Program-made: the position numbers and the translations under genes
Notes under the pieces: generated by a model
The model's database searches: none
Told to the model about the DNA's origin: nothing
What the model saw: the letters and a program-made list of their open reading frames with translations, nothing else
Part shown: positions 1 to 64,000 of the stretch, in pieces
How the letters are laid out: each line of letters opens with the position of its first letter
How positions within the stretch are numbered: the first letter of the stretch is position 1
IMG/VR virus record: IMGVR_UViG_3300030330_004956
Span: 1 to 64,000 of that record
Origin: a virus
Lineage: Duplodnaviria > Caudoviricetes
Length of the DNA stretch: 64,000 bases
Direction: 5' to 3' (one strand)

Positions 1-179
1 GTATTGATCCATACGCTCCAGATAATGTTCGACATACAGTTTTCGAATCAAATGGAGAAGGTAATTGGCTTCACCCAAATCCACCCGGTGGTATGGAAAT
101 ATCATACAATCGTTCTGTTTATAGAGTAGAGCAGTTTGGTGGTACATTTCAAAAGGTGTTAATGGATGAGTATGTATAA
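1..179 (+). CDS. 3' end of an upstream gene (partial), hypothetical
   Basis: Frame 3 is open from the window edge (IDPYAPDNVRHTVF...QKVLMDEYV) to TAA at 177-179, overlapping the next start. Confidence 0.6.
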   Translation, partial: IDPYAPDNVRHTVFESNGEGNWLHPNPPGGMEISYNRSVYRVEQFGGTFQKVLMDEYV

Positions 180-1341
180 AAACATAGAAGAATGTTTATG
201 CTGCGGGAACAGTCAAATCAAGCCATTTTTAGATTTAGGCAAACAGCCATTAGCTAATAATTTAACTGACGCTCCCGGCTTATTAGAGAACGATGGGTAT
301 GAATTAAAAGTTAATTATTGCAATCAATGCTGGCATTCTCAATTATCAATTTCTGTTGATCCAGAATTGCTGTTCAAAGATTACTATTATGTTACCGGCA
401 CATCAAAGACTATGAATGATTATTGTGAAGAATTAGCAGAAGTTATTAACCAAAGAGTAGATAAAACTGATGTTACTATTTTGGATATTGCTAGTAACGA
501 TGGCACTTTTTTAGATAAATTTAATAAATTTGGGTGGAGTTTGTATGGTGTTGATCCGGCTGCGAATTTACAAAAGACTGCATCTGAAAAAGGAATCAAT
601 ACATTTGTGAAATTTTTTGGAGCGGAAGAAGTCAATTTTGGCACAAAATTTGATGTTATAACAGCATTGAATGTATTCGCACATGTACCAGATCCACTGA
701 GCTTTTTAGAAGAGTGTAAGAGGAATTTAACTGAAGATGGGGTTATCGTAATACAGACTAGTCAAAGGAATATGATAGAAGACAGACAATTTGATACTGT
801 GTACCATGAGCATATTTCATTTTTTAGCATATCGTCAATGAGGGCAATTTGTAGTCAAGCAGGATTGTATGTTAATGACATATATTTACCAGATATCCAT
901 GGCGGCTCATACGTGTTTTTTATATCAAGTTCAACGCACAACACAGATAACTTAACTATTGCTTCTGTGAATGAAAAATATCGAGGACGCTACTCTTCTA
1001 AGGCTTATAAAAATTTTCAAACTGATATTTCTAATTTAGCCAAAGAGGTTAAAGAAAAATTTGTGAATGATAAGATGATAGCTTTTGGCGCCGCCGCAAA
1101 AGGCATAGTTGCGTTACACGCTCTGGATTTAAATCCAGAATGCGTAATTGATGAAAATCCACTTAAAATAGGAAAATACTTACCAAAAAAAGATATTCCT
1201 ATATTGTCAATTGATAAATTATCTGAATATGATGAAGATTTGGATATATTAATATTAGCATGGAATTTCAAAAAAGAGATAACAGAGAAGATAAGAAACA
1301 TAAGAGGTAATAGAGACAATTTAATTTGTATATTTCAATAA
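166..1341 (+). CDS. NDP-hexose C-methyltransferase (class I SAM; Methyltransf_13/23/14 architecture)
   Basis: N-terminal Zn site CLCCG...CNQC, LDLGKQPLAN, SAM motif ILDIASNDG, ALNVFAHV, YHEH, HGGS and C-terminal FGAAAKG...LAWNF, as in TcaB9/NovU-type sugar C-methyltransferases. Confidence 0.88.
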   Translation: MSMYKNIEECLCCGNSQIKPFLDLGKQPLANNLTDAPGLLENDGYELKVNYCNQCWHSQLSISVDPELLFKDYYYVTGTSKTMNDYCEELAEVINQRVDKTDVTILDIASNDGTFLDKFNKFGWSLYGVDPAANLQKTASEKGINTFVKFFGAEEVNFGTKFDVITALNVFAHVPDPLSFLEECKRNLTEDGVIVIQTSQRNMIEDRQFDTVYHEHISFFSISSMRAICSQAGLYVNDIYLPDIHGGSYVFFISSSTHNTDNLTIASVNEKYRGRYSSKAYKNFQTDISNLAKEVKEKFVNDKMIAFGAAAKGIVALHALDLNPECVIDENPLKIGKYLPKKDIPILSIDKLSEYDEDLDILILAWNFKKEITEKIRNIRGNRDNLICIFQ

Positions 1342-1355
1342 TAAAGGAGGAAGAA

Positions 1356-1568
1356 ATGGAAACAAATGAAGAAGTGAATACACTACAACTTTCAGATCAA
1401 GCATTGGGGGCAATCATGATGGCTTTGCAAAATAGCCTTTTAAACCAGACAGACATCGTGCCTGTACTCAAGGGGCTAAAGTTGGTGCAACATCCATCAG
1501 ATGGGCTTGTTGTTCTTAATCCGCCAATTTTGCGAACTGGCGAGACGATAGAAACGAGCGTTCAGTAA
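1356..1568 (+). CDS. hypothetical protein (70 aa)
   Basis: AGGAGG SD at 1345-1350 precedes ATG 1356 (preferred over the TTG start at 1326); TAATG coupling to the next gene. Confidence 0.75.
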   Translation: METNEEVNTLQLSDQALGAIMMALQNSLLNQTDIVPVLKGLKLVQHPSDGLVVLNPPILRTGETIETSVQ

Positions 1569-1816
1569 TGCCCAAGTATAGCTATGAATGTAATTCATGC
1601 GGCAGTCGATATGAGATCTGGCACGGCATGCAAGAGCAGCATTTAAAATGCAATGTATGTGAAGCAGAATCACCAACAAGAATACCATCAATTTTAGGAG
1701 ACGTTTACATAGCACGCCCACAAAAAACAGGTACCGTTGTTCGTGAAACTATTGAAGATACAAAAAAAGAAACCGAGGCGATGAGAAAAGAAGCTTCTAG
1801 GAGTATGGATATATGA
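1568..1816 (+). CDS. FmdB-family zinc-ribbon protein
   Basis: MPKYSYECNSCG...CNVC matches the MPxYxYxCxxCG...CxxC signature. Confidence 0.82.
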   Translation: MPKYSYECNSCGSRYEIWHGMQEQHLKCNVCEAESPTRIPSILGDVYIARPQKTGTVVRETIEDTKKETEAMRKEASRSMDI

Positions 1817-2118
1817 TTATAGAAATTATGCTAGCAGCTTCCGCCTTGTTAAATTTATTTTTATTGTGGTATTCATATCGTTCTTTGAAAACGATATTAG
1901 AAATAAGTGAACAATTTGATGAATTTAGAACAAAAATGGTAGAGTTTGCTACCCACCTTAAGGCAATTAATAAAGTAGAATCTTTCTATGGTGATCCTAC
2001 CATAACGGCACTTATAGAGCATATGAAACGTTTAGCCGTTGATATTGAAGAGTATGCCCAAATGCTTATAATTTACGAAGATGATATGGAGGATGAAAAT
2101 GAGCAAAAAGAGAACTAG
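1813..2118 (+). CDS. N-terminally membrane-anchored coiled-coil protein
   Basis: Hydrophobic N-terminus (IIEIMLAASALLNLFLLWY) followed by a helical acidic region; ATGA overlap with the upstream gene. Confidence 0.7.
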   Translation: MIIEIMLAASALLNLFLLWYSYRSLKTILEISEQFDEFRTKMVEFATHLKAINKVESFYGDPTITALIEHMKRLAVDIEEYAQMLIIYEDDMEDENEQKEN

Positions 2119-2803
2119 AAAACCAAGAACGAAAAGAATGTATTTTACAAAGGTTCATGAAGATGCTATAATTGAATACAACAACAGTACAGATTTCGCA
2201 AGAAAAACAGAACTTTACGAGACACTAATCCACCCTGCTCTAGACGAGATGGTGGATAAAATTGTTTATACTTATAAATTTAATACATTGCCAAACATTT
2301 CTGATTTACAGCAAGATTGCAAAGTATTTTTAGTCACTATCTTGCACAAGTATAATCCAGATAAAAACTCAAAAGCATTCTCTTACTTTTCAGTAATTGC
2401 TAAGAACTGGTTTATCGCACAGGTAAAAAAGAATGCAAAGAAGAATAAAAAAGAAGTTTCTTTAGAAAATCATTTAGGTATGGGGCTGATCCAAAACACA
2501 GCACTGGTTGCTGAAGATTCATGGCACGAACAGCAAGAAAGAAAAGAATTTATGAATTTATTATCATTAGAAATAGAGTCATGGAATTCCTTAACTATGC
2601 GCCCAAACGAAAGAAAGGTATATGAAGCGATTAAAACGCTTTTATCAAATGCAGACAAACTTGAAATATTTAACAAAAAAGCTATTTACTTGTACCTAAG
2701 AGAGATAACTGGCTTAAACACAAAGCAAATTGTCGCTCAACTCTCAAAAATGAGAGAAAAATATAGGGAATTTAAGAGCAATTATGATAATGGTATCGAG
2801 TAA
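2099..2803 (+). CDS. phage sigma factor, T4 gp55-like late transcription factor
   Basis: Sigma region 2-like segment LQQDCKVFLVTILHKYNPDKNSKAFSYFSVIAKNWFI resembles gp55 (xFxYF); C-terminal HTH-like YLREITGLNTKQI; GGAGG at 2088-2092 supports ATG 2099. Confidence 0.7.
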   Translation: MSKKRTRKPRTKRMYFTKVHEDAIIEYNNSTDFARKTELYETLIHPALDEMVDKIVYTYKFNTLPNISDLQQDCKVFLVTILHKYNPDKNSKAFSYFSVIAKNWFIAQVKKNAKKNKKEVSLENHLGMGLIQNTALVAEDSWHEQQERKEFMNLLSLEIESWNSLTMRPNERKVYEAIKTLLSNADKLEIFNKKAIYLYLREITGLNTKQIVAQLSKMREKYREFKSNYDNGIE

Positions 2804-3105
2804 TGTCTAAAAGATTAAACAAATTTATAACGGAAGCTATTTCAAATATCAGAAAAGATCGTGAAGTGACACATGAATTGTTATCTGATTTGATAAAAAT
2901 AGCTTCTCAAAGCGAGCATAATCACAAAGAGGTGAGCATGGCAGCGGCTAAATACGTAGAAACGCTACAGCGTTCAAACGAGCAGCTAGTAAAGTTAGCC
3001 TCATTGGTGCAAAAAGAAGATTCTAAAGCCAATGATTTTTCTTTTTCCGTAAAAGACAAAGATAGTATATATGATATGATTGGAGAAGAAGAAAAGGAGA
3101 AGTAA
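2803..3105 (+). CDS. hypothetical helical protein
   Basis: TAATG-coupled 100-aa ORF, predicted coiled coil. Confidence 0.7.
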   Translation: MSKRLNKFITEAISNIRKDREVTHELLSDLIKIASQSEHNHKEVSMAAAKYVETLQRSNEQLVKLASLVQKEDSKANDFSFSVKDKDSIYDMIGEEEKEK

Positions 3106-3108
3106 TGA

Positions 3109-5466
3109 ATGTCGAAATTTATACCGTCACCGGATATTCTAAATGGTACACAAAAGAAAAGAGCTAGAAAATCTTTTTCTGATCAGAAAGGCTCTTTATT
3201 TCACGAACTAAAAAAAGTCGTCAAAGAGTCGTATGGTTCTGATGCATTTGCTGGCGTTGGAAATATGCAAGCTATTGTTCTGGCTAAAGTAGACGCCGGC
3301 GATCCATCTAAGCAAGCATGGAAAAACCCACTTACTGCGTATTCTTATCATGTCAAAAACAAAGTGCCAGATTTCATAGAGATCAGATATCGTGTACCTG
3401 AGTTACATGCTCATTTGCCAGAACCCAAAGATGCTAATGATCACAAAGCAATAAATTTACACCCTTTAGCCATAATTAAGAAAGACAAAGGAATACCAGA
3501 AGTCGGAGATATTGTTACTTTAGACTTCGCTGATAAGGTAAATTTCACTGGAGCAATGGTTGTCGAGACTTTTAATTCTGAACAGCCACCCAATGCCGGC
3601 GGCGGAATGTGTAAGCCCGCCGGAACATTTAACTCTGCACCAGCACCATTAAACACTGCTGCACCCACGGGAGACTCCATTGAGCCCGCCGCATCTTCTT
3701 TTGGAGCATCTAATAATCCAGCCCAAGAGGGTTTTGAAAATGGCATAAGATATGATAACTCAGAAGAATACATAAACAGCTTTGATTCCATAACTGGTGA
3801 TTCAAACAAAAGAAAGATAAAAAGAAACATATACATTGTTTCGCTAGATGAGTTTAACTCAATGCCAGATTTTTCAGATTCAAACTCTATCGTAGAAGCA
3901 CTTTCATCTAAGAACGTTTTTTCAGTATGTTTTACTGTGGCTGATCGCGGAATCTTACTGGGAGATCGAATACGCCTACTGTCCATAATCGATAAATTAA
4001 CAGAACATAACTATGATGTTTCTTTGATGGTTCGAGAAAGAAATAAGAACTTCAACAAAGCAATGTTGCATTTATCAAAGATAGCACGAACTGTAAAAGT
4101 TAAAAATATAGTATTTGAACTGGTAGATAATTACACGGAATCTGAAATGTTAAGAATAGACGGAGCTTTCAGAAACTTGAGTGACAGTGTGGGTTGTAAC
4201 TATTGTGCTGTTATAAAAGAAAATTACATAGATTCTTTTCTTCCTAGCCTGCAAGACTATACATTTATAGCAAGCAATAGATATGATTATAGTTTGAGAA
4301 ATTCAAAAGTAACTGATTCAAATGCTGTCCATACAGCCCGAGAAGCGCTTTCGTCTAGATATACAGACAGTATGCCGCTATATTATTTGGGAGGTATCAA
4401 TTTACTTCAGACACCTAATGAGCCATGTGTTGTAGGTACCAGATCGCCAGATATCTTAGCAGACGAAATTGAAGTTTTCAGTACCGCACCCGGCAACGCT
4501 CATTATATGATTGACAATTACAAATTCTTAACAGCAGAATTATCAACAGCAATAATAAGAAATACTACAGGCAATGGAGTAATAGAAGAATCACTAAAGC
4601 AAAGCTTGCTAAATAGTATGTTCACAGACGAAAGTCCAGAAATAGCAAATGTTCGCGACATACAATCAGTCGCAGGTTTAGAAGAGATAGAACAGCCAAC
4701 ATTCAATACAGAAGCTACAGGCTCTCAAGACGCAACACCAGCCCCATCAGCACCCTTTGCTTCAGCACCCGGTGCCGTGTGTCCCGCACAAGCAGGAGGT
4801 TCCCAGCCAGCAGGTGGTGGCGCCCCCGGCCCAGCGGTTCAGGCGCCTTCCTTCCGTTTCGACTCAATCGATAATTATCAAAATCTTGGATGGACTACAA
4901 ATGCTAGCAACGCAATTAATAATGTTATATTTGAGTTCATGGAAAAGCTAAGTGCTGCAATTTACAGACGTATTCCGGCAACTGATCCTATTTTTACAAA
5001 TTCTTCGCCTAAGAAAATAAGACTTACATCTACTGCCAGAACATATGAAAAGCAAGCTTATTTGATGTGGGATAAAATGAGAGCCCAAGGTGATTACGGT
5101 GTTACTTCAATTTACAATGAAAACACAACATGGGTTAAAACCGTTATGAGGACATATCATGAAGGCGGACGTCCGCAAAGTGCCGAGGCAATATATGCTA
5201 ATCCAAAATTTGCAGAAGCTGTTGAAGCAATCCGAGTTAGAGTTGAAGTAGATGGCGGAGGCTCACCTCACCTTAAGGGTAGGGGCGTTGATATACACAC
5301 ATGGAGCCACCTTCAAGCCGAAGGGGTACCTAATGCCCAAAGTGCCACAAAAGCCCAAATGGAGGCTTCTAGATACGTCAGAGCGATTGTCGAGGCTTGT
5401 GCTGAAGCAGGCGGACGCCCAGTTGTAGAAAATTATCAACAACATGTTCACATAAGTATTTTATGA
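3109..5466 (+). CDS. baseplate hub-associated protein: gp5-like N-terminal OB fold plus C-terminal M15 (LAS) Zn peptidase
   Basis: GIPEVGDIVTLDF resembles the gp5/VgrG OB-fold motif; C-terminal TSTARTYEKQ...SPHLKGRGVDI...HVH fits the M15 SxHxxGxxxD...HxH motif; first gene of the baseplate module. Confidence 0.65.
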   Translation: MSKFIPSPDILNGTQKKRARKSFSDQKGSLFHELKKVVKESYGSDAFAGVGNMQAIVLAKVDAGDPSKQAWKNPLTAYSYHVKNKVPDFIEIRYRVPELHAHLPEPKDANDHKAINLHPLAIIKKDKGIPEVGDIVTLDFADKVNFTGAMVVETFNSEQPPNAGGGMCKPAGTFNSAPAPLNTAAPTGDSIEPAASSFGASNNPAQEGFENGIRYDNSEEYINSFDSITGDSNKRKIKRNIYIVSLDEFNSMPDFSDSNSIVEALSSKNVFSVCFTVADRGILLGDRIRLLSIIDKLTEHNYDVSLMVRERNKNFNKAMLHLSKIARTVKVKNIVFELVDNYTESEMLRIDGAFRNLSDSVGCNYCAVIKENYIDSFLPSLQDYTFIASNRYDYSLRNSKVTDSNAVHTAREALSSRYTDSMPLYYLGGINLLQTPNEPCVVGTRSPDILADEIEVFSTAPGNAHYMIDNYKFLTAELSTAIIRNTTGNGVIEESLKQSLLNSMFTDESPEIANVRDIQSVAGLEEIEQPTFNTEATGSQDATPAPSAPFASAPGAVCPAQAGGSQPAGGGAPGPAVQAPSFRFDSIDNYQNLGWTTNASNAINNVIFEFMEKLSAAIYRRIPATDPIFTNSSPKKIRLTSTARTYEKQAYLMWDKMRAQGDYGVTSIYNENTTWVKTVMRTYHEGGRPQSAEAIYANPKFAEAVEAIRVRVEVDGGGSPHLKGRGVDIHTWSHLQAEGVPNAQSATKAQMEASRYVRAIVEACAEAGGRPVVENYQQHVHISIL

Positions 5467-5472
5467 TACTTA

Positions 5473-5482
5473 GATATTTATA
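5473..5482 (+). promoter_or_regulatory. putative late promoter variant GATATTTATA
   Basis: Intergenic before the spike gene; the same GATATTTA variant occurs at 51613-51620 before the portal. Confidence 0.45.
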
Positions 5483-5498
5483 TAGCAGGAGTTAAAAA

Positions 5499-6434
5499 GT
5501 GCCAAAATTTAAAAGTGCCCTTAGTCTAAAAGGCGTAAAGAAAAACTTACAAAAACAATTAGAAGAAAACCCTCTATACAAGCAGGGTGTCATGGGCAAA
5601 GGCGCCGCCGGCGCCAGAACTTCTGAGCCAATTCCATCTTTTGCAGCAGCAGATAGTGAAAAAGTAATAGAAAATGGCACTAACGCTAGTATTGTCTTTG
5701 GGAAAGATCGCCCGGGCTCAAAGCTTTCTGGATACGGAGGAAGAGGTGATGCAGGAGCAGGTACAATTGATATTGTTGCCGGCAGAATGTCACACAGCCC
5801 CGCTAAGGTAAATGATAACGATGAAGACATACAAGCAAATCCAGATTTTAAAATTGATGCATGTCGAATTTATGTAAGTCAAAAAACAGACATTGATGAC
5901 AATTTTGATTTAGTTGACGGTAAACTTGGACGAGCCACTGCCCGAGCCGGAATAGGAATTAAAACGGATGCTCTTCGTTTGATCGGCAGAGAAGGTATAA
6001 AAATTGTAACAGGCACAGACGTAAAAAATTCCACTGGAGAAAATATTGTAAGTGTTGGCGGAATCGATCTTATTGCTGGAAATGACGATAGAGATTTACA
6101 ACCATTAGTTTTGGGTGATAATCTTAAAGAATCACTAAATAAACTATCTGATCATGTTGATAAATTAGCCGGCATCGTACAGTCTGCTATTACGTATCAA
6201 ATGAAGTTTAATGCGAAAACAATGGCACATACACACATAACAGCTTTTTTTGGCACCCCAACCGCACCATCTGATCAGCTTGTGCCAGCCGGCGTGCAGG
6301 TTATTGCCGATCACGGCGGTAAGACAATGTTAGATTTAGTTAAATTTAGAACAAATCTGAAATTTCACAAACAAACTTATTATGCAGTATCCGGTGCGAA
6401 ATATATAAACAGCAGCTTTAACAACACTAATTGA
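5499..6434 (+). CDS. baseplate central spike (gp5 C-terminal/gp138-like)
   Basis: Short beta-strand repeats (IGIKTDALRLIGREGIKIV, GGIDLIAG), QPLVLGD and an HxH tip motif (HTH, 6228-6236) followed by GTPTAP; GTG start with AGGAG SD. Confidence 0.55.
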   Translation: MPKFKSALSLKGVKKNLQKQLEENPLYKQGVMGKGAAGARTSEPIPSFAAADSEKVIENGTNASIVFGKDRPGSKLSGYGGRGDAGAGTIDIVAGRMSHSPAKVNDNDEDIQANPDFKIDACRIYVSQKTDIDDNFDLVDGKLGRATARAGIGIKTDALRLIGREGIKIVTGTDVKNSTGENIVSVGGIDLIAGNDDRDLQPLVLGDNLKESLNKLSDHVDKLAGIVQSAITYQMKFNAKTMAHTHITAFFGTPTAPSDQLVPAGVQVIADHGGKTMLDLVKFRTNLKFHKQTYYAVSGAKYINSSFNNTN

Positions 6435-6441
6435 GGAAAAA

Positions 6442-9400
6442 ATGTCAGACACACCACCAGTCGAAACAGTTGAATCAGGAACAGATGATTCTAGAAATAA
6501 CAATGCAGATCCAAACGTAAATCCAATACCAGAAAGTATTGGCACAACGGTTGATCATGGCGACTCATATAATGTCGAATCGGCATGGGAAGGTGCTACT
6601 CATTTTGTTAGATTTTCTCACGTTTCGGAAGAAAAGAGTGATGATGTAGTAGTGCCTTTGTACGATACTTTATCTAGGCAAAGAGAGGCGATCAAAAATA
6701 TTCCCGGTGACGGAAGTATACAAGTTAAGGTTATTGATTCGAATGTTGGGCAAAGCTGGGCAGAAAGTAAAGTTCTTTTGGAGAGCGATGAAAAAGAATA
6801 TTATGTCAATTCTGTTTATCTGTTTCCAGTCAACGGGATATCAAATTTAGCTTTTTATTCTCCCGAAGATGCAGATTTGTTTGTAGATAGCAGTAGAGAA
6901 ACAAAGATTAAAGATGCAAAAGAAGCCGAGCCATATGATGAAAAAAATCATTATAATATAGTGTTAGATGCTGGTACTTTAAGTAAAGAAGAATATGGGG
7001 CAAATTTAGCAGATCTAAAGAGAAAGGCAATATGCCAATTAATAGAACATTATGGTAAAAAGAAATTATCAAGTGCTGATATAGACTCACTTATTGAAAA
7101 TCCATTTGGACTAATTCAGAGTTCTGAACCATATTTTCCACTCCGCCCGGGACAAAACATAAAGACTAAAATTACAATTGCCAAAAAATATTTAAATCAA
7201 TTAGAAAACAAAACATTTGATGATTTTGCAATAGAAAATATACATAAAGATTTTATAGCCGTATCCATAAAAGCATCAGATATTACTAAAGATATCAATA
7301 AGCTTATCAAGATATTAGAAAAATATGACAAACAAATATCCGGATTTGCAGGACATATTGAAGGGCTAGATATGAAGGTTATCATATCGAAACTAAGATC
7401 TTTCATTTCAGAATTTAATAAATTTTTAAAACTGAATGGAACTACATTAGATAGCTCTGGGGATACTAAGTTTGAGCTTGGGTTTGACAAGTCAACATAT
7501 AAATTAAATTATGTTATGCAATTTACTCCATATGGCACTTTCTTGCCAATTGGTATTGGTTTGTTGGCTTGTAAATTTGATGCCAAGGTGGGAAAGCTAT
7601 TAGTAAGATTGAAAGACGTTTTCTCTGCATCCGCCGGCGGGACAGCATGGATGGGATTCTGCACTGATTTCTTCGCAGGTGACATCAAAATTAATTTCAA
7701 GATGCCTTCTGAAATTTTCGACACTGCCAAGATACCGTTCTCAAAATTAGAAATGAATATGGATAATCTTAAAGCAGACTTTGGTGAACTAAAGTTTATG
7801 ACACCGGATGATGCAGCAAGTTTAGTTTCTATGACTAATAGTTCGCAATTTAGAGTGACTGCCTCTGAATTGTTACTTAGATCAAGAGACTTTATCGGAG
7901 ATCAGTTTCTAGTTGACTTGCCAAATATTCTCACTAACGTAGATGATTTACCTTCATTATATGGCTTAGTTTTTGATAAAGTTTCGGTTAAAGATTTGCT
8001 TGATTTGGTTATGGAGCAAGCAGCCACTGAACTTAACCTGCCAGATATTAATGAAATTAAATTAAGAGGAATATTACAGGCTTTGGATTTTGAAATTGTT
8101 TTAGATATATTATTCGATAGACTGCCTACTGTGGATCTAGAATTAATTTTGGCTTCAATTTGTGATTCCACTACAATGACAGCTCAAATGTTCGATCAAC
8201 TGACTAGCTCTCTTACATCGATCCCAATGGTTGATCTTTATATGATCCACTTCAAAGACGATGGTACGCTGGGTGGTTTGTTAGCAGATCACTACGATGG
8301 TGATTTATTATCTGCCCTGTCAGAAAGAAATTTAAATTCTTGTGAGACTCTTGGCGTTGCAATTGCTACTGGAACGTTTGATATCAAAGATTATTATCAA
8401 GAATCTACGTATAGAAAAATGCTTTGTCAACTATTGACAGATGGACTACCCGAATACCAAAACCCATGTCCAGAATTGACAGAAGTAATCGAAAACGTAT
8501 TAGGCATAGGAGCCAGTCCTTTGATTACTATTCCGGGCGGATTAAAACTTCCTTCAGTGTCTTTTAGTGGTATAAAGATTAATATCTTAAATTTTCTTAA
8601 AGGGCTTGACAAGTCCATGGTAATGCCATCGATCGATCTTCATATGAAAGATTTATTTAAAACAGGGGCTAACGCAATGTCTTTGGAATTGAGCGGAGAG
8701 CTTCCCCCTGCTGGAGTACTAACTCCAGATGAATTGTTTGCCAAATTTTCAGAAATACCAGAAATAAAATTACAACTTGATAAAATTTCTTTAACAAAAG
8801 GTAAATTAACTGGTAAGATACCCGGCTTACCTTTGGATTTTGAAATGAAAAAGATAGATGCAGACTTCACACTTCCATCAATAAAAGACTGTAATCCTAG
8901 TTTTGATTTTGGTAAATTTCAATTTTCCGGAATGCAAGACATATTTTCCGGAGCTATTGGGGGAATAGAGTCTGCGCTCATTCAAGGTATTGAAGCTGGA
9001 TTGGTTGGTGCATTCAAAGTTATATTAGAAGGCGTCCTCGATTCAGTAAACATGAACCCACCAAATATAGATGCTCCAGATTTTGGAGGATTAAGTCTGC
9101 CTGATTTGATGGATGCCTCTGATGGATTTTCTGCCGAAGCATTTGAAATGATCGTAACCGACGTATTATGTTCAGCAGTTGGCAAATTTGATATTAAATT
9201 TTTTGAAGAATGTAATGTGTGTGAAGAATTGCAAGATCTGGCTGGATATTGCCCAGAAGAAGAAGATACAAAAAAAGCATTAGAAGATATGTCATCTGCT
9301 GTTAAGCCTTTAGAGTTAACAAGAATGCTGAAGGGACAAAGAAACAAAAAAGATTTTGAAAATATGCGAGCAGCCATAACTGATCCCAAAATAAAGCAAG

Positions 9401-12400
9401 TTTTGACTGAAGATGTTTTTGGTGAAATTATGGACATTGCAAACGACTTTGTAGATATTGCAATGTTAGAAGAATTAGAGGATGCGTATGATAACAAAGC
9501 CGTTATGATAAATGTTTGTAATGACAGGGGTATTCCGTATGGCGTTAGAGATATTCGTCAAAATCTTATTGACAAATATGATGATTTGACACAAGAAGAA
9601 ATTAGTGATTTAATTGATAACATAGTGGATGAAACAAAAGATTCGTTAGTGGATGCAATCGCCAACGGCGCCAAAGGCGCCTTGGGAGGAAACTTTGAAG
9701 ATAACTTACCTTTCAATGAAGATCCATGTTCGTTTATGCCAAAACAGTCTGATATTCCAGCATTAAACTTTGTCAATAATATGGTTTTTGATGCCATATT
9801 CGATCCAATCGAAATAGAATATAAAGCCGAAGCAACTGCATTTCCAGATACATTAATGTCACCAGAAACAGAAGAAGAGTATGTAAAGCTTTACTATGAT
9901 AGATTTGATTACATTCTAGATGAAGAGCAGCCATACATACAAGACGCCGCCACAGGCGAATACCAATTGAATCTTAAGCAAGTCGGTGAAGACGATAAGT
10001 ATAATCAAGATTTTGGAAATCACTACAAAGGCGAGCAAACTCCAATATATATTGAAGATGGATATGGTGGGTATAAAGAAATTTCCAAACCGTTTGATGA
10101 TTATGGGTTGGCAAAAGATGATACTGATAGTTGGGGAGCAGACAGCCAATTATATGTAAAATCAACCGATCAAAAAATGAAACCAATTAAAGGACTTAAA
10201 GATTTTTACAACTTTCCATTAGCAACGTTGCGTAATGAAAGTGATGGCAATGTTGTCGATGGCGAAGTGGTTCAGGAAGAAGAATATCATATAAAATTCC
10301 AGATAAATAGATCAGATCCCGCCGCCCCGCCAGAGTTTGGTGGAGATCCGGAAGTTAAAATTATATTTGGAGATTCATATAATAAATTAAAATTTAGTGC
10401 AATGGGTAACAGCGCTCAGGCGACGTGTTTGAATGATGAAAATCTGCAAGCTAGTCTTCCGCAAAACCCGGGCACATTTGTTAATCGTTTAAAGAAAAGT
10501 GTTGAAAATACTACAAAAAGAATAGTGGACGAAGACGAATATATTTCGTCAAATATTGAAAGAAATATAACTAGTAATTTGGTTGGTATATCATACTATA
10601 CTAATAGCAGCGCACCTGTTGGGTTTCCCCACACAGGAGTGATTGCCAAAAGCATGGCGTCCTATATTATGCATGGATTTCTGGACGTACTTTATGATAG
10701 ATTGGCGGAAACTAGTTTATTTGAAACTTCATACTTACAAACGTTTTTGTTTGAAACCGAAGACATAAAATTGTTTAGAGTGCAAGAAGCTAAAAATGAT
10801 GCAAAAGAAGAATTTAATGAAAACTGTTCTTTCAAGGAAGATGGTTCAGAAAATCCAATTTCGTCATCATCTATTAAAAAGTTAATTTATCTAACTTTTA
10901 GAATATATTTGATTGAAATTATGGCACGTAGTTGCTTTGTATTTGATAGTATATATCAAAAAAGTATGAATCAATTTCTGTGTTCAATGCTGCACAGGAC
11001 TATGACGAATGAGTTATCAACCTACTCTAAGGGATATTTTCAAGTATTTAAAGAGAAGTATAACGAAGCCTATGGCGCCCCATTTCCGGAAACACCTCCA
11101 GAGAGCGAGAATGATACTTTTTATAAATTAGCTAGTGAGATATGGGATGACATGTCACAAACTTTCCCAGCTTTGTTTCAAAATGCGCAAGTTAACGATG
11201 GATTAATTGGGCTTTTCATGGAAGAAGTGCCAATATATAAAGGCACATATGCTAATTTTCCACATTATTGTGCAACAGCTTTTGTTAATAATAAACCATT
11301 TGTTATACAAAAAATAGAAAGAGTGCTGTACAATACAGGCGACGATCAATCAGATGGCTCTTTTGGAATTACAAATAAGAAAGAGTTTATCTATGGCAGA
11401 GAGAAATATAAAAAAGATGGCGGCATAAGATCACATTCGGCTATAGAAGGATCTGAGTCTGAGTATTTATACAGACTATGTTATATAAAAAGAAAAGATG
11501 GAGAATATAAAGATGTAGCTAAGTTAAAAAGTGGCGAAAATGACACTGTAGGTAATTTTTGTGATGAAATTGCTGATATACATGACTCAAGAATTCCCAC
11601 CCATGTATCATCTTGGATCAGCGAAAGAATTGACACTGATAATTTATCTGAGTACAGCGTGGATGTTTCAGAAGCCACGAGAACTGGTTATGTTTTGGAA
11701 GGTACTGGATCTGATATTGTTAAAGATCAAAGGCAGTTGGGTTTTTATAGATATAAGCTCATAAGACAGGCGCCTATTTTACAAACAAAAGTTGAATATT
11801 CTTGGAAAAGAACAGGCAGTTCAGCCTCGGAGCAAACAGAAGCTGAATTTTTCATTGTCCCGCTAGCTGAGACAGAAATTCCAGTCGATGCCGATGGCGA
11901 ACTTGACTTGGGCGGATTATCAGAAATTGACTTTTTGCTACAGCCAGCCCCAGATGGCTCCAGTTCTCTTAGTATACATTCTTTTTTGAAATACACGATT
12001 CAACTTGAATCACTTATGAATGGGATATTAGCAGCTAATAATTTAAAAATACTAAAAGAAAAGCCATCATCACGAAATGCTTTCACCAACACCAAATTAA
12101 CAATTAAAAGAGCAATCGAAAGCTTGTCTCAAGATGATGACAATTTTACATTCGAAGATCAAGAAACAAAAAATATCGCCCTAGAACAATCGCAGGGGCA
12201 ATCAACAGAGCCAGAGTTTTCAGCAAAGGCTGCAAAAATGGCTTTAATGACAATACCTATGATCATCAAAGGTGCGGCAGAGATGTTTGATCCAAATATC
12301 AAAATATCAAAAGGAATTAGGTTGGGCGCCGACTTGGCAGGTTTCAATATTCCACCACCGGTGGCATCACTCATGGGCTTGCCTCTTAACTTAATACCAT

Positions 12401-14238
12401 TTGCCCCCGGCCCACCAATCACTCCGTTGGGATTGGCTTATTTAGCCACATCTTTCCTCGAACCAAAAGAAAGAAAAAAGCTTTCAGATTTAAGGCGCGG
12501 TAAAAACCTGAATCCCGGCGCAGATCCCGGTGGTGGGTTCATTGAAGGTACCATGGAAGAGCAAGCCGAAGCGGCAAGAGAATTGGCTTTAGACGATATT
12601 AGGGGAACCATAGTCAAGCACTATACTATCAAAAGAACTATATATGAATTCTATGAGCAGATGAATGACTTGATTGACTCGACACTACAGGCAATCCAAC
12701 AAGAAGAGTTTTATGACGATTATTTCCGTTCAGTAAATGGAGATATGCATGGAAATAATATCACGCAACATCACAAATTAAGTCACGCAACCGCTCTACC
12801 GTGTTTGAGGCAAAGTTATGACAATGGTGGAGCTTTCCCGGTTTTCAATACATTTGGTAGTGGATATAGTATATTCGAGGCTAGCCCATCTAACTCATCA
12901 GTTCTCATCAGTGATGGGCATGCTACCACCGAAGTGTTCTCTGTTAACAGCGCCGGCTTTGGCGTAACCCTAATTCCAGCCTATAGATTTTATTTAGAAG
13001 GTGCTCGCATACGGAACTTCCGAATATACGGGCGAGACTACGACATCAACGCGGAGTCTTGGGAAAAAGTACCTATTTATAAAAGCACTAACGATGAGCA
13101 AGAATCATTGTTTGCATATCTTAAGCATGTATGTAAACTCCTTTTTCCCAAGACTGGATTTGGCTTTAACCGCCTAGACGAAGGAAGCCATTCTGTGCCC
13201 AACGCCGATAATTTATATTATGGAAAAACTGGGCCGTCTAACGGCTGGAAACATGTCAATGGACTCAGTAACGTCGCCACTGAAAACAACATGTGGGGCA
13301 ACCATGTCGCCCGAGATTATGATTTTGGTGAACATTTCTCTCAACAAGGGTTCTTTGTCGGCGCCGACAATCGCCGCTTCATATTTCATGGCGAAAGAGT
13401 TGGATACAAAATTCAAGAACGTACATATATCGAGCAAGCAGGCGAAGATGGCGTGTATACTATTTTAGATTATACAGGTAATCCGCACTGCGCAGATAAC
13501 ACGCTATATGACTTTCATAGTGCTTATCTAAATTATCTTTCTAAATTAAGTGACAATCATGAGGATATTCATCCAAATCGATTTTTGTCGTCAGAAAAGT
13601 TTCATGGCGCCCGCAATGTATTGTTTCACATGGAAGTATTTGAAGCTGCGGCAACAGCAATGGTTGGAACTGTACTAGAGCAAATTAATCATACAATGTT
13701 TGGATCTATGAAAGACGAAGACACGCAAGCCCTGCAAGATAAATTTCAAACCGCTAGAACGACACACACAAAATCAGGAACAGTTATAGTTCCCGGCACA
13801 AATCCATTTGAAGTTGTTTCATATGAATATCCAGATCTGGCACAAGTCAAGGCAGACGCAATGAGTAGCTGGATATACGAGTATGGACTCGCCATTAACC
13901 CAGCAGCTTCAGATTCTGGTTATGAAACTTTTATTCGAAGATATTCTGCTCAAAATAGTACTGTTAAGCCACCTCCACCCGGCGAAGCCGGGGAGCGACA
14001 ACAAATGTTGGCAGTTGGCGCCCCCGCCGCCCTTGGCACCCTAACAATGGATCCACCCGCAGCATCTTCTTCACCTACCACCGTCACCGCCTCGCGCGCC
14101 CTCTCTCACCCCGGCAGCGTGTGGAATGATAGAAAGGAGATAGAAAATGCTCTTAAACAAGGTTTTGACATATTATACGGCTCCGTGTTCAAAGAATTAG
14201 TAAAAGAATTATCTGAAGCAGCAGAATCTTTAGATTAA
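6442..14238 (+). CDS. very large (2598 aa) putative virion/baseplate protein of unknown function
   Basis: Long uninterrupted ORF between the spike and gp25; acidic and largely helical, with a hydrophobic Pro-rich segment near aa 1930-2010. Confidence 0.75.
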   Translation: MSDTPPVETVESGTDDSRNNNADPNVNPIPESIGTTVDHGDSYNVESAWEGATHFVRFSHVSEEKSDDVVVPLYDTLSRQREAIKNIPGDGSIQVKVIDSNVGQSWAESKVLLESDEKEYYVNSVYLFPVNGISNLAFYSPEDADLFVDSSRETKIKDAKEAEPYDEKNHYNIVLDAGTLSKEEYGANLADLKRKAICQLIEHYGKKKLSSADIDSLIENPFGLIQSSEPYFPLRPGQNIKTKITIAKKYLNQLENKTFDDFAIENIHKDFIAVSIKASDITKDINKLIKILEKYDKQISGFAGHIEGLDMKVIISKLRSFISEFNKFLKLNGTTLDSSGDTKFELGFDKSTYKLNYVMQFTPYGTFLPIGIGLLACKFDAKVGKLLVRLKDVFSASAGGTAWMGFCTDFFAGDIKINFKMPSEIFDTAKIPFSKLEMNMDNLKADFGELKFMTPDDAASLVSMTNSSQFRVTASELLLRSRDFIGDQFLVDLPNILTNVDDLPSLYGLVFDKVSVKDLLDLVMEQAATELNLPDINEIKLRGILQALDFEIVLDILFDRLPTVDLELILASICDSTTMTAQMFDQLTSSLTSIPMVDLYMIHFKDDGTLGGLLADHYDGDLLSALSERNLNSCETLGVAIATGTFDIKDYYQESTYRKMLCQLLTDGLPEYQNPCPELTEVIENVLGIGASPLITIPGGLKLPSVSFSGIKINILNFLKGLDKSMVMPSIDLHMKDLFKTGANAMSLELSGELPPAGVLTPDELFAKFSEIPEIKLQLDKISLTKGKLTGKIPGLPLDFEMKKIDADFTLPSIKDCNPSFDFGKFQFSGMQDIFSGAIGGIESALIQGIEAGLVGAFKVILEGVLDSVNMNPPNIDAPDFGGLSLPDLMDASDGFSAEAFEMIVTDVLCSAVGKFDIKFFEECNVCEELQDLAGYCPEEEDTKKALEDMSSAVKPLELTRMLKGQRNKKDFENMRAAITDPKIKQVLTEDVFGEIMDIANDFVDIAMLEELEDAYDNKAVMINVCNDRGIPYGVRDIRQNLIDKYDDLTQEEISDLIDNIVDETKDSLVDAIANGAKGALGGNFEDNLPFNEDPCSFMPKQSDIPALNFVNNMVFDAIFDPIEIEYKAEATAFPDTLMSPETEEEYVKLYYDRFDYILDEEQPYIQDAATGEYQLNLKQVGEDDKYNQDFGNHYKGEQTPIYIEDGYGGYKEISKPFDDYGLAKDDTDSWGADSQLYVKSTDQKMKPIKGLKDFYNFPLATLRNESDGNVVDGEVVQEEEYHIKFQINRSDPAAPPEFGGDPEVKIIFGDSYNKLKFSAMGNSAQATCLNDENLQASLPQNPGTFVNRLKKSVENTTKRIVDEDEYISSNIERNITSNLVGISYYTNSSAPVGFPHTGVIAKSMASYIMHGFLDVLYDRLAETSLFETSYLQTFLFETEDIKLFRVQEAKNDAKEEFNENCSFKEDGSENPISSSSIKKLIYLTFRIYLIEIMARSCFVFDSIYQKSMNQFLCSMLHRTMTNELSTYSKGYFQVFKEKYNEAYGAPFPETPPESENDTFYKLASEIWDDMSQTFPALFQNAQVNDGLIGLFMEEVPIYKGTYANFPHYCATAFVNNKPFVIQKIERVLYNTGDDQSDGSFGITNKKEFIYGREKYKKDGGIRSHSAIEGSESEYLYRLCYIKRKDGEYKDVAKLKSGENDTVGNFCDEIADIHDSRIPTHVSSWISERIDTDNLSEYSVDVSEATRTGYVLEGTGSDIVKDQRQLGFYRYKLIRQAPILQTKVEYSWKRTGSSASEQTEAEFFIVPLAETEIPVDADGELDLGGLSEIDFLLQPAPDGSSSLSIHSFLKYTIQLESLMNGILAANNLKILKEKPSSRNAFTNTKLTIKRAIESLSQDDDNFTFEDQETKNIALEQSQGQSTEPEFSAKAAKMALMTIPMIIKGAAEMFDPNIKISKGIRLGADLAGFNIPPPVASLMGLPLNLIPFAPGPPITPLGLAYLATSFLEPKERKKLSDLRRGKNLNPGADPGGGFIEGTMEEQAEAARELALDDIRGTIVKHYTIKRTIYEFYEQMNDLIDSTLQAIQQEEFYDDYFRSVNGDMHGNNITQHHKLSHATALPCLRQSYDNGGAFPVFNTFGSGYSIFEASPSNSSVLISDGHATTEVFSVNSAGFGVTLIPAYRFYLEGARIRNFRIYGRDYDINAESWEKVPIYKSTNDEQESLFAYLKHVCKLLFPKTGFGFNRLDEGSHSVPNADNLYYGKTGPSNGWKHVNGLSNVATENNMWGNHVARDYDFGEHFSQQGFFVGADNRRFIFHGERVGYKIQERTYIEQAGEDGVYTILDYTGNPHCADNTLYDFHSAYLNYLSKLSDNHEDIHPNRFLSSEKFHGARNVLFHMEVFEAAATAMVGTVLEQINHTMFGSMKDEDTQALQDKFQTARTTHTKSGTVIVPGTNPFEVVSYEYPDLAQVKADAMSSWIYEYGLAINPAASDSGYETFIRRYSAQNSTVKPPPPGEAGERQQMLAVGAPAALGTLTMDPPAASSSPTTVTASRALSHPGSVWNDRKEIENALKQGFDILYGSVFKELVKELSEAAESLD

Positions 14239-14253
14239 ATATAAGCGAACGCT

Positions 14254-14261
14254 ACTATTTA
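14254..14261 (+). promoter_or_regulatory. putative late promoter ACTATTTA
   Basis: Intergenic, begins 30 nt upstream of the gp25 start; recurrent motif. Confidence 0.65.
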
Positions 14262-14283
14262 ATGTTAAAAAGAGGTATTGTGA

Positions 14284-14664
14284 ATGTCGAATTATGCTCC
14301 ATTATTGCCATTAACCAGTGATCCAGCAAATCAATTTGCAAACAATCATACGATCGAAAAGGTAGCACTACAAAACTTAAAAATGCTAGTTTTAACTGCT
14401 CCGGGTGAAAGAATCATGGATCCAAACTTTGGAGTGGGAATTAGGAATTTTTTGTTTGAACAAAATGTTGCTTCTACGTATTCAAATATAAAAACTAGAA
14501 TTATAAGACAAGTTCAAGAATATTTATCATTTTTAGAAATAATTAGTGTCGATTTTGACTCGGATACCAACAATCCACAATTCTTGGCTAATGGACTTCT
14601 TATAACTATTGAATTTGTTATTACACCACTTGGCAGAGCGAGTGTTTTGAGCTTATCAGTATAG
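14284..14664 (+). CDS. baseplate wedge subunit, T4 gp25 / GPW_gp25 family
   Basis: QNLKMLVLTAPGERIMDPNFGVGIRNFLFE is the gp25 signature. Confidence 0.92.
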   Translation: MSNYAPLLPLTSDPANQFANNHTIEKVALQNLKMLVLTAPGERIMDPNFGVGIRNFLFEQNVASTYSNIKTRIIRQVQEYLSFLEIISVDFDSDTNNPQFLANGLLITIEFVITPLGRASVLSLSV

Positions 14665-14685
14665 ATAAAGAAAAGAGGAAATTAA

Positions 14686-16497
14686 ATGGCTAAATACGAT
14701 GATAAAAATAAAAAAGTACCCATCAGGTACACAAGTAGAGATTTTACCAGTATAAAAAATGATTTAGTAAGTTATGCCAAAAGGTACTATCCAGACACTT
14801 ATAAAGATTTCAACAAAGCTTCCTTTGGTTCTTTAATGTTCGACACTGTGGCATATACAGGTGACATCCTATCTTTTTACTTAGATTATCAAGCAAATGA
14901 GTCTTTTCTGGACACGGCGAATGAATATAACAATGTAGTTAAACTGACTAGACAAATGGGCTATAAATATAGAGGACGTCCATCTTCTTATGGCTTTTTA
15001 TCTTTCTATATCTTAGTGCCAGCCAACGATACTGGACTCGGCCCTGATACCGCATATGTTCCTATACTTAAAAGAAGGACAGAGGTAGCTTCCAAGTCAG
15101 GAGAAAATTTTATTTTGACAGAAGATGTAGATTTTAGAAAAGCTAATAATGAAATTGTTGTAGGTAGGACAAATTCAACTACCGGACTTCCAACTCATTA
15201 CATTATCAAAGCAACTGGAAGGGTAGTGTCTGGAAGACTAGTACAAAAGAATATAGAAATTGGAGCGTTCAAAAAATTCAATAAAATACTTTTGGGAGAT
15301 TCAAATGTTTCGGAAATATTAGAGTGCATAGATATAGAAGGGCATGAGTATTTTGAAGTAGAGCATTTGGCTCAAGACGTAATCTATCGCGATATAGATA
15401 ATTCAGATACCCTGACATCAGATGATACTCCAAAAATATTAAAACCAATGTCAGTGGCAAGAAGATTTGTTGTTGAAAGAGATCGTAGCGAAACATTTAT
15501 GCAGTTTGGGTACGGCTCCGAAGAGGATATAAAGATAGATAAAGTCATTGATCCCACAAATGTCATACTCGATCAATTTGCTAGAGATTATGTAACAAAT
15601 ACAGATTTCGATCCTTCTAATTTGCTGGGTAGTGATAAGTTTGGTGTCTCTCCAGTTAATACAACATTGAGGATAGTATACAGGGTTAATTCCAGTAACA
15701 ATCCAAACGCCGCCGTAGGTGCAGTTGACTCAGTTGTTAATTCAATATTTAGTTTTGAGAACCCAACGGTGCTCAACAGCGGTAAGTTATCATCAGTAAG
15801 AAACTCATTAGAATGTTCAAATGAAGATACAATCGTCGGACATGCGAATATACCTTCAACAGAAGAGTTAAAAATAAGATCAAAATCATTTTTTGCCACT
15901 CAAAATAGGGCTGTCACAAGAGAAGATTACAAATCTTTAATCTATAACATGCCTCCAAAGTTTGGTGCTGTAAAGCGTTGCGCAATCTTACAAGATCGCG
16001 ACTCTTTCAAAAGAAATTTGAACATATACGTCATATCAGAAAATTCAGCAGGAAATCTGACTCCTTCAAATGATGTGTTAAAGGCAAATATTAAAACATG
16101 GCTAAATCAATATCGCATGGTTAATGACACTCTGGACATAATGGATGCAAAGATAATTAACATAAAAATTAATTTTACCGTGGTAACCAAAGCCGGCTAC
16201 GACAAGTTTAGAGTTTTAGATCAGTGCTTGCGAGTTATGAGAGATAGATTCTCACGTCATTATGATATAGCAGAGCCATTTAGCTTCACAGAAGTATACT
16301 CCACACTAAACAGAATAGAGGGTGTTGCCGATACTGTAGACGTCACAATTACAAATGAAAACGGCGGTGCCTATTCTACAGCCGGCTTAAACATCAAAAA
16401 GTCAATTACTCCTGACGGCAGATGGATTGTCTGCCCTCTGAATTGCTTGTTTGAAGTTAAATTTCCGACAATTGATATCAAGGGAGGCGTCAAATAA
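14686..16497 (+). CDS. baseplate wedge subunit, T4 gp6-like
   Basis: YTSRDFTSIKNDL, AYTGDILSFYLD, ESFLDTA, QFG and QNRAVTREDY motifs; follows gp25. Confidence 0.9.
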   Translation: MAKYDDKNKKVPIRYTSRDFTSIKNDLVSYAKRYYPDTYKDFNKASFGSLMFDTVAYTGDILSFYLDYQANESFLDTANEYNNVVKLTRQMGYKYRGRPSSYGFLSFYILVPANDTGLGPDTAYVPILKRRTEVASKSGENFILTEDVDFRKANNEIVVGRTNSTTGLPTHYIIKATGRVVSGRLVQKNIEIGAFKKFNKILLGDSNVSEILECIDIEGHEYFEVEHLAQDVIYRDIDNSDTLTSDDTPKILKPMSVARRFVVERDRSETFMQFGYGSEEDIKIDKVIDPTNVILDQFARDYVTNTDFDPSNLLGSDKFGVSPVNTTLRIVYRVNSSNNPNAAVGAVDSVVNSIFSFENPTVLNSGKLSSVRNSLECSNEDTIVGHANIPSTEELKIRSKSFFATQNRAVTREDYKSLIYNMPPKFGAVKRCAILQDRDSFKRNLNIYVISENSAGNLTPSNDVLKANIKTWLNQYRMVNDTLDIMDAKIINIKINFTVVTKAGYDKFRVLDQCLRVMRDRFSRHYDIAEPFSFTEVYSTLNRIEGVADTVDVTITNENGGAYSTAGLNIKKSITPDGRWIVCPLNCLFEVKFPTIDIKGGVK

Positions 16498-17987
16498 TGG
16501 GAATCAAAAGATACGTAGCAATTGCTGATAATACAATTACAAACCAATTTAACGAAGCCTTGCAATCTAGAAACACCAAAGGTAACACCGGTTTGGCAGA
16601 TTCTCTGGAAATGTTCAAGATTTATGGGCAAGTTACAAGCGCCTCTGTAGAGCAGACTAGAATTTTAATAAAATTTCCTGTAAACGAAACTGATCTTAGA
16701 TCAGAAATTAGAACTATAAAACAAGATAGAGATGCTGGAATTCTGCCAGAATCAGGTTCTGTAAGTTTCTTCATGAAGATGTACGATGTAAAACACCCAG
16801 ATACCGTTCCTAATAATTTTAAATTAGTGGCACACCCTTTGACAAAAAATTGGACAGAAGGCAATGGAATTGATCTAGATGAATATTCAGACATAGGGCA
16901 ATCAAACTGGCTATCAGCTTCTACTGGCGTTGGATGGGCAACAGAGGGTGGAGATTTCTCTACAGCATCAGTTTTTCAGCAACAATTTGATACAGGCTTT
17001 GAGGATTTTGTTGTAGATATTAGCTCGTATGTTGAGCAAACAATAGCTGGAACACTAAATAGCGGAAACAATTATGGATTAATTGTTTTGTTTTCATCTA
17101 GTATTTTATCTGATTCAAATTCATATTACACGAAAAAGTTTTCAGCAAGATCCTCAGAATACTTTTTTAGTCGCCCTATAATCGAAGCACGTTGGGATTC
17201 TTCCATAAAAGACGATAGAAGAAACTTTTATTATAGTTCTTCTTTATGCCCCGCAGCAGACAACTTAAACACTCTTTATCTGTATAACAATATTGGAGGA
17301 AGACTCAAAAACATTCCTTCAGTTGGAACTGGAAGTATTTATGTAAACCTCTACCAGTCATCTGCATCTGCCCCTTCCGGCTCCGCTTTGACACTAGTGC
17401 AAGATGGGACTCACGTCCTTTCTGGCTCTCCAACAGTTGTTACAGGCGGGTATGTATCGACTGGTATTTACAGCTGCTCAGTAGCCGTAACAGGCACTGC
17501 TGATACACTACATGACGTTTGGTACAGCGGTTCCACACAATACCATACGGGTACATTATTCCCCGAAACTTTGTCTCTTGCAGAGACAACAAAAACTAAC
17601 GATTATTATGTCTCTTTGACGAATCTCAAAACTACTTATAGTAACACAGAAACTGCAAGAATTAGAATTTACTCTAGATTAAAAGGTTGGAGTCCAACTA
17701 TTTATACTAGAGCGGTTTCTGAGCCTCAACTCTACATTCCAACTTCGGGATCTTATGAAATTATTCGAATCATTGATAATTACAAGGTGGTGGAACATGC
17801 TACCGGCAGTGTCAAATTTACAGAACTATCATTTGATGGTTCAGGAAGCTACTTCGATCTTGATATGTCTATTCTTGAGCCGGGATATTCATATGGTATA
17901 AAATTAGCTTTTTATGATGATTATATTTCTGATTATAAACCAATTGACGAAGTATTTAGATTTAGAGTAGAGAAACATGAAACTTAA
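16497..17987 (+). CDS. virion structural protein with a DNRLRE/CBM96-like N-terminal domain
   Basis: RILIKF, AHPLTKNWTEG, DISSYV, NYGLIV, KKFSARSSE...RPIIEARWD pattern; lies between gp6 and the gp7-like gene. Confidence 0.6.
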   Translation: MGIKRYVAIADNTITNQFNEALQSRNTKGNTGLADSLEMFKIYGQVTSASVEQTRILIKFPVNETDLRSEIRTIKQDRDAGILPESGSVSFFMKMYDVKHPDTVPNNFKLVAHPLTKNWTEGNGIDLDEYSDIGQSNWLSASTGVGWATEGGDFSTASVFQQQFDTGFEDFVVDISSYVEQTIAGTLNSGNNYGLIVLFSSSILSDSNSYYTKKFSARSSEYFFSRPIIEARWDSSIKDDRRNFYYSSSLCPAADNLNTLYLYNNIGGRLKNIPSVGTGSIYVNLYQSSASAPSGSALTLVQDGTHVLSGSPTVVTGGYVSTGIYSCSVAVTGTADTLHDVWYSGSTQYHTGTLFPETLSLAETTKTNDYYVSLTNLKTTYSNTETARIRIYSRLKGWSPTIYTRAVSEPQLYIPTSGSYEIIRIIDNYKVVEHATGSVKFTELSFDGSGSYFDLDMSILEPGYSYGIKLAFYDDYISDYKPIDEVFRFRVEKHET

Positions 17988-20900
17988 AGATTTATTTAAA
18001 TCAACGAAAATTATACAATCTTCTAGCCTTGAGGATATGGCTCGCGAAATTGAATCGCAAGAGTACATTGAATCATTCACGAAAGATAAGCAAAGATTTT
18101 TACCCAATGTAGACTATAGCAAGCCAGCCAATTTTGCATATTTTGGCTCTGCCGAAAAGTACTACACAGATTCTTTTGTGAGGATTCGTAATACATACCC
18201 TTACGATGGCTCAGAAAGAGAAAAGTTTGATTGGCTTAATGAGTCAACTTTTATTGATCTGTATATATTTGATAACCGATACCCAAGATTCAACGGATTT
18301 GTAAACTTGGGATATCCATCGTGGGGTACGTTAAGTGGATCTTTGATCGATGGATACGGCAAATCAGATTCTGACGTATATATTAAAACGTTTGGCGGCC
18401 CACATAAGTCAGACTTAAAAACATTAAAAAAGCAGCATGAAGATGCAAACAAATACGACACTTCAAAAACAAGAGAATCAAACCTCAAATTTAAATTAGA
18501 AGACGGTGTAACAATTGAAATGTGGCTAAAAAAGCCAGCCTTCAATACCGCAAAAACAGAGAAAGAGGTTTTATTTGATTTGTGGAATGGCGAAGCCTCT
18601 AGCTCGGCGCAATACGGAAGACTCAGATTAGAACTCACCGGCGCCTCTAGTGGCTCTCCATTCCTATTAACAGCGCTTAGTGGAACAACAGGTAAGCAAA
18701 ATCAAATAATTGGGCAGAACATCACTACAGCCTCTATAACTGATTGGACTCATGTGGCTCTTACTATGAAAAATAGTACAACCGTAGCAACAGCAGTTGA
18801 CACAAATTTATATATTAATGGCGCTCTAAACAGAACTCAGACTATTTCTGGAATGGCTTTGAAAGAAGTTACCGGTTCGATGATATCTTACCTTGGAGCA
18901 TTGCAAACTGCACCCTCTGGCTCTCCTACAATCCAATCTGGCGCCGGAAAATTCTCAGGATCTATCGATGAGTTTAGATATTGGAAAACAGAAAGAACTT
19001 CAAAAGAAATCGGTAGACACTATTGGACTAATATTGGTGGTGGAACCAATACTGATCAAGCAAATACTAACTTGGGCGTATATTACAAGTTTAACGAAGG
19101 TATCACGGGCACTTCATCATTTGATTCGGTTGTGTTAGATTACTCTGGGCGCGTCTCAAATGGTACTTGGACGGGATACCAAGCAGGCGCAAGAAGTACA
19201 GACTCGGCAATAGTTTTGTCAAAAGCTAGTAAAACAGAATTTAAAGATCCCACAATTTATTCTAGTCACCCAACATACAAGCTTGTGTTGGATGAATTGG
19301 AAAAGAGCGGTTCTGTACACGATACTCGAAACAACTCGGCTCTATTCCATACAATGCCTGCATGGATAACTGAAGAAGATGACACCAAGCACGGAAATCT
19401 TAAAAACTTAACGCAGATCATGGGTAGTTACTTCGACAATCTTTATTTGCACATCCAAGAAATAAATTCTCTAAAAGATGTATATTCACATTTTCAAGCT
19501 AATGTAATTGATCAGCAAGATCTATATGCTTCCACTAGTATCACTGGTACTGTCAAGCCTCTTCCTTTTGCGGATCGCCTGCTAACCAATGCCGGCTTTG
19601 TAGCTCCGGAATTATTTGCAGACGCTACAGTTTTAGAGGCTTTGGCTACCAGAAGTGAAGATGAAAATTATGAAATGAAACTTCACAATGTGAAAAACCA
19701 AATTTATCAAAATGTGTACTCATGTATTTCTAACATATACAAACAGAAGGGCACTAATAAAAGTTTTAGGAACGTGTTGCACTCATTTGGAGTGGACGAG
19801 GACGTCGTAAAAATTAACTTTTATGGCGACAATGTAGATTTTGAAATAGAAGACAGACATAAAATTAGATCCAGCAAAGAAAAGTTTGTTAGCTTTAGTC
19901 ATCCAGATCGCTTTCACGGCACAGTCTATCAATATGCTTCTGGCTCTAGTTCATCTGGATTTATATCTGGCTCTGGAAAAGACTTTGAAAAATACATACC
20001 AGTAACTTTTGAGGTTCAAACTGTATTGCCAGATAAAATGCCGTTCAATGAGCCAAATGGATTTGCTACTCCTTTTGTAACATCTTCAATTGTTGGTATC
20101 CACGAAGCCAACGCCTCCACTCCTAGTAGCTATACAATCCCCGGTACTGATAGCTGCGGGCTTGATATATACACTGTAAGAGACGAACAGGAGTCAAAAC
20201 GAGTTAGATTCCATCTTTCTTCGTCAGCCCTTGGCGTACACCTTTCCTCGTCTTTGTATGACGAACAATATAAAAATAATCAGTGGCTATTGGCATTTAA
20301 GATCAGAAACGACAAAGCACCATCAGCAGACTTGGTACTTAGTTCGTCTTTAAATTCATCATATCTACTTGAGTTCGTAGGATACAACACCGTTGATAAG
20401 AGTCAAATACACACTTTTAGTTTAACAGCTAGCGTAGCCTCCGCATCAGCACACAGCTTTTTAAATTCTTCTAAAAGAATATACGCCGGCGCCCAACGTC
20501 AAAACTTTACAGGCTCCACTATGCAACAATTCTCTGATCATAATATAGGATTTGTAAGATACTGGATGAGTTATCTGGAAGATGAAACGCTTCAAGCACA
20601 CGCTTATGACAGTAAGAATTACGGCGCCGGCTCCCCATTTAGAAGTTCTTACTTGATGGAAGACTCGATTAATGATATTAAAATCCCAGAAATAGAAACT
20701 CTTTTACTCTCTTGGGATTTTGAAACGCTTTCAACTACCGATAGTTCTGGGCAATTTATAGTATTGGATACCACTAGTGGCTCTGCCGAAGCAAGATACT
20801 CTCCAACATTCCAGTCACTAAAGAGCAAATTTTATCATGGACGTGGTGACAAATTCCTGCCAAACGACGAAAAAGTGATCGACGCTAACCACATTTCTAT

Positions 20901-23900
20901 CGCCCGAGTAACATATCCAGAAATCTTGCAAGGCGATGATATGATAGAAATTAGATTGCAAGATGATGTTAAGTTTACAAAAAATACTTTACCACAAGAC
21001 TATTATATCGCATTTGAAAAATCGATGGCACAAACTGTATCTGAAGAGATGATTCGATACATGGCGTCTGTTAAAGACTTCAACAATCTTATTGGACGCC
21101 CAGTCAATCGCTATAGAATGGAATATAAAGACTTGTCTAAGTTAAGACAATTGTTTTTTGAGAAGATTAGAAACGAGCCAGATCTTGACAAGTATATTGA
21201 TTACTATAAGTGGCTCGATGACGCACTAGGTGAGATGCTTGTTGCTCTTGTTCCTGCGTCTCTTAAACATTCTGATGGAATCAATAATGTAATTGAAAAC
21301 TATATTTTTGCAAGAGATAAATACTTTAATAAATTCCCAACAATTGAGTTTAAGGCACCTACTCCAGAAGGCGGTATGAATACAATCAATCGCCACCTTT
21401 ATCCATGGAAAACGGGACATGCCCCAGTCGGTGGCTCACCAGAAAATGAAAATTGTTTTTGGTGGCTGAACCGCGCCGAACGCGATCGCCCCATCTTGTC
21501 TGGCTCTAATTCTGGCTCTAACCACTCCAGAGTAAAAGTTTTTCAAAATAGAAAATCTGTATTAGATCGTTCATTCACCACCGCGCAACATTTCGCAGTA
21601 GATAGAGGAAGAAGTCTGCATGGTGGGGTGAACTATGAAGATAACAAAAAGAGAGATTATGTCTGGAGTGCCACCAAAGAAGTGGCTGAATACCCGCTAC
21701 AGTACAATTTGTTTGGCGGATTCCCATTAAGATACATCTATACAAATAATGAAATGCTCATGGCGCTAAAAGATTGCACTGATGAGCGCCCTGCTCATGA
21801 AAAAATCAAAAGAGCATTCTTTGCAATAGACGGAATGGAGTCGTTTAGACATGCATATCTTAGTAGCTCTCGCGACGGCGTATTCAAGGGTGGCATGGTG
21901 ATGCCATTCAACATAATGTCGTCATCAGTCACCACTGGATATGCTGCTCAGTTAAGTGGCTCTGGTAATATAGGCGGTATCGACTTAGCAAACGTCCACT
22001 CTGACACAACGGACAATACCAATGCAATCCCCTTACAAGGCCCATTTACTGAAAGGTGGGTTGGAGGACACCAATCTCGTCATGCACCAGTTAACAGGGG
22101 AAGTGATGGCGAAGCAAGCAGAGGTGAGGGATACAAGATCCTTGTTAGTGATTTGTTAAATGAGAGTGGTGCCCTTGGTGTTGTTGGAGCAGATTATCCA
22201 GCGCCGTATTCAAACATGGTAGATGCACCACACTTTAGAGTCGATCAGGCAAAAGCTAGATATTATCGCGATGGCAGAGCAAAACGTCCATTAAATATTA
22301 AAAACATTAAAACTTCTGGATCTCAAGTAGGAAACTACCAGAAAAACTATCAATTTGTACATACGTTTGGCAGAGCACAACAACGATTGTGGATGAGAGA
22401 ACAATCAGTTACTATCCAAAGACATAATGCAATCAATAAAACAATGCCTACCACAACTCAAGAGACTGGTTTGTTCGCCCGCGGTACCGGCTCGGCGGGC
22501 AATACAATGTCCAACTTTCATTCTTCTAGCTTGTATTTAGGCGGTATAAATACTAGCACAAATGAGACAGTCAACACTGCTACAGATTCAGTCTTAGCTA
22601 CAAAATTCTCAGCCCCGGGCTCTTATGAAACAATGTCTGATATCTTCTTGGACTTATATGGACGAGAAAAATCTGTTTACAATGCGCTACCTTTCCGTAA
22701 TTTGACAGTCAGAGGCTCAGGCTCTGGCGAGTCAGGAACATTCCGACTTATAGACATCCATGGCAACAGATATGGACTCAGAACACACCTAACACGCCAC
22801 TCTGCTAGATTTGGTATTGATAGTGTGGTTGGCTCTGGAAAGCCATCATTCCATAAAGTAAACAGAAATGCCAAATGGGATGCATCAGAAGAGTCGTATG
22901 ATTATGATAACTATTGGCATCAACATCACATACCACAATCAGACTTTCAATACAAGTGGGTAAAGTTGTCTCACACTGCAACGCTAGCCACATCATCTAT
23001 GGCTGGGCATTTATTGTCTGATTTTTCAGAGCCATCTGGAACTACCGCGAGATATCCACATGAGCATATAAGCTATGCTGTTCCAAGTCAAAGTGTTGTT
23101 AACAGAAGAAGAGACACGATGACTGCATATGGATATCCTAGTTGGGAACAAGTAAGAAATAACGATACCCCAGAAAACAACAAATTAAAAAAATCTTATG
23201 GATATAATATCTTCAACAGAATTACGCTACCTGCCAATGCAGCGCACCCACACCCATCAGGAAATTTCCTTGACATAACAGGCTCTAGAGAAGAGTCTAG
23301 AGTTACGGCAAACATTCCCAATAAAGTCGATTTGGCTTACAAAAAGAGTAGATTTGAATTTATATATCCATATGTGAACATGAGATATCATTTTAGTAAT
23401 CAATATTTTCATTACTTGAACGTGAATCCAAATGCTAATGAAACAATGTATGAAACTTTTTATTCTTACTACTCGAATAACGCAAACCGTACAGAAGATA
23501 ACACAGGATTTTCTGTGATTAGACACAAAATTAGGCAAAACGTTTTCCCACAATACATCAAACATACGAAGTTCAATGTAAGACACAGGCACTTTTACAC
23601 TTCACACTTTTGGGCAGATGGTGAAAATAAACTATACAATACGGACACTAGCGAAACTGGATCCTATCATAGACTTGATGAGATCGGACGTAGGCAAACC
23701 AACGTTACTGCCTCTCTGTTTAAGACTGAAAACTTAAATACAATAACAAAGTTAAATATTTCAGCCGCACCTCCAGTTATGACTAACATAATCCCATCTC
23801 AGTCAATTTGGAGTATGGATTCTAGAACAAACTTTACATCTTCAAGTCCTCAGATCGGTGCATCCAACTCTGCCGGCGCCCCCGGAGTCTTGCAAAATCA

Positions 23901-26900
23901 AGATCACCATTTCCATAACAACACAAGCAAAGCAGTATTATTACAATCTGGATCCGCCGCATCAGGCTCTTTCCAAATGTCAGGTGCTACAGTGCCCGGC
24001 ACGAAAGCAACCGGCTCGTTTACTGTTAGAGGAATTATACCAGTTGGAAATAAAGCAACCGGTAGTTTCCAAGTAACTAGTTCAAATGTTCAAGGTACAT
24101 CTGGACAAGTAATATTCCAAGCGCAGCCTGCAAACGTAGCTGCTGTAAGCGCCTCGTATCAGTTCAGAGTAAAGGGCAGGGAAATACCGGGACAATTTGC
24201 TAAAGCTAGATTTGAGGTTTCTGGAGCATTTTTCACTGGTTCTGCGAGTAGTGGTAGTTTTGTGTTTGACAAAGATATTCCCCTAGGTGGAAGGCGATCA
24301 TATGTAATCGCCAGAATTTCAACCAACACATCTAGACAGGGTGATTTACTAAAGCTAAACCGCCGATTCGAATCTGATCATTCGTTTTTGTTTAATCCAC
24401 AAGGGTTTACCGACTTTCCAGCCAACACTTCCTCGCTTATGCCTACCAATCCTCGTCGATCGATATGCTTAAGCGGTTCTGAATTTATTGGTGTCACGTT
24501 GCCAACCACCGGCCCGGGCTCAGGACTTTCCGGCGTAGGTACGAACAAGATACAGCCTAGAATTTTTTCAATGTATACTAAGATTACAAACAGTTCGTTA
24601 TTACATGCTACTAATAAGAAATACTTAGTATACCTATACGATGCCGTTAACGGTAATCCTGTTTTAGAGTTATATTATAATAGTGGATCCGGCGGCGGAA
24701 ATCCAACATCATATGATCTTGTTATGAGAGAGTATAGACTCTCAGGATCATCTTTAGGCTTTACACAATTAACATGGGCTGGAGTGGGAGGCTCAACTTC
24801 ATGGAGAAACTTTACAATTTTCACTGATCCTTCTTCGATCACCGGCGGCGGACAAATTGGACATACAGCTTTGTATATTGATGGAACTAAGTTTGGTACC
24901 GCACCTACCCTCGACACCAGCGGCATGGCGGGAATGGGCAGCGCAACCAGTATGGTATACAACGAGCCTACAACAATGTACATTGCTGGCGCACCAAATT
25001 CACTCATATCCGGCGATCATCGATGGACTGCCGAAATTTGTATTGATTCGTTCGTACAGTGGGGAAGCTCGTCATATCACCCAGATATTGTTGCCACCCA
25101 AGGAACGAAACAACTCAACTTTGTGACAGCAATATATAACGGCGGAACATTAGAGCCGCATTATAGTAACACTGGTAGCGCACATATTACTCAATATTAT
25201 GACTTTGGACAAGGAAGAAAAGGCACAAGTACTAGTCTTGCTTTTTGTGACGATATCAAGTGGCCCGGAAGATTCTTCAATCTGGATCCGTCATCATCTC
25301 CAATAGGCTTAAACAATGCAAAGATATCTACTGGTTCTCTTTTTAATCATATTGTAGTCGGTGATGGCTTAGATCCGCAGCACTCCACAGCCGCTTGGGT
25401 AGGAACTTCTGGAAGTAACATTCACAACAAAAAAGCTAGATTTCGTACTGGAAAATTTGTGGATCCAAAAACGGAGCAAGATTGGAGAGATCACATCGTA
25501 GCAACAATTTCATCGGTGCAGTCCAACGATACGTTTTTTGATATAGAAGCTCGCGTCCAAGAAGAAACAGCATCTTCTAACATGTCTACGACATGGTATA
25601 AAAGGACATCCGGTTCTTTTGCCGCAGATCCTTTAGCTACATACACCTCCGGTAACGGAGGCATTTCCACCGGCGATACCATTGGATCTGTATTACTTTA
25701 TGTGGTTTCGAAACAACAAAGTATCGGCAATGATTATCAGTTAGATACGTGTTTCGGCGTCAATGCACAATCAGGACAACTTAGAAGTGTACTTGCTTTA
25801 TCATCCAGTACCACTTCCAATGCTCCCGTTCAAGACGGCACCGTAATACATGACACTGGAATTAGCATCGGTGGAACTAGTATATTCTTGGATCACCACA
25901 GTAGTTCTCAAACGCCGGCAAACTGTGTACGTACTTGGACAACTCTTAATAAATCTTTCGCTATGTCATCCACCAGTGGATTTAGATTAAAAAACGATTA
26001 TCCCGTCAACGGGCTATTGAACAACATGCAAGACAGCACCATGTCATGGTGGTACGCTAAAGATGGTGACAATACAGGCTCCGGACATATGGCATTCGCA
26101 ATTCAATTTGATGCTGCATGTAATCCATCGGCAGGACAAGGCGGCTATCATTTCTTCTACGGCGGATCCGCAATAAACATTAAAGTATTCGCATCTAACA
26201 CAGTACACAGAAGAGTACAAGTTACATATGCCAATATTGCCGCTCAGGGTGGACAATTGGCGAACTTCAATGTAGATGATTTTAACCACTATGCTATTCT
26301 GTTTGATGCTAGTACTTTCGATGATAATAATGGTACTGCCGGCTTCAAACTTTATGTTAATGGGGTAGAATATACTGGAACCTATTCATACAGTAGCACC
26401 GGCACTTCTTTTGGCGGAAGAGGGCAAAATTTGCTTTCACTAGCCTTAATGAATGGTATAACACATAACAACTATAGAATGTATGGCAGGTTTACTCAAT
26501 TTGCTGCTCACAGAACTCTTCTCACCGCCGCCCAAGTTAGGGAATTGTACTCCGGTGGTAGGCATGATGAGGTACAGCCTGTAGATCCCAAAAATCTGGC
26601 TCATTACTACCCCCTTAACAATATTCAAGATGGTGTTAATGCAGCTTCTGTTAATGACACTTTGACTACTGCTGGCATCGCCCACGTACTGGACAAAACC
26701 CTGAATAGCGCCCGAAGCGCCTGTAATCTTACTGTAAATGGTGCTAATGGCATTAGACTTCGAAATGGCATACCGAGCAACAATAGAAGCACAACCGTAA
26801 TAAAAAATGCGCTCGAAGAAACAATATCAAATGTAGTTACCAATTTTACAGCTAGTCGAAGTGGAGATAGGTTCACGATTATTTCAACAACCGCCAACTC

Positions 26901-29900
26901 ATCATTTGATGGTACTGCCATAAATAACACCGCTGACAATTTTTATACCGGCGCCTCTGAAACTTCTGGTGGACTTGACTCTAGTGGATCTGTCCAAGGG
27001 CATAACTTAGCAATTGGCTCTAAGACGTTCATAGCAGACGGACTCGGAACATCAAATACAGCAACTAATTTTTACATTGCCAACAATAGTACCGATTCGG
27101 ATTTTTGGGACGATCTTTCGCAATCTATCAAAGATAACACTGTCTTTGACACAATCAATATTACAGGAACAGGCAATAAAAGATTCTTTAACCTGACGGC
27201 ATCCACTACAGGTACTGCAAATAATGGAGGATTTTCTGTTGATACTGGAAATAGCTTCAGAGTTCTTCAGGATGCCCAAGGCGGAACTAACCATGCAGGA
27301 ATTTTAGATGATGATCGTATCCAACTTAAGCCATCCACCAATAGTTCTTTATATAGAACTTTTAGGGCTGATTTCGGCGGAAGTGATAGTGATACTGCGA
27401 CAATTAAATTTGTCCACTCATCACAGTCTTCAGATGTTAATTTCTGGAACGCCCTAAAAACCAAGATCGAAGCAGAAGGGTTTGGGGTAGCTTATAATGC
27501 TAACAGCCCGTCAGGCGGCGTAGCTACCTTTACGATAACAAATCACATAGGAGGCGCCGCAGGTAACTCTCCCAATAATAACATTATAGATACACCGTCT
27601 TTCGATCATCACACGGCAACTACAAAATTTGCAGGAGGATCTGACACTGATGGCGCCCAGCCGGGTGACACAATTACAATCAATGGAGTCACTATTACTC
27701 TAGTAAATTCAGCCCCCGGCAACAATCAAGAAGTTAAAGTTACAGGAGTATCTGATACTACATTCTGGAACTCTTTGAGTTCAAGTTTAAGTCACTCTAT
27801 TGCTCCCACGTATAATGTTGTAAAAGCCGGCTCAGGCTCTCCAAGGACGTTTACAGTTACTTCAGTTGCAACTGGCACCGCGCAAAATCCAAACGCATCG
27901 GAGGGCGGATCTTCCTTTACAATCGATTCACAAAATGTTGGTACCGCCGAATCTGGAGCAGAGAATGGCGATGAGATCATCATTGGCGGTTCAACTTTCG
28001 CAATTAATTTAGGCTCTGGGCTTGGCACCGGCTCAACATCAGATTTCCATAATGCCCTTAAGGATCAAATTATAGCAGCAACAAATTTTGACACAATCAC
28101 TATTACAGCGCTCGGTACAGGGTATTCTGCTTTCCGCCTTACTTCTTCTGTAACTGGAACCGCTGAGAATGTTGACTTTGAGACAAATTCCGCAGGATCT
28201 AGAAATACATTTAATAACACCCAAGGAGCAGGCGGCGGAACGAATGCATTTGGTATTGGACACCGAGATCACATCATATTCAAAGACACAGAAGACTCCC
28301 AAGCTGGCACCGCCAATGTAAGATTCTTAGCAGATACAACTGGTACTGGATCATTTGCCGGTAATTATACTAAAGCAATTAACATAAATACCGGTGGTGT
28401 AGGCTCTGGTGATGATCCAAATCCATTAACTGGCTCTACTGACGAAGAAAAGAGTAACGAGTGGTGGAACAAGCTTTCAGCATCTATTAAGGCAAATACA
28501 GGATTTGACGAGATTACTATTACTAAGGCTGATAACGTAGCAGTGTTTCACTTAACTGCATCTTTAACAGGCTCTAACTTCAATAACGATATCGTTTCTA
28601 TTCACTTGGCACCCACAACGCCCCCTGCTGGGCACGGGTTCGAAGCCTTTAGCCAAACTAAGGGAGGCACAAACGAAACTGGCGCCAAAGTAGGAAATAC
28701 TATTACCCTTGGCGACGGCACGCAAGGTGGGTTTGTAAACTTTTCAATAGTATCCAGCAGCAGCCCCGGCCCAAGAGAAATTAATGCTGCCGACACTACA
28801 GACTCTGCAATGTTTGACGCACTGTCAGCTAGCATCAAAGCGAACACTCCATATGGAAGTATAATTATTAATTCATCTAGCATCCCGGCTACATTTCATC
28901 TAACTTCATCCCGTACATCCGGAGTAGATCCATATACTGGATTACCAGATATTACTGGCTCTAATAACAATTTTGCTGTCGGCATCGGTGGCAGCAACAG
29001 AACATTTAGAAACGCTGTGGGTGTACAAGGTGGTACTGATGGCTTGTTTAAGTTCGTTAAGTTTACAGAAGTCATCCCACAACCTAGATATGCATACCCG
29101 CATATTCTTACTTCACCCGGCTCCGTCCGTGCTCCATCTGCTAAGTCTAATTTGGGATTAATCACTCCAGATTACAAGCTCAGATCTAACCACTTTAACT
29201 TAACCAGATCTCTAGGAAAAAGCACAGATGGGCTCTATGACAATACTTCCAGATGGATAACTCCAGATCTCACTGGACTGACTCCATTCGATTCAGACTA
29301 TAATACATGGTATGAAGATATCAAAGCACACAACAAGCATTTTGCTCTGGTTCCGGAGTTTAGAATTAGTAGCCATGTGCCATCTATCGTGGCATCTGGT
29401 ACAGATTTGTTTGATTATTTCTCTAGAAATTATTGGATGGAATTGACTGGTACCAGTTTCGACGATGGAAAATCAGTTGCAACAAACCGGCGCCCTAATC
29501 AAAACAAGTTTGTTGGAGAATATGCTATAACAACAAACATCAAAAATGTTGACACAATCGTGGAAGACAATAATTCAAATAATGTATTCCCGTATAAAAT
29601 TACTCTAACCTGCGAAGCATTGAAAAAATTCTTGCCATATGAAGGATTTTATCCACAAACCAGAACAGTACAAATGTGTGAAGCGTTCGCAAACTCTTAT
29701 GGTAAGCACTTCCGCGCCCAAGAGGCAGATCCCTCTAATACTAATTTAGAGTTCCCAATCAATAATGTGCCCGCACAATCGCGCCCTATTTATGATGCAA
29801 TTATGTCTCCCGGTATTTTGTACAATACAATTAAATCTGGTATGGCTGTTGACTATCCTGTGTTACTGAACAGGCTAATAACCGGCTCTTATCTGGATCC

Positions 29901-32900
29901 ATATGGCGGAACGAACTACATGATTCGAAACGAGTATTTCAACGAAAGACTTCCTTTTGAAACTTTGATCTCCCCGGAAGCGCATCTTTATAAAAAATCA
30001 ATTGTTGATGCTAACCCACACCCAAGTTCATCTTTCAACTTGAAAACCAGATGGACTGGACAAGGAGATATAAATTATAAATTAATGGCTAATAACTTCT
30101 TTGCAGAGACTATTGAGTTCTTCTTGCAAGGCGGTAAGACGTCAAGGATTATTTCAAAGCCAGATACTGATCCTAGTTTTGGAATCGTTCTACAAGATCA
30201 CGCTGGCAGACTGCCAGTATATCGTGCAATGTTTAGGGTTTACAAGTCGAAGAAGGCTCACCCGTACTTAGAATTAAGCGGAACTACAGATATTATTTCC
30301 GGCTCAGATAGTGCATTTGATAAATTTCATAACCGTCCTCCAAGTGGCACAAATTATTTCTTGAAAGAGTACGGACAAAGAACTGGTAGTGCTTTAGAAT
30401 ATGACATTCAAAAAGTTAATTTCCCACGTCCGCAATTTAACCCATATGTTGAAGTTGAAACAATGACAATGTATTCGCAACCAAATGCATTCGGCCCACC
30501 ATGTGCTGGCGGAGTTGCTGTTCAACTTAAAGACTTCGGTGGTGGTGGAGGTGCTGCCCGCGGCGGTACGAACAACAACACGACATATATGATGTATGAT
30601 TCTACAAATGGGTACAACTCTCCGTTTACACCACCATACTACGATGGCGAAGCATGGGCTATATACACGTTTGCCCCTATCAGATCCGGTAAGCATACTT
30701 TGGATGAAATCATAGAAAACACAACTGTTAAATACCTCAGATACGAATTGAATCATGAAAGTGGTTCTTTTGGAGATCGCGGTACCGCCGGCCCACAAGG
30801 ATTTGCAATTAATGACAATGCTATGCAAGCTAATGCATCGTTTGATCTTTTCAAGCAAATCTCCATCGCCCCTGCTGTCTTCGATATTGCCGGTGAAACA
30901 CAGGCTGTCGATAAAGATCCTAGAAAAGAAGGAAAAGCTTGGGTTATTCAATCGAAATTTGAAACTCCGATTCTGGATTTCTCTAAGTATCTCAACAGAG
31001 AATACAACGCTGAATTCGAGTCTGATGTAACCTCTGCCGATATTTATACCGCCAGCCTAAGCCTTAGTGGTGCCAGCCAAGAAAAAGATAACCTAAGCTC
31101 CGTACACGCTTCTCTGGCATCTGTTAGTAAGTTGTCAGGAGCGTTGAATCCAATCGGAATGTGGCACCAATATGGTGAATTCCCAGAAAATGAAGATAAA
31201 GGCATCTTTATGCAATTGGTTGATGTGCCCCCAAGCTATGTCGAGTTGGGTACTGAGATGACAATCGCGAATCCAAAATATACATTAATACAACCAAATG
31301 ATCCGTCATGTGATGCTTCGGGAATGGGACAAGTATATGCAACAGCTTCGATAGTATCTGAAGTTCTGCCTTATTTTAAGAAAACTGAAATTAGAAGAAG
31401 ACTGGAAGGTGTTGATGAGTTCTCGGCAGTCGGCGGAGCAATTCAGGTTCTAAACGCTGATACAGGAATTATTTTAGACACAGAACTAAGAGAAGCAGAT
31501 CTACAAGCAGCATTTGGAACATTGCCTACCGCAAACTCAGGAAATATGATTGGAAACTTCAGTGTATTCAATGTATTCCGAGATTCGACAAACTATACTA
31601 TGAATATATTGACTGGCTCCACTTTCAGTTCTGGTAAGTTTAAGGTATTCTCCGCTGGTTCTGATGTTTCCAATGATTACTCCAGAGCTACTACTGGAGA
31701 TTTCCCGGGACACTTTGCTGCTTCGTATTATCACTTTGATCGTCCTACGACTTATGCACCGTTGCTAATCGCTACCAAGAATCTCAATAGTCTTAAGTAT
31801 GACTTTGGAGAATTCAGAAATGGCTTCTTTGAAGATTTCCTCAAAGATTTCTCAATTGGTATACACTATTCAGATCAGTCTCCAACTTTCGGAGACAGTG
31901 AGCCAATGAAATGTGCATCTGGTTCGCAAGGGCTTGTATTCGTGCCTAAGCTCCTTATTCACACTTTAGAATTGAAGAATAACAATTTGACTTTAGGTAC
32001 CCTTTCTGAATTGAAAGCGGATGACACAATAACAAAAGAATTGTTGGGCGTCAACACAATCATAACAAACAATAATAAAACTAAAAAGAGCTTCAAGTCA
32101 TTAAAGAAAGTTATTTCAATGCCTCCTGCTGGCTTGAAAAAGCCTAAATCTGTCGGAGACTTCCAAGTTGGCGGATTCACGGGAGTCACAAAGAAATTTG
32201 ATCTTATTCCACCGCGCCCCGCTGTACAAACTCAGCCTAGCACCGCTTCATATACTCAGTTTGAACCAATGTTCGTCCGCGCAGCAATCAGATTTAACCA
32301 AGGTGCCCCAACACAATCTGCTAATCAACTCTATAATACTGATAACTTTGCCAGTATGAGCCAATACGCTCCACAAAATGAAAACAATATTGCAGGTAAT
32401 GCATCAACTGTTAGATGGGGACAATACATGCATACTGAAGGGGTTCACCAGTTAACTAAGTCTTTAGCTGATCTAGTTGGGTTCAGTCAGCAAAAAGTTA
32501 AAATGGGCGTTACCGCCGAAGCAAGAATTATCAGAGAAGCTGTAGTTGCAATTCCATACGTACAAGAAGGCGGAGTGAGAAATTATCTTAATTTGAATAA
32601 GCCGGCGGTAGATAAATATCTTTTCGCCAAGGGCTACACGCGCTTTGACAGAACAACAGAGCGAGGGCAAAAGATGGATCCACCAGTAGGAGCCGATGTT
32701 ATTGATGATATCGAAACAGCTTTGGGTGGTGATACATCTCCAGATTCCTTTAGTGATCCAAGAGACTTGGTGCATTCATCTGTGAAAAGACAGATTTCCA
32801 AAATGAGACAATATAGTTTACCGCCACATTTGGATTTCGTCAAATTTAATATTAACCCAGTCGCAATGTATTTCTTTGAATTTAAGAAAGAACTAAACAG

Positions 32901-33702
32901 GCAAGAACTAAATGACTTGTGGCAAGGCGTGAGATCAAAATCTCTAACGTCTGTAAAATTTGATACTAAGAGTGTCACCCACATTCTACGTCCAGAAGCG
33001 CTTCTGGGTTCTTTGAATGGGCAAGGAGTCGGCAGAAATGTATATGCAGACGCTGATAAACTTAAAAACTTAAAATGGTTGGTGTTCAAAGTCAAAGAAA
33101 AGGCAAATACCAGCTACACCAAAAAGATGGAATCCGATCTTGGTGATCCTAGATTCAAGTTTGATTTACAAAACAGTGAACAGGAAGAAGTCAACTATGG
33201 ATATAACTGGCCGTATGATTACTTCTCGTTGGTAGAAAATGCGAAACTATCTGTCGAGATTGATATGAGATACATACCAGATACCACACCCGGTAAAGAG
33301 TTTACTCCACCAAACCCGGATGATTATGATGATGATATTGAACAACAATATGATGGAATTATCGAAGATCCAGTTGCGCCACTGGAAGATTCAGAGACTC
33401 CCTATAAAGGCTATCAGGTTGAAAGCGTAGAGGACGATACGCCAACAGGCACCCTGCTAGCCAGCGGCATGGAGTATGGTACCGTAAATGATCTCTATGG
33501 TGATCCTGAAGATGACACCGGTGGCGGAGGTGGCACCGGAGGTGGCACAACTGTAGGATTCCGTAGTTTAGTTGACATTGAGATCGATGATCCGGCGAGT
33601 ATTACGCCATCAGTGCAGGGCTCTGGCGGAGGCGCTGGTTACGGTGGCTCTGGTGGTGGTGGCGTAGGACAAGGCTCAGATGGCGTTGATGATGATTACT
33701 AG
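17977..33702 (+). CDS. giant (5241 aa) gp7-like baseplate protein with multiple LamG/concanavalin-A domains and a nested repeat stalk
   Basis: LamG motifs (TIEMWLK, WTHVAL, LYING, FSGSIDEFRYW, YYKFNEG) at about 18505-19180; gp7/P2 gpI-like KQKGT...LHSFG at 19741; further LamG-like domains at about 20000-20780, 24460-25370 and 25950-26770; acidic Gly-rich C-terminal tail. Confidence 0.8.
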   Translation: MKLKDLFKSTKIIQSSSLEDMAREIESQEYIESFTKDKQRFLPNVDYSKPANFAYFGSAEKYYTDSFVRIRNTYPYDGSEREKFDWLNESTFIDLYIFDNRYPRFNGFVNLGYPSWGTLSGSLIDGYGKSDSDVYIKTFGGPHKSDLKTLKKQHEDANKYDTSKTRESNLKFKLEDGVTIEMWLKKPAFNTAKTEKEVLFDLWNGEASSSAQYGRLRLELTGASSGSPFLLTALSGTTGKQNQIIGQNITTASITDWTHVALTMKNSTTVATAVDTNLYINGALNRTQTISGMALKEVTGSMISYLGALQTAPSGSPTIQSGAGKFSGSIDEFRYWKTERTSKEIGRHYWTNIGGGTNTDQANTNLGVYYKFNEGITGTSSFDSVVLDYSGRVSNGTWTGYQAGARSTDSAIVLSKASKTEFKDPTIYSSHPTYKLVLDELEKSGSVHDTRNNSALFHTMPAWITEEDDTKHGNLKNLTQIMGSYFDNLYLHIQEINSLKDVYSHFQANVIDQQDLYASTSITGTVKPLPFADRLLTNAGFVAPELFADATVLEALATRSEDENYEMKLHNVKNQIYQNVYSCISNIYKQKGTNKSFRNVLHSFGVDEDVVKINFYGDNVDFEIEDRHKIRSSKEKFVSFSHPDRFHGTVYQYASGSSSSGFISGSGKDFEKYIPVTFEVQTVLPDKMPFNEPNGFATPFVTSSIVGIHEANASTPSSYTIPGTDSCGLDIYTVRDEQESKRVRFHLSSSALGVHLSSSLYDEQYKNNQWLLAFKIRNDKAPSADLVLSSSLNSSYLLEFVGYNTVDKSQIHTFSLTASVASASAHSFLNSSKRIYAGAQRQNFTGSTMQQFSDHNIGFVRYWMSYLEDETLQAHAYDSKNYGAGSPFRSSYLMEDSINDIKIPEIETLLLSWDFETLSTTDSSGQFIVLDTTSGSAEARYSPTFQSLKSKFYHGRGDKFLPNDEKVIDANHISIARVTYPEILQGDDMIEIRLQDDVKFTKNTLPQDYYIAFEKSMAQTVSEEMIRYMASVKDFNNLIGRPVNRYRMEYKDLSKLRQLFFEKIRNEPDLDKYIDYYKWLDDALGEMLVALVPASLKHSDGINNVIENYIFARDKYFNKFPTIEFKAPTPEGGMNTINRHLYPWKTGHAPVGGSPENENCFWWLNRAERDRPILSGSNSGSNHSRVKVFQNRKSVLDRSFTTAQHFAVDRGRSLHGGVNYEDNKKRDYVWSATKEVAEYPLQYNLFGGFPLRYIYTNNEMLMALKDCTDERPAHEKIKRAFFAIDGMESFRHAYLSSSRDGVFKGGMVMPFNIMSSSVTTGYAAQLSGSGNIGGIDLANVHSDTTDNTNAIPLQGPFTERWVGGHQSRHAPVNRGSDGEASRGEGYKILVSDLLNESGALGVVGADYPAPYSNMVDAPHFRVDQAKARYYRDGRAKRPLNIKNIKTSGSQVGNYQKNYQFVHTFGRAQQRLWMREQSVTIQRHNAINKTMPTTTQETGLFARGTGSAGNTMSNFHSSSLYLGGINTSTNETVNTATDSVLATKFSAPGSYETMSDIFLDLYGREKSVYNALPFRNLTVRGSGSGESGTFRLIDIHGNRYGLRTHLTRHSARFGIDSVVGSGKPSFHKVNRNAKWDASEESYDYDNYWHQHHIPQSDFQYKWVKLSHTATLATSSMAGHLLSDFSEPSGTTARYPHEHISYAVPSQSVVNRRRDTMTAYGYPSWEQVRNNDTPENNKLKKSYGYNIFNRITLPANAAHPHPSGNFLDITGSREESRVTANIPNKVDLAYKKSRFEFIYPYVNMRYHFSNQYFHYLNVNPNANETMYETFYSYYSNNANRTEDNTGFSVIRHKIRQNVFPQYIKHTKFNVRHRHFYTSHFWADGENKLYNTDTSETGSYHRLDEIGRRQTNVTASLFKTENLNTITKLNISAAPPVMTNIIPSQSIWSMDSRTNFTSSSPQIGASNSAGAPGVLQNQDHHFHNNTSKAVLLQSGSAASGSFQMSGATVPGTKATGSFTVRGIIPVGNKATGSFQVTSSNVQGTSGQVIFQAQPANVAAVSASYQFRVKGREIPGQFAKARFEVSGAFFTGSASSGSFVFDKDIPLGGRRSYVIARISTNTSRQGDLLKLNRRFESDHSFLFNPQGFTDFPANTSSLMPTNPRRSICLSGSEFIGVTLPTTGPGSGLSGVGTNKIQPRIFSMYTKITNSSLLHATNKKYLVYLYDAVNGNPVLELYYNSGSGGGNPTSYDLVMREYRLSGSSLGFTQLTWAGVGGSTSWRNFTIFTDPSSITGGGQIGHTALYIDGTKFGTAPTLDTSGMAGMGSATSMVYNEPTTMYIAGAPNSLISGDHRWTAEICIDSFVQWGSSSYHPDIVATQGTKQLNFVTAIYNGGTLEPHYSNTGSAHITQYYDFGQGRKGTSTSLAFCDDIKWPGRFFNLDPSSSPIGLNNAKISTGSLFNHIVVGDGLDPQHSTAAWVGTSGSNIHNKKARFRTGKFVDPKTEQDWRDHIVATISSVQSNDTFFDIEARVQEETASSNMSTTWYKRTSGSFAADPLATYTSGNGGISTGDTIGSVLLYVVSKQQSIGNDYQLDTCFGVNAQSGQLRSVLALSSSTTSNAPVQDGTVIHDTGISIGGTSIFLDHHSSSQTPANCVRTWTTLNKSFAMSSTSGFRLKNDYPVNGLLNNMQDSTMSWWYAKDGDNTGSGHMAFAIQFDAACNPSAGQGGYHFFYGGSAINIKVFASNTVHRRVQVTYANIAAQGGQLANFNVDDFNHYAILFDASTFDDNNGTAGFKLYVNGVEYTGTYSYSSTGTSFGGRGQNLLSLALMNGITHNNYRMYGRFTQFAAHRTLLTAAQVRELYSGGRHDEVQPVDPKNLAHYYPLNNIQDGVNAASVNDTLTTAGIAHVLDKTLNSARSACNLTVNGANGIRLRNGIPSNNRSTTVIKNALEETISNVVTNFTASRSGDRFTIISTTANSSFDGTAINNTADNFYTGASETSGGLDSSGSVQGHNLAIGSKTFIADGLGTSNTATNFYIANNSTDSDFWDDLSQSIKDNTVFDTINITGTGNKRFFNLTASTTGTANNGGFSVDTGNSFRVLQDAQGGTNHAGILDDDRIQLKPSTNSSLYRTFRADFGGSDSDTATIKFVHSSQSSDVNFWNALKTKIEAEGFGVAYNANSPSGGVATFTITNHIGGAAGNSPNNNIIDTPSFDHHTATTKFAGGSDTDGAQPGDTITINGVTITLVNSAPGNNQEVKVTGVSDTTFWNSLSSSLSHSIAPTYNVVKAGSGSPRTFTVTSVATGTAQNPNASEGGSSFTIDSQNVGTAESGAENGDEIIIGGSTFAINLGSGLGTGSTSDFHNALKDQIIAATNFDTITITALGTGYSAFRLTSSVTGTAENVDFETNSAGSRNTFNNTQGAGGGTNAFGIGHRDHIIFKDTEDSQAGTANVRFLADTTGTGSFAGNYTKAININTGGVGSGDDPNPLTGSTDEEKSNEWWNKLSASIKANTGFDEITITKADNVAVFHLTASLTGSNFNNDIVSIHLAPTTPPAGHGFEAFSQTKGGTNETGAKVGNTITLGDGTQGGFVNFSIVSSSSPGPREINAADTTDSAMFDALSASIKANTPYGSIIINSSSIPATFHLTSSRTSGVDPYTGLPDITGSNNNFAVGIGGSNRTFRNAVGVQGGTDGLFKFVKFTEVIPQPRYAYPHILTSPGSVRAPSAKSNLGLITPDYKLRSNHFNLTRSLGKSTDGLYDNTSRWITPDLTGLTPFDSDYNTWYEDIKAHNKHFALVPEFRISSHVPSIVASGTDLFDYFSRNYWMELTGTSFDDGKSVATNRRPNQNKFVGEYAITTNIKNVDTIVEDNNSNNVFPYKITLTCEALKKFLPYEGFYPQTRTVQMCEAFANSYGKHFRAQEADPSNTNLEFPINNVPAQSRPIYDAIMSPGILYNTIKSGMAVDYPVLLNRLITGSYLDPYGGTNYMIRNEYFNERLPFETLISPEAHLYKKSIVDANPHPSSSFNLKTRWTGQGDINYKLMANNFFAETIEFFLQGGKTSRIISKPDTDPSFGIVLQDHAGRLPVYRAMFRVYKSKKAHPYLELSGTTDIISGSDSAFDKFHNRPPSGTNYFLKEYGQRTGSALEYDIQKVNFPRPQFNPYVEVETMTMYSQPNAFGPPCAGGVAVQLKDFGGGGGAARGGTNNNTTYMMYDSTNGYNSPFTPPYYDGEAWAIYTFAPIRSGKHTLDEIIENTTVKYLRYELNHESGSFGDRGTAGPQGFAINDNAMQANASFDLFKQISIAPAVFDIAGETQAVDKDPRKEGKAWVIQSKFETPILDFSKYLNREYNAEFESDVTSADIYTASLSLSGASQEKDNLSSVHASLASVSKLSGALNPIGMWHQYGEFPENEDKGIFMQLVDVPPSYVELGTEMTIANPKYTLIQPNDPSCDASGMGQVYATASIVSEVLPYFKKTEIRRRLEGVDEFSAVGGAIQVLNADTGIILDTELREADLQAAFGTLPTANSGNMIGNFSVFNVFRDSTNYTMNILTGSTFSSGKFKVFSAGSDVSNDYSRATTGDFPGHFAASYYHFDRPTTYAPLLIATKNLNSLKYDFGEFRNGFFEDFLKDFSIGIHYSDQSPTFGDSEPMKCASGSQGLVFVPKLLIHTLELKNNNLTLGTLSELKADDTITKELLGVNTIITNNNKTKKSFKSLKKVISMPPAGLKKPKSVGDFQVGGFTGVTKKFDLIPPRPAVQTQPSTASYTQFEPMFVRAAIRFNQGAPTQSANQLYNTDNFASMSQYAPQNENNIAGNASTVRWGQYMHTEGVHQLTKSLADLVGFSQQKVKMGVTAEARIIREAVVAIPYVQEGGVRNYLNLNKPAVDKYLFAKGYTRFDRTTERGQKMDPPVGADVIDDIETALGGDTSPDSFSDPRDLVHSSVKRQISKMRQYSLPPHLDFVKFNINPVAMYFFEFKKELNRQELNDLWQGVRSKSLTSVKFDTKSVTHILRPEALLGSLNGQGVGRNVYADADKLKNLKWLVFKVKEKANTSYTKKMESDLGDPRFKFDLQNSEQEEVNYGYNWPYDYFSLVENAKLSVEIDMRYIPDTTPGKEFTPPNPDDYDDDIEQQYDGIIEDPVAPLEDSETPYKGYQVESVEDDTPTGTLLASGMEYGTVNDLYGDPEDDTGGGGGTGGGTTVGFRSLVDIEIDDPASITPSVQGSGGGAGYGGSGGGGVGQGSDGVDDDY
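23950..24333 (+). repeat. eight tandem 48-bp (16-aa) degenerate repeats, consensus Gxx(A/S)xxxF
   Basis: GSAASGSFQMSGATVP, GTKATGSFTVRGIIPV, GNKATGSFQVTSSNVQ, GTSGQVIFQAQPANVA, AVSASYQFRVKGREIP, GQFAKARFEVSGAFFT, GSASSGSFVFDKDIPL, GGRRSYVIARISTNTS; Phe at position 8 in seven of eight. Confidence 0.85.
26989..29043 (+). repeat. six tandem ~100-140 aa domain repeats in the giant protein
   Basis: Units start at 26989, 27301, 27655, 27958, 28255 and 28684; each follows GDxIxI...(F/W)(W/H/F)xxLxxxI...FxLT(A/S)xxTG...GG(T/S)(N/D). Confidence 0.85.
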
Positions 33703-33713
33703 GAGGGGTTACA

Positions 33714-34727
33714 ATGACATTTTTTGATAAAAAAGAAGAAGTATTAGAGATTAAACTTAGTTCCCATGGGAAACAAAAATTAGCAGCCGGCACTTTTAAG
33801 CCAGTTTATTATGCTTTTTTCGATGATGATGTGCTATATGATGGCGCCCGAGGTGGCATCACAGAAGATAATAATAATATTGAGCCAAGGATCCAAGAAA
33901 ATACACCCTCCACAAGAGTACAAACGAGCTTTGTAGATTTAGAGGAATTAGTCATGAGACAAACCCATGACTTAACAGCGGCTGGAGTGTATCACGAATC
34001 GAATGTTTCCGACTTAAAATTGGATCCAACGGTGTTTAAGGATTACGATGGATTAAGAAATGTTTTGCCGTTAGGAAATTCTCAACTAGGAAATAGAAAT
34101 GTAGCCTCTTGGAGAGTTGAGTTTTTAGAAGGAAATTTTCATACTTCCAAGGCTTTGATAAATGACGACTTGGAAAAGAAACCAATCGTCAATATACCAC
34201 AAATTGAATCTAATCTTACCGTACAGCCTTTTTTGGTAGAAAAAGATTTTACAGGAGTCGTCGATCCGGAAACAGGTAGATATGTTGTGTTAAACAGCGA
34301 GAACAATCATTTTATAAGATTGGAAAATGATTATATATTACTAGACGTCTCAGAAGCAAATGTAGATTTGTTAAATGATTCTTTTACGTTAGAAATTTAT
34401 GAAGTAAAAACAGAAGATGGTAAAGAGGTTTTATCTCCAAAATTATTTAAAAAAGAGGTACAACAAGTTGTAAATGACTTGCTGATCGATCCCGATGAAC
34501 TTATGCAACAAATAAACTCTTTCAATGTTCCGATAGATTCAAATTTTGCAGAATATTATTTTTCTATAGCAAAAGATGATGAAATCGATGGTAAAACTAA
34601 ATTTGACAAAATAGTATCCAGAGAATCCAAGGGCAACTTGTACGATAACACTGTTGGATATGAAGAGTTCACACAAAAGCCCGGCGGAGAGCTATATACT
34701 TCTGATAATGATGGAGATAATTGTTAA
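33714..34727 (+). CDS. baseplate protein with the N-half of a DUF3751/gp8-like module
   Basis: MTFFD...LSSHGKQKLAAGTFKPVYYAFFDDDVLY parallels the N-terminus of 39592-40494; AGGAGG SD. Confidence 0.6.
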   Translation: MTFFDKKEEVLEIKLSSHGKQKLAAGTFKPVYYAFFDDDVLYDGARGGITEDNNNIEPRIQENTPSTRVQTSFVDLEELVMRQTHDLTAAGVYHESNVSDLKLDPTVFKDYDGLRNVLPLGNSQLGNRNVASWRVEFLEGNFHTSKALINDDLEKKPIVNIPQIESNLTVQPFLVEKDFTGVVDPETGRYVVLNSENNHFIRLENDYILLDVSEANVDLLNDSFTLEIYEVKTEDGKEVLSPKLFKKEVQQVVNDLLIDPDELMQQINSFNVPIDSNFAEYYFSIAKDDEIDGKTKFDKIVSRESKGNLYDNTVGYEEFTQKPGGELYTSDNDGDNC

Positions 34728-37618
34728 TGGCTAGATGTACGTTAGATGATTTGGTACCTTCCGTTAGGTGTAACAGGGTTTTTCTTGAGCCAATTTCTTC
34801 AATTAGTGAATCAGAAACACAATCTTTTGTTTCTGGGGTTTACAGTGTTTCGTTTGATCTGTCGGTTTATGATATTGTAGATGATGAAAACGGAATAGCA
34901 AACTACTTGTTGACGGATAAGTTCAAAAACCAAATTAAATATAAGTTAATATATTGTAGAGATGACTCTTTTAAAGAATTATGTGATTTGTTTAAGTCAA
35001 ATAGAGCTATACCTCCATCCATTCAATCGTATTTATTGTCACAACTAGCTTTTAACGAAGCAGTCGAAGCTGTAAAGTCTAAAGAAGCAGACACACGAAC
35101 AATGCTTAATTATATAATGGATAACTTGACTCTGCCCGGAAAAGATTATCTCAAAGAAACTTCATTTTATAATAAAGTGGTAGAAAAATTAACAGCATTT
35201 TATAATTCTGATTGTGACATTAAGCCGGGATTTACGGACATTCCTTCGGAATCACATGGTGCAAGATTTTTCAACGACAAAGGACAGATTGAATATGATC
35301 TTAAAATACCTTTAGGATCCGTCGTATACGAAAATAGCACTAGTGTTAAAGATTGTTACTTGTATATAATTCCTTCATATGATCTAGTGGAGGCATATTC
35401 TGAATTAGGCTTTGAACAAGCGATTTTCGAAAACATGATCGACGAAGAAGCAATGAAATTTTTCTTCAAAGAAGTCCATCGCTGCCCCGTACTGATAAAT
35501 AAAAAGCCAGCAAACGACACCGTACAAGATTTCAGACTCGTGGAGAGAATAGCAGAAATAATGGACATTGACAGAATTACTGATTACGATGCTACCGTTG
35601 ATAAAATTTCTTCTGTGTCTGATTCTTATAAGACTAATCAAATTAATATAACAAGTCAGTTGTTCAATTCTTTTGTTGGTAGCTCCAAGGAATTATATAT
35701 CATAAGTTCATTTTATTTGAATACAAAAATGTTGTTAATACAAAATTCAAAATTTCCTTTTATATACAAAAATTTATATGAGCCAAAAGAAGGATCCGCA
35801 TTGTCAGGACAATCGGAAGAATCTCAAACCATTCGAGCGCTTATGGCAGAGTTGGTGTCCAAATATTTTAATATTGATAAAATGTCGATATTTAGAGAAA
35901 GAGTTGACGAACCCGGCGAGTCTGTAAGGATTGCATTCGACTCACAGATTTCTGCAATGGAGATAATGGATGACAATGTTGGATATTCATTTGTAGACAA
36001 CGATTTTAAAAACATTGATTCTGGTGAATACAAATACAGAATGGAATTAGAACTTCATGATCCAATGGAAAATGTAGTCGAAGAGTTGGTTTTAGATGTT
36101 AAGAAATTTTCTAATCGCTTCAAAAAAGCATTAAAGTATATCAATAATTCAAATAGTACAAATAACCAAGGAATTAAAGCTTCTTACAATGAAATGAGAG
36201 ATGAACTGAGCCAACATACTATAAACGAAATACTATCTCAAAACCCACCAACCAGTGCAGAATTGAAAAAAGAATTTCTTTCTTTCCAGACATTGTTTGC
36301 ATTTTTTACAGGAGAATTGTTTAGTACGGTGTCAACTGCAATGATTGATTTACAAAAAGTTTTTAGAAGCAGAAAGCTTATGGTAAACATTCATAGGGTG
36401 GTTGAAGACATGCTTTTTGAGGTTCAGAAATATTATGAAACAAAAGATGTCACAAATGCTTCATTAAGTTCAAATAAGCCATCATCGTATATTTTCGTCA
36501 ATAAAGTGTGGAGTAACACAGTAAAAGCTAAACAACAAACTAAAATGATTCTGGATTTAATTGGAAAAGATCAATATGTTTTAAACGAAAGTGCATATGC
36601 TGAACAAAACCATCGCGAGGCATCGGCACACTACGGAGATCAAGTTGGTAATGAATTTGGTAGAACCAAAAATATTGGATGCTTTACGCCTAAAATGTTA
36701 GATGATCAACCAATTTATCAAGGAACAACGCAAAATGCATTTTTAGCTAAATTGTCATTAGATCTTTTGGAGATGCCAATTACAAGCCCTAGGCACAAAA
36801 AAGTAATTGAAGATTTCTTTGGCGGCACAAAGCCAGAGTATTCCGAAGAAGAAATGAAAAATAATTATGGAGCCTTCGAGACAATGTTGACAAATTTGGG
36901 AGTAACAATTACAAATACAACATTGAAAAAATTTGAGTTTCAAAGTAAAATGCGAGGCGAAACAGCCCAAAATCCAGCATCTTATGGTATTGAAGATGGC
37001 TCAAATGTTGATACATCGTTAGAGATCGGAGGCATTGCTGAGTTTGAGCCAACTATTATACCAGCCGATGAAGAGCTTCTGGCTGAACAAGATACTGGCA
37101 ATACCGCAGTTTCTCATGCATTCTACAGTGAGTTTTTGAAAAAAGAAGACTTAGCGTCTAAAATTGTATGTAGGGGAAGTGGCTATAACGCGTTTGATAG
37201 ATTAGAGTTTACTCAGGGCGCCATTAGAAAATCTTTTCAGCCTTCGTATATTTCTTTCTATACTCACTTTCATGAGGCACCCAGAAGAGCCCAGCCACTA
37301 CATTTTGAAGGAGAAAGAATAGTCAACTTGATGCTTCAATCTCACGCAAACGAAACAGAACCTATTGTGTCAAAAGTAAAAAGTAGATTATTATTGGATA
37401 ATACCTTTTTGGTGTATTACTTACATAGCTTTGATAAGAATATGCAACCTCAATGGCGCCATCTTGTAGACTACTCCATGTTTGAAAATCAGTTTGAGAA
37501 AGGGAGAGAAAGAGTACTTTGCAAATTAAAGAGGTATCAATCTTCTATGGCAAACATTGGACAAGGCGCTTTATCTGATCGAGACATATTTTTAGAATAT
37601 TTTTATTTGCGAAGATAG
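34727..37618 (+). CDS. large hypothetical protein in the baseplate module
   Basis: About 963-aa ORF; TAATG coupling at 34725-34729 with GGAG SD. Confidence 0.75.
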   Translation: MARCTLDDLVPSVRCNRVFLEPISSISESETQSFVSGVYSVSFDLSVYDIVDDENGIANYLLTDKFKNQIKYKLIYCRDDSFKELCDLFKSNRAIPPSIQSYLLSQLAFNEAVEAVKSKEADTRTMLNYIMDNLTLPGKDYLKETSFYNKVVEKLTAFYNSDCDIKPGFTDIPSESHGARFFNDKGQIEYDLKIPLGSVVYENSTSVKDCYLYIIPSYDLVEAYSELGFEQAIFENMIDEEAMKFFFKEVHRCPVLINKKPANDTVQDFRLVERIAEIMDIDRITDYDATVDKISSVSDSYKTNQINITSQLFNSFVGSSKELYIISSFYLNTKMLLIQNSKFPFIYKNLYEPKEGSALSGQSEESQTIRALMAELVSKYFNIDKMSIFRERVDEPGESVRIAFDSQISAMEIMDDNVGYSFVDNDFKNIDSGEYKYRMELELHDPMENVVEELVLDVKKFSNRFKKALKYINNSNSTNNQGIKASYNEMRDELSQHTINEILSQNPPTSAELKKEFLSFQTLFAFFTGELFSTVSTAMIDLQKVFRSRKLMVNIHRVVEDMLFEVQKYYETKDVTNASLSSNKPSSYIFVNKVWSNTVKAKQQTKMILDLIGKDQYVLNESAYAEQNHREASAHYGDQVGNEFGRTKNIGCFTPKMLDDQPIYQGTTQNAFLAKLSLDLLEMPITSPRHKKVIEDFFGGTKPEYSEEEMKNNYGAFETMLTNLGVTITNTTLKKFEFQSKMRGETAQNPASYGIEDGSNVDTSLEIGGIAEFEPTIIPADEELLAEQDTGNTAVSHAFYSEFLKKEDLASKIVCRGSGYNAFDRLEFTQGAIRKSFQPSYISFYTHFHEAPRRAQPLHFEGERIVNLMLQSHANETEPIVSKVKSRLLLDNTFLVYYLHSFDKNMQPQWRHLVDYSMFENQFEKGRERVLCKLKRYQSSMANIGQGALSDRDIFLEYFYLRR

Positions 37619-37626
37619 CCTATTTA
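37619..37626 (+). promoter_or_regulatory. putative late promoter variant CCTATTTA
   Basis: Lies in the short intergenic gap before 37644. Confidence 0.5.
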
Positions 37627-37643
37627 CTGAAAAGGACAATATA

Positions 37644-39536
37644 ATGAAAACAGCTACTTTCAATGACATTGATACCATTAATTTTGTAGACAACAAATTA
37701 GTGGAATATAAAATTAGAAATCACCGGTATCCTTTGCCCACACCCAGATCTGAATTGTACAGTAAACTTTTGGTAGAGCGTGATGCTAGAAATCCCGAAT
37801 CATTGTTGGAGCCAGAGCAAGGTAGTATTTTGTCGGCAGATGTAGATTACGAGTATAATTATTACGTTCCAAGATATGAACAATTGGGTGCAATACCCGG
37901 TGTTTCTAGGGCAACTCAAATACTACCAGATTTGAATATGTTTCTTGCCTATGAAGAAGATTATCTAGATATAGATCAGAGAAAAGACTTTAATACATTG
38001 TTTACTGCGTTTAATACATTGCCCGATGATTTCACGGGACGCCATCTTTTGAGTAGAGACTATTTTGTAGATTTTGGTTTCGCCGTTTCTAAACTGTCTG
38101 ACGATGAACGAATTATCCAATCAACTCGAAATACTACGTTTGTTAATAAAAAGATGAGAGATTTGTATCTAGATAACGAAAATAAAAGAGAGATGTTTCC
38201 ATATTTTGGCAAAATTTCCATTGAAGGATTTGCAGATTCTGAGGTAGCTAGCATATTACAAACTCACAAGCTTGATAAAAGGTTTTGCGAGTATCTTGCG
38301 ATGCACAGAGAAGATCACTCTAAAGACGCTACATATGTAATAGTGCCTTCTGACAAGCCAACCCCGATTGTTAGAAATGTAAAATATTACTCTCTGCTAG
38401 ATTTATATACTCATCTAGATGATAATCATGGCGGCGGACAAACTTATGAAGTAGCGCAAACCACAGATAGTACCTGTGCATACTTTGAAAATTTTCTATT
38501 GGGTACCATGGCAAGAAATAGATTTGAAAAATACATTGAATCTAGCGAAGTTGGAACATCTACCCCGGTTGCTTTTAGGTTGGAAAAGTATGACAAAAGT
38601 ACTTTTATTTCATCTCACTATTTCTTCAATTATGAAGAAATGTCAAATTTTAAATTCTTTGATACACAGGTTCACTACGATCATGTATATGAATATAGAG
38701 TAAATATAATAAACTCAGTGGTAGCCGAAGAAGCGTCTACGGGCAAAAAGCATTTGATATTTTTAGAAGAATTTTTCTACAAAGATGATTTTTACATTCT
38801 TGATTCTCCGCCAATTCCGCCGGATATAGAATTAATAACTTATCGCGGCGTAAGTGATAAGCTGCTGATACTATTTAATCAAATGATAGACAAGCGGGCA
38901 ATGGTACCAATCTATATAAACGAATCAGATCTCCTAACATTTGAGCGACAGTACCAAGCTCAAAAGATAGATAAGCCAGATCCGATTGTGTTTGAGAGTG
39001 ATGATCCAACTAACTTTGAACTTTTCAAATGCATGAAGCACCCATCAAGCTATTCAGAGTTTGCAAATCCGTTTTACAAAATTATATATTCTGATGAAAT
39101 GACTGCTGCATCCTATACAGATACGATTATTCCTAACCAAACGTACTATTACATGTTTAGGGCTTTGGATATGCACGGATTTTGCTCAAATCCTTCTCCT
39201 ATTTATGAGTTTACTCTAATTAAAGAGGGAGAGACAATGTATCCAAGAATTAGAACAGTTGAACTTGCAAAGCCAGATCCTCCAGTACAGAAATCTAAAG
39301 ATTTTAAAAAATATATTAAGATCGGCTTTGCACCAGAGCAAATGCAATTAGATCCAGATAGCATTAGTCTGACAGCGGCTACAAATATAGTTGGCAAACA
39401 TATAGCCATCGGCACTAGAGAAGAAAGAATAGTTGGTTCTAATAGAAAGTTTAAATTTAGAATCAGAAGTAAAAATACTGGTAAATTGATTGACATTAAT
39501 GTAACTTTTAAAAAGAATAAGGTAATTAAAGCATAA
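37644..39536 (+). CDS. putative structural protein with FN3-like domains
   Basis: DTQVHYDHVYEYRV and YTDTIIPNQTYYYMFRA...SNPS resemble FN3 C-terminal strands; preceded by CCTATTTA. Confidence 0.55.
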   Translation: MKTATFNDIDTINFVDNKLVEYKIRNHRYPLPTPRSELYSKLLVERDARNPESLLEPEQGSILSADVDYEYNYYVPRYEQLGAIPGVSRATQILPDLNMFLAYEEDYLDIDQRKDFNTLFTAFNTLPDDFTGRHLLSRDYFVDFGFAVSKLSDDERIIQSTRNTTFVNKKMRDLYLDNENKREMFPYFGKISIEGFADSEVASILQTHKLDKRFCEYLAMHREDHSKDATYVIVPSDKPTPIVRNVKYYSLLDLYTHLDDNHGGGQTYEVAQTTDSTCAYFENFLLGTMARNRFEKYIESSEVGTSTPVAFRLEKYDKSTFISSHYFFNYEEMSNFKFFDTQVHYDHVYEYRVNIINSVVAEEASTGKKHLIFLEEFFYKDDFYILDSPPIPPDIELITYRGVSDKLLILFNQMIDKRAMVPIYINESDLLTFERQYQAQKIDKPDPIVFESDDPTNFELFKCMKHPSSYSEFANPFYKIIYSDEMTAASYTDTIIPNQTYYYMFRALDMHGFCSNPSPIYEFTLIKEGETMYPRIRTVELAKPDPPVQKSKDFKKYIKIGFAPEQMQLDPDSISLTAATNIVGKHIAIGTREERIVGSNRKFKFRIRSKNTGKLIDINVTFKKNKVIKA

Positions 39537-39549
39537 ATGGTGACAATTC

Positions 39550-39557
39550 ACTATTTA
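39550..39557 (+). promoter_or_regulatory. putative late promoter ACTATTTA
   Basis: Intergenic, before 39592. Confidence 0.65.
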
Positions 39558-39591
39558 TGATAAAACACGATAAACTTGAGAGGAACGAAAT

Positions 39592-40494
39592 ATGGGTTTT
39601 TTAGATAATTCTGGCGACATAATTTTAGATGCCGTCTTGACAGATACAGGCAGAAAGAGATTAGCCAGAGGTGATGGAAGCTTTAAGGTTTCTAAATTCG
39701 CTTTGGGCGATGAAGAAATTAACTATGGGCTTTACAACAAGGCTCATGCAAGTGGTTCTGCGTTTTATGATTTAGAGATTTTGCAAACTCCTGTGCTCGA
39801 AGCGTTTACAAACAACACCAGTACTATGAAATCAAAATTGATTACCATTTCTAGAACAAACATTTTATACTTACCAGTGGTTAAGCTGAACGAATCCCTC
39901 GCAGGAGCTACTAGAAATACCACTCACGGCAGTTATTTTTTAATCGCCGTCGATGAACTTTCCAGAAATCAATTGATTAATACGGATAGCGTCGGCGGAG
40001 TAATCGATGGATTTGAACCAAATCAAGACTCTTCTCATGTTGTGTTTGATCAGGGACTAGACACTACAGAAATCAGTAAGGACAGAGCAATTGATCCAGA
40101 CTTAGTTGAAACGCAATATATTATTCAGATGGATCACCGCTTAGGGAGATTGACTTCAAAAGATGGTACTCAGATGGCTCACTCATTTATTGACGATGAT
40201 AACATAGCAACATATTATGTTACAACTACCGCAGATCTCGTCACCACTATGAACGAAGGACAATCTGATTCTAGCCTTGGCGGCCCGAGAGGCACCAGAC
40301 TGTCATTAAAAATTAGAGCCTCACAAGAGTTAGAAACAAGCGTCTTTTTGTTCAATCAGATTGGACTATCAAGTAATATAAACTACGGCGCATCAGCGAC
40401 TCCCTATCGGGTAATCGACACAAACATTAGAATTATGGGAGGAACAACAGGCTATTCGTTGGATCTTCCAGTTAGATATCTCAAGAAAGCATAA
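39592..40494 (+). CDS. baseplate protein with the N-half of a DUF3751/gp8-like module
   Basis: DAVLTDTGRKRLARG...KVSKFALGD resembles the LTxxGxxxLA...FAxGD start of DUF3751-type domains. Confidence 0.65.
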   Translation: MGFLDNSGDIILDAVLTDTGRKRLARGDGSFKVSKFALGDEEINYGLYNKAHASGSAFYDLEILQTPVLEAFTNNTSTMKSKLITISRTNILYLPVVKLNESLAGATRNTTHGSYFLIAVDELSRNQLINTDSVGGVIDGFEPNQDSSHVVFDQGLDTTEISKDRAIDPDLVETQYIIQMDHRLGRLTSKDGTQMAHSFIDDDNIATYYVTTTADLVTTMNEGQSDSSLGGPRGTRLSLKIRASQELETSVFLFNQIGLSSNINYGASATPYRVIDTNIRIMGGTTGYSLDLPVRYLKKA

Positions 40495-40509
40495 AGGGTA
40501 AAATAAACT

Positions 40510-41610
40510 ATGGCTACAACTTATAAATCACTATCAACAAATGATATTGTCACCACAAAAACTTTGCTTCACGAAGCAATTCCAATTACTGGAACAATAG
40601 TTACTGGAACTTACGGCGCCGCAGGTGCCGAAAAGAATATTAAAAACTATACTCATGGCATGTTTCAGTCCGTATATGATTATCCGTTCCTAAGTTCTTC
40701 AGCGAATCATATTTTTGATATGACTGTGGGAATGCATGCAACATCAGGGCTTAGTTCTTCAACGAATACCCAGCAGGCAAAGAAGCAAAACATTTATAAC
40801 CAGATGGCTCAAGTACTTATGGGCTATGATGAAAATGGAAACATTAGGCTCTTTGATGAAGATGGAGATTTGTCTGGCGGCACAAAAATGAGATCTGTGT
40901 TTTTCATGAATTTCGCCAGATTGCTGACTAAAGATGAGATTAAAAAAGGCTCTTTTGCTATAGAAATAGGTGTTAACAGAGAACATACAGCATCTAACTC
41001 GCCAAATAAATTTAGAGTTCAGTTGGCTGATACAAATGCCCAAAACGACTATAGAGTAAATTCTCCAGCAGGAGATTACGGTATTTTGTATGCAACCGAA
41101 GCTTCCGGAACGCAGGTTCTGAAAGTAGATGATGGAACTCAAAAAGCTGGACTTATCTTTTATCAAGCTGGGATTGTTGTTATAACCGGATCACTTTTTA
41201 GTTCTGGATCGTTCACCGGCGGACTCTTGGGGAATGACTGCGATCACCCTAGGATGGATTTGGACTTCGGCCTTCGTACCACAATGGCTTCCTCATCGAT
41301 ATCCGCATCATGTGACGCTTTTAGACGCAGAATATATAATGTACAATTCAACAACACGACTGAATTAAATTCTACAGTATATTTTTGCCGCGCCCACCAC
41401 AATGAATTCAATTATTCAACGAACCCAACATATCTTTCAAGCTCCAAGATGGTTGTTAAGAATGTAGCATCAGATTCGCCTGTTAGCTATATTTCTACAG
41501 TTGGTTTATATTCATCCGACAATGAATTGCTCGCTGTTGCAAAGCTGTCCGAGCCCCTAAAGAAAGATCCATCTAACGAATTAACACTTAGGGTACGTCT
41601 AGACTACTAA
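40510..41610 (+). CDS. baseplate protein ending in the C-half of a DUF3751/gp8-like module
   Basis: C-terminus YISTVGLYSSDNELLAVAKLSEPLKK...RVRLDY resembles the IxExGLF...LIAVA motif. Confidence 0.65.
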   Translation: MATTYKSLSTNDIVTTKTLLHEAIPITGTIVTGTYGAAGAEKNIKNYTHGMFQSVYDYPFLSSSANHIFDMTVGMHATSGLSSSTNTQQAKKQNIYNQMAQVLMGYDENGNIRLFDEDGDLSGGTKMRSVFFMNFARLLTKDEIKKGSFAIEIGVNREHTASNSPNKFRVQLADTNAQNDYRVNSPAGDYGILYATEASGTQVLKVDDGTQKAGLIFYQAGIVVITGSLFSSGSFTGGLLGNDCDHPRMDLDFGLRTTMASSSISASCDAFRRRIYNVQFNNTTELNSTVYFCRAHHNEFNYSTNPTYLSSSKMVVKNVASDSPVSYISTVGLYSSDNELLAVAKLSEPLKKDPSNELTLRVRLDY

Positions 41611-41616
41611 TTCCAT

Positions 41617-41624
41617 ACTATTTA
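41617..41624 (+). promoter_or_regulatory. putative late promoter ACTATTTA (likely leaderless transcript)
   Basis: Intergenic, ends 4 nt before ATG 41629; no SD present. Confidence 0.55.
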
Positions 41625-41628
41625 AAGC

Positions 41629-42195
41629 ATGGGGTTAAAGTTACGAGTAAATAAATATATCAAAAAGCTATCTTTTGTTAGGGCAGATTTAGAGTGGCAC
41701 AGAGAAGAGCATCAAAAAAGACTACAAACATTCTTGGATGCTAGTGTGGAATATCTTTCTGGCTCAGAATTAGAGTACAGCCATGATAAGGCTAGCAAAA
41801 ACATGATTGATGTTTATAAGAAAAAGCCAGTTGTGCAAACTCCAGACATTCAAGCGCAAACAAAAAAATTATTAAAAAAAATCTCTAGAGAAACCCACCC
41901 AGATGTAACTAAAGATGCAGAAAAGCACGCTATCTTTAGAAAAGCATTTGATGCACAGAAGCAAGGAGACTGGTTTACGATTTATGAGATATCGTCAGAC
42001 TTAGGACTAGAGCCGGTAGATTTCTCAGAAGAGCACATCGAGTGGATTAAGTTTGAAATTGACAAAGTTGTTTCTATAATTAAAGGAATTAAAACAACTC
42101 TAGAATGGCTATATGGAGAGCCAAATGCAAACAAAGAACAATTGTTGACTACTTACTGTATGGCGACGTGCGTTTCCAATAAAAAAGATGAATAA
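41629..42195 (+). CDS. J-domain-like (DnaJ) protein
   Basis: KKLLKKISRETHPD...IFRKAFDA: basic helix II, HPD (41896-41904), helix III. Confidence 0.65.
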   Translation: MGLKLRVNKYIKKLSFVRADLEWHREEHQKRLQTFLDASVEYLSGSELEYSHDKASKNMIDVYKKKPVVQTPDIQAQTKKLLKKISRETHPDVTKDAEKHAIFRKAFDAQKQGDWFTIYEISSDLGLEPVDFSEEHIEWIKFEIDKVVSIIKGIKTTLEWLYGEPNANKEQLLTTYCMATCVSNKKDE

Positions 42196-42229
42196 TTAAT
42201 GTATATTATTCGTATTATTAAAGAAAATT

Positions 42230-43402
42230 ATGAGTATTTATAAATTTAAAGAAGAAGAGGTGTTTGTTAATAGCTTGCGTATGTACCCTAAATACGAGTT
42301 TACATTCTATTCGGGCACTGTGTTTATTAACAACGAACAGCCGGATTCTGGTTCCTTAACGGCTAATAGCCTTAGTATTCCATCCGGCTACATATCTTTG
42401 AATGAAATTAATATTGATCGTGACGGTACTAATAGTCCATACATTTATCCGTTTATTACCAAGAATGGCTCATTAGCTTCTTTCGCTACGGTAAGCACAT
42501 CTCAGTTTGCGCAATCATTTGCATACGGCGATGAGATCACTGGCTCATATCCAATGTCATCGTCTTTATACAGAAACTATTATTCTGCATCTTCTAACCG
42601 CAAGCACCTAAACGCAATCAAGAACACATTGAACCATTATACCACACTATCGCCACGTTATCAGTTTAGCGCATCGTTTGGAGATAAATCGACGATGGAA
42701 GCAAACCTCATCAGCGTGCCTTCAATATTTTATGGAACTAGGATAAAGAAAGGTACTGTGGATCTTAAATTTTATATAACTGGTACTTTGGTTGGACAGT
42801 TGCAAGATTCTAAAAGGAATGGAGAGTTAATACAAGTCGGCCCTGCCGGCTCAACAGGTTCTGGTTCTTGCGCCGGCGTTGTGTTGTATCAGGAAGGTTT
42901 TGTGCTATTAACAGGTAGTTGGGATCTACATGGAACACAACTGAACTACATAAACGATATATCCCTAAAGAAAAGAACACAATGGGTATATTGGGGCTCT
43001 GGGATCGCAGGGTTTGCTAACGATCCTATGACTGGCTCACATGGAAGTATTTCGTTTAAAGGTGAGACAAACGTCCCAACAATTACGATGTATGCCCACG
43101 CACCCAAAGCGCAACTTAATCACTCTAATAATCCAACATTTATAGAGTCTGGGCAATCTTTGTATACATCTTCGCTTGTACAAACTGGTACCTTGTTTTT
43201 AGAAAACAGGGAGGCAAAGATTAAGAATACAGTTTTTAGTCCATACGACAACAACACAGAAACTTTTCAAAAGCACACATACATAACCAAGATCGCCATA
43301 TACGACGAAGATATGAATATACTTGGCGTTGCAAAAGTAGCTAAACCCGTAAAGAAGACTGAAGAAAGAGAGTTTAGCTTTAAATTAAAATTAGACATTT
43401 AA
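42230..43402 (+). CDS. paralogue of 40510-41610, baseplate protein
   Basis: Shares IKKG(S/T), G(V/L)(V/I)xYQxG, N(H/Y)S(N/T)NPT and the C-terminal YITKIAIYDEDMNILGVAKVAKPVKK...KLKLDI. Confidence 0.65.
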   Translation: MSIYKFKEEEVFVNSLRMYPKYEFTFYSGTVFINNEQPDSGSLTANSLSIPSGYISLNEINIDRDGTNSPYIYPFITKNGSLASFATVSTSQFAQSFAYGDEITGSYPMSSSLYRNYYSASSNRKHLNAIKNTLNHYTTLSPRYQFSASFGDKSTMEANLISVPSIFYGTRIKKGTVDLKFYITGTLVGQLQDSKRNGELIQVGPAGSTGSGSCAGVVLYQEGFVLLTGSWDLHGTQLNYINDISLKKRTQWVYWGSGIAGFANDPMTGSHGSISFKGETNVPTITMYAHAPKAQLNHSNNPTFIESGQSLYTSSLVQTGTLFLENREAKIKNTVFSPYDNNTETFQKHTYITKIAIYDEDMNILGVAKVAKPVKKTEEREFSFKLKLDI

Positions 43403-43405
43403 ATT

Positions 43406-43957
43406 ATGACATCAAATATATTAGGAATAGACATTAGTACTTCCGTGATCGGATTGGCTGTGATGAACACAGATTACAAACTTGTGACTTATGACAAGAT
43501 CAAGTTCAAGTCTGATATGCCACTTGAGCAACGCGCAGATTATTTTGCAAATAAAGTAAAGCATCTAGATGATTACTATTATATTTCTGAGGTTTACATT
43601 GAGCAGCCTGCTATGATGTTTGGTAGAGGAAAGACAACAGCAAATACAATGTCTAAACTTCAGAGATTCAATGGAATGTGTTGTTACGCAGTATATTCCG
43701 AATTAGAATTGGTACCCAGTTTGGTTCACGCAAATACAGCTAGAAAAAAAATGAATATTTCTGTGCCCCGAAACGTATTAAAGAAGAAGCACTTTATTAT
43801 TGAGCGAGTAAAGGAGAGATACCCAAACTTCAATTACAATATCACAAGGCATGGCAATCCGCAACCCGGTACGGATGACATAGCAGACGCAATTGTAGTT
43901 GCATACGCAGGGGTAACTCTAATCAAAGAGGGGGAAAATGAGGGGCGAGAAACTTAA
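43406..43957 (+). CDS. RuvC-like Holliday junction resolvase
   Basis: ILGIDISTS, VYIEQP and DDIADAIVVA carry the catalytic acidic residues. Confidence 0.82.
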   Translation: MTSNILGIDISTSVIGLAVMNTDYKLVTYDKIKFKSDMPLEQRADYFANKVKHLDDYYYISEVYIEQPAMMFGRGKTTANTMSKLQRFNGMCCYAVYSELELVPSLVHANTARKKMNISVPRNVLKKKHFIIERVKERYPNFNYNITRHGNPQPGTDDIADAIVVAYAGVTLIKEGENEGRET

Positions 43958-44873
43958 TCTGATAACTAACATCTTGGGATACTACAGGAAGCAAGGTTCT
44001 GAATGTCTTTTTACTTGCCCATTTTGCAAGCATCACAAGAAAAAGTTTTCTGTCAATGTGGATTTGAACGTATACAAGTGTTGGATATGTGATACACGCG
44101 GCAGAGATATCCGCCGTCTTGTACGTCGTTTTGGAGGCTTTACTCAGCTAAAAGAATGGGATCGACTCTCTGGAACTATTGATTTTTCGTCTCAAGAGTT
44201 TACTTTGTTTGAAACAGAAGAGGTTGAAACACAGCAGAGGTTGTCTTTGCCGCCAGAATTCAAAACATTGACTGGCAAAATAACCCCCGCCGATCTCCGT
44301 GCTTTCTCATATTTGCAGAATAGAGGACTTACAAAGCACGACATATTGAGAAACAAAATAGGATATTGTAGTGAGGGCGAATACGAAGGTAGGATCATTA
44401 TTCCATCATTTGACTTGGATGGTTATGTAAACTATTTTATCGCCCGAACTTATAATGATCACTGGATGCGGTATAAGAATCCCAACGCATCTAGAGATAT
44501 CATATTCAATGAATTGAATATTGATTGGGATTCAGATGTAGTATTAGTAGAAGGAGTATTTGATGCTATTTTCGCAGGAAACGCTGTTGCTTTATTGGGT
44601 TCAACTTTACGGGAAGAATCGCGATTATTTCAGCACATAATTAAAAATGATTCTAGTGTTTTCATTGCCCTTGATCCGGACGCCGAAGAGAAGGCTATGA
44701 AGATTACTAGAACGCTTTTAAAGTACGACGTTGAGGTTTGGAAGGTTGACATGCCTGAAGACTCAGACGTAGCTTCACTGGGCTCTGAAGCCTTTCGGGG
44801 GCTAAAGCAAAATGCAATCTTGATGAAGGATAATCATGATTACATATTGCAGAGAAAAATAATGTCCATTTGA
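43938..44873 (+). CDS. DNA primase (Zn finger + TOPRIM)
   Basis: CPFC...CWIC zinc finger, YLQNRG, GRIIIP, VEGVFDA, ALDPDA. Confidence 0.88.
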   Translation: MRGEKLNLITNILGYYRKQGSECLFTCPFCKHHKKKFSVNVDLNVYKCWICDTRGRDIRRLVRRFGGFTQLKEWDRLSGTIDFSSQEFTLFETEEVETQQRLSLPPEFKTLTGKITPADLRAFSYLQNRGLTKHDILRNKIGYCSEGEYEGRIIIPSFDLDGYVNYFIARTYNDHWMRYKNPNASRDIIFNELNIDWDSDVVLVEGVFDAIFAGNAVALLGSTLREESRLFQHIIKNDSSVFIALDPDAEEKAMKITRTLLKYDVEVWKVDMPEDSDVASLGSEAFRGLKQNAILMKDNHDYILQRKIMSI

Positions 44874-44889
44874 TCAATAGGGAGGATTA

Positions 44890-47800
44890 ATGATTAAAAT
44901 AGCACACATTGCAGACACGCACATTAGAAACTTGAAGTACCATTACGAATACAAAATTGTATTTGCTCAGATGTACGAAACACTTAAAAACGAAAAGGTT
45001 GACTACATTGTACACTGTGGGGATATAGCACACACCAAGACGCAAATCTCGCCAGAGTTTGTGGAAATGGCAAGTGATTTCTTTGCTGGCTTGGCAGAGA
45101 TTGCTCCAACCTATATTATATTGGGAAATCATGATGGTAATCTCAAAAACAGTTCACGGCAAGATGCTATTTCGCCAATCATTCAAGCCCTAAATCACCC
45201 CAACTTACATTTGTTAAAAAATTCTGGAGAAACAGATATTGGTGATAATGTTTGTTTAAATGTTCTATCTGTGTTTGACGAAGACAATTGGGTGGCTCCA
45301 TCTGACGATTCTAAGATTAACATTGCATTGTATCATGGCGCAATCTGGGCATCAAAAACTGACACTGGCTTCAGTCTGATGACTGGAGATCATGATATAA
45401 ACATATTCAATGATTTTGATTATGCTATGTTGGGTGACATTCATCAACGACAAGCACTGGATCCAGACGAAACTATTTGGTATGCCGGCTCAACTGTGCA
45501 ACAGAACTTTGGAGAAACAGACGATAAAGGAATTTTAATCTGGGAAATTAAAAACAAAACCGAAAAGAAAATCATCCCAGTTGTATTCAAGAATCCACGC
45601 CCATTTATTTCTTGGAATATTCAACTGGATGCATCAGGAAATATTGACACAACAGGGTTTGCACCACCCGAAGGCGCCCGCCTCCGATTAATTGCTGATA
45701 GTTCTTTATCAATCGATATAGTTCGTAAGGCAACAGAAGTTGTAAAGCACAAATTTAAGCCCGAGTCGGTTACGTTTTTAAATCGTGTTATAGAGAGGAA
45801 TTCAGTTGATGTTGAAAATTCCGATGTAGAAAAGCTGGATCTCCGTAACATCGATGTTCAGCAAGATTTGATTGAAGAATTTCTTGAGCCATTTAATTTG
45901 TCACAAGATGAGTTAGACAATGTTTTGCGACTTAATAAAAAGTATCATGACATAATTACGCAAACGGAAGATGTATCTAGAAACGTTAATTGGAGACTAG
46001 ACAGAATCCGTTGGAGTAATCTTTTTAATTATGGCGAAGATAACGAAATCAATTTTAACAACTTAAATGGCATTGTAGGAATTTTCGGTAAAAACTTCTC
46101 TGGAAAATCTTCAATTATTGATTCTATTTTGTATGGAATGTTTAATTCTACATCAAAAAATGAGAAAAAGAATTTGAATATTATTAATCAAAATAGAGAC
46201 AAAGCAATTGCAAAGCTTGATGTTAGCGTTGGAGAGCACACGTATACCATCGAAAGAGAATCAGAAAAGTATCAAAAAAAGCTTAAAGGTGTGCAGACAA
46301 CGGAGGCGAAGACGAATGTATCATTTTTTAGACAAAATGCAGTTAGTGGCGAAATAGAGCCCCTTAATGGATTGACTAGAAACGACACTGATAAGGCTAT
46401 CCGAAATCACTTTGGTTCTCTTGATGATTTCCTTCTCACATCTATGTCTTCTCAGAATGGAGCCCTTAATTTTATTTCGGAAGGAGCTACTAAGAGAAAA
46501 GAAATTTTTGCTAAATTTTTGGACTTAAACCAGTTTGAATCTAAGTTCAAGCTAGCCAAAGAAGACTCTGCCGAAGTCCGCGCTATCTTGAGGAATTTAG
46601 AAGCCAGAGATTTTGCACAAGAAAAGAAAGAGCAGATAATTGAACTGGCTAAAATTACTAAAAAACTCAATGGACATGAAGAGGATTGTGTAAATCTCTC
46701 AGAACAAACTGAAGAGATCACTTCTCAGCTTCAAGAATTAGATAATAAGATTAGCTCTATCCCGGCAGAAATAATAGATATAGCAAAAGTTAGAAACAAT
46801 ATTGTTACAAAAAATTCACAATTAGCACAAATTGTAGAGCATTTAGAGGAACTTAAGTCTGAGCGAGAGAAAAATAATGTGATATATGAGAAATTAACTG
46901 CTTTCGTAAACTCGTTTAAAATCGATGACTTAAGAGACAAAAAGGCTAAAATTGATGAAACTCAACATAGCATTGACGAATTGGCAAATTCTTTAAAGGC
47001 AAAGCAAAAGGAATATAATAATTATGCCAGCAAGGTAGAATTACTGCATGATCACGAGTATGATCCTAATTGCAAGTATTGTTCTGAGAACAAGTTTGTT
47101 AAAGATGCTGAGACTGCAAAGACAAAAATCCCTAGCATACGCTCTAAGATTACAGAGATTGAAAACGGCTTAAGAATCTTAGAAGGGATTCAAATAGATC
47201 TAAACCCAGAAAAGGTGAACGATCACTTAGAAAAGTACCAACAAGTATTGAATAAGAAAGTCAATACTTCTAGTCGCTGTACAGAGATTGGGCTTCTGAT
47301 CGAGAGGGACGAAAGCACGATCAAGTTGTTACTGAAAGAGATAGAAGAGCTTGAAGCCAAAGAGGCGATATATGAAGAAAATAAGGAAGCTATCGAAAAT
47401 CTTGAAACACTTGTAGCCGAGAAAAACAAGCTTAACAAAAATCTTAAAAGTGTCAAGCGCTCTCTGTCTAAGTGCGAAAAGGCAAAGTTAGAATTTTACA
47501 AGCAGACAGGCTCAATCGAAGAAAAGATTAAGGTACTAGAAGAACAGCAAGAGCAGCTAGAGCTATATAGAAGTGAATATTCTGCTACCGATTTATATAT
47601 GCAATGTATGCATGCTAATGGAATCGCATTCGATATTATTAAAAAGAAACTACCAGTAATCAATGATGAAATAGCTAAAACTATTTCGAATATTGTAGAT
47701 TTTGAAATATTTTTTGAAGTTGACGGATCTAAGTTTGAAATATATATCAAGCATCCAAAGCACGATCCACGTCCATTAGAAATGGGCTCAGGCGCCGAAA

Positions 47801-48057
47801 AAACAATTGCTGCCATGGCAATCCGAATGGCGCTACTAACAGTATCTTCTATGCCGAAGGGAGACATTTTTATTCTTGATGAGCCGGGCACTGCTTTAGA
47901 TGAAGAAAATATGGAAGGGTTTATTCGTATGTTGGAACTAATTAAAGTGAACTTTAAAACAGTTCTGCTCATTTCCCATCTAGATTCATTAAAGGATTGT
48001 GTTGACATGCAAGTCGTTATTGACAAGATTGATGGATATGCGCAAGTTAAACAATAA
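44890..48057 (+). CDS. fused SbcD-SbcC (Mre11-Rad50; T4 gp47-gp46-like) nuclease/ATPase
   Basis: Phosphoesterase motifs HIADTH, GDIAH, GNHD, LGDIH; Walker A GKNFSGKS; coiled coil with CKYC zinc hook; GSGAE signature; FILDEP Walker B; ISH. Confidence 0.92.
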   Translation: MIKIAHIADTHIRNLKYHYEYKIVFAQMYETLKNEKVDYIVHCGDIAHTKTQISPEFVEMASDFFAGLAEIAPTYIILGNHDGNLKNSSRQDAISPIIQALNHPNLHLLKNSGETDIGDNVCLNVLSVFDEDNWVAPSDDSKINIALYHGAIWASKTDTGFSLMTGDHDINIFNDFDYAMLGDIHQRQALDPDETIWYAGSTVQQNFGETDDKGILIWEIKNKTEKKIIPVVFKNPRPFISWNIQLDASGNIDTTGFAPPEGARLRLIADSSLSIDIVRKATEVVKHKFKPESVTFLNRVIERNSVDVENSDVEKLDLRNIDVQQDLIEEFLEPFNLSQDELDNVLRLNKKYHDIITQTEDVSRNVNWRLDRIRWSNLFNYGEDNEINFNNLNGIVGIFGKNFSGKSSIIDSILYGMFNSTSKNEKKNLNIINQNRDKAIAKLDVSVGEHTYTIERESEKYQKKLKGVQTTEAKTNVSFFRQNAVSGEIEPLNGLTRNDTDKAIRNHFGSLDDFLLTSMSSQNGALNFISEGATKRKEIFAKFLDLNQFESKFKLAKEDSAEVRAILRNLEARDFAQEKKEQIIELAKITKKLNGHEEDCVNLSEQTEEITSQLQELDNKISSIPAEIIDIAKVRNNIVTKNSQLAQIVEHLEELKSEREKNNVIYEKLTAFVNSFKIDDLRDKKAKIDETQHSIDELANSLKAKQKEYNNYASKVELLHDHEYDPNCKYCSENKFVKDAETAKTKIPSIRSKITEIENGLRILEGIQIDLNPEKVNDHLEKYQQVLNKKVNTSSRCTEIGLLIERDESTIKLLLKEIEELEAKEAIYEENKEAIENLETLVAEKNKLNKNLKSVKRSLSKCEKAKLEFYKQTGSIEEKIKVLEEQQEQLELYRSEYSATDLYMQCMHANGIAFDIIKKKLPVINDEIAKTISNIVDFEIFFEVDGSKFEIYIKHPKHDPRPLEMGSGAEKTIAAMAIRMALLTVSSMPKGDIFILDEPGTALDEENMEGFIRMLELIKVNFKTVLLISHLDSLKDCVDMQVVIDKIDGYAQVKQ

Positions 48058-48071
48058 ATGTAGGAGTTAAC

Positions 48072-48281
48072 ATGACAATGGAAGAATTAAAAGCAAAACA
48101 AGAAGCACTGGTTGACAGTTGGTTACAAAAAATCACCAGTAGAAAACTCATGGTTTGGACAGCCGCAACAGTTCTTATGGGCTGTAGTGTCATCGAATCA
48201 GCAGACTGGGTAATGATTTCGGCTTTATATATTGGTGGGCAGTCTGTCATTGACGCCATCGCAAAGATGAAAGGTGCCTAG
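48072..48281 (+). CDS. putative holin
   Basis: 69 aa with SRKL followed by two hydrophobic helices; AGGAG SD. Confidence 0.55.
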   Translation: MTMEELKAKQEALVDSWLQKITSRKLMVWTAATVLMGCSVIESADWVMISALYIGGQSVIDAIAKMKGA

Positions 48282-48670
48282 TGGGTAAAGCAAAAGAAAT
48301 AATTTTAAAATTTGTTATTAAGCATTGGAAAGAGATATTGTTGGTAATCCTTTCTGCCGGTATTTTTATCAAAGGCAAAATGGATTACTCAGCATTATAC
48401 AAGTTACACATAGAGTCAGTAGAGCAATACAAGACTCGAATTGACGAATTAAATTTAGCACACAAGGAGCAGTTGAGAAGAAAAGATGAAGCTATCGAAC
48501 AGTACATTCAACGAGTGGAAGATCTTAGGATTCAATACGATTCGGCAAGGGAAGAAGTTGAAACAACCACAGAAACCCGCCGAGAAGAATACCGGAGAAC
48601 CCTCGAAGAAAAACCAGAAGAATTAATTGAAGAAATAGAAAATCAATTTGGATTTAAATATGTTGAATAA
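48281..48670 (+). CDS. putative inner-membrane spanin (Rz-like)
   Basis: N-terminal TM (ILLVILSAGIFI) plus a long coiled coil, directly after the holin-like gene. Confidence 0.5.
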   Translation: MGKAKEIILKFVIKHWKEILLVILSAGIFIKGKMDYSALYKLHIESVEQYKTRIDELNLAHKEQLRRKDEAIEQYIQRVEDLRIQYDSAREEVETTTETRREEYRRTLEEKPEELIEEIENQFGFKYVE

Positions 48671-49097
48671 AATACTAACATTAATCGTATTATTAGTAAT
48701 GCCATCTGTCGCCATGGCGCAAGATGGTAGATTTACATATTTGGAGCCGGGTATGCAAGCACCCTTTAGGGGTACATTATTTGACAGTGCAGCGACAGCG
48801 CATTTGCTATCTCTGCCAGAATACTATCAAATGCAATGTGATTTGGAGCTTGAGTATCAATTGGGCTTGCAAGAAGAGAAATTTAGTTTCGAAAGAAAAG
48901 ACTTGCAAGCTCAAATAATATTCTTGCAAGATGATAGGCAGAGCATCATAACACAGACAGATGCCAGAATTGCACTACTAGAAGAGCAAGTTAAGAAAAA
49001 CACCCGCAATGATCGTCCATGGTATATTGCAGCAGGAGTTGCTATCGGAATCGGACTAACTATAGGCATGATGAAAGCAACGGAGAGCAGTAGGTGA
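48660..49097 (+). CDS. secreted coiled-coil protein with a C-terminal TM; possible spanin partner
   Basis: Sec signal MLNKILTLIVLLVMPSVAMA/Q, coiled coil, and C-terminal TM WYIAAGVAIGIGLTIGMM. Confidence 0.5.
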   Translation: MLNKILTLIVLLVMPSVAMAQDGRFTYLEPGMQAPFRGTLFDSAATAHLLSLPEYYQMQCDLELEYQLGLQEEKFSFERKDLQAQIIFLQDDRQSIITQTDARIALLEEQVKKNTRNDRPWYIAAGVAIGIGLTIGMMKATESSR

Positions 49098-49480
49098 AGA
49101 TAAAAAATCCAGACAAGATTGCACAATTTGAAAAAGCAATAAAGAAAAAGTATGGATATGATGCTATAAAAAATCCAAACGCAGGATGGGATGACGAAAA
49201 AGAACAAGAGTATCTTGAGTCTACCAAGAAATTTCAAACTAAAGTCTCCAAGTATCATGAAGACAATGATTTAGTAGAAGTTGATGGATTTTTAATGCCA
49301 AAAAGACTACTTAATAGTGAAAGTAATAGAACTTGCCCAGTATGCTCAACATACTCATTCGACAAAGGAGACGACTTTTATATGAACAAATTTGATTGTT
49401 GTCAAAATTGTTTTATTAAATACGTTGATGGAAGAGAAGAAAGGTGGCAAGCAGGCTGGCGCCCCAACAAGGAGAAATAA
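49094..49480 (+). CDS. C4 zinc-finger hypothetical protein
   Basis: CPVC...CCQNC; GTGA overlap with the upstream gene. Confidence 0.65.
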   Translation: MKIKNPDKIAQFEKAIKKKYGYDAIKNPNAGWDDEKEQEYLESTKKFQTKVSKYHEDNDLVEVDGFLMPKRLLNSESNRTCPVCSTYSFDKGDDFYMNKFDCCQNCFIKYVDGREERWQAGWRPNKEK

Positions 49481-49481
49481 A

Positions 49482-50033
49482 ATGGCTACAACATTAGAAA
49501 TAGTAAGAGGAATTCATCAAGCAGCAGCTAATGCTTATGATGGTTCACACGATGAAAGGTTTGCAGGTGAAGACTTGGCAGCAAAAGCTGGGCTTCGTAG
49601 GGAAGAGGGTTGTGCAATTAAGGACTCTCGCGTTATTGACGGCTTTAATGTAAAGATTTCTGGAAATGAGTTGCACATTATTTACCACACAGAGTGTACA
49701 TCAAAGAATGCTCACCGCACCTCTTTGGTTTCTGATATTGAGCAAAACATTGCCGATATTGTAAAGTATCTTAAATCAGAATATAAGAAAGTAGCAGAAG
49801 GAACTTTGTCCTTGTCAAACGCTTCAGAAGTTGATATTGATATGCAATATATCTCCAGACAAAGAGTTTCAATTATCGCAAGGCAATCATTTGAGTTGGG
49901 CGGAACTGATGCAGAACCTAACACACCAGAGTCTTCTGAGGATAGGTTGGATAAATCCATTAAAGACTTTTTATCTATGGGCAGAGAAGACGCCAAGAAG
50001 CCGTCAAATTATACAGCAAAAAATGAGAGCTAA
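49482..50033 (+). CDS. hypothetical protein upstream of the terminase
   Basis: AAGGAG SD before ATG 49482; TAATG coupling to terL. Confidence 0.7.
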   Translation: MATTLEIVRGIHQAAANAYDGSHDERFAGEDLAAKAGLRREEGCAIKDSRVIDGFNVKISGNELHIIYHTECTSKNAHRTSLVSDIEQNIADIVKYLKSEYKKVAEGTLSLSNASEVDIDMQYISRQRVSIIARQSFELGGTDAEPNTPESSEDRLDKSIKDFLSMGREDAKKPSNYTAKNES

Positions 50034-51628
50034 TGTTAACAAAGGATCAAGCACTAAAGGAAATTCTCAGATCTGGGAAGGATCAAGAATATTTTGTAAA
50101 TAACTATTGCCGAATACCTCACTCGGTTCATGGCTTGGTTCGGTTCGACACATATACATTCCAAGATCAACTACTCATTGATCTTGAAAGGCACCGCTTC
50201 AACGTGGTTTTGAAAGCTAGGCAGATGGGTATTTCGACAATTGTCGCCGCCCACATCGCTTGGCTTATGATGTTTCATAAACATAAGAACGTTCTTATTC
50301 TGTGTACCAAGCTGCAAACTGCAACCAACTTGGTAAAGAAGGTTAAAGAGATGGTTAAGAACCTTCCAGAATGGATGCAAATAGCCAAGATCATCGTAGA
50401 CAATAGAACTAGCTTTGAGCTTTCTAACGGCTCTCAGATCAAAGCCTCGTCCACTTCTGGAGATGCTGGACGTTCTGAAGCATTGTCGCTTTTGGTTCTA
50501 GATGAGGCTGCTTTTATTCCAGATATGAATGATCTGTGGACAGGTATTTATCCTACGATCTCAACTGGTGGACGCTGCATCGCTCTATCGACGCCAAATG
50601 GCGTCGGTAATTGGTTTCACACAACGTATGTTGATTCCGAAGCAGGTGTCAATATGTTCTTTCCAACAAAGTTACATTGGAGTCTCCACCCAGACAGAGA
50701 TCAGGATTGGTTTGAAGTTGAGACTAAAAACATGTCACAACGACAAATTGCACAAGAGTATGAGTGCAACTTCAACGCATCGGGAGAAACTGTAATAGCC
50801 CCAGATGATATTGACAGGATTGAAAACATGGTATGCGAACCTAAGCATAAAGTGGGATATGATAGAAATTATTGGATATGGGAGGAATGCCAAGATGGAA
50901 AAAAATATATATTGGTTGCCGACGTGGCTCGTGGCGATGGAGCAGATTATTCTGTTTTCCATATACTTGATGTTGACGACATGAACATTGTTGCTGAGTA
51001 TAAAGGAAAGCCTAACATCGATGACTTTGCAAATATACTTTTTTCAGCAGGTAGAGAATATGAAAATTGTTTGCTAGTTGTTGAGAATAACAATATCGGA
51101 TACTCAGTTTTAGAAAAGTTAATAGATTTAGAGTACCCAAATTTGTATTACAGTGTAAAGGGAACAAACGAACATATAGATCAAATTGCAGCAATTGGTA
51201 ACAACAGTGCAATCGCCGGCTTTACAACATCTATGAAAACTCGCCCTCTTATTATTGCAAAAATGGAAGAGTTCATAAGAAATAAACTAATTAATGTTAA
51301 ATCTATTAGATTAATGAATGAATTAAAGACTTTTATATGGTACCATGGCAAGCCACAAGCTATGAAAGGTTACAATGATGACTTGGTTATGGCACTTGCT
51401 ATCGCATGCTGGGTAAGAGATACTGCAATTATTTCAGCAAAAAGAGGCGAAGAATTACAAAAAGCAATGTTAAACTCAATGGTTTACACTAACACCAAAC
51501 TAAATACTAATATTAGAGGACAAACAGGCTTTGATAAAAATATGTCTGTCTTTTCAAAACCTCGCGATGGCGATTTGGAAAAGCAAAAACAAAATATGGA
51601 TAAATTTGGTTGGATATTTAAAGGATAA
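50033..51628 (+). CDS. terL: terminase large subunit (T4 gp17-like)
   Basis: Walker A KARQMGIST, Walker B LLVLDEAAF, STPNG, QEYEC; nuclease motifs ADVARGDGADYS, VENNN, NDDLVMA. Confidence 0.95.
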   Translation: MLTKDQALKEILRSGKDQEYFVNNYCRIPHSVHGLVRFDTYTFQDQLLIDLERHRFNVVLKARQMGISTIVAAHIAWLMMFHKHKNVLILCTKLQTATNLVKKVKEMVKNLPEWMQIAKIIVDNRTSFELSNGSQIKASSTSGDAGRSEALSLLVLDEAAFIPDMNDLWTGIYPTISTGGRCIALSTPNGVGNWFHTTYVDSEAGVNMFFPTKLHWSLHPDRDQDWFEVETKNMSQRQIAQEYECNFNASGETVIAPDDIDRIENMVCEPKHKVGYDRNYWIWEECQDGKKYILVADVARGDGADYSVFHILDVDDMNIVAEYKGKPNIDDFANILFSAGREYENCLLVVENNNIGYSVLEKLIDLEYPNLYYSVKGTNEHIDQIAAIGNNSAIAGFTTSMKTRPLIIAKMEEFIRNKLINVKSIRLMNELKTFIWYHGKPQAMKGYNDDLVMALAIACWVRDTAIISAKRGEELQKAMLNSMVYTNTKLNTNIRGQTGFDKNMSVFSKPRDGDLEKQKQNMDKFGWIFKG

Positions 51629-51631
51629 GAT

Positions 51632-53614
51632 ATGGCTGATAACAAGAAAAACCCAAGAAACCCGCAAAGCAATCTCTATAAGAGATTGACTAGATTACTA
51701 TCAACACCGATTGTTAATAGGCGCACTCAACTACAAAGACGCTATCGTCGTGCAGACATGGATAAGTATAACTTCAATTCTGCTCAAGGGTTGGACTTTA
51801 AGAAAACATCATACAACCCATACGACAACATGACTGCAAATATTATGCAGCAGCAAAATCGTTATGAAAGGTATATTGATTTTGATCAGATGGAATATAC
51901 TCCAGAGATTGCCTCTGCGCTAGACATATATGCAGACGAAATGACGACATCAACCAATCTTTCACCTATGTTGAAAATCAAATGCTCAAACGATGAGATA
52001 AAATTAGTTTTAGATAATCTATACAACAACATCTTGAACATCGATGCCAATTTGTTTGGCTGGAGTCGTTCACTTTGTAAGTTTGGTGATTTCATGCTTT
52101 ACTTGGATATTGATGAGACGACAGGGATCAAAAACGTGATCTCATTGCCAATTGATGAAGTTGAGAGACTGGAAGGTGAGGACAAAACAAACCCAAACTA
52201 CATTCAATATCAATGGAACTCAGGCGGTTTGACTTTTGAAAACTGGCAGGTTGCTCATTTTCGAGTGCTTGGCAATGACAAATATGCTCCATACGGCACA
52301 TCAATTCTTGAGCCCGCCCGACGAATCTGGCGCCAACTGACTTTGCTTGAAGATGCAATGATGGCATATCGCATTGTGAGATCCCCAGAACGCCGAGTGT
52401 TTTATATTGATGTGGGTAACATCGCACCTCAAGATGTTGAGCAGTTTATGCAGAGAGTTACCACACAAATGAAAAGAAATCAACTAATTGATTCTTCTAC
52501 CGGACGCGTCGATTTGAGATACAATCCGCTTTCGATTGATGAAGACTATTTCATTCCTGTTCGCGGCGGAAACTCATCAAGAGTCGAGTCCCTTCCCGGT
52601 GGTTCATATACCGGTGACATTGACGATGTAAAATATTTGCGTGATAAATTATTTTCTGCACTCAAGATACCAATGTCTTACCTGTCAAGAGGTGATGGAC
52701 AGACGGAAGATAAAGCCACGTTAGCGCAGAAAGATATTCGCTTTGCAAGGACTATTCAAAGACTTCAGCGCTCTGTAGTTTCAGAACTCGAAAAGATAGG
52801 TTTGGTACATCTTTATACTCTAGGTTATCGAGGCGATGATCTGATATCTTATAAATTAGTTCTAAACAATCCCTCAAAGATATCTGAACTTCAAGAGCTT
52901 GAACATTGGAAACAAAAATTTGATATTGCTGGTGCAGCCACAGAAGGCTTCTTCTCTAAACGTTGGATCGCAGAGCATGTTCTTGGCATGTCTGATGAAG
53001 AGTTCTTGCGTAATCAAAGAGAAATGTTTTATGATAAGAAGTTTACTTCCATGCTTGAAAAAGCCGCAGAAGAGGTACCCGCTTCTTCGCCTGATACTGG
53101 CGCCGCCGGCGGACTTGGCGGCGGAGGCGGCTTAGATCTTGGTGGGGGTGATGATGCTGGTGGGGGCTTAGATCTCGGCGGCGCCGATGACAAGGGCGGA
53201 GGCTTAGATCTTGGTGGCGATACCGCTGCCGGTGGCGATGACAAGCCTGCTGATGCTGGTGCCGACGACAAGCCCGATACGGCTCTCTTGGCAGCACCCG
53301 GTAATCGTCCCGAAAATCCCAAAATGGATAAGTACGGCGACATAAAGAAAAAACGTGGTGACGGCAAAGGACGCAGAAAAGTTAAAAGAACTAAAGATTC
53401 TGAAGCTGGACGCGCCGCCAGAACAAATAGTACAAGAGCGGTGACGGATCCAATTAAAAGAATGTTTCAAGATCCAGCCGGCTCAATTATGAGAACGGTA
53501 TACGAAGGCGAAACAAATGATATGTACCATAAAGAAGAAAAGCAACTATTTAATGTTAGCCATGATTTAAAAATACTATTAGAAAGTATGGAGCCTAATA
53601 AAGATGAAGTATAA
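51632..53614 (+). CDS. portal protein (T4 gp20-like)
   Basis: PEIASALDIYADE, EDAMMAYRIVRSPERRVFYIDVGN, EDYFIP, LPGG...DIDDVKYL, LKIP, KDIRFAR. Confidence 0.95.
   Translation: MADNKKNPRNPQSNLYKRLTRLLSTPIVNRRTQLQRRYRRADMDKYNFNSAQGLDFKKTSYNPYDNMTANIMQQQNRYERYIDFDQMEYTPEIASALDIYADEMTTSTNLSPMLKIKCSNDEIKLVLDNLYNNILNIDANLFGWSRSLCKFGDFMLYLDIDETTGIKNVISLPIDEVERLEGEDKTNPNYIQYQWNSGGLTFENWQVAHFRVLGNDKYAPYGTSILEPARRIWRQLTLLEDAMMAYRIVRSPERRVFYIDVGNIAPQDVEQFMQRVTTQMKRNQLIDSSTGRVDLRYNPLSIDEDYFIPVRGGNSSRVESLPGGSYTGDIDDVKYLRDKLFSALKIPMSYLSRGDGQTEDKATLAQKDIRFARTIQRLQRSVVSELEKIGLVHLYTLGYRGDDLISYKLVLNNPSKISELQELEHWKQKFDIAGAATEGFFSKRWIAEHVLGMSDEEFLRNQREMFYDKKFTSMLEKAAEEVPASSPDTGAAGGLGGGGGLDLGGGDDAGGGLDLGGADDKGGGLDLGGDTAAGGDDKPADAGADDKPDTALLAAPGNRPENPKMDKYGDIKKKRGDGKGRRKVKRTKDSEAGRAARTNSTRAVTDPIKRMFQDPAGSIMRTVYEGETNDMYHKEEKQLFNVSHDLKILLESMEPNKDEV
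53101..53283 (+). repeat. GC-rich low-complexity repeats (GGLDLGG x3, DDK x3) in the portal C-terminal extension
   Basis: ggcttagatct(t/c)gg occurs three times; Gly/Asp/Ala-rich coding. Confidence 0.8.
53545..53552 (+). promoter_or_regulatory. putative late promoter ACTATTTA
   Basis: Within the portal 3' end, 59 nt before ATG 53604. Confidence 0.45.
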
Positions 53615-54392
53615 TAAAAAAAGAAACACAGCATTTTTGTATGAATCGTTGGTGCTGGAAATGACAAAAGCAATTGTTAACAATGACAACAAAAGAAGAG
53701 ACATTGCTTTGGATATATTGAAAGAAAATTTTCACTCAAACTCTCTTTTGCACAAAGAGCTAGATGCATATAAAGCAGTCCTAGAAACTAAAAATGTAGA
53801 CGTTACTACTGCAAATGTAACTCTCCGCGAAGCTACAAGAACTTATCTTTCTCTTCACCCGGGACATGTGTTTCGAGATCAAACTCATGTAATAAACAGA
53901 GTGAACAAGGAATTGGGAAAAGATACATTTAATATTTTTACGCCAAACTATAAATCTTTGGCAACCATATCTCAATTGTTCAGCGTGAAGACACCAGTAA
54001 AGCGCCGCGTCATTTTGGAAAAAAACTTAATTGACGAAATGACTAGTACCGATTCTGGCATGGACATGCAGCCGATCGACAATGTGGTTTACAATGTGTT
54101 TGTGAAAAAATTCAATGAAAAATATGATGCTCTCTTGGAAGAACAAAGAGACTTGTTATATAAATATATCTTTTCTTTCGCAGATGATGGGTATGGATTG
54201 AAAATAGCGATGAACGAAGAAATTTCTAGAATGAAAAAAGTCATCACTACCAACAAACAAGAAGTACCAGAACTTAAAGAAAAGTTTGAATCATTAGAAG
54301 GGTTACTTAGTTCTTTTTCTAAGAAAAGTATAGATGACGACATGGTACTGAAAGTGTTGCAAACACAAGAATTTTGCAAGGAATTAGAATAA
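53604..54392 (+). CDS. putative head-assembly protein following the portal
   Basis: MKYNKKRNTAFLYESL; helical; located in the head module with ACTATTTA upstream. Confidence 0.7.
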   Translation: MKYNKKRNTAFLYESLVLEMTKAIVNNDNKRRDIALDILKENFHSNSLLHKELDAYKAVLETKNVDVTTANVTLREATRTYLSLHPGHVFRDQTHVINRVNKELGKDTFNIFTPNYKSLATISQLFSVKTPVKRRVILEKNLIDEMTSTDSGMDMQPIDNVVYNVFVKKFNEKYDALLEEQRDLLYKYIFSFADDGYGLKIAMNEEISRMKKVITTNKQEVPELKEKFESLEGLLSSFSKKSIDDDMVLKVLQTQEFCKELE

Positions 54393-54962
54393 ATGTCTAT
54401 TAATGTTTTAGTTGGCGATAAGGCGATCAAGAGAGATGCTAATCAACTTAGAGATTACACTTTCTCTCTAGATATTCGTCAAACTTTGGGTGGTGATTAC
54501 GTTATATACGATCACCCAGACATTGATATTGTTGTTATGCCTAAAATGAAAAAAGTTGTTGCTTTCCCGAAAGACAAAATATCAGAAGTAACTTATGACA
54601 CAGAGTCTAGACTTTTTGACTTTCTGACTAAAAAGGGAGTTATTGCAAGAGATTCAGTACAATCTGGAAATGTATACGCATCTTTGCAGGGACTTTTCGA
54701 AGAGCCGAAAAAGCCGCAAGAAGGTGAGCCAGTAGATCCGATTCAACCTGTTATATTCACTATTGCTAAATTTATAGAAAACGAGCGCCCCCGCTACGAA
54801 TATGTGAAAAAGATGGAAGAAGAGGAAGAGGAATATTACACTCAAGCAACTGATGATAACTCAACTGAGTTGGGGGAAGTTCCGCATGCCAGAGAAAAGG
54901 GCAGCATTCGCCCCGGTATTTACTATCAAAATTATATGCACCACGGCTATTACAACAGATAG
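54393..54962 (+). CDS. hypothetical protein
   Basis: 189-aa ORF abutting the upstream stop; acidic tract. Confidence 0.7.
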   Translation: MSINVLVGDKAIKRDANQLRDYTFSLDIRQTLGGDYVIYDHPDIDIVVMPKMKKVVAFPKDKISEVTYDTESRLFDFLTKKGVIARDSVQSGNVYASLQGLFEEPKKPQEGEPVDPIQPVIFTIAKFIENERPRYEYVKKMEEEEEEYYTQATDDNSTELGEVPHAREKGSIRPGIYYQNYMHHGYYNR

Positions 54963-54970
54963 GAGTAAAA

Positions 54971-55279
54971 ATGCAGTTATTATGGTTTGTCCTAGCATCC
55001 TATGGACTAACTCAGATTCTAGTTTATGGATCTATTTTTAAGTGGCTTAGAAATCGTACTGGTAAAATTGGAGAATTATTTAGCTGTCCAATGTGTACAG
55101 GATTTTGGGTTGGCGTTCTTTTATTCTTCCTAAACGGTTTTACAGAACTATTTACTTTTGATTATAATCTAGCAAATTTATTAATTTGTGGCTGGCTGTC
55201 ATCTGGCACATCATATATATTCTGTACTGTATTCGATGACAACGGAATCAAAATCGAGAGGAAGAAAAATGAATATTAA
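54971..55279 (+). CDS. DUF1360-like membrane protein
   Basis: Hydrophobic helices around GELFSCPMCTGFW; AGGAG SD. Confidence 0.7.
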   Translation: MQLLWFVLASYGLTQILVYGSIFKWLRNRTGKIGELFSCPMCTGFWVGVLLFFLNGFTELFTFDYNLANLLICGWLSSGTSYIFCTVFDDNGIKIERKKNEY

Positions 55280-55406
55280 AATTTCTAAAAAGAGAGCTAG
55301 AAAGATATTCCAAGAAGAGATCGAAAAGTTTTTACTGGAAAACAAAAACGTTGATCCTAAAATTCTGAGAGAATATGTAGAGAACCACATCAAGGAGAGT
55401 AAGTGA
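55269..55406 (+). CDS. small putative prohead/core protein (45 aa)
   Basis: MNIKISKKRARKIFQEEIEKFLLE...ILRE contains (I/L)xE motifs typical of prohead-protease substrates; GAGG SD. Confidence 0.5.
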   Translation: MNIKISKKRARKIFQEEIEKFLLENKNVDPKILREYVENHIKESK

Positions 55407-55407
55407 T

Positions 55408-55461
55408 ATGTTTAAAAGATGGATGATACAGCCTGTTAGGCGATGCAAGAATGGATGTTGA
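55408..55461 (+). CDS. candidate 17-aa micropeptide MFKRWMIQPVRRCKNGC
   Basis: Fills the gap between 55406 and 55464 exactly; AAGGAG at 55392-55397. Confidence 0.35.
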   Translation: MFKRWMIQPVRRCKNGC

Positions 55462-55463
55462 CT

Positions 55464-56075
55464 ATGAGTAAAGTTTTATTAAGAGAATATTATGAATTGT
55501 GTGAAGGTGGGCAATGCCAAGATCTTCTGACAGAATCCGAAAAGAAATATGTTGCTAATGGTGGCATGATTCTTGTTGGCAAGCTTCAAGAAGCAGAAGT
55601 ACAAAATGGAAATGGTAGAGTATATCCTAGAAAAATTCTAGAGAGAGAAATGAAAAATTATCAAATGCTTGTGAAAGATAGAAGAGCATTAGGCGAACTC
55701 GATCACCCGGATGACTCGATCATTAATCTCAAAAATGCTTCACATATGGTTACGGAGGCATGGTGGGATGGTAATAATGTTATGGGTAAAGTTAAAGTAC
55801 TTAATACTCCGAGTGGTAAAATCCTTAAACAACTTGTCGATGATGGTGTCAAGCTCGGTATTTCTAGTCGCGCTCTTGGTTCCGTCAATGAATCTGAAGG
55901 GCAAACCGTTGTCCAAGAAGATTTACAGCTTATTTGTTTTGATTTTGTTAGCGAGCCTTCTACTCCTAATGCTTTTATGGCACTTCAAGAAGCCAAAAAC
56001 ATACGAATCGAAACAGACATATTCGATAAAAAATACAAGCTAAACAGAATGTTGAATGAGATTTTAGAGGATTAA
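55464..56075 (+). CDS. prohead core protease (T4 gp21-like)
   Basis: NGNGRVYP, ALGELDHP, ASH, TPSG, GISSRALGS, DFVSEPSTP. Confidence 0.93.
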   Translation: MSKVLLREYYELCEGGQCQDLLTESEKKYVANGGMILVGKLQEAEVQNGNGRVYPRKILEREMKNYQMLVKDRRALGELDHPDDSIINLKNASHMVTEAWWDGNNVMGKVKVLNTPSGKILKQLVDDGVKLGISSRALGSVNESEGQTVVQEDLQLICFDFVSEPSTPNAFMALQEAKNIRIETDIFDKKYKLNRMLNEILED

Positions 56076-56513
56076 ATGAATAAAAAAGAACTAAAAAAGC
56101 TTATGAAGCCAATTGTAGAAGAGTGCATCCGCGAAGTATTACTTGAAGAGGGTGTGCTTTCTACTATTATATCAGAAGTTGTAAGGGGTACTTCTGGGCT
56201 GGTTGTGGAACAAAAAGCGCCCCCACAAAACACAAGGCAGTTGCAATCTGAGGATGAGACAATGCTTAGGTTACAAGAAAGAAAAGCCCAAACAAATCAA
56301 CGAAGAAAGAATTTGATGGACGCAATCGGAAAAGATGCCTACGGCGGTGTTGATTTGTTCGAAGGAACTCAGCCCCTAACACGTCATCAGGCTGAATCTT
56401 CTGGTGCCGAGTCTGGACAAGGTGCTCTTTCGGGTTATGCACCAGATGACGCGGGCGTTAATATTGACGGATTGTTAAATATTGCGGGCGGCGCATGGAA
56501 AAAAATTAAATAA
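56076..56513 (+). CDS. putative head/core protein
   Basis: MNKKELKKL...IREVLLEEG (IxE/LxE motifs), adjacent to the protease. Confidence 0.6.
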   Translation: MNKKELKKLMKPIVEECIREVLLEEGVLSTIISEVVRGTSGLVVEQKAPPQNTRQLQSEDETMLRLQERKAQTNQRRKNLMDAIGKDAYGGVDLFEGTQPLTRHQAESSGAESGQGALSGYAPDDAGVNIDGLLNIAGGAWKKIK

Positions 56514-56546
56514 TTGATAATTATAAAGGAATAGAGGAATTAAATA

Positions 56547-57023
56547 ATGTCTTTAACAACATCACAGCATATCTATTCTTCCAGAGGAAGAACGAGACAA
56601 CCAAAAAATTTATACAAGCCATACCACGAATCGGTAGCAATCGCAAAAGCTAGTGGATCAGTTACCATAGTTTCAGCAGCCAATAAACTAAGTGACACTT
56701 TAGATACTGGCTCGGCTGGCGGAAATGGGTACGACACTCAAAACCAAGATAATTTACATTTATGTATCCGCACAACTGGCTCATCAACCGGCTCATTTCA
56801 AGTATATGCATATAATAGAAGTTTCGGAACTTGGGGATTATTAAAAGTGCCCGTAGCAATCGGAGCATCAGCAAAAACAGAAGCCGCATATGTACCAGTT
56901 GAATTTACAGGTTCAGCCTCAACTACGGAGTATGTGGTGGTTCCAATTCATGGTATTGACAGGGTAGCCTTTGTTGGCACACCAGAAGACACTATTCTCT
57001 ATGCCGCCGGCAGCACACTATAA
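56547..57023 (+). CDS. putative virion surface protein
   Basis: 158-aa beta-rich, S/T/G-rich ORF with GAGG SD. Confidence 0.6.
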   Translation: MSLTTSQHIYSSRGRTRQPKNLYKPYHESVAIAKASGSVTIVSAANKLSDTLDTGSAGGNGYDTQNQDNLHLCIRTTGSSTGSFQVYAYNRSFGTWGLLKVPVAIGASAKTEAAYVPVEFTGSASTTEYVVVPIHGIDRVAFVGTPEDTILYAAGSTL

Positions 57024-57034
57024 TAGGATTTTAA

Positions 57035-57247
57035 ATGGCAAAAGGAAGTAACATCAAAGTGACTCCAAGAAGGAGAGAGTCACAAGACAGAATGATCAGA
57101 AGGTTCATTAAGAAATGTAAGAAATCAGGCATTATTGATGAAGCAAAGGAGCGCCGCTTCTATAAGAAGCCGTCTGAAAAACGCAACGAAAGAAACATTA
57201 AAAGACGCAGAGCTTTATCAAAAGCAAAAGAAAAAGGCAAAAGATGA
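57035..57247 (+). CDS. rpsU: ribosomal protein bS21 (phage-encoded)
   Basis: ESQDRMIRRFIKKCKKSGII...RRFYKKPSEKR matches the bS21 consensus (ESxxxxLRRFKK...G...RxxYEKPSxxR). Confidence 0.88.
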   Translation: MAKGSNIKVTPRRRESQDRMIRRFIKKCKKSGIIDEAKERRFYKKPSEKRNERNIKRRRALSKAKEKGKR

Positions 57248-57255
57248 ACTATTTA
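57248..57255 (+). promoter_or_regulatory. putative late promoter ACTATTTA inside an 11-bp inverted repeat
   Basis: Immediately after the bS21 stop, 39 nt before ATG 57287. Confidence 0.65.
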
Positions 57256-57286
57256 TTTCTGAAAAGTATAAATGAGGAAATAGTTC

Positions 57287-58111
57287 ATGTCAAATACTAA
57301 AAATTATGGTTGGGCATATGTCCACCCAACTGCTTCTCAGGCACAAGCCAGAGGCGTAGACAAATCAATTCAATTTTTAACTGGTGCAGTTGACTCAAAT
57401 GGTATTGGACTCGGCTCTGGTTCAGCCAAACTAACATTTGATTACGCACCCGCAACCCCAGTGCTAAGGCTAAGTGGAAACATGACAGCCAGTGGACACG
57501 TTTCAGCATCTGCGTTTTTTGGAGATGGCACTGGTTTGGAAGGGGTATCTTCTTTTCCATTTAATGGGAATGCCGTGATCAATGGAAACTTAAATGTAAC
57601 TGGCTCTATCACGGCTTCTAACTATATTATACAAAACACTCTAGAGTTGAACAATGCTGGCTCATCACAGTTTGGTAATACTGCTGGCGATACTCATGTA
57701 TTTTCCGGATCCGTTTCGGTACATTCTGGCACATTCACTATACTGAGTGGAAACGTACCAAGTGTTAGGTACAACAACTTAACAGAGCAACTTAAGATTG
57801 TTTCATTACGCGTAGGTTACAAGCCAGTAGCTGCCACAACTTACACAGCCAGTGTGAGTGATTATATCATAGGCGTTCAGAACACTAATGCTGTTACGAT
57901 TAGACTTCCGAATGCCGCAACGGCTGGATCGGGCTCTATTTTGGTTATCAAAGACGAGGTAGGAAACCCTAGAGCCAACCCAGATGAAATAACCGTTTCT
58001 GCAAGTGCTGGACAAACTGTTGATGGTGCTGCCCATAATACACTTGGTGTTGGTACATTGGTGTCTGCAAAATTGTTCTCAAATGGTAATACGAAATGGT
58101 TTATAATTTAA
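57287..58111 (+). CDS. fibre-like virion protein
   Basis: Beta-helix repeats (GNMTASGHVSAS, GNLNVTGSITA), FFGDGTGL, and a C-terminal DYII...TIRLP...VIKDE...IDG-like...SNG..W module. Confidence 0.7.
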   Translation: MSNTKNYGWAYVHPTASQAQARGVDKSIQFLTGAVDSNGIGLGSGSAKLTFDYAPATPVLRLSGNMTASGHVSASAFFGDGTGLEGVSSFPFNGNAVINGNLNVTGSITASNYIIQNTLELNNAGSSQFGNTAGDTHVFSGSVSVHSGTFTILSGNVPSVRYNNLTEQLKIVSLRVGYKPVAATTYTASVSDYIIGVQNTNAVTIRLPNAATAGSGSILVIKDEVGNPRANPDEITVSASAGQTVDGAAHNTLGVGTLVSAKLFSNGNTKWFII

Positions 58112-58120
58112 GGTGGTTTT

Positions 58121-61100
58121 ATGTCTTACAACACTCTCAGCGGTACAATTCAAGGCCCAAACAAGATAATAGCAAAAAAAGATGGCACTTTCACACAAAT
58201 AACAGGATCGGTATCCGGTTCATTTGTTAATGCAAGTGGCACATTAGTTTCTTTTGCTTCAATTGGTACTGTTGGGGGATCCGGCGGAGCAATCGGAGAA
58301 TCCGAAGATGGCTCATATGCAGATGGACTTTTCACAGATTTTACAACTGGCACCATGGTTGGCGTTGTGCTGGACAGATACAACGAAATATTTAAATCTC
58401 TAGTCCCACCACCAGCGCCAAATCTTAGCAGAGCATTTACTGCACAAGACGGAACTGATGTGCGCTTATCTTTCGGTGCATCTAATGATATGGAGTCTGA
58501 TGGCACTCCATATTATTCTGTAACCACATCAGCAGGCGGTACCGCCGTGGACAAAGGTGAATTATATGGAACCCAGACTTTTGGAAACAATTTTAGAATA
58601 GCAGCATTCCAAGGTACCACTGCGATCACCGGCGTCATCAATGATCAAGTCACTGCTTCAGTCTTGGGTTCGTACACAAATTATGTTGCTAATGCTTTCG
58701 GCAACGCCAACACCGGCACATTAGCTCTTTACATTAATAGCACTTCATCCGCAGCACATACTTTAAATTTAGCCACAGCAACAGGGACAGGGAACCCGGG
58801 CTCTGGTAATAGCTCATCGCTGAATGCAGACGGGAGCGGCTTTATAAAGGTGTCAATAGCTAAAAATGCAACCGATGCCAACAATAATAGTTTTGATATC
58901 TTTAAACACAGGACTGCAAACTTTGTTGTAAATCCTGCATCGCAGAGAATGGGATGGAATTATGCATATGTTAAACACACTGTTGGATCCGCAAATTATA
59001 CATCCAACTTTATTGAATGGGTTAATGATGCAAACGCCGTTACCCCAACCATAACCAGCCAAGCAATTACGGGAATTACTTTAAATGGCTCAAGGTATTT
59101 ATCAGGAGTGCAGTACAATTTAAGCGCGTCAGCAGATTATTCTTTTTTGATATCGCATTTTTATAAAAATGTCTATCTCAATGCAAGTGTCATTTGCGTC
59201 GATCTCAATGGTAGAGCTACTATTACCGACACAACTATGCCGCACATAGGAGCCGACGATGAAAATAAAACAGTTGCCCTTACACAATCATTGGAAACCA
59301 ATGTGCCTACAATTTTAAATGCCACTGTTGGCGCCCAAGCATCTGTAAGTCATATTTTCAAAGGAACGGCGAATGCAAATACGAGCGTATCCGGGTTTTT
59401 AATTTATACGCCCACGAGTAATAATCCTACTAACACTGTAGAATACTTTAGAAACGAAAAATACAGATTACCTTCCGGCTCACACGACGCTCAGGGAACA
59501 ATCGCAACGAGTAGCTGGACAAGCGCAACCCATATGACTGGCTCCGGTACACACGCAGACGGGCTAATTATTTACAACGAAGCTCTCAGATCACCAAAAC
59601 AGGGAGCAAACGGAGGAAACTTTGCAGCAATTGCAAACACAGAATCTGGTAATCCGGATTACTCTTCTGTGACTGGTGTGAGAACATTTTACAGAGCATT
59701 TAAAAATACTGGCGCCGCCAAGCAAGATGTTTCCATAACAATCAACGGCACCGGAACAATTGTTTCAAACGGCGCTGAATTAGGAGCCAATAATAAGATT
59801 AGAGTTCTGGTTAAAACACCCGGCAAAACTGGATGGATGAATTTGGCAGACGCATATAGTCATCCTAACTTATCTGACGGTGCTGGCGCCAGAGAGACTA
59901 ATTTTGATTCTTCCTTAAACGCTACAAATATTGTTACTTTGGGCGCAAAAGCGGTTGCAACTAATGAATGGTTTTTGGTTAAAATTGAAGCGCATGCAAA
60001 CTGGACAGGAAATATATCCCAAATCTCTGTAACTTTTGGCGCTGGTACTGGAGGAATTACCAATCCCTCAAATTTGAGCCAGCTAGATGAAACAATGGCA
60101 AACAATGGCTCCAATGCTGATTTATCTTTTGGAGCCAGCAAGCCAATCGCTGGTTATACATCTGCTACAGGCACTCCTAGCATCAATGGTGCTGTAGATC
60201 TCAACGGATTATGGGAGCCAAACACTGGATTTGATAACCAGAGGTTGGGCGTTTATGATAAAACATTTAATATAACTGGAAAGTTAAATTCTGTCATCAC
60301 ATCTGCTAGACTTTCCGATGCGCATACTGGTTCATTGGAATTATACATCAATGGCGCTTTACGACACACAGTAAACTTAAACTCTTATGGCGACGGTAAC
60401 ACACTAAACTCTTCTGGTTCAGGCTTCCAAAGCTTATCTGCTGTCAAGTATCCGAAATTCGGAAATCAAGTTAGCGATTATACTAAGCCATACAGAACAG
60501 GATCTGTGATAGTAGATGCTGATGATCAGCGAGACGGCTGGAATTTTGCCAGAGTGAAACATAGCGGTACTTTTGGGGAAAGAACTTCAACATACATTGA
60601 GTGGATGAACGATAGTAATGCCTCTACCATTTCTGTCGCCGGCGGTAACATTTCCAATTTTAATAATTCTAATGTCTTTTATAGTTCTGGCATCAAAAGT
60701 TTCAGAAATCCACCGACTGCATCTTTTACTTTAACTTCTTCTAATAATTATCTAAACACTTATGACGGAGATCCCGCTAATGCAATAGACTTCAATGATA
60801 GTTTGACAAATGTGACAATATCTGCAATGACTGCCTCCGGCGCCGGTATCAATGATTTGACAGATTCGAATGGAGTATCAGGATATCCCACTCTAAACAC
60901 TACAACTAATTCACAAACTGCTAGTGTAAATTACAATTTAACTTTATCTTTTACTCCTAGCTTTTCTTTGGTAGGCGCCTTCGTAGGTGGCGCAGCAATT
61001 CACACTGCCAGTATTGGCTCCGCTAAGTTCCTACAGCCACCGGTGAATGGCAACAACAATACTTATTCTACATTCACAACTTCTGATTTTACTAGTTTTT

Positions 61101-61852
61101 CTAAAGCCGGCTTCTTGGTTTTTAGTGGCTCTGGGCTAACTACCAATTCTTCATCCATTGAAGCGTTTACTAGTGAAGAGTTTAGATTACAAAACAAAGG
61201 TAAAACATACGACGCACAAACAGATACAACAGCCTCAGAAAATAAGTGGAATGCTCAATACTCAGTAAATGATGGCACCTATCCATCACACCAAGATGGC
61301 TTGGTGGTTTTTGGAGAAAAGCTACTTGCACCCCCAAAAGCAGGAGTTAGTGGTGATTGTAGAAACATAGCAGACGGCGGCACACTTCAGGCACCATCTG
61401 GAAACCCAAATTATGCTTTATCCGGCTTGACGGACGCTACGAGAACATATGTTAGATTCTTCAAAAACACCACAGGCGGAGACAAAACTAATATTCAAAT
61501 ACAAATTTACGGTTCTGGTACTTTAGATGATCTCGGCGCATCGTATGCCAATGGTAACTTTAAATTAGAATACAAATTCCCAAGCTCAGATGCCAGCGTA
61601 AATACTGCATGGCTTGATGCTGGAAAGAATTCTCAAAGCGGAAACAAAAATGTTGACGGTGAAGGTGGAGTTACGGGCGTTGGCTCAGGTTATTTTCCAT
61701 TAACTATTAGCGCAGAAGGAACAACTATTGGCGCATCACCTAATTATGTTACCTTGTTGGGTGGCGCATGGGAAAATAATAAGTACTTATTAATTAGAGT
61801 AAGAGCCAGTGCCAGTTGGAATGGGTGGATAAGTAGAATAGAGGTAACATAA
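58121..61852 (+). CDS. large virion protein with an internal tandem duplication
   Basis: Two homologous ~550-600 aa halves sharing LSFGAS, LYIN, QRxGWN(Y/F)AxVKH, IEWxND, HxDGL, GNPxY, RTxxRxFKN. Confidence 0.75.
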   Translation: MSYNTLSGTIQGPNKIIAKKDGTFTQITGSVSGSFVNASGTLVSFASIGTVGGSGGAIGESEDGSYADGLFTDFTTGTMVGVVLDRYNEIFKSLVPPPAPNLSRAFTAQDGTDVRLSFGASNDMESDGTPYYSVTTSAGGTAVDKGELYGTQTFGNNFRIAAFQGTTAITGVINDQVTASVLGSYTNYVANAFGNANTGTLALYINSTSSAAHTLNLATATGTGNPGSGNSSSLNADGSGFIKVSIAKNATDANNNSFDIFKHRTANFVVNPASQRMGWNYAYVKHTVGSANYTSNFIEWVNDANAVTPTITSQAITGITLNGSRYLSGVQYNLSASADYSFLISHFYKNVYLNASVICVDLNGRATITDTTMPHIGADDENKTVALTQSLETNVPTILNATVGAQASVSHIFKGTANANTSVSGFLIYTPTSNNPTNTVEYFRNEKYRLPSGSHDAQGTIATSSWTSATHMTGSGTHADGLIIYNEALRSPKQGANGGNFAAIANTESGNPDYSSVTGVRTFYRAFKNTGAAKQDVSITINGTGTIVSNGAELGANNKIRVLVKTPGKTGWMNLADAYSHPNLSDGAGARETNFDSSLNATNIVTLGAKAVATNEWFLVKIEAHANWTGNISQISVTFGAGTGGITNPSNLSQLDETMANNGSNADLSFGASKPIAGYTSATGTPSINGAVDLNGLWEPNTGFDNQRLGVYDKTFNITGKLNSVITSARLSDAHTGSLELYINGALRHTVNLNSYGDGNTLNSSGSGFQSLSAVKYPKFGNQVSDYTKPYRTGSVIVDADDQRDGWNFARVKHSGTFGERTSTYIEWMNDSNASTISVAGGNISNFNNSNVFYSSGIKSFRNPPTASFTLTSSNNYLNTYDGDPANAIDFNDSLTNVTISAMTASGAGINDLTDSNGVSGYPTLNTTTNSQTASVNYNLTLSFTPSFSLVGAFVGGAAIHTASIGSAKFLQPPVNGNNNTYSTFTTSDFTSFSKAGFLVFSGSGLTTNSSSIEAFTSEEFRLQNKGKTYDAQTDTTASENKWNAQYSVNDGTYPSHQDGLVVFGEKLLAPPKAGVSGDCRNIADGGTLQAPSGNPNYALSGLTDATRTYVRFFKNTTGGDKTNIQIQIYGSGTLDDLGASYANGNFKLEYKFPSSDASVNTAWLDAGKNSQSGNKNVDGEGGVTGVGSGYFPLTISAEGTTIGASPNYVTLLGGAWENNKYLLIRVRASASWNGWISRIEVT

Positions 61853-61853
61853 C

Positions 61854-63002
61854 ATGGCAAACACCAATCAAGCGCAAACTATATCCGCTTTCAAAAGATT
61901 GGCTGGTAGAGCTAATACCTCCGCCGCCAAAGCCTACTATGAAGAGAACATACCATCTGCACTACAAACCACAACCACTACTGTATTTGCTGATACCGTG
62001 CCACAATCTGCCGCTGGCATATCTTCTTCGGCAGACTTTGCTTCTAGATATGCAATCTTTACAGGAAGTTCTGGCAACAATGTAATGGAGTTGGTTCCTT
62101 TTGTTGTGGAGACTATCGGCGGTACCCTGTATGACGACGATCAGTTATCAGATCGCGGTGGTGAAGGATCTCAAAACTCAGGATATCATGGCTATCAATT
62201 AAAATTACCATCGGACTATGAATCAAAATCTAATAACCCTGCTGCTGGCACTGGAGTTTTTGTAAATAATCAAGTAGTTCATGCATCGAATGGGTTGTTA
62301 CAGCTTGTCGGGCCGACACTCGCCCCAAATACACGCCCAAAGTTAAACATGTCTATATGGACAAATACTGGTACTTTTTCGTCCTCAACTGCGGCAAGCT
62401 ATACAGGAGTCCCAGCTACAGATCCTATTGATTGGGTTCCGGACTACTTTAATGGAACTATCTTTATGCAAGATTTTGATTCCACTAAAGTGCCCACAAT
62501 TGCAATGGGGTACGTTTACATTGGCAAAATGGCTGGAACTGCAATTTCAGACGCAGCTAATTCTGGCTCTGGGCAGCAGATCACAATTAAAGATGAAGGC
62601 ACGAACAGGACTACAAATTTATCTTCTATAGACTTTGTTGGTGCCGGAATTACTGCCACAACTGTTGGAGACAACGTAACTGTCACAGTTCCCGGTGTAG
62701 CCGGAATGGGAGGTGTCACATACGGAAGAACAGTCGCCGCCGCTAACATGACTTCTTCAGCATCTGATAAAATAATAGGCGTAACCGCTACTGCCTCTAT
62801 TGAAATTAGACTCGCCGCTGCAAGTACATTGTCTGTAGGGCAATATGTTACGATCAAAAAAGAAGTGAGTTCTTCTAATATTATTACGATTTCTGCGTCT
62901 GGATCAAACAAAATTGATGGAGTTGGGAATATAAAACTTGAGTCTCCCTTCGCTGCTGTAAATCTATACTCAGATGGTACTGGCAGCTACTTTGTTTATT
63001 AG
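61854..63002 (+). CDS. fibre-like virion protein sharing a C-terminal module with 57287-58111
   Basis: DW.PDYFNG, ITIKDEG...IDFVGAGITAT and C-terminal DKIIGV...EIRL...TIKKE...IDG...LYSDG. Confidence 0.7.
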   Translation: MANTNQAQTISAFKRLAGRANTSAAKAYYEENIPSALQTTTTTVFADTVPQSAAGISSSADFASRYAIFTGSSGNNVMELVPFVVETIGGTLYDDDQLSDRGGEGSQNSGYHGYQLKLPSDYESKSNNPAAGTGVFVNNQVVHASNGLLQLVGPTLAPNTRPKLNMSIWTNTGTFSSSTAASYTGVPATDPIDWVPDYFNGTIFMQDFDSTKVPTIAMGYVYIGKMAGTAISDAANSGSGQQITIKDEGTNRTTNLSSIDFVGAGITATTVGDNVTVTVPGVAGMGGVTYGRTVAAANMTSSASDKIIGVTATASIEIRLAAASTLSVGQYVTIKKEVSSSNIITISASGSNKIDGVGNIKLESPFAAVNLYSDGTGSYFVY

Positions 63003-63035
63003 TGCTTTTTCGTCTTACACATACTATATAGGTGT

Positions 63036-63059
63036 AGAGAGAGGGTACGCCTTTTCTCT
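63036..63059 (+). terminator. 10-bp stem with a UACG tetraloop (terminator or 5'-stabilising hairpin)
   Basis: AGAGAGAGGG-TACG-CCTTTTCTCT (two G-U pairs), followed by TGCTTT and preceded by ACTATATA at 63023-63030. Confidence 0.5.
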
Positions 63060-63091
63060 TGCTTTATTAACAATTAATGGAGGGTTTAATA

Positions 63092-64000
63092 ATGGCTTAT
63101 AAATTTCAATTAGGGACTGCTCGTCTGAGTGGCTCTATTATACTTGAAGATGAAATGTTTGCATCTTCTTCGAACGGCGTCTCTGTATCAGGCGACGGCG
63201 CAAAAGCTAAAGTCGTCAAAATCGATGTTGTCAACAGCAACAAAGATGGACGCATTCAAGTTTACGGATCCGGTGCAGTAGGTACTGCTTCTGTCCAAAT
63301 CGGAATCGGTGGCTCACAAGAGGGTGAGGTTTTCATTCGTAACAATGCTGGTGCTGATCAGATCTTGCTTCAGGGCAACAAAGCGACTATCATGGGTTCA
63401 ATCGAACTTGGACACGCATCTGATAACACTCTTACCGCTGCTAGTGGTGATTTGAGTATTGAAGGTAATCGCCTTTTCCGTGCTGGTGGTGCTGATATTC
63501 CAGTTGCTGACGGCGGAACTGGTGCTTCAAATGCATCTGGTGCTCGTACAAACTTAGGTGTTGCAATCGGCTCTGACGTTCAAGCACATGACGATATCTT
63601 GGATGATATCGCTGGTGTAACTCAGGCTGCAAATAAAGGTGTATATTTTGATTCAAACACCAGTGCTGCAACTTTTGACTTGACTGCTGCTGGTAGAGCA
63701 CTTCTTGATGATGCTGATGCTGCCGCCCAAAGAACAACTCTTGGTTTGGGATCTGCTGCCCTTGCGGCTTCTGCTGATTTCCAGCCGGCTGATGCAGAAT
63801 TAACTGAACTTGCCACAATGGCGACTGCGACTGCTGAAGCTTTGGCTGACTTGTCAGACGCTGAAGTCGCCGTTCTTGATGGCGCTACTGCTGGTACCGC
63901 TGTTGCTTCTAAGGCTCTAGTTGTTGACTCTGATAAAGATCTTACTGGTGTTAGAAACCTTACTCTTGCTGGTAACTTGACTGTTAATGGTACTCAAACT
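63092..64000 (+). CDS. fibre protein, 5' part (runs off the window; absent from the ORF track)
   Basis: GGAGG SD, ATG 63092, open for 303 codons: MAYKFQLGTARLSGS...PVADGGTGASNASGARTNLG...LTAAGRALLDDADAAAQRTTLGLG...GNLTVNGT, all typical fibre motifs. Confidence 0.85.
   Translation, partial: MAYKFQLGTARLSGSIILEDEMFASSSNGVSVSGDGAKAKVVKIDVVNSNKDGRIQVYGSGAVGTASVQIGIGGSQEGEVFIRNNAGADQILLQGNKATIMGSIELGHASDNTLTAASGDLSIEGNRLFRAGGADIPVADGGTGASNASGARTNLGVAIGSDVQAHDDILDDIAGVTQAANKGVYFDSNTSAATFDLTAAGRALLDDADAAAQRTTLGLGSAALAASADFQPADAELTELATMATATAEALADLSDAEVAVLDGATAGTAVASKALVVDSDKDLTGVRNLTLAGNLTVNGTQT

Follow-up and report, generated by a model that had tools for sequence, protein, structure and literature searches.

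The excess of the palindromes GGCGCC and GCCGGC in an uncultured marine T4-like phage looks like the visible tip of family-wide sequence biases, and not like a methylase-driven highly iterated palindrome (HIP) or a signal site. The phage genome comprises 184,889 bp and is 98% complete; the stretch of DNA analysed here (the window) covers 64,000 nt. Phage genomes are usually read as palindrome-avoiding because of host restriction. In this one genome, a dozen palindromes and several short words are erased and two others stand at two to three times the codon-aware expectation, and across the whole family palindromes and G/C runs are in general mildly over-represented.

Results

By exact count the window holds 38 copies of GGCGCC and 30 of GCCGGC, against 3.4 expected each from base composition. 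The first-pass annotation of this DNA had also counted 38 GGCGCC sites, and every coordinate it listed holds; it was right about the excess, its expectation of 2-3 copies being slightly low. GCCGGC is over-represented as it had claimed, but its figure of about 25 copies was too small, and the over-representation that it extended to RCCGGY applies to GCCGGC only, the remaining members showing no enrichment as a class (ACCGGC 1.24x, ACCGGT 1.23x, GCCGGT 0.54x). In the whole genome, 73 GGCGCC and 58 GCCGGC sites are present (395 and 314 per Mb) where base composition predicts 11.7 (observed/expected 6.2 and 5.0). Order-2 Markov expectations are 18.7 and 24.7, and order-4 expectations 54.8 and 41.9, respectively.

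The GGCGCC sites of the window (1087..60979, no strand assigned) start at 1087, 4819, 4842, 5601, 5610, 9667, 9676, 11074, 11769, 12325, 13360, 13606, 14017, 18640, 18940, 20488, 20623, 23875, 26950, 27553, 27652, 28681, 29489, 33843, 37217, 37455, 40615, 45673, 47791, 49458, 52329, 53099, 53180, 59330, 59711, 59885, 60839 and 60974. All lie within plus-strand genes, mainly as GGC GCC (Gly-Ala). The GCCGGC sites (3295..63789, likewise unstranded) are mainly GCC GGC (Ala-Gly) and start at 3295, 3595, 5607, 5778, 6168, 6288, 7633, 12952, 16192, 16381, 19591, 20485, 20626, 23872, 25914, 26338, 27826, 30787, 32601, 33786, 42845, 42872, 45484, 51215, 53105, 53477, 57006, 60638, 61106 and 63784. Genome-wide, 131 of 131 sites of both words fall in coding sequence and none in about 8 kb of non-coding DNA. 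The excess of both words is spread evenly across core genes and is lacking in a 30-kb small-gene block at 120-150 kb.

Sites of either word lie close together more often than expected, with 8 intervals below 10 nt (0.9 expected) and 12 below 30 nt (2.7 expected). A composite cluster on the plus strand, GGC GCC GCC GGC GCC (5601..5615), joins two GGCGCC and one GCCGGC that overlap, in frame in the ORF 5499-6434, and could fold into a hairpin (6-bp stem, 3-nt loop). At 9667..9681 (plus strand) two copies 3 nt apart, GGCGCC-AAA-GGCGCC, encode in-frame Gly-Ala-Lys-Gly-Ala in a 2598-aa ORF. Also on the plus strand, 17 nt separate a GGCGCC pair (4819..4847) and 21 nt a GCCGGC pair (42845..42877), and the two words overlap in GCCGGCGCC (20485..20493), with overlaps of like kind at 20623-20631, 23872-23880 and 53099-53110. 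Inspection of the GGCGCC and GCCGGC flanks revealed no extended consensus or flanking motif. Genome-wide, GCCGGC is preceded by G in 1 of 58 cases and followed by C in 1 of 58, because GGCC is purged.

This purge is part of a wider one. No copies are found in the genome of GACC/GGTC, CCWGG, CTGCAG, GAGCTC, GTGCAC or CTCGAG, nor of the further palindromes CACGTG, GTCGAC, CGTACG, TGGCCA and GGGCCC; most GGCC and about a dozen hexamers are purged as well. The purge shifts codon choice and explains a small part of the excess. About 85% of the sites are in frame as Gly-Ala or Ala-Gly. GGC makes up 30% of the Gly codons and GCC 20% of those for Ala, and no other all-G/C codon is nearly as frequent; through Gly-Ala and Ala-Gly dipeptides, GGCGCC and GCCGGC are therefore the likeliest all-G/C hexamers. 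Even so, the codon pair GGC-GCC occurs 62 times against 18.9 expected and GCC-GGC 52 times against 20.4. Together, protein sequence and codon usage lift the expected number of GGCGCC from 12 to about 25, and the purges bring it to about 31.

Per-gene synonymous shuffling predicts 24.7 +/- 4.8 GGCGCC and 28.0 +/- 5.2 GCCGGC for the genome, and 10.4 and 11.3 for the window genes. A constrained shuffle, which also bars re-creation of purged words, gives 30.9 +/- 4.8 and 29.1 +/- 5.1 for the genome. The first-pass annotation had named a codon-pair-aware null as the model under which the excess might disappear; it persists under both of these codon-aware shuffles, at 2.0-3.1-fold over codon-aware nulls and at 2.0-2.5-fold (z about 8) after correction for codon usage and purge. 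At isolated Gly-Ala dipeptides a 3-fold excess persists. The hexamer is the enriched unit, its one-off variants AGCGCC, TGCGCC and GGCGCA being near expectation. Under the constrained null the two words have the second and third highest z among well-populated hexamers, so that a word-specific component is possible.

Both words occur in more than one reading frame (GGCGCC 62/5/6 and GCCGGC 52/0/6 in frames 0/1/2), as previously noted for GGCGCC. For GGCGCC, 25.4/2.2/2.2 are expected, which corresponds to a 2.4/2.3/2.7-fold excess; frames 1 and 2 together contain 11 against 4.4 (Poisson P = 0.006). The relatives are about 70-77% identical in DNA; across 65 non-redundant ones, with 701 kb of coding sequence in total, the GGCGCC excess is 1.73/1.76/1.78-fold by frame, with 60 GGCGCC against 33.9 and 41 GCCGGC against 20.4 in frames 1 and 2. 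In the phage and its relatives alike, the excess depends on neither reading frame nor codon usage, and the equal fold in all three frames means that the cause acts on nucleic acid and not on one codon pair. No positional conservation among relatives beyond that of control pairs was found; where the dipeptide is conserved, 11 of 80 and 4 of 51 comparisons have the identical codon pair, a frequency similar to that of control pairs. The excess is present across relatives with clearly different restriction-avoidance profiles, and therefore different hosts.

The two words are not alone. All-G/C hexamers as a class are enriched 1.46x in this genome and 1.30x in relatives; non-palindromic all-G/C hexamers without GGG or CCC number 526 against 361 in this genome, and many non-palindromic all-G/C words reach 1.6-2.2x in relatives. 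Synonymous C climbs steadily with the number of G/C neighbours: P(GGC) is 0.24, 0.29, 0.33 and 0.49 at zero to three such neighbours, and P(CGC) increases from 0.28 to 0.51 over the same range; both rise likewise in relatives. This dependence is flat in T4, S-PM2 and Flavobacterium phage immuto. Leaving aside palindromes centred on GGCGCC or GCCGGC, enrichment is 1.12x for 8-mers, 1.29x for 10-mers and 1.62x for 12-mers in this genome and 1.11x, 1.26x and 1.25x in relatives, against 0.87-1.1 in controls; AT-rich long palindromes are enriched too. Inverted repeats with 5-nt arms and spacers of 0-3 reach 1.26x, against 1.05x for mirror and 1.10x for complement repeats as same-composition controls. 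None of these biases was found in T4 (50 kb tested), S-PM2 or the Flavobacterium phage.

C5-methylase and Vsr genes, for which a search had been proposed, were sought in the 98%-complete phage genome, and neither PF00145 nor PF03852 had a match; Dam, N6_Mtase, HhH-GPD, UDG and glycosylase were likewise not found there. The phage carries one beta-class N6A/N4C methylase (genome 108392-109345), assigned to its class and not to a target word. C-to-T-derived neighbours of GGCGCC are not depleted (GGTGCC 1.28x, GGCACC 1.18x, GGCGTC 0.89x, GACGCC 0.97x), nor are T:G-derived neighbours of GCCGGC (GCTGGC 1.13x, GCCAGC 1.35x). A Vsr signature thus failed on genes and neighbours alike.

Discussion

With moderate confidence we propose that GGCGCC and GCCGGC have no function of their own and are points where several biases of the marine T4-like lineage add up. 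Common GGC and GCC codons and Gly-Ala and Ala-Gly dipeptides supply the first doubling of the GGCGCC expectation. The purges supply the next, smaller increase: they bar C after GGC and G before GCC and so push the two codons together. In core genes, synonymous C is preferred among G/C neighbours and all-G/C hexamers as a class are enriched about 1.5-fold; perfect palindromes and short inverted repeats, whatever their composition, are enriched 1.1-1.6-fold, increasingly with length. Multiplied, 31 x 1.46 x about 1.5 gives about 68, near the 73 observed, a product that is arithmetic and not a fitted model, and whose class and palindrome factors may overlap. The latter two biases may stem from a neighbour- and template-dependent substitution bias in phage replication, recombination or repair, for example slower C:G loss within G/C runs or strand switching that perfects quasi-palindromes, working during the long time that core genes have stayed in the lineage. 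We do not think that the sites are under positive selection. Some observations, beside the high z-scores of the two words, speak against this explanation. A uniform DNA bias should mark the 120-150 kb block too, yet no excess is seen there, which would be consistent only if its genes were acquired recently or are replaced rapidly. Moreover, the all-G/C palindromes GCGCGC (0.78x) and CGCGCG (0.3x) are not enriched in this genome.

Among the alternatives, selection of GC-rich self-complementary words to stabilise mRNA structure in long late or middle messages is doubtful. At spacers 0-12 inverted repeats outnumber the mirror and complement controls, some non-palindromic all-G/C words in relatives are enriched about as much as their reverse complements on the coding strand, close site pairs are in excess, and the small-gene block lacks the excess of the two words. 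Yet a gap-free 6-mer palindrome cannot self-fold, and the excess is greatest at spacer zero; hairpin-capable all-G/C hexamer pairs number 22 against 13.3 +/- 3.8, and only a small number of the 131 sites could therefore form stems. A HIP-like origin is unlikely. As proposed for Calothrix PCC 7103 and Oscillatoria PCC 10802, GGCGCC and RCCGGY would be methylated by an enzyme of host or phage, and near-cognate words would be turned into the palindromes by mismatch or very-short-patch repair that depends on this methylation. The likeness noted in the first-pass annotation is real, since both words match published alternate HIPs (PMC4390886); the excess is frame-independent, the phage has its beta-class methylase, and a host enzyme is possible, the gene searches covering the phage genome only. 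Word specificity as a mark of HIP membership nevertheless failed, as non-palindromic all-G/C hexamers share the excess; AT-rich long palindromes are enriched too, and relatives with apparently different hosts have the excess in common. The earlier suggestion that a phage or host methylase or repair system makes the sites is not supported: C5 methylase, Vsr and the other enzymes sought were not found in the phage genome, the deamination signature is missing, and density and over-representation are well below those of HIPs.

Explanations at the level of translation, with GGC-GCC and GCC-GGC as favoured codon pairs or optimal codons grouped at important Gly/Ala positions, would fit the in-frame majority and the codon-pair counts, and C- and T-ending Gly/Ala codons do tend to agree with the codon beside them (odds ratios 3.8 and 6.2; median 1.2). 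We consider them very unlikely: a codon-pair bias confined to frame 0 failed on the equal fold in the other two frames, in which the hexamer extends over three codons and draws on CGC or GCG, the sites occupy poorly conserved protein positions, and the phage has no Gly or Ala tRNA. Published surveys list nnCGCn among generally avoided codon pairs. We give the lowest probability to functional DNA sites, be it dimeric-protein binding, recombination or packaging signals, or decoys for type IIE enzymes (NarI, NaeI). The hexamer itself is enriched, with z-scores among the highest under the constrained null, and some relatives have one word at zero and the other abundant (locus L077: 0 against 4.5 and 13 against 4.8), so the words are seen by something. 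However, the sites are spread evenly along core genes, their positions are not conserved among relatives, they have no extended motif and are confined to coding sequence, and the class-wide all-G/C enrichment is left unexplained. A Chi-like or pac/cos signal found no support, since the sites, being palindromic, are unoriented, besides being even and unconserved in position; the recombination or packaging role raised earlier is accordingly improbable.

Returning to additive biases, the excess most likely results from codon preference, context bias and motif purges combined and from nothing else, and would then be a warning that a striking palindrome count needs no methylase or signal function. 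A more tentative possibility is that a DNA-level process intrinsic to the phage family introduces self-complementary and G/C-only words into long-resident core genes; candidates would be a context-biased form of repair, or template switching during replication or recombination. If such a mutational or repair bias were real, oligonucleotide signatures would have a new source, with relevance to k-mer host prediction, the inference of restriction pressure and the origin of cyanobacterial HIPs, and phage palindrome content would reflect creation as well as restriction-driven removal.

Comparison with known systems

Alternate HIPs are GGCGCC in Calothrix PCC 7103 and rCCGGy in Oscillatoria PCC 10802 (Elhai 2015, PMC4390886). 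The phage resembles them in the same two GC-rich palindromes, in a frame-independent excess and in the depletion of many other palindromes. It differs in being a virus and not a cell, in that no matching cytosine methylase was found in it, in its additional excess of non-palindromic all-G/C words and in related GrCGyC words that are not depleted (GACGTC 1.27x). HIPs, each a GC-rich palindrome that stands out among over-represented oligomers, reach roughly 1000-2000 sites per Mb and at least 15-fold observed/expected (PMC4390886; PMC5861425); by these figures the phage site density is 3-5 times lower and its excess is 2-6-fold.

Restriction-site avoidance of virulent phages is extreme in this genome (GACC/GGTC, CCWGG and many palindromes at zero), whereas GGCGCC and GCCGGC deviate with the opposite sign, although some relatives appear to purge one of them. 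In E. coli, Vsr/Dcm very-short-patch repair raises CCWGG and lowers its T:G-derived neighbours. It is a DNA-level process that can raise the target word of a methylase in all frames, but the phage has neither Vsr nor C5 methylase nor TG/CA neighbour depletion, and CCWGG is wholly absent. Excess local secondary structure has been described for bacterial coding regions, and quasi-palindrome (template-switch) mutagenesis was first described in phage T4, which itself lacks this excess over the 50 kb tested. Neither is known to yield a marked gap-free 6-mer excess. Both predict a surplus of inverted repeats and perfect palindromes over synonymous shuffles, as observed here.

The phage genome

The 64-kb window opens a 184,889-bp virus record (completeness estimate 98%; G+C 38.7%) that encodes a T4-type portal and large terminase. 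By portal, the closest cultured phages are Flavobacterium phage immuto and Microcystis phage Mel-JY01, at only about 40% amino-acid identity, and a 10-kb megablast query against cultured phages gave no match. The + strand carries nearly all genes at a coding density of 95%, as judged from our own longest-ORF calls, in which small genes may be miscalled. The very large virion genes of the window adjoin its first ORF (166-1341), a three-domain C-methyltransferase (Methyltransf_13/23/14). A single 1055-aa ORF (window 44890-48057) encodes both an Mre11-like phosphoesterase domain and a Rad50/SMC-like ATPase, whereas the T4 counterparts gp47 and gp46 are separate genes. Across the whole genome, Shine-Dalgarno-like words are strongly depleted within genes on the coding strand (GAGGAG 0 versus 58, GGAGG 0.49-fold, AGGAG 0.54-fold); on the same strand G runs are depleted and the complementary C runs enriched.

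Counts of GGCGCC and GCCGGC

The over-representation of GGCGCC claimed in the first-pass annotation was confirmed, with exactly 38 copies in the window, including one at every position it had listed, against 3.4 expected from base composition. GCCGGC is in excess too, as claimed; its number is 30 and not about 25 (3.4 expected). The whole genome holds 73 GGCGCC and 58 GCCGGC, where base composition predicts 11.7, and GGCGCC has the top order-2 Markov z-score among the genome's hexamers. Two giant ORFs of 2598 aa (window 6442-14238) and 5241 aa (window 17977-33702) contain 8 and 10 GGCGCC, with 1.6 and 2.5 expected. No extended motif was seen in the flanks of the sites. Most copies are in-frame codon pairs: GGC-GCC (Gly-Ala) accounts for 62 of the 73 GGCGCC and GCC-GGC (Ala-Gly) for 52 of the 58 GCCGGC.

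Codon usage and missing words as partial causes

GGC makes up 30% of the Gly codons and GCC 20% of the Ala codons, which is unusually high for an AT-rich phage (4-14% and 5-9%, respectively, in T4, S-PM2 and the Flavobacterium phage). Permutation of synonymous codons gene by gene gave an expectation of 24.7 +/- 4.8 GGCGCC and 28.0 +/- 5.2 GCCGGC; protein sequence and codon usage thus account for a twofold rise but not for all of the excess. As our nulls preserve the codon usage of each gene, they would understate the excess if the process behind it also raised GGC and GCC usage. Shuffles within 30-codon windows (42 expected) were not relied on, since they largely reproduce the original sequence.

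The genome is also purged of a set of words. GACC/GGTC is missing from all 184,889 bases, with about 294 + 268 (approximately 560) expected in coding sequence. It is likewise zero in the closest relatives (portal 82-94% identical: marine T4-like loci L003, L005, L007-L009, L011, L012 and L021), and its counts are normal in more distant ones. CCWGG, CTGCAG, GAGGAG/CTCCTC, GAGCTC, GTGCAC, CTCGAG, CACGTG, GTCGAC, CGTACG, TGGCCA and GGGCCC are zero genome-wide, and CAGCTG (2), AGGCCT (1) and CGGCCG (1) nearly so. The genome retains 54 GGCC, 36 of them within CGGCCC/GGGCCG, as if selection acted only against GGCC flanked by A or T. A Markov-chain shuffle swapping synonymous codons, in which purged words were never allowed to increase, raised the expectation to 30.9 +/- 4.8 GGCGCC and 29.1 +/- 5.1 GCCGGC, so that the share of the purge is small. 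GACGTC, GGTACC and CCCGGC are in parallel excess, and here the purge accounts for most of the GACGTC, some of the GGTACC and much of the CCCGGC surplus. The excess of the two palindromes does not vanish under a codon-aware null: after control for codons and purge it still stands at 2.0-2.5-fold.

Character of the remaining excess

The sites occur in more than one reading frame, as first noticed by eye, and GGCGCC is raised by the same fold in each (62/5/6 versus 25.4/2.2/2.2 expected). Across frames in 65 non-redundant IMG/VR loci of relatives (701 kb coding sequence), the ratios are 1.73/1.76/1.78 for GGCGCC and 2.04/3.65/1.52 for GCCGGC. Equal excess in every frame speaks against an effect of codon pairs or translation. 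The association of GGC with GCC is local, falling from 3.0 at lag 1 to about 1.4 at lags 2-4 and 1.0 further out. Site positions are not conserved. The Gly-Ala and Ala-Gly dipeptides at the sites are often not conserved in relatives, and where they are, the same codon pair is found in 11 of 80 comparisons for one and 4 of 51 for the other, not above control pairs.

The excess is spread evenly over the genome, with one exception: a stretch of about 70 small genes outside the window (genome 120000-150000; GC3 0.43 versus 0.32-0.39 elsewhere). This block, which is probably an early or accessory region with fast turnover, has 2 sites versus 5.9 expected and all-G/C hexamers at 0.88-fold, and lacks both the palindrome and the all-G/C excess.

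Biases in G/C context and self-complementarity

All-G/C hexamers as a class are raised 1.46-fold in the genome and 1.30-fold in the relatives, the latter from a total that includes near-identical loci. Under the purge-constrained null, non-palindromic all-G/C hexamers without GGG/CCC number 526 versus 361. GCGCCC, CCGGCG, CGGCGC, CGGCGG and similar words reach 1.6-2.2-fold. At synonymous sites the probability of GGC rises through 0.24, 0.29, 0.33 and 0.49 with zero to three G/C neighbours, and that of CGC from 0.28 to 0.51; the gradient recurs in relatives and is flat in three unrelated AT-rich phages.

Perfect palindromes not centred on GGCGCC or GCCGGC are increasingly over-represented with length, at 0.97-, 1.12-, 1.29- and 1.62-fold for 6, 8, 10 and 12 nt (relatives 0.98/1.11/1.26/1.25; T4, the Flavobacterium phage and Mel-JY01 0.87-1.10). 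Inverted repeats with 5-nt arms stand at 1.32-fold at spacer 0, 1.2-1.3-fold at spacers 1-3 and about 1.16-fold at spacers 4-12, with same-composition controls much nearer to 1 (mirror repeats 1.05-fold, complement repeats 1.10-fold). GGCGCC and GCCGGC are the meeting point of these two biases: 31 x 1.46 x approximately 1.5 gives about 68, near the observed 73, which is arithmetic and not a fitted model.

Relatives and other phages

The excess extends across the family, whether or not a locus shows the GACC purge; the GACC-containing loci, whose totals include near-identical ones removed from the 65-locus set, show 236 versus 130 and 232 versus 115. In phages that use GGC and GCC sparingly, sites are few and match or nearly match their low expectation. 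One relative has 0 GGCGCC (4.5 expected) and 13 GCCGGC (4.8 expected), which suggests that single lineages purge one of the two words under restriction. GAGCTC is nearly missing family-wide (8 versus 133 expected in L002-L081, 829 kb coding sequence), and the further missing words differ by relative: L058 lacks CCWGG, CTGCAG, GGCGCC and GCCGGC, while L042 and L045 lack GGCC. A full-text search of one paper collection for GGCGCC and GCCGGC in phages found nothing relevant.

Discussion

The excess is best read as the combined outcome of codon preference, codon rerouting by the purge, a bias at synonymous sites that depends on G/C context, and an overall bias towards self-complementarity. The last two are specific to this family of marine T4-like phages, and our moderately confident reading is that a substitution bias linked to replication, recombination or repair would generate both.

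Several other sources of the sites were considered and rejected. Word avoidance alone moves the GGCGCC expectation only from 25 to 31. Low-complexity Gly/Ala-rich stretches or slippage are rejected because isolated dipeptides show the excess (Gly-Ala 11 versus 3.7, Ala-Gly 12 versus 4.8), and codon heterogeneity between genes or over long range because the GGC-to-GCC association is gone past lag 4. Ancestral sites persisting in slow-evolving patches do not agree with the lack of positional conservation. Only a handful of sites qualify as local hairpin stems, none of the six phage tRNAs is for Gly or Ala, and the Chi-like GCTGGTGG occurs just 4 times on one strand and 3 times on the other, so that hairpins, tRNA supply and Chi are all rejected as explanations. 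Nor is this a generic trait of AT-rich T4-like phages, as T4, S-PM2 and immuto make little use of GGC/GCC and show neither an all-G/C excess nor a context gradient. Mel-JY01 (positions 1-50000) does have 645 all-G/C hexamers versus 271 expected; these derive from genes with collagen-like Pro-Gly repeats (CCCGGG, CCGGGG) and not from the same bias, and both palindromes are absent (GGCGCC 0 versus 2.0, GCCGGC 0 versus 3.9 expected).

The first-pass annotation ascribed the sites to a methylase or repair system that creates them, or to packaging or recombination signals, and these proposals are largely unsupported. The 98% complete record encodes no C5 methylase or Vsr, and searches of the phage for Dam (two families), N6_Mtase, HhH-GPD glycosylase, UDG, TGT/DpdA and QueC were negative; the lack of HhH-GPD and UDG leads us to reject a phage G:T glycosylase, and the lack of TGT/DpdA and QueC a 7-deazaguanine modification of GGC motifs. 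The ORF at window 166-1341 is of the sugar C-methyltransferase type and not a DNA methylase, and the phage has one beta-class N6A/N4C methylase, outside the window (genome 108392-109345). Words one C-to-T step away from GGCGCC or GCCGGC are not depleted. An enzyme of the host could conceivably lie behind the sites.

In cyanobacteria, GGCGCC and rCCGGy are alternate highly iterated palindromes (HIPs), found at 1000-2000 sites per Mb and linked to matching methylases (Elhai, PMC4390886); a related set of words, GrCGyC, is under-represented in Calothrix (PMC4390886). The phage differs in its lower density (395 and 314 per Mb), in having GACGTC at 1.27-fold where Calothrix is depleted of GrCGyC, and in an enrichment that reaches non-palindromic words. 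By most of the features that define HIPs, the label therefore does not fit.

Follow-up and report, generated by a model that had tools for sequence, protein, structure and literature searches.

Does a tripeptide that recurs in the outer proteins of an uncultured marine T4-like phage mark the sites at which this phage glycosylates its own virion? The window analysed here is a stretch of 64,000 nucleotides from a 184.9-kb contig (IMG/VR record IMGVR_UViG_3300030330_004956), and in the outer tail, baseplate, sheath and capsid proteins of this phage and its clade the motif [S/T]-[G/A/S]-S occurs about three to five times above chance. The original prediction, drawn from the letters of the window, took the motif for the sequon of a phage-encoded glycosylation, with a glycan shield as its product. 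Judging from sequence comparisons, we regard the sequon as plausible and as the most likely reading, at somewhat short of an even chance.

Motif enrichment and polarity

The genes concerned are listed below, with motif counts observed and expected.

166..1341, + strand: NDP-hexose C-methyltransferase-type enzyme (Pfam domains), last gene of a glycan cluster that wraps around the contig ends
14284..14664, + strand: gp25-like baseplate wedge subunit (PHROG 261/43), 0 motifs
14686..16497, + strand: gp6-like baseplate wedge subunit (PHROG 219/10646/6), 0 versus 1.3
16497..17987, + strand: 496-aa motif-rich protein, beside the gp6-like gene (T4 gp7 position), 14 versus 3.5
17977..33702, + strand: 5241-aa giant baseplate/fibre protein, 88 versus about 30
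40510..41610, + strand: 366-aa motif-rich protein, 8 versus 2.2
42230..43402, + strand: 390-aa motif-rich protein, weak paralog of the 366-aa protein, 10 versus 2.7
56547..57023, + strand: 158-aa motif-rich protein, 6 versus 1.1
57287..58111, + strand: 274-aa gp9/gp10-like baseplate-periphery protein, 10 versus 2.0
58121..61852, + strand: 1243-aa motif-rich fibre-like protein, 21 versus 9.9
61854..63002, + strand: 382-aa motif-rich protein, 11 versus 3.3
63077..64000 (to 64783 in the genome), + strand: tail fibre protein (PHROG tail fiber families), mild excess only, 7 versus 3.9

Our counts for the 496-, 366-, 390-, 158- and 274-aa proteins agree with those made originally, as do the 22 motifs in the first 950 residues of the giant and the absence of motifs from the terminase, portal, primase, gp6-like, gp25-like and protease proteins; SbcCD has two motifs rather than about one. 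Pooled, the eight virion-module proteins carry 168 motifs versus 56.1 +/- 7.1 expected from shuffles that keep local composition, and the enrichment persists in every protein (z 3.0 to 10.9), whether residues are shuffled over the full length or within blocks of 10, 15 or 20. A scan of all 8,000 tripeptides places SGS (45 versus 10.3), TGS (37 versus 8.9), TAS (23 versus 7.3) and SSS (32 versus 12.1) among the very top; the same scan gives no comparable tripeptide excess in the remaining 48,010 residues of the genome, and no avoidance of the motif was found in non-virion proteins (59 versus 66.7 expected). The middle residue is preferentially Gly (3.3x), then Ala (1.9x) and Ser (1.3x), with Val, Leu and Phe at about 1.0-1.1x and Ile at 1.5x. 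Codons within the motif follow background usage and its serines are encoded by both TCN and AGY, so the signal does not lie at the DNA level. The counts are largely independent, since BLASTP detects no internal repeats in the giant and the eight rich proteins include no more than two pairs of weak paralogs.

The predicted orientation bias is borne out in the giant (TAS 10 versus SAT 2) and in the 274-aa protein (4 versus 0), together with the balance of TGS and SGT in the 1243-aa protein (4 versus 5). Over all eight proteins T-x-S outnumbers S-x-T by 73 to 24 (binomial p = 6e-7), and in the giant by 37 to 11. Judged by the reversed-motif control, the polarity is real in tail and baseplate proteins but does not extend to the variable block of the capsid protein, where the reversed motif is equally enriched (47 versus 14.9). 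The claim that the motif follows a hydrophobic residue holds for Leu (2.7x at -1) but is incomplete, because both sides are enriched, aliphatics reaching about 1.7x at +1.

Several of these genes have further features: residues 171-345 of the giant form a Laminin_G_3 domain; the 366-aa protein has orthologs in the phages immuto and Mel-JY01; a promoter-like TGAATA-N16-CGTA lies at 42189, near the 390-aa gene; in most related loci the 158-aa homolog sits upstream of the gp9/10-like gene; orthologs of the 1243-aa protein in related loci, about 1240 aa long, are enriched too (20-34 versus 10-15 expected); and the C-terminal domains of the 382- and 274-aa proteins are paralogous.

Conservation and location of the sites

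In the 274-aa family nine of ten motif sites are conserved, site 67 reading TAS, TSS, TGS, SAS or SSS. The 496-aa protein has more than 4,100 metagenomic homologs, and seven of its motif columns are each retained by 50% or more of 104 orthologs, with substitutions within the class (site 48 reads SSS, TSS, SAS or SGS). At seven sites the third-position Ser never or hardly ever varies. Selection acts on the motif class, and the exchange of Gly, Ala and Ser at one site is hard to square with a Gly-dependent turn. The entire excess in both families nevertheless lies at conserved columns, sporadic motifs being no commoner than in composition-matched permutations, as expected of a structural element; the freely placed sites envisaged for a shield are therefore unsupported in these two families.

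The AlphaFold model of the 274-aa protein has a confident C-terminal beta-sandwich that matches T4 gp9, T4 gp10 and the N-terminal part of CBA120 TSP4, and the three motifs within this confidently modelled domain are predicted at strand/loop boundaries. In the sheath the enrichment falls in residues 121-672 (10 versus 4.1, p = 0.002), in the capsid protein in its variable block, residues 173-324 (6 versus 1.9, p = 0.006). Both are lineage-specific parts, outward-facing in T4; the T4-alignable cores of the two proteins show no excess. Across 13 phages the capsid block has only 26% identity, yet its 49 motifs (14.8 expected) are spread over 26 different columns. In this large clade of aquatic T4-like phages, the short element hydrophobic-[S/T]-[G/A/S]-S-hydrophobic occupies outward parts of the virion: baseplate periphery, fibres, outer sheath domains and capsid variable block. 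The motif does cross into proteins without detectable homology, as predicted for unrelated folds, although some of the rich proteins are weakly paralogous to one another or have orthologs within the clade.

Glycosyltransferase genes and clade distribution

It had been proposed to look for glycosyltransferases (GTs) upstream of the window; GT4a, GT4b, GT2 and the genes of a deoxyhexose pathway do lie there, between 175.8 and 184.3 kb on the contig. If the permuted genome is closed, this cluster adjoins the C-methyltransferase gene (166-1341), whose product has the Pfam domains Methyltransf_13 (Zn-binding), Methyltransf_23 and Methyltransf_14 (C-methyltransferase C-terminal domain). Other sugar-tailoring genes encode a GDP-mannose 4,6-dehydratase, RmlB/C/D-like enzymes and a PseF-like cytidylyltransferase, the last matching at 77 bits, far below the family cut-off of 205.7 bits. 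GT4a and GT4b are retaining GT-B enzymes, with the E-x7-E signature intact in both; neither contains a DUF1975 domain, and GT4a weakly matches chlorovirus B736L (3oy2, E = 4.6e-6).

The order GT4a-GT4b-GT2 is syntenic in this genome, Flavobacterium phage immuto and Microcystis phage Mel-JY01, after a PD-(D/E)XK nuclease and with variable sugar genes next; GT2 is fused to GT4b in some relatives. The nuclease-GT4a-GT4b operon bears a promoter-like motif of the non-structural/replication gene class. All three 100%-complete uncultured relatives have the cassette, GT4b clusters in the Atlas are viral, and no GT4b homolog outside the clade was found among 50,697 phage records.

The motif excess is likewise clade-wide, shared by immuto and Mel-JY01, which are cultured, and by hundreds of marine relatives that are not. 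The immuto 1053-aa tail spike, composed of short-period SGSF/TASY/GDGSxLTGI units, carries 60 motifs versus 22 (T-x-S 29 versus S-x-T 3), and a 373-aa immuto protein 17 versus 3.4. The densest proteins (158, 274, 1243 and 382 aa here; 1053 and 373 aa in immuto) have no homolog detectable in the other genomes of the clade, a pattern that suggests a common reader acting in trans. Motif and cassette occur together in all near-complete relatives examined, as anticipated, and this co-occurrence, confined to one clade, amounts to a single phylogenetic event. The three host phyla across the clade argue for a phage-borne acceptor.

Both motif excess and cassette are absent from the control phages: T4, S-PM2 and Syn9 have no motif-enriched protein and HTVC008M has one borderline ORF; polarity in these four is opposite or none (T-x-S below S-x-T in S-PM2, Syn9 and HTVC008M); and the latter three have no GT4. 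All T4 fibre proteins, and gp9 and gp10, the structural counterparts of the 274-aa protein, have the motif at expectation, so the fold can do without it. Some fibres show a milder excess (1.5-2x) in phages that lack the GT pair, as in the HTVC008M 2001-aa ORF (24 versus 12.3) and an S-CBS4 tail fibre (19 versus 12.5). No motif excess is seen in three unrelated phages with distant GT4a-like genes, PhiPsal1, TJE1 and S-CBS4.

A candidate glycosylation system and its precedents

We propose that the motif may be where the clade's conserved cassette O-glycosylates virion proteins in the cytoplasm. On this view GT4a and GT4b would start the glycan, adding one or more sugars to the near-invariant Ser at the third position, to the Ser/Thr at the first, or to both; GT2 would extend the chain, and lineage-specific enzymes would supply the outer sugars. 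By inference, protein is the substrate of the GTs, the motif is the feature they read, and a protective or adhesive glycan coat is the product. The order-specific, protein-level, Gly/Ala-specific and polar enrichment in eight proteins counts for this proposal, and the original claim keeps its footing in the shuffles, polarity, upstream GTs and co-occurrence. Against it count the fixed columns, the lack of avoidance in non-virion proteins, the single clade, the three phages with GT4a-like genes but no motif excess, the equal reversed motif in the capsid block and the operon's promoter class; the flanking hydrophobics, strand/loop-boundary placement and immuto spike units look structural. Sugar gene clusters of marine phages can also serve other targets.

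By analogy, two known systems may be counted as precedents. In mycobacteriophages (Che8 and relatives; Freeman et al. 2023), citing papers describe capsid and tail-tube glycans, attached by phage GTs, as a glycan shield (PMC12619734, PMC11256854, PMC13445384). Che8 resembles the clade in its phage-encoded GTs, and its C-termini, T-G-S in the capsid protein and S-D-G-S in the tail-tube protein, come close to the clade motif; its glycans, however, are reported as C-terminal, on two proteins of an actinobacterial siphovirus, whereas the motif of this T4-like myovirus clade, known here from sequence, is internal, with many copies in many proteins. The SRRP adhesins of Gram-positive bacteria (GtfA/GtfB) undergo cytoplasmic O-glycosylation on Ser alternating with Ala, Val or Thr, where a conserved adjacent GT4-type pair primes the chain and variable GTs extend it (PMC6973325). 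The clade shares the conserved pair with variable further GTs and the Ser-small residue-Ser pattern, but GT4a and GT4b, without DUF1975, both keep E-x7-E (GtfB is described as a chaperone-like partner), the motifs are scattered through folded outer domains instead of making up long disordered repeats, and the phage has no accessory Sec system; the cassette is an analogue, not a member, of the SRRP system.

Two further systems show likenesses. Chloroviruses and mimiviruses are described as encoding GTs together with pathways for sugar nucleotides, deoxy and methylated sugars among them (PMC9614988, PMC5408694), and as decorating their own structural proteins, as proposed here, but they are eukaryotic viruses and the resemblance of GT4a is weak and at family level only. 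Flagellin O-glycosylation (e.g. Caulobacter FlmG) is described as cytoplasmic and directed at a polymerising structural protein (PMC7591256); the phage cluster has an enzyme of the type that activates nonulosonic acids in its PseF-like cytidylyltransferase, although that match is the sub-threshold one given above.

Alternative explanations

The main rival, possible but rather unlikely, is a purely structural unit at strand edges or turns, its two hydroxyls pointing out and its small residue in, inherited unmodified with the clade's beta-rich outer domains and fibre shafts; the GT cassette would then have some other role, for instance in a host envelope glycan, glycolipid or polysaccharide. It accommodates the fixed columns in two families, the hydrophobic flanks and modelled strand/loop positions, the repeated units of the immuto spike, the orthology or paralogy of several rich proteins, the lack of avoidance in non-target proteins and the mild fibre excess in HTVC008M and S-CBS4. 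It fits poorly with a degenerate polar tripeptide shared by proteins without detectable homology, its presence at non-conserved positions of the hypervariable capsid block, the motif-free homologous T4 folds and the interchange of Gly, Ala and Ser at single sites. Ordinary beta-strand alternation would moreover raise Val, Ile, Leu and Phe in the middle, as in cyanophages, whereas here only Ile is raised, and a conserved virus-only GT trio, common to three host phyla, would be left without an acceptor.

A trans-acting reader other than the cassette (phosphorylation, acylation or an assembly chaperone of outer virion proteins) is improbable: unrelated proteins, class-conserving substitutions and the density kept in the variable block suggest a trans-acting reader without identifying it, but no candidate enzyme was found tracking the motif, and apart from the cassette no modifying system conserved in the clade was identified.

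Still less probable is glycosylation of phage DNA, as in T-even phages, with the peptide motif unrelated. Phage GTs are described as often modifying DNA (PMC12619734), and the operon's promoter-like motif is common to the replication gene class; immuto, however, has the orthologous cassette, and LC-UV-MS/MS of its virion DNA gave only dA, dC, dT and fdPreQ1 (PMC10516641). With no glycosylated base there and no gene of the PF00303 (thymidylate-synthase/hydroxymethylase) family found in this genome, DNA is an unlikely acceptor; a Tet/JBP search gave no match, its control being uninformative.

A compositional artefact of S/T/G/A-rich patches, suggested by the 33-44% S+T+G+A of the rich proteins, is ruled out by local shuffles, 10-residue blocks still giving z 3.0 to 9.8, while the same residues in permuted order show no enrichment in the 274- and 496-aa families and equally S/T/G/A-rich S-PM2 and Syn9 proteins give ratios of 1.1-1.2.

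Genomic context of the motif-rich proteins

The window occupies the first 64 kb of a single viral contig of 184,889 bp (CheckV completeness 98%), and nearly all of its genes lie on the + strand. The portal is T4 gp20-like, and the closest cultured relatives are Flavobacterium phage vB_FspM_immuto (immuto) and Microcystis phage Mel-JY01 (~40% identity). Besides a recombination and packaging block and head genes, the window carries a baseplate module and a distal block of orphan proteins (158, 274, 1243 and 382 aa) with a tail fibre.

Baseplate module of the window
14284-14664: gp25-like baseplate gene
14686-16497: gp6-like baseplate gene, followed by the 496-aa protein and the 5241-aa giant

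Eight proteins (496, 5241, 366, 390, 158, 274, 1243 and 382 aa) are rich in the motif [S/T]-[G/A/S]-S, or [ST][GAS]S. None matches a Pfam or PHROG family, a Laminin_G_3 domain lies within the giant, and sequence searches of the PDB with the 274-aa family profile and the 1243-aa protein gave no match. Three large ORFs directly 3' of the giant (337, 965 and 630 aa; 33714-39536) also match no family; they are low in S/T/G/A and contain no motif (in the 965-aa ORF, 0 vs 2.7 expected), and if they encode virion proteins these are probably not surface-exposed.

Motif excess and polarity

According to the original prediction, the motif saturates a subset of virion proteins with a directional bias. 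Its counts were all reproduced, and the excess persists in composition-preserving shuffles of whole proteins and within blocks of 10, 15 and 20 residues: pooled over the eight proteins, 168 motifs are observed against 56.1 +/- 7.1 expected. An unbiased scan of all 8,000 tripeptides in these proteins places SGS (45 vs 10.3), TGS (37 vs 8.9), TAS (23 vs 7.3) and SSS (32 vs 12.1) highest, and no comparable excess emerges from the genome's other 48,010 residues. The orientation bias was borne out by the reversed-motif control, with T-x-S outnumbering S-x-T by 73 to 24 in the pooled set and the sign alike in seven of the eight proteins; the ordinary proteins of the genome lean the opposite way (34 vs 53). 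Over-representation beyond composition and a defined polarity, as an operational definition of a sequon would require, are both found, with the polarity failing in the capsid variable block described below. Non-virion ORFs show no significant depletion of the motif (41,006 residues holding 59 motifs where 66.7 are expected, p(low) = 0.19), so avoidance outside the virion lends no support to a trans-acting enzyme.

Several simpler sources of the excess were rejected. Enrichment by middle residue is 3.3x for G, 1.9x for A and 1.3x for S, against ~1.0-1.1x for V, L and F and 1.5x for I; being specific to G and A, and weakly S, the rise is not that of the ordinary polar/apolar beta-strand alternation, the pattern shown by cyanophage controls. 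A cause at the DNA level is contradicted by motif codon usage, which equals background and includes both Ser codon families. The genome-wide ban on GACC/GGTC merely removes GGG-TCN and cannot produce an excess. Internal repeats do not inflate the giant's count (no BLASTP self-hits), the only links among the eight proteins are two weak paralog pairs, and the GDGSxL shaft element, present in one copy, is not the main motif source in this genome. The same ban, by forbidding GGA-CCN, GGT-CCN and GGG-TCN, explains two minor observations: a strong depletion of the Gly-Pro dipeptide outside the motif-rich proteins (30 occurrences where 111 are expected) and the complete absence of the Gly codon GGG from the motif.

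Conservation within protein families

The 274-aa protein has ~50 full-length orthologs among marine metagenomes. When 32 of these were aligned (mean column identity 58%), 20-32 sequences retained each of nine sites out of ten. Variants remain within the class, as at site 67 (TAS, TSS, TGS, SAS, SSS), and at seven sites the Ser in third position hardly varies or does not vary at all. The family of the 496-aa protein is larger, with >4,100 metagenomic proteins; 104 aligned members average 9.0 forward motifs per sequence, as against 2-3 for permuted tripeptides, and are strongly polar (T-x-S 294 vs S-x-T 59). SSS, TSS, SAS and SGS interchange at one of its sites, and such free exchange of G, A and S argues against a Gly-dependent tight turn. 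Judging from these alignments, the motif class is under selection. In both families the entire excess sits at fixed columns, and a signature of site turnover, sought in both, is absent there and seen solely in the capsid variable block.

Placement in the sheath and capsid

All ten motifs of the sheath protein (976 aa) fall within residues 124-614, a region where 4.1 are expected (p = 0.002). The T4-alignable C-terminal core has none, and with 0.7 expected this core alone is uninformative. By the T4 gp18 structure, the alignable segment would form the inner sheath core, with the middle domains turned to the outside.

Capsid gene
Contig 67824-69611 (3824-5608 of sequence stretch L147): major capsid protein, outside the window

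All six motifs of the capsid protein lie within residues 244-318; its C-terminus, EEGSS, does not match the motif. Thirteen aligned capsid proteins of the clade share a hypervariable block (173-324, 26% mean pairwise identity) between near-invariant flanks. With 14.8 motifs expected, this block holds 49; they are spread over 26 columns, each occupied in at most five of the 13 sequences, such that density is retained despite turnover of positions. Enrichment is just as high for the reversed motif (47 vs 14.9). A block so variable between such flanks suggests strong diversifying pressure on what would be one capsid surface patch, and the excess appears restricted to the non-core parts of sheath and capsid. 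An AlphaFold capsid model built from the 13-sequence alignment was unusable (mean pLDDT 39).

Predicted fold and control phages

The 274-aa protein is predicted to have a confident C-terminal beta-sandwich domain of gp9/gp10 type, its N-terminal half being modelled with low confidence. The best Foldseek match of the model is the N-terminal part of CBA120 TSP4 (E = 5e-6), followed by a T4 baseplate chain (5iv5_AC, E = 3e-3, 104 columns at 3.0 A), T4 gp9 (1qex, E = 1e-2) and T4 gp10 (2fl8, E = 9e-2), consistent with a fold shared with T4 gp9 and gp10. In T4 itself, gp9, gp10 and all other fibre, baseplate, sheath and capsid proteins carry the motif at expectation and without polarity.

As further controls, the S/T/G/A-rich proteins of the marine T4-like phages S-PM2 and Syn9 and of HTVC008M were compared with the same unselected class of the present genome. 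Observed/expected ratios are 1.19 in S-PM2 and 1.11 in Syn9, with no outlier ORFs, and 1.49 in HTVC008M, with one borderline ORF; T-x-S is rarer than S-x-T in all three. The present genome reaches 2.56 with eight outliers. Apart from the borderline ORF of HTVC008M, these phages and T4 show that the motif is no generic trait, either of fibres of the T4 type or of proteins with the gp9/gp10 fold.

The motif across the clade

Searching for related loci with the single 274-aa sequence found none; an alignment-based search with its family recovered 316 relatives in IMG/VR. At 27 related loci the terminase, portal, protease and other core genes have 0-3 motifs, near expectation, and the gp9/10-like homolog, at only 29-34% identity, retains 6-14 motifs in ~230 aa, with its neighbours enriched too. 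Metagenomes from the sea and from fresh water contain thousands of members of the clade, whose hosts include at least Bacteroidota and Cyanobacteria. In immuto the annotated tail spike protein contains 60 motifs vs 22 expected (z 9.7; T-x-S 29, S-x-T 3) and a 373-aa protein 17 vs 3.4; Mel-JY01 has eight motif-enriched ORFs. Motif-rich proteins are partly orthologous among the three phages, and the densest of each lineage are without a detectable homolog in the others. The immuto tail spike embeds the motif in short-period SGSF/TASY/GDGSxLTGI units, an element rare in the present genome. Distinct from these units, which lie in its N-terminal half, are about ten repeats of 'YSHAEG' type at residues ~820-960 in the C-terminal half (NC_055915, 97658-100819).

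A virus-specific glycosyltransferase cassette

Glycosyltransferases (GTs), which the original prediction had anticipated upstream of the window, are indeed encoded at the far end of the contig. Here a PD-(D/E)XK nuclease gene is followed by GT4a (440 aa), GT4b (444 aa), a GDP-mannose 4,6-dehydratase-like enzyme and GT2, and then by RmlC-like, RmlB-like and RmlD-like enzymes, a PseF-like cytidylyltransferase and two unknowns. Were the genome circularly permuted, the C-methyltransferase of the window (166-1341) would come straight after these sugar genes.

Glycosyltransferase genes with Glycos_transf_1 (PF00534) matches
Contig 175835-177157: GT4a, 47.8 bits against a cut-off of 26.4
Contig 177109-178443 (12110-13444 of sequence stretch L004): GT4b, 31.0 bits against a cut-off of 26.4

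With PF00534 scores above the curated cut-off, both proteins conform to the GT4-type retaining GT-B class of CAZy, and both carry the E-x7-E signature (EGFGLATLE at 308 in GT4a, EGFGLPLYE at 296 in GT4b), which orthologs in immuto, Mel-JY01 and Rhodothermus phage RM378 retain. The order nuclease, GT4a, GT4b, GT2, variable sugar genes is identical in immuto and Mel-JY01, and the adjacent GT4 pair recurs in three 100%-complete and one 70%-complete uncultured relatives (G001-G004). The expected co-occurrence of glycosyltransferases and motif across related phages thus holds, within one clade. Among 50,697 phage records no GT4b homolog was found outside that clade; GT4a is also encoded by RM378 and by an uncultured phage of 484 kb, with weaker matches in a few siphoviruses. 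Since the hosts belong to Bacteroidota, Cyanobacteria and Rhodothermus, the acceptor is unlikely to be host-specific. In the ESM Atlas the GT4b family comprises viral clusters only, and some relatives are fused to a GT2 domain (656-698 aa).

Independent lineages do not repeat the association: phiPsal1, TJE1 and S-CBS4, whose GT4a-like proteins are ~22% identical, show no motif excess. In two of these phages, both unrelated siphoviruses, cassettes of GT4, methyltransferase and GT2 genes lie inside head-morphogenesis modules, between capsid and neck genes in Pontimonas phage phiPsal1 (5764-9351 of stretch L149) and between portal and protease genes in Synechococcus phage S-CBS4 (9916-12282 of stretch L151); the virion proteins of both are without an [ST][GAS]S excess.

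A promoter-like sequence, TGAATA-N15/16-CGTA, has 51 copies, mostly in the replication block at 89-147 kb. Copies at 42189 in the window and at 175031 and 182426 of the contig include those preceding the motif-rich 390-aa gene and the nuclease-GT4a-GT4b operon. The phage does not use the T4 late promoter TATAAATA, which occurs 6 times against an expected 14.

A possible trans-acting reader of the motif

Several features favour a reader acting in trans, for which the GT cassette is the likeliest candidate. They are a degenerate, polar, Gly/Ala-centred tripeptide spread across unrelated outer virion proteins, class-conserving substitutions together with motif-free homologous T4 folds, density upheld in a hypervariable surface block, and a GT trio that is conserved in the clade, confined to viruses and accompanied by variable tailoring genes. 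Counting against this reader, and against the GTs in that role, are the fixed sites of two families and a structural-looking sequence context, the lack of avoidance in non-virion proteins and the unpolarised capsid block, co-occurrence confined to a single clade with a negative test in independent lineages, and a GT operon bearing the promoter-like motif of a non-structural gene class. Weighing these, we consider a glycosylation acceptor the likeliest reading of the motif, although we hold this tentatively, and more tentatively still we hypothesize that the virus-specific GT4a-GT4b-GT2 trio recognises hydrophobic-[S/T]-[G/A/S]-S-hydrophobic as its sequon and decorates the virions of this abundant aquatic T4-like clade, on fibres, baseplate, sheath and capsid, with lineage-variable glycans.

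That the motif is a purely structural element, as its fixed columns and context might indicate, we regard as less likely, though it is the main rival; the acceptor and structural readings are also compatible, since an enzyme could recognise a structural strand-edge element. A trans-acting reader other than the GT cassette is improbable, and minor rivals share what probability remains. DNA is an unlikely acceptor for the cassette: virion DNA of immuto contains dA, dC, dT and fdPreQ1 only, as determined by LC-UV-MS/MS (PMC10516641), and the present genome has no PF00303 family gene; a Tet/JBP search of it was also negative, but its control was uninformative.

Comparison with known glycosylation systems

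The virus-only GT trio with its variable tailoring genes mirrors the logic of SRRP glycosylation (PMC6973325), and an adjacent conserved GT pair accompanied by variable extension GTs, as in SRRP systems, is found in the present genome, immuto, Mel-JY01 and G001-G004. Two differences stand out. In SRRP systems DUF1975 mediates both the pairing of GtfA with GtfB and their contact with the acceptor (PMC6973325), whereas a Pfam scan of GT4a and GT4b finds GT1-type families only; and GtfA/GtfB combine one active GT with a chaperone-like non-catalytic partner, whereas GT4a and GT4b both have E-x7-E.

The literature searched describes no [S/T]-G-S-type acceptor and no glycosylated T4-like virion. To our knowledge, phage-encoded virion glycosylation has been established so far only in some mycobacteriophages. 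Their virion O-glycosylation relies on phage-encoded glycosyltransferases, which this genome also has, but their reported acceptors are the C-termini of capsid and tail-tube subunits, unlike the internal and numerous motifs of the clade. For Mycobacterium phage Che8, glycans are reported in C-terminal regions of capsid and tail proteins (cited in PMC12619734). The Che8 major capsid protein (5051-5872 of stretch L148) ends in NKTGS and the major tail protein (7613-8422) in YSDGS; a capsid ending in T-G-S within a glycan-reported region favours a trans reader of the GT kind. Phage-encoded virion glycosylation as such is already known. The statistical and comparative case made here is strong, the functional claim tentative.

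In Mel-JY01 we also note a 1227-aa protein annotated as 'methyltransferase FkbM' and containing a GT4 domain (PP395634, 4750-8430); its gene comes directly after that of the structural protein in which Mel-JY01 motifs are densest (3065-4591, 24 motifs against 6.6 expected).

If the GT trio does read the motif and coat the virion, no sequon for cytoplasmic protein O-glycosylation will have been defined in phages before, and no T4-like virion will have been known to be glycosylated. Were the motif a true acceptor, a sugar coat would characterise the virions of a very abundant aquatic phage group in general, with a bearing on the avoidance of non-host adsorption, proteases, grazers and host surface defences, and on how host range is determined by the surface of the fibres. 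The combination of a short, defined sequon and only three GTs in a compact cassette could then be useful for glyco-engineering of proteins inside bacterial cells, in the cytoplasm. Direct tests are within reach, as both immuto and Mel-JY01 have been brought into culture and possess the cassette as well as extremely motif-dense virion proteins.

What the first reader, a model, noticed from the sequence alone, without database searches (positions are those of the whole stretch)
23950..29043. Eight-layer nested ('matryoshka') domain stalk carrying two LamG lectin domains in a 5241-aa baseplate protein
Seen: eight consecutive 16-aa units (23950-24333, Gxx(A/S)xxxF) are followed by exactly eight domain 'bodies' with the pattern GDxIxI...FWxxLxxxI...FxLTxxxTG...GG. 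The bodies start at 24334, 25828, 26989, 27301, 27655, 27958, 28255 and 28684. The first two are the most divergent and each is interrupted by a LamG-like domain. Known: in the similar repeat found in tail-sheath/flagellin-type insertion domains, an 'AxAxGxF/I' first strand directly precedes the 'GDTITI' strand. Inference: here every first strand has been moved ahead of all the bodies. The chain would run outward as 8 single strands, form the lectin domains at the tip and return, with each body completing one strand in reverse order. The result is a single-chain, looped-out ~1,700-aa receptor-binding arm whose length could change by paired gain or loss of one strand and one body at distant loci.
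Basis: partly seen in the sequence, partly recalled or inferred. Interest (0 to 1): 0.9.

Follow-up and report, generated by a model that had tools for sequence, protein, structure and literature searches.

The report
Russian-doll stalk in phage baseplate protein
A 5,241-residue baseplate-region protein of an uncultured marine T4-like phage carries a 1,700-residue side arm that appears to be built from eight domains nested inside one another like Russian dolls, with two sugar-binding-type domains at the tip; relatives lengthen or shorten the arm by adding or losing matched pairs of pieces.

Summary
ORF 17977-33702 (5241 aa) holds eight 16-aa units (aa 1992-2119), then six clear ~100-140-aa alpha/beta bodies (aa 3005-3689). 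Before these lie two divergent bodies, each interrupted by a jelly roll of LamG/pentraxin fold.

The nested, out-and-back reading is supported by five lines of in-silico evidence:
- A controlled complex prediction (units 1-6 against bodies 3-8) scored ipSAE 0.68, best control 0.00. Contacts were u3-b6, u4-b5 and u5-b4, the reverse order.
- Of 15 distinct complete arms, 14 have equal unit and body counts by manual segmentation (6/6, 8/8, 9/9, 12/12). Close relatives differ by matched indels: -2/-2, +4/+4, +1/+1.
- Homology is mirrored. Outer units and outer bodies are conserved; extra layers flank the tip.
- The arm sits at three different sites of the host protein, so its two ends must meet.
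- Rate covariation ranks the nested pairing 11th of 720.

Against: AF2 of a whole 6-layer arm left the units unplaced and folded the bodies without them. One homologue has 11 units and 10 bodies.

The body has no Pfam, PHROG or PDB sequence match. The closest known architecture is the cyanobacterial RNA polymerase Si3 insertion (six levels). Binding of host glycans by the tip is inferred, not tested.

The parts
17977..33702 (+). Giant ORF, 5241 aa (P0001): host protein plus inserted arm. It is fused to a C-terminal part that is a separate 1200-1660-aa gene in several relatives.
   Evidence: synteny; colinearity with P0007, L010 and L018
18487..19011 (+). N-terminal Laminin_G_3 domain of the host protein (aa 171-345)
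   Evidence: Pfam PF13385, E 5.5e-12, 46.5 bits against a cutoff of 27.6
22402..22587 (+). Empty 'site 1' (aa ~1476-1537). Here P0003, P0005, P0008, P0010 and P0011 carry their arm; the window protein is contiguous.
   Evidence: BLAST HSP boundaries; anchor sequences
23950..24333 (+). Eight 16-aa strand units u1-u8 (aa 1992-2119); the last is degenerate
   Evidence: conserved in homologues; u7 and u8 are strands in the AF2 model
24334..24453 (+). Body 1, N-terminal strands (aa 2120-2159)
   Evidence: AF2 strand E45-50 in model numbering; position directly after the last unit, as in homologues
24454..25458 (+). Tip insert 1 (aa 2160-2494). The jelly-roll core is aa ~2184-2362, of LamG/pentraxin-like fold; part of the range (aa ~2413-2487) has low confidence.
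   Evidence: AF2 pLDDT 74-87 over the core; VIA Z 13.0 to the Gpr126 PTX domain, 185 residues aligned; Foldseek matches to laminin LG pairs
25459..25827 (+). Body 1, C-terminal part (strand, helix, strands; aa 2495-2617)
   Evidence: AF2 E409-418, H421-436, E442-452; not significant to the body HMM
25828..25938 (+). Body 2, N-terminal strands (aa 2618-2654)
   Evidence: sequence motif; AF2 strands
25939..26556 (+). Tip insert 2 (aa 2655-2860): LamG-like jelly roll
   Evidence: hhalign to the N-terminal Laminin_G_3 region, probability 93.6%, E 2e-7; VIA Z 15-17 to PAPP-A LG, pentraxins and neurexin LNS
26557..26988 (+). Body 2, C-terminal part (aa 2861-3004)
   Evidence: weak body-HMM hit at aa 2929-3004, i-E 0.05; AF2 E847-855, H860-874, E878-883, E886-891; the orthologous part in homologues scores 15-25 bits
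26989..27300 (+). Body 3 (aa 3005-3108)
27301..27654 (+). Body 4 (aa 3109-3226), the distinctive 'EAEGFGV' type; predicted partner is unit 5
   Evidence: contacts b4-u5
27655..27957 (+). Body 5 (aa 3227-3327); predicted partner is unit 4
   Evidence: contacts F3292 and F3314 with F2047
27958..28254 (+). Body 6 (aa 3328-3426); predicted partner is unit 3
   Evidence: contact F3386-F2031
28255..28683 (+). Body 7 (aa 3427-3569), with a long variable loop
28684..29043 (+). Body 8 (aa 3570-3689), the outermost layer
29044..29166 (+). C-terminal anchor, where the chain re-enters the host protein (conserved P-Q-P-R-Y-x-Y-P-H ... K-S-N-L-G stretch)
   Evidence: 84% mean column identity among site-3 relatives

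Best explanation
Residues 1992-3689 form a self-contained insertion cassette that folds as a recursively nested, out-and-back stalk.

Proposed fold. The chain leaves the host protein as eight short beta-strands, one per 16-aa unit. At the tip it builds two bodies that carry LamG/pentraxin-fold jelly rolls. It then returns through six further ~100-aa alpha/beta bodies. Each body takes up one outgoing strand beside its 'F-x-L-T-S-S' strand and its last strand. Unit i therefore belongs to body N+1-i, and the two ends of the arm meet at the base.

What this allows:
- The cassette can sit in a surface loop; three different loops are used in relatives.
- Its length changes only by matched gain or loss of a unit and a body. 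Relatives have 6, 8, 9 and 12 layers, and one N-truncated contig shows at least 13 bodies.
- The tip cassette can be exchanged.

Inferred function. The protein lies in the baseplate gene block (gp25-like, gp6-like, one more gene, then this gene). The arm would then be a single-chain fibre that holds lectin-like domains a few tens of nanometres from the baseplate to bind host surface glycans.

Status of each step:
- Shown in sequence: the repeats, the counts, the matched indels, the mirrored homology and the three insertion sites.
- Predicted: the strand-body contacts and the LamG fold.
- Inferred: location in the virion, dimensions and glycan binding.
For: (1) Complex prediction of bodies 3-8 against units 1-6, each with a 7-row alignment:
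- ipSAE 0.68/0.70/0.68; best of three controls 0.00.
- 747-764 contacts, and the runs agree in at least 96% of them.
- pLDDT of the units 85-86. pLDDT of the bodies is 84 with the units but 63-66 with an unrelated partner.
- That mark was reached by 58 of 80 solved complexes and 2 of 110 mismatched pairs. These counts hold only roughly, because my own alignments were used.
- The lowest-error pairs are b5-u4, b4-u5 and b6-u3. The conserved unit F touches the body's F-x-L-T strand and last strand.
- No solved relative exists by sequence, so the pass is unlikely to come from memory.

(2) Counts by manual segmentation guided by HMMs:
- 8/8 in P0001, P0003, P0005, P0006, P0007, P0008, P0012, L010, L013 and L018.
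- 6/6 in P0010 and P0011; 9/9 in L015; 12/12 in L011.

(3) Matched indels between close relatives:
- P0011 against P0005 (78% identical) lacks units 4-5 and bodies 4-5. The remaining bodies are 93, 65, 90, 78 and 100% identical.
- L011 against L010 has four extra units (u7-u10) and four extra bodies (b3-b6) flanking the tip. Units u1-u6 match u1-u6, and b7-b12 match b3-b8.
- L015 against P0007 is 95% identical up to unit 8, then has one more unit and one more body.

(4) The arm is inserted at P0001-equivalent aa ~1511-1534 in five relatives and at ~1640-1655 in P0012. In the window's group it sits between aa 1991 and 3690. The host sequence is contiguous where the arm is absent.

(5) Residual identity covariation over 55 protein pairs ranks the nested pairing 11th of 720 permutations and the parallel pairing 370th. 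For u1-b8, u3-b6 (r 0.76), u5-b4 and u6-b3 (r 0.14, marginal), the nested partner has the highest correlation in that unit's row.

(6) In the AF2 tip model, u7 and u8 are strands.

(7) Tip inserts have the LamG/pentraxin fold.

(8) Gene order gp25-gp6-X-arm protein is conserved in eight loci.
Against: - AF2 on a complete six-layer arm (P0011, 1021 aa, noisy 35-row alignment) gave pTM 0.29. The units stayed unpaired at pLDDT 33-47, while the five C-terminal bodies folded at pLDDT 70-94 without them. The bodies may therefore be autonomous domains.
- L024 has 11 unit-like repeats for 10 bodies and no LamG tip.
- Counts of interrupted or divergent bodies rest on manual segmentation; an automatic core HMM undercounts them.
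- The P0005/P0011 deletion removes the middle pair, which fits a parallel pairing equally well.
- Mirror homology and rate covariation could partly reflect exchange of contiguous central cassettes.
- The support for strand placement comes from one predictor (ESMFold2-based), apart from moderate-confidence strands for u7 and u8 in the AF2 tip model.
- There is no experimental structure, no virion data, and no sequence link of the host protein to T4 gp7.
Confidence: 0.75

Rival explanations
1. The bodies are complete, autonomous domains strung in tandem. The 16-aa units run back along their surface as a loosely attached 'tape', or form a flexible spacer, without being part of each body's sheet. 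The ends may still meet, but there is no true domain nesting.
For: AF2 folded five bodies of P0011 at pLDDT 70-94 with the units unplaced. In the complex controls the bodies still reached pLDDT 63-66 without units.
Against: Every unit in every homologue keeps an invariant buried-type F and a hydrophobic residue two positions later. The predicted contacts put that F against the body's F-x-L-T strand and last strand with expected errors of about 0.5-0.7 A. Body confidence rises by about 20 pLDDT points when the units are present. Unit and body numbers change together.
Confidence: 0.15
2. A linear beads-on-a-string array. The units form a separate small beta element at the base, the bodies extend away from it, and the C-terminal end of the arm lies far from its start. 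Equal counts would be inherited coincidence.
For: Most arms have the same count (8/8), which common ancestry alone could explain.
Against: The arm occupies three different positions in an otherwise colinear host protein; this is hard to reconcile with ends tens of nanometres apart. Independent count changes are matched: -2/-2, +4/+4, +1/+1. The complex prediction passes its controls. Period 16 is short for a solenoid turn (general knowledge).
Confidence: 0.06
3. The nested stalk is real but is not a receptor-binding arm. It would be a structural strut or spacer of the baseplate or tail, for example bridging wedges or reaching the sheath, with the LamG-fold domains acting as protein-protein contacts.
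For: LamG-fold domains also mediate protein contacts (general knowledge). One homologue (L024) has no LamG tip at all. No sugar-binding residues were tested.
Against: Tips are swapped between lineages while the bases are kept (P0008; L015 against P0007). Layer number varies from 6 to at least 13. Both are typical of host-range elements rather than fixed struts; this is an inference.
Confidence: 0.2

Closest known systems
Si3 insertion of cyanobacterial/plastid RNA polymerase beta' (RpoC2)
   Same: It is a large insertion in a loop of a host protein and forms an elongated stalk (150 A). Several repeated small beta domains there are discontinuous, built from distant parts of the chain as the chain folds back on itself. 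A 2026 ECOD survey cites it as a six-level recursive insertion (PMC10895346; PMC13114784).
   Different: The domain family is different (SBHM, against an unclassified alpha/beta body with no Pfam or PDB hit). Here the nesting is regular and deeper (8 layers, 6-12 in complete relatives, at least 13 bodies in one fragment). The N-side piece is reduced to one 16-aa strand. The tip carries lectin-fold domains. The cassette moves between three host sites, and layer number varies among close relatives.
Out-and-back domain nesting of flagellin, hook, FliD and contractile-sheath proteins
   Same: The chain runs outward through successive domains and returns, so outer domains are insertions in inner ones (general knowledge). 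The body model's best, though weak, fold matches are sheath surface domains (phage Mu, A-1(L), E217, PhiTE), FliD D2/D3 and flagellin (Z 4.5-6.6).
   Different: Those proteins have 2-4 levels of unlike domains and polymerise. Here there are 8 or more levels of one repeated domain in a non-polymerising arm. The fold matches are below the level that shows kinship.
Donor-strand complementation in chaperone-usher pili
   Same: An incomplete beta domain is completed by a short strand that lies far away in sequence terms, producing a stiff rod of stacked domains (general knowledge).
   Different: In pili the strand comes from the next subunit (between chains) and the rod is a polymer. Here all donor strands would be gathered in one N-terminal comb of the same chain.
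Nested jelly-roll stalks in Asgard archaeal giant surface proteins
   Same: One short leading strand per domain body, mirror order, and matched gain and loss in relatives (AI notes, not checked here).
   Different: Other organisms and another domain type (jelly rolls as the repeated unit). Here the repeated unit is an alpha/beta body in a phage virion protein.
Trimeric phage tail fibres and LamG/CBM-tipped receptor-binding proteins
   Same: Position in the tail/baseplate gene block, an elongated shape with a lectin-fold tip, and modular tip exchange (inference).
   Different: Classical fibres are homotrimers of beta-helix or coiled-coil shafts. This arm would be a single chain folded back on itself.

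Membership tests
Recursively nested domain-insertion stalk (architecture class exemplified by RpoC2 Si3) | Domains are discontinuous: an N-side element far upstream completes a downstream body | tested here: met
   Prediction only. ipSAE 0.68 against a best control of 0.00; contacts u3-b6, u4-b5, u5-b4. AF2 of a whole arm did not reproduce this.
Recursively nested domain-insertion stalk (architecture class exemplified by RpoC2 Si3) | The halves occur in mirror order (A1 B1 C B2 A2), and layers are gained or lost as pairs | tested here: met
   L011 against L010, P0011 against P0005, L015 against P0007. 14 of 15 arms have equal counts; L024 is 11/10.
Recursively nested domain-insertion stalk (architecture class exemplified by RpoC2 Si3) | The two ends of the whole insert are adjacent, so it sits in a loop of a host protein | tested here: met
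   Three different insertion sites in colinear host proteins
SBHM domain family (the Si3 repeat itself) | Sequence or fold similarity of the repeated domain to SBHM | tested here: inconclusive
   No Pfam hit for any body at E up to 10. No PDB sequence hit. No SBHM or RNA polymerase chain appeared among the listed fold matches, but the search used a 1021-residue model.
LamG / ConA-like lectin superfamily (Pfam Laminin_G_3, PF13385) | Jelly-roll fold of LamG/pentraxin type | tested here: met
   VIA Z 15-17 (rmsd 2.7-3.8 A, 185-217 residues aligned) for insert 2 and Z 13.0 for insert 1. Foldseek E 8e-7 to laminin LG4-5. The model has moderate confidence, pLDDT 62 overall.
LamG / ConA-like lectin superfamily (Pfam Laminin_G_3, PF13385) | Score above the Pfam gathering threshold | tested here: not met
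   No Laminin_G_3 hit in aa 2120-3004 even at E up to 10. Only the N-terminal domain (aa 171-345) passes. Insert 2 is linked to that domain by hhalign, probability 93.6%.
LamG / ConA-like lectin superfamily (Pfam Laminin_G_3, PF13385) | Sugar- or calcium-binding site residues | not tested
   No residue-level comparison was made
T4 gp7-type baseplate wedge protein | Gene position after the gp25-like and gp6-like genes | tested here: met
   gp6-like PHROG hits for 14686-16497. PF04965 GPW_gp25 lies upstream in homologous loci.
T4 gp7-type baseplate wedge protein | Sequence similarity to gp7 or any annotated baseplate family | tested here: not met
   No PHROG hit. No tblastn hit in 50,697 phage records. 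No PDB hit with a 5-sequence profile.
Sheath / FliD / flagellin surface-domain fold | Fold match of the body | tested here: inconclusive
   Best Z 6.6 (phage Mu sheath), 6.3 (A-1(L) sheath), 5.4 (FliD). All are below the level of about 8 that the tool calls informative. One ESM-Atlas cluster carries Flagellin_IN in 22% of members, score 0.90.

The most novel reading that the evidence does not exclude
This would be a new way to build a phage fibre. A single polypeptide makes a rod of 6 to 13 recursively nested domains, deeper than the six-level Si3 case given as the extreme in a 2026 survey. The rod carries exchangeable lectin-fold tips. It is portable between loops of a baseplate protein, and its length is tuned by paired gain or loss of one 16-aa strand and one body.
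Probability: 0.55. Interest if true: 0.85.

Novelty: new variant of a known kind. Interest (0 to 1): 0.78.

Why it matters
If the predicted topology holds, this would be the deepest and most regular case of recursive domain insertion yet described, and the first in a virion protein.

- It would show that evolution can extend a rod layer by layer from the middle of a gene, using two coordinated insertions hundreds of residues apart.
- It would give phages a single-chain alternative to trimeric fibres for placing receptor-binding domains at an adjustable distance.
- It offers a natural series (6, 8, 9, 12 and possibly 13 layers) for testing how nested proteins fold. The regular 16-aa strand plus ~100-aa body module could serve as a scaffold for protein design.
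- It is a warning for annotation. The units look like low-complexity linker and the bodies like a plain tandem repeat, so domain-based pipelines would misread the architecture.

Tried and rejected
- Cultured-phage searches with the arm, the N-part, the C-part (tblastn) and 24 kb of DNA (megablast) found nothing.
- Pfam and PHROGs gave nothing for the arm or the bodies.
- PDB sequence searches with a body profile and a host-protein profile gave only chance hits.
- A Foldseek PDB search with the whole-arm AF2 model gave no match at E <= 0.001.
- AF2 of the complete P0011 arm did not place the units. I do not read this as refutation, because pTM was 0.29 and the alignment was noisy. It is listed under evidence against.
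- The search for related loci with the six-body alignment A1, and with A4 on metagenomes, found no conserved stretch to search with. The window's bodies alone found no IMG/VR relative.
- Automatic body counting with an iterated core HMM undercounted divergent bodies, and lenient thresholds gave false hits. Counts are therefore manual.
- Tandem Repeats Finder saw no DNA repeat.
- Literature searches for nested or matryoshka phage baseplate domains returned nothing relevant.
- I first read L024's last repeats as vestigial units. On alignment, one of them fits the first strand of its body 1 better, which leaves 11 units and 10 bodies unexplained.
- P0020 could not be resolved because its contig starts inside the gene.

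Full report
**Context.** The window is the first 64 kb of a 184,889-bp IMG/VR virus record estimated 98% complete. It carries T4-type modules: a gp6-like baseplate wedge gene at 14686-16497, primase, an SbcCD-like gene, large terminase and portal. The portal's best cultured relatives are Flavobacterium phage vB_FspM_immuto (40%) and Microcystis phage Mel-JY01 (43%). Homologous contigs come from TARA Oceans and other aquatic metagenomes. The gene of interest is ORF 17977-33702, 5241 aa.

**The observation.** Residues 1992-2119 form eight rows of 16 aa. Position 8 is F in seven rows and I in one; six rows begin with G.
- All seven F share one phase of period 16, which 0 of 200,000 shuffles reached. 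Column identity peaks only at period 16.
- The DNA shows no tandem repeat, so the array is old.
- An HMM built from them finds the same domains in independent homologues at 30-120 bits.
- An AF2 model of aa 2080-3010 (pLDDT 62, pTM 0.44) shows two jelly rolls. Each is flanked by N-side strands and a C-side strand-helix-strand-strand pattern like a body.

**The tip domains.** Pfam sees no LamG in the inserts, but three other results point to that fold.
- Foldseek's top matches are laminin LG4-5 pairs, neurexin LNS domains and pentraxins, at E 8e-7 to 1e-4.
- VIA-align gives Z 15-17 for insert 2 and Z 13.0 for insert 1.
- A profile of insert 2 matches the protein's own N-terminal Pfam Laminin_G_3 region, probability 93.6%, E 2e-7.

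**Relatives.** The family is rare. An exhaustive phmmer search of 1.84 billion representatives gave 40 hits. Word-based searches gave four. IMG/VR gave six loci and one metagenome scan gave twelve, several of them the same viruses. Nothing matched in cultured phages, Pfam, PHROGs or PDB sequences.

**Test 1: do the units bind the bodies, and in which order?** I gave the complex predictor bodies 3-8 (685 aa) and units 1-6 (96 aa), each with an alignment of seven orthologues.
- The score was ipSAE 0.68/0.70/0.68 against 0.00 for all three controls.
- There were 747-764 contacts, and the runs agreed in at least 96% of them.
- pLDDT of the units was 85-86.
- The tool's mark was reached by 58 of 80 solved complexes and 2 of 110 mismatched pairs. 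These counts hold only roughly, because my own alignments were used.
- Body pLDDT was 84 with the units and 63-66 with an unrelated partner.
- The lowest-error pairs are body 5 with unit 4, body 4 with unit 5 and body 6 with unit 3, which is the reverse order.
- The conserved unit F lies against the F of the body's F-x-L-T strand and the F of its last strand.
- Every body uses the same relative positions as interface.
- No solved relative exists by sequence, so recall of a known complex is unlikely.

This is a model's confidence, not a measurement.

**Test 2: counts.** I segmented 15 distinct complete arms by hand, guided by the HMMs, the helix motif and the G-G...G linkers.

| Units/bodies | Arms |
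|---|---|
| 8/8 | ten arms, including the window |
| 6/6 | P0010, P0011 |
| 9/9 | L015 |
| 12/12 | L011 |
| 11/10 | L024 |

. A fragment, L025, has at least 13 bodies.

The strongest evidence comes from close pairs, where the differences are objective.
- P0011 is 78% identical to P0005. It lacks 32 aa (units 4-5, recombined within the S-G-S-F motif) and, about 700 aa downstream, bodies 4-5. The other bodies match at 93, 65, 90, 78 and 100%.
- L011 shares u1-u6 (8-15 of 16 identical) and its last six bodies (42-86%) with L010. It has four more units and four more bodies, placed on either side of the tip.
- L015 is 95% identical to P0007 up to unit 8, then has one more unit and one more body.

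The distinctive 'AVSxS' unit and the distinctive 'EAEGFGV' body always sit at positions i and N+1-i: 5 and 4 of 8, 5 and 5 of 9, 5 and 8 of 12.

**Test 3: do the ends meet?** Outside the arm the host proteins are colinear, but the arm sits at three different places.
- In P0003, P0005, P0008, P0010 and P0011 it lies between P0001-equivalent residues ~1511 and ~1534.
- In P0012 it lies near ~1640-1655.
- In the window's group it lies between aa 1991 and 3690.

Where the arm is absent, the host sequence runs straight through. A module that can be dropped into different loops must start and end at about the same point. The nested topology provides this; a linear bead string of 6-12 domains does not.

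**Test 4: rate covariation.** I took 11 arms (55 pairs) and removed pair and layer means from the identities of u1-u6 and the six outer bodies. The nested pairing then ranks 11th of 720 possible pairings and the parallel pairing 370th. For u1, u3 (r 0.76), u5 and u6 (r 0.14, marginal) the nested partner is the best-correlated body. Exchange of contiguous central cassettes could contribute to this signal.

**Against.**
- AF2 on the complete six-layer arm of P0011 gave pTM 0.29. It left the units at pLDDT 33-47 and folded the five C-terminal bodies at 70-94 without them, as three strands, a helix and three strands.
- I weight this result less because the alignment was noisy and the global model poor, but it keeps the 'autonomous bodies plus tape' rival alive.
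- L024 is off by one.
- The middle-pair deletion in P0011 does not discriminate pairing order.
- Only one predictor places the strands.

**What it is like.** Recursive nesting as such is known.
- The cyanobacterial RpoC2 Si3 insertion is a 150-A stalk of eight SBHM domains, four of them discontinuous (PMC10895346).
- It is quoted as a six-level case in a 2026 survey of 48,551 insertion events (PMC13114784).
- Earlier notes of this scan describe nested jelly-roll stalks in Asgard proteins.
- The body fold itself has only weak matches, to sheath surface domains, FliD D2/D3 and flagellin at Z 4.5-6.6.

The present case differs in domain family, depth (8 layers; 6-12 in complete relatives; at least 13 bodies in one fragment), regularity, reduction of the N-side half to one strand, lectin-fold tips, portability between host sites and variation among close relatives. 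I therefore rate it a new variant of a known kind.

**Function.** Gene order (gp25-like, gp6-like, one gene, this gene) is conserved in eight loci, which places the protein in the baseplate block. Similarity to T4 gp7 could not be shown. The following together suggest a host-range element that presents glycan-binding domains at an adjustable distance:
- lectin-fold tips;
- swapped tip cassettes (P0008 shares its base with the P0005 lineage and its tip with the window's lineage; L015 against P0007);
- a variable number of layers.

This is inference. A purely structural role is the main functional rival.

Noticed in passing
window 29044-33702 (aa 3690-5241); loci L002, L004, L005, L008, L009: The C-terminal ~1,550 aa of the window protein correspond to a separate downstream gene of 1200-1660 aa in relatives whose arm sits at site 1 or site 2. 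In the window, P0007, L010, L011, L015 and L018 the two are fused into one ORF of about 5,000-5,560 aa.
   Followed up: partly
L024 (metagenome contig MDSZ01073145.1), ORF aa 74-1568: This arm has no LamG-fold tip. It has 11 unit-like repeats for 10 bodies, the only count mismatch found. It is unclear whether one unit is unpaired or the contig has an error.
   Followed up: partly
L025 (MDTB01118533.1), ORF aa 1-1809: An N-truncated arm with at least 13 bodies after the second LamG-like insert, the longest seen. Its units are cut off by the contig end.
   Followed up: no
P0020 / L016:595-4485: This fragment shows a complete body, then the first strands of another body, then two unit-like strands and a LamG-bearing body. 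It may be a branched or second arm. The contig starts inside the gene, so it cannot be resolved.
   Followed up: partly
window 6442-14238: A second giant ORF (2598 aa, no PHROG hit) lies upstream of the gp25/gp6-like genes. A 2267-2872-aa counterpart holds the same position in the homologous loci (L003, L005, L008, L009).
   Followed up: no
window ~33450-33699 (aa ~5160-5241): The giant protein ends in an acidic stretch followed by glycine-rich low-complexity runs (G-G-G-G-G-T-G-G-G and G-S-G-G-G-A-G-Y-G-G-S-G-G-G-G).
   Followed up: no
window 51632-53614: The portal's nearest cultured relatives are Flavobacterium phages (40%) and Microcystis phage Mel-JY01 (43%), which hints at a Bacteroidota or other aquatic host. 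Together with about 38% GC, this fits the first readers' note on a phage bS21 gene.
   Followed up: partly
P0008 / L008:10001-19996: A mosaic arm. Its first units and last bodies are 61-64% identical to the P0011 arm (P0005/P0011 lineage). Its tip (last units, bodies 1-2 with inserts) aligns instead with the tip type of the window's lineage (P0003, P0006, P0007 and the window), so a tip cassette was exchanged.
   Followed up: partly
window 24262-33702 (P0002): The public protein collection holds a 3146-aa gene call identical to aa 2096-5241 of the ORF. It starts inside the unit array, so existing annotation splits the arm.
   Followed up: no
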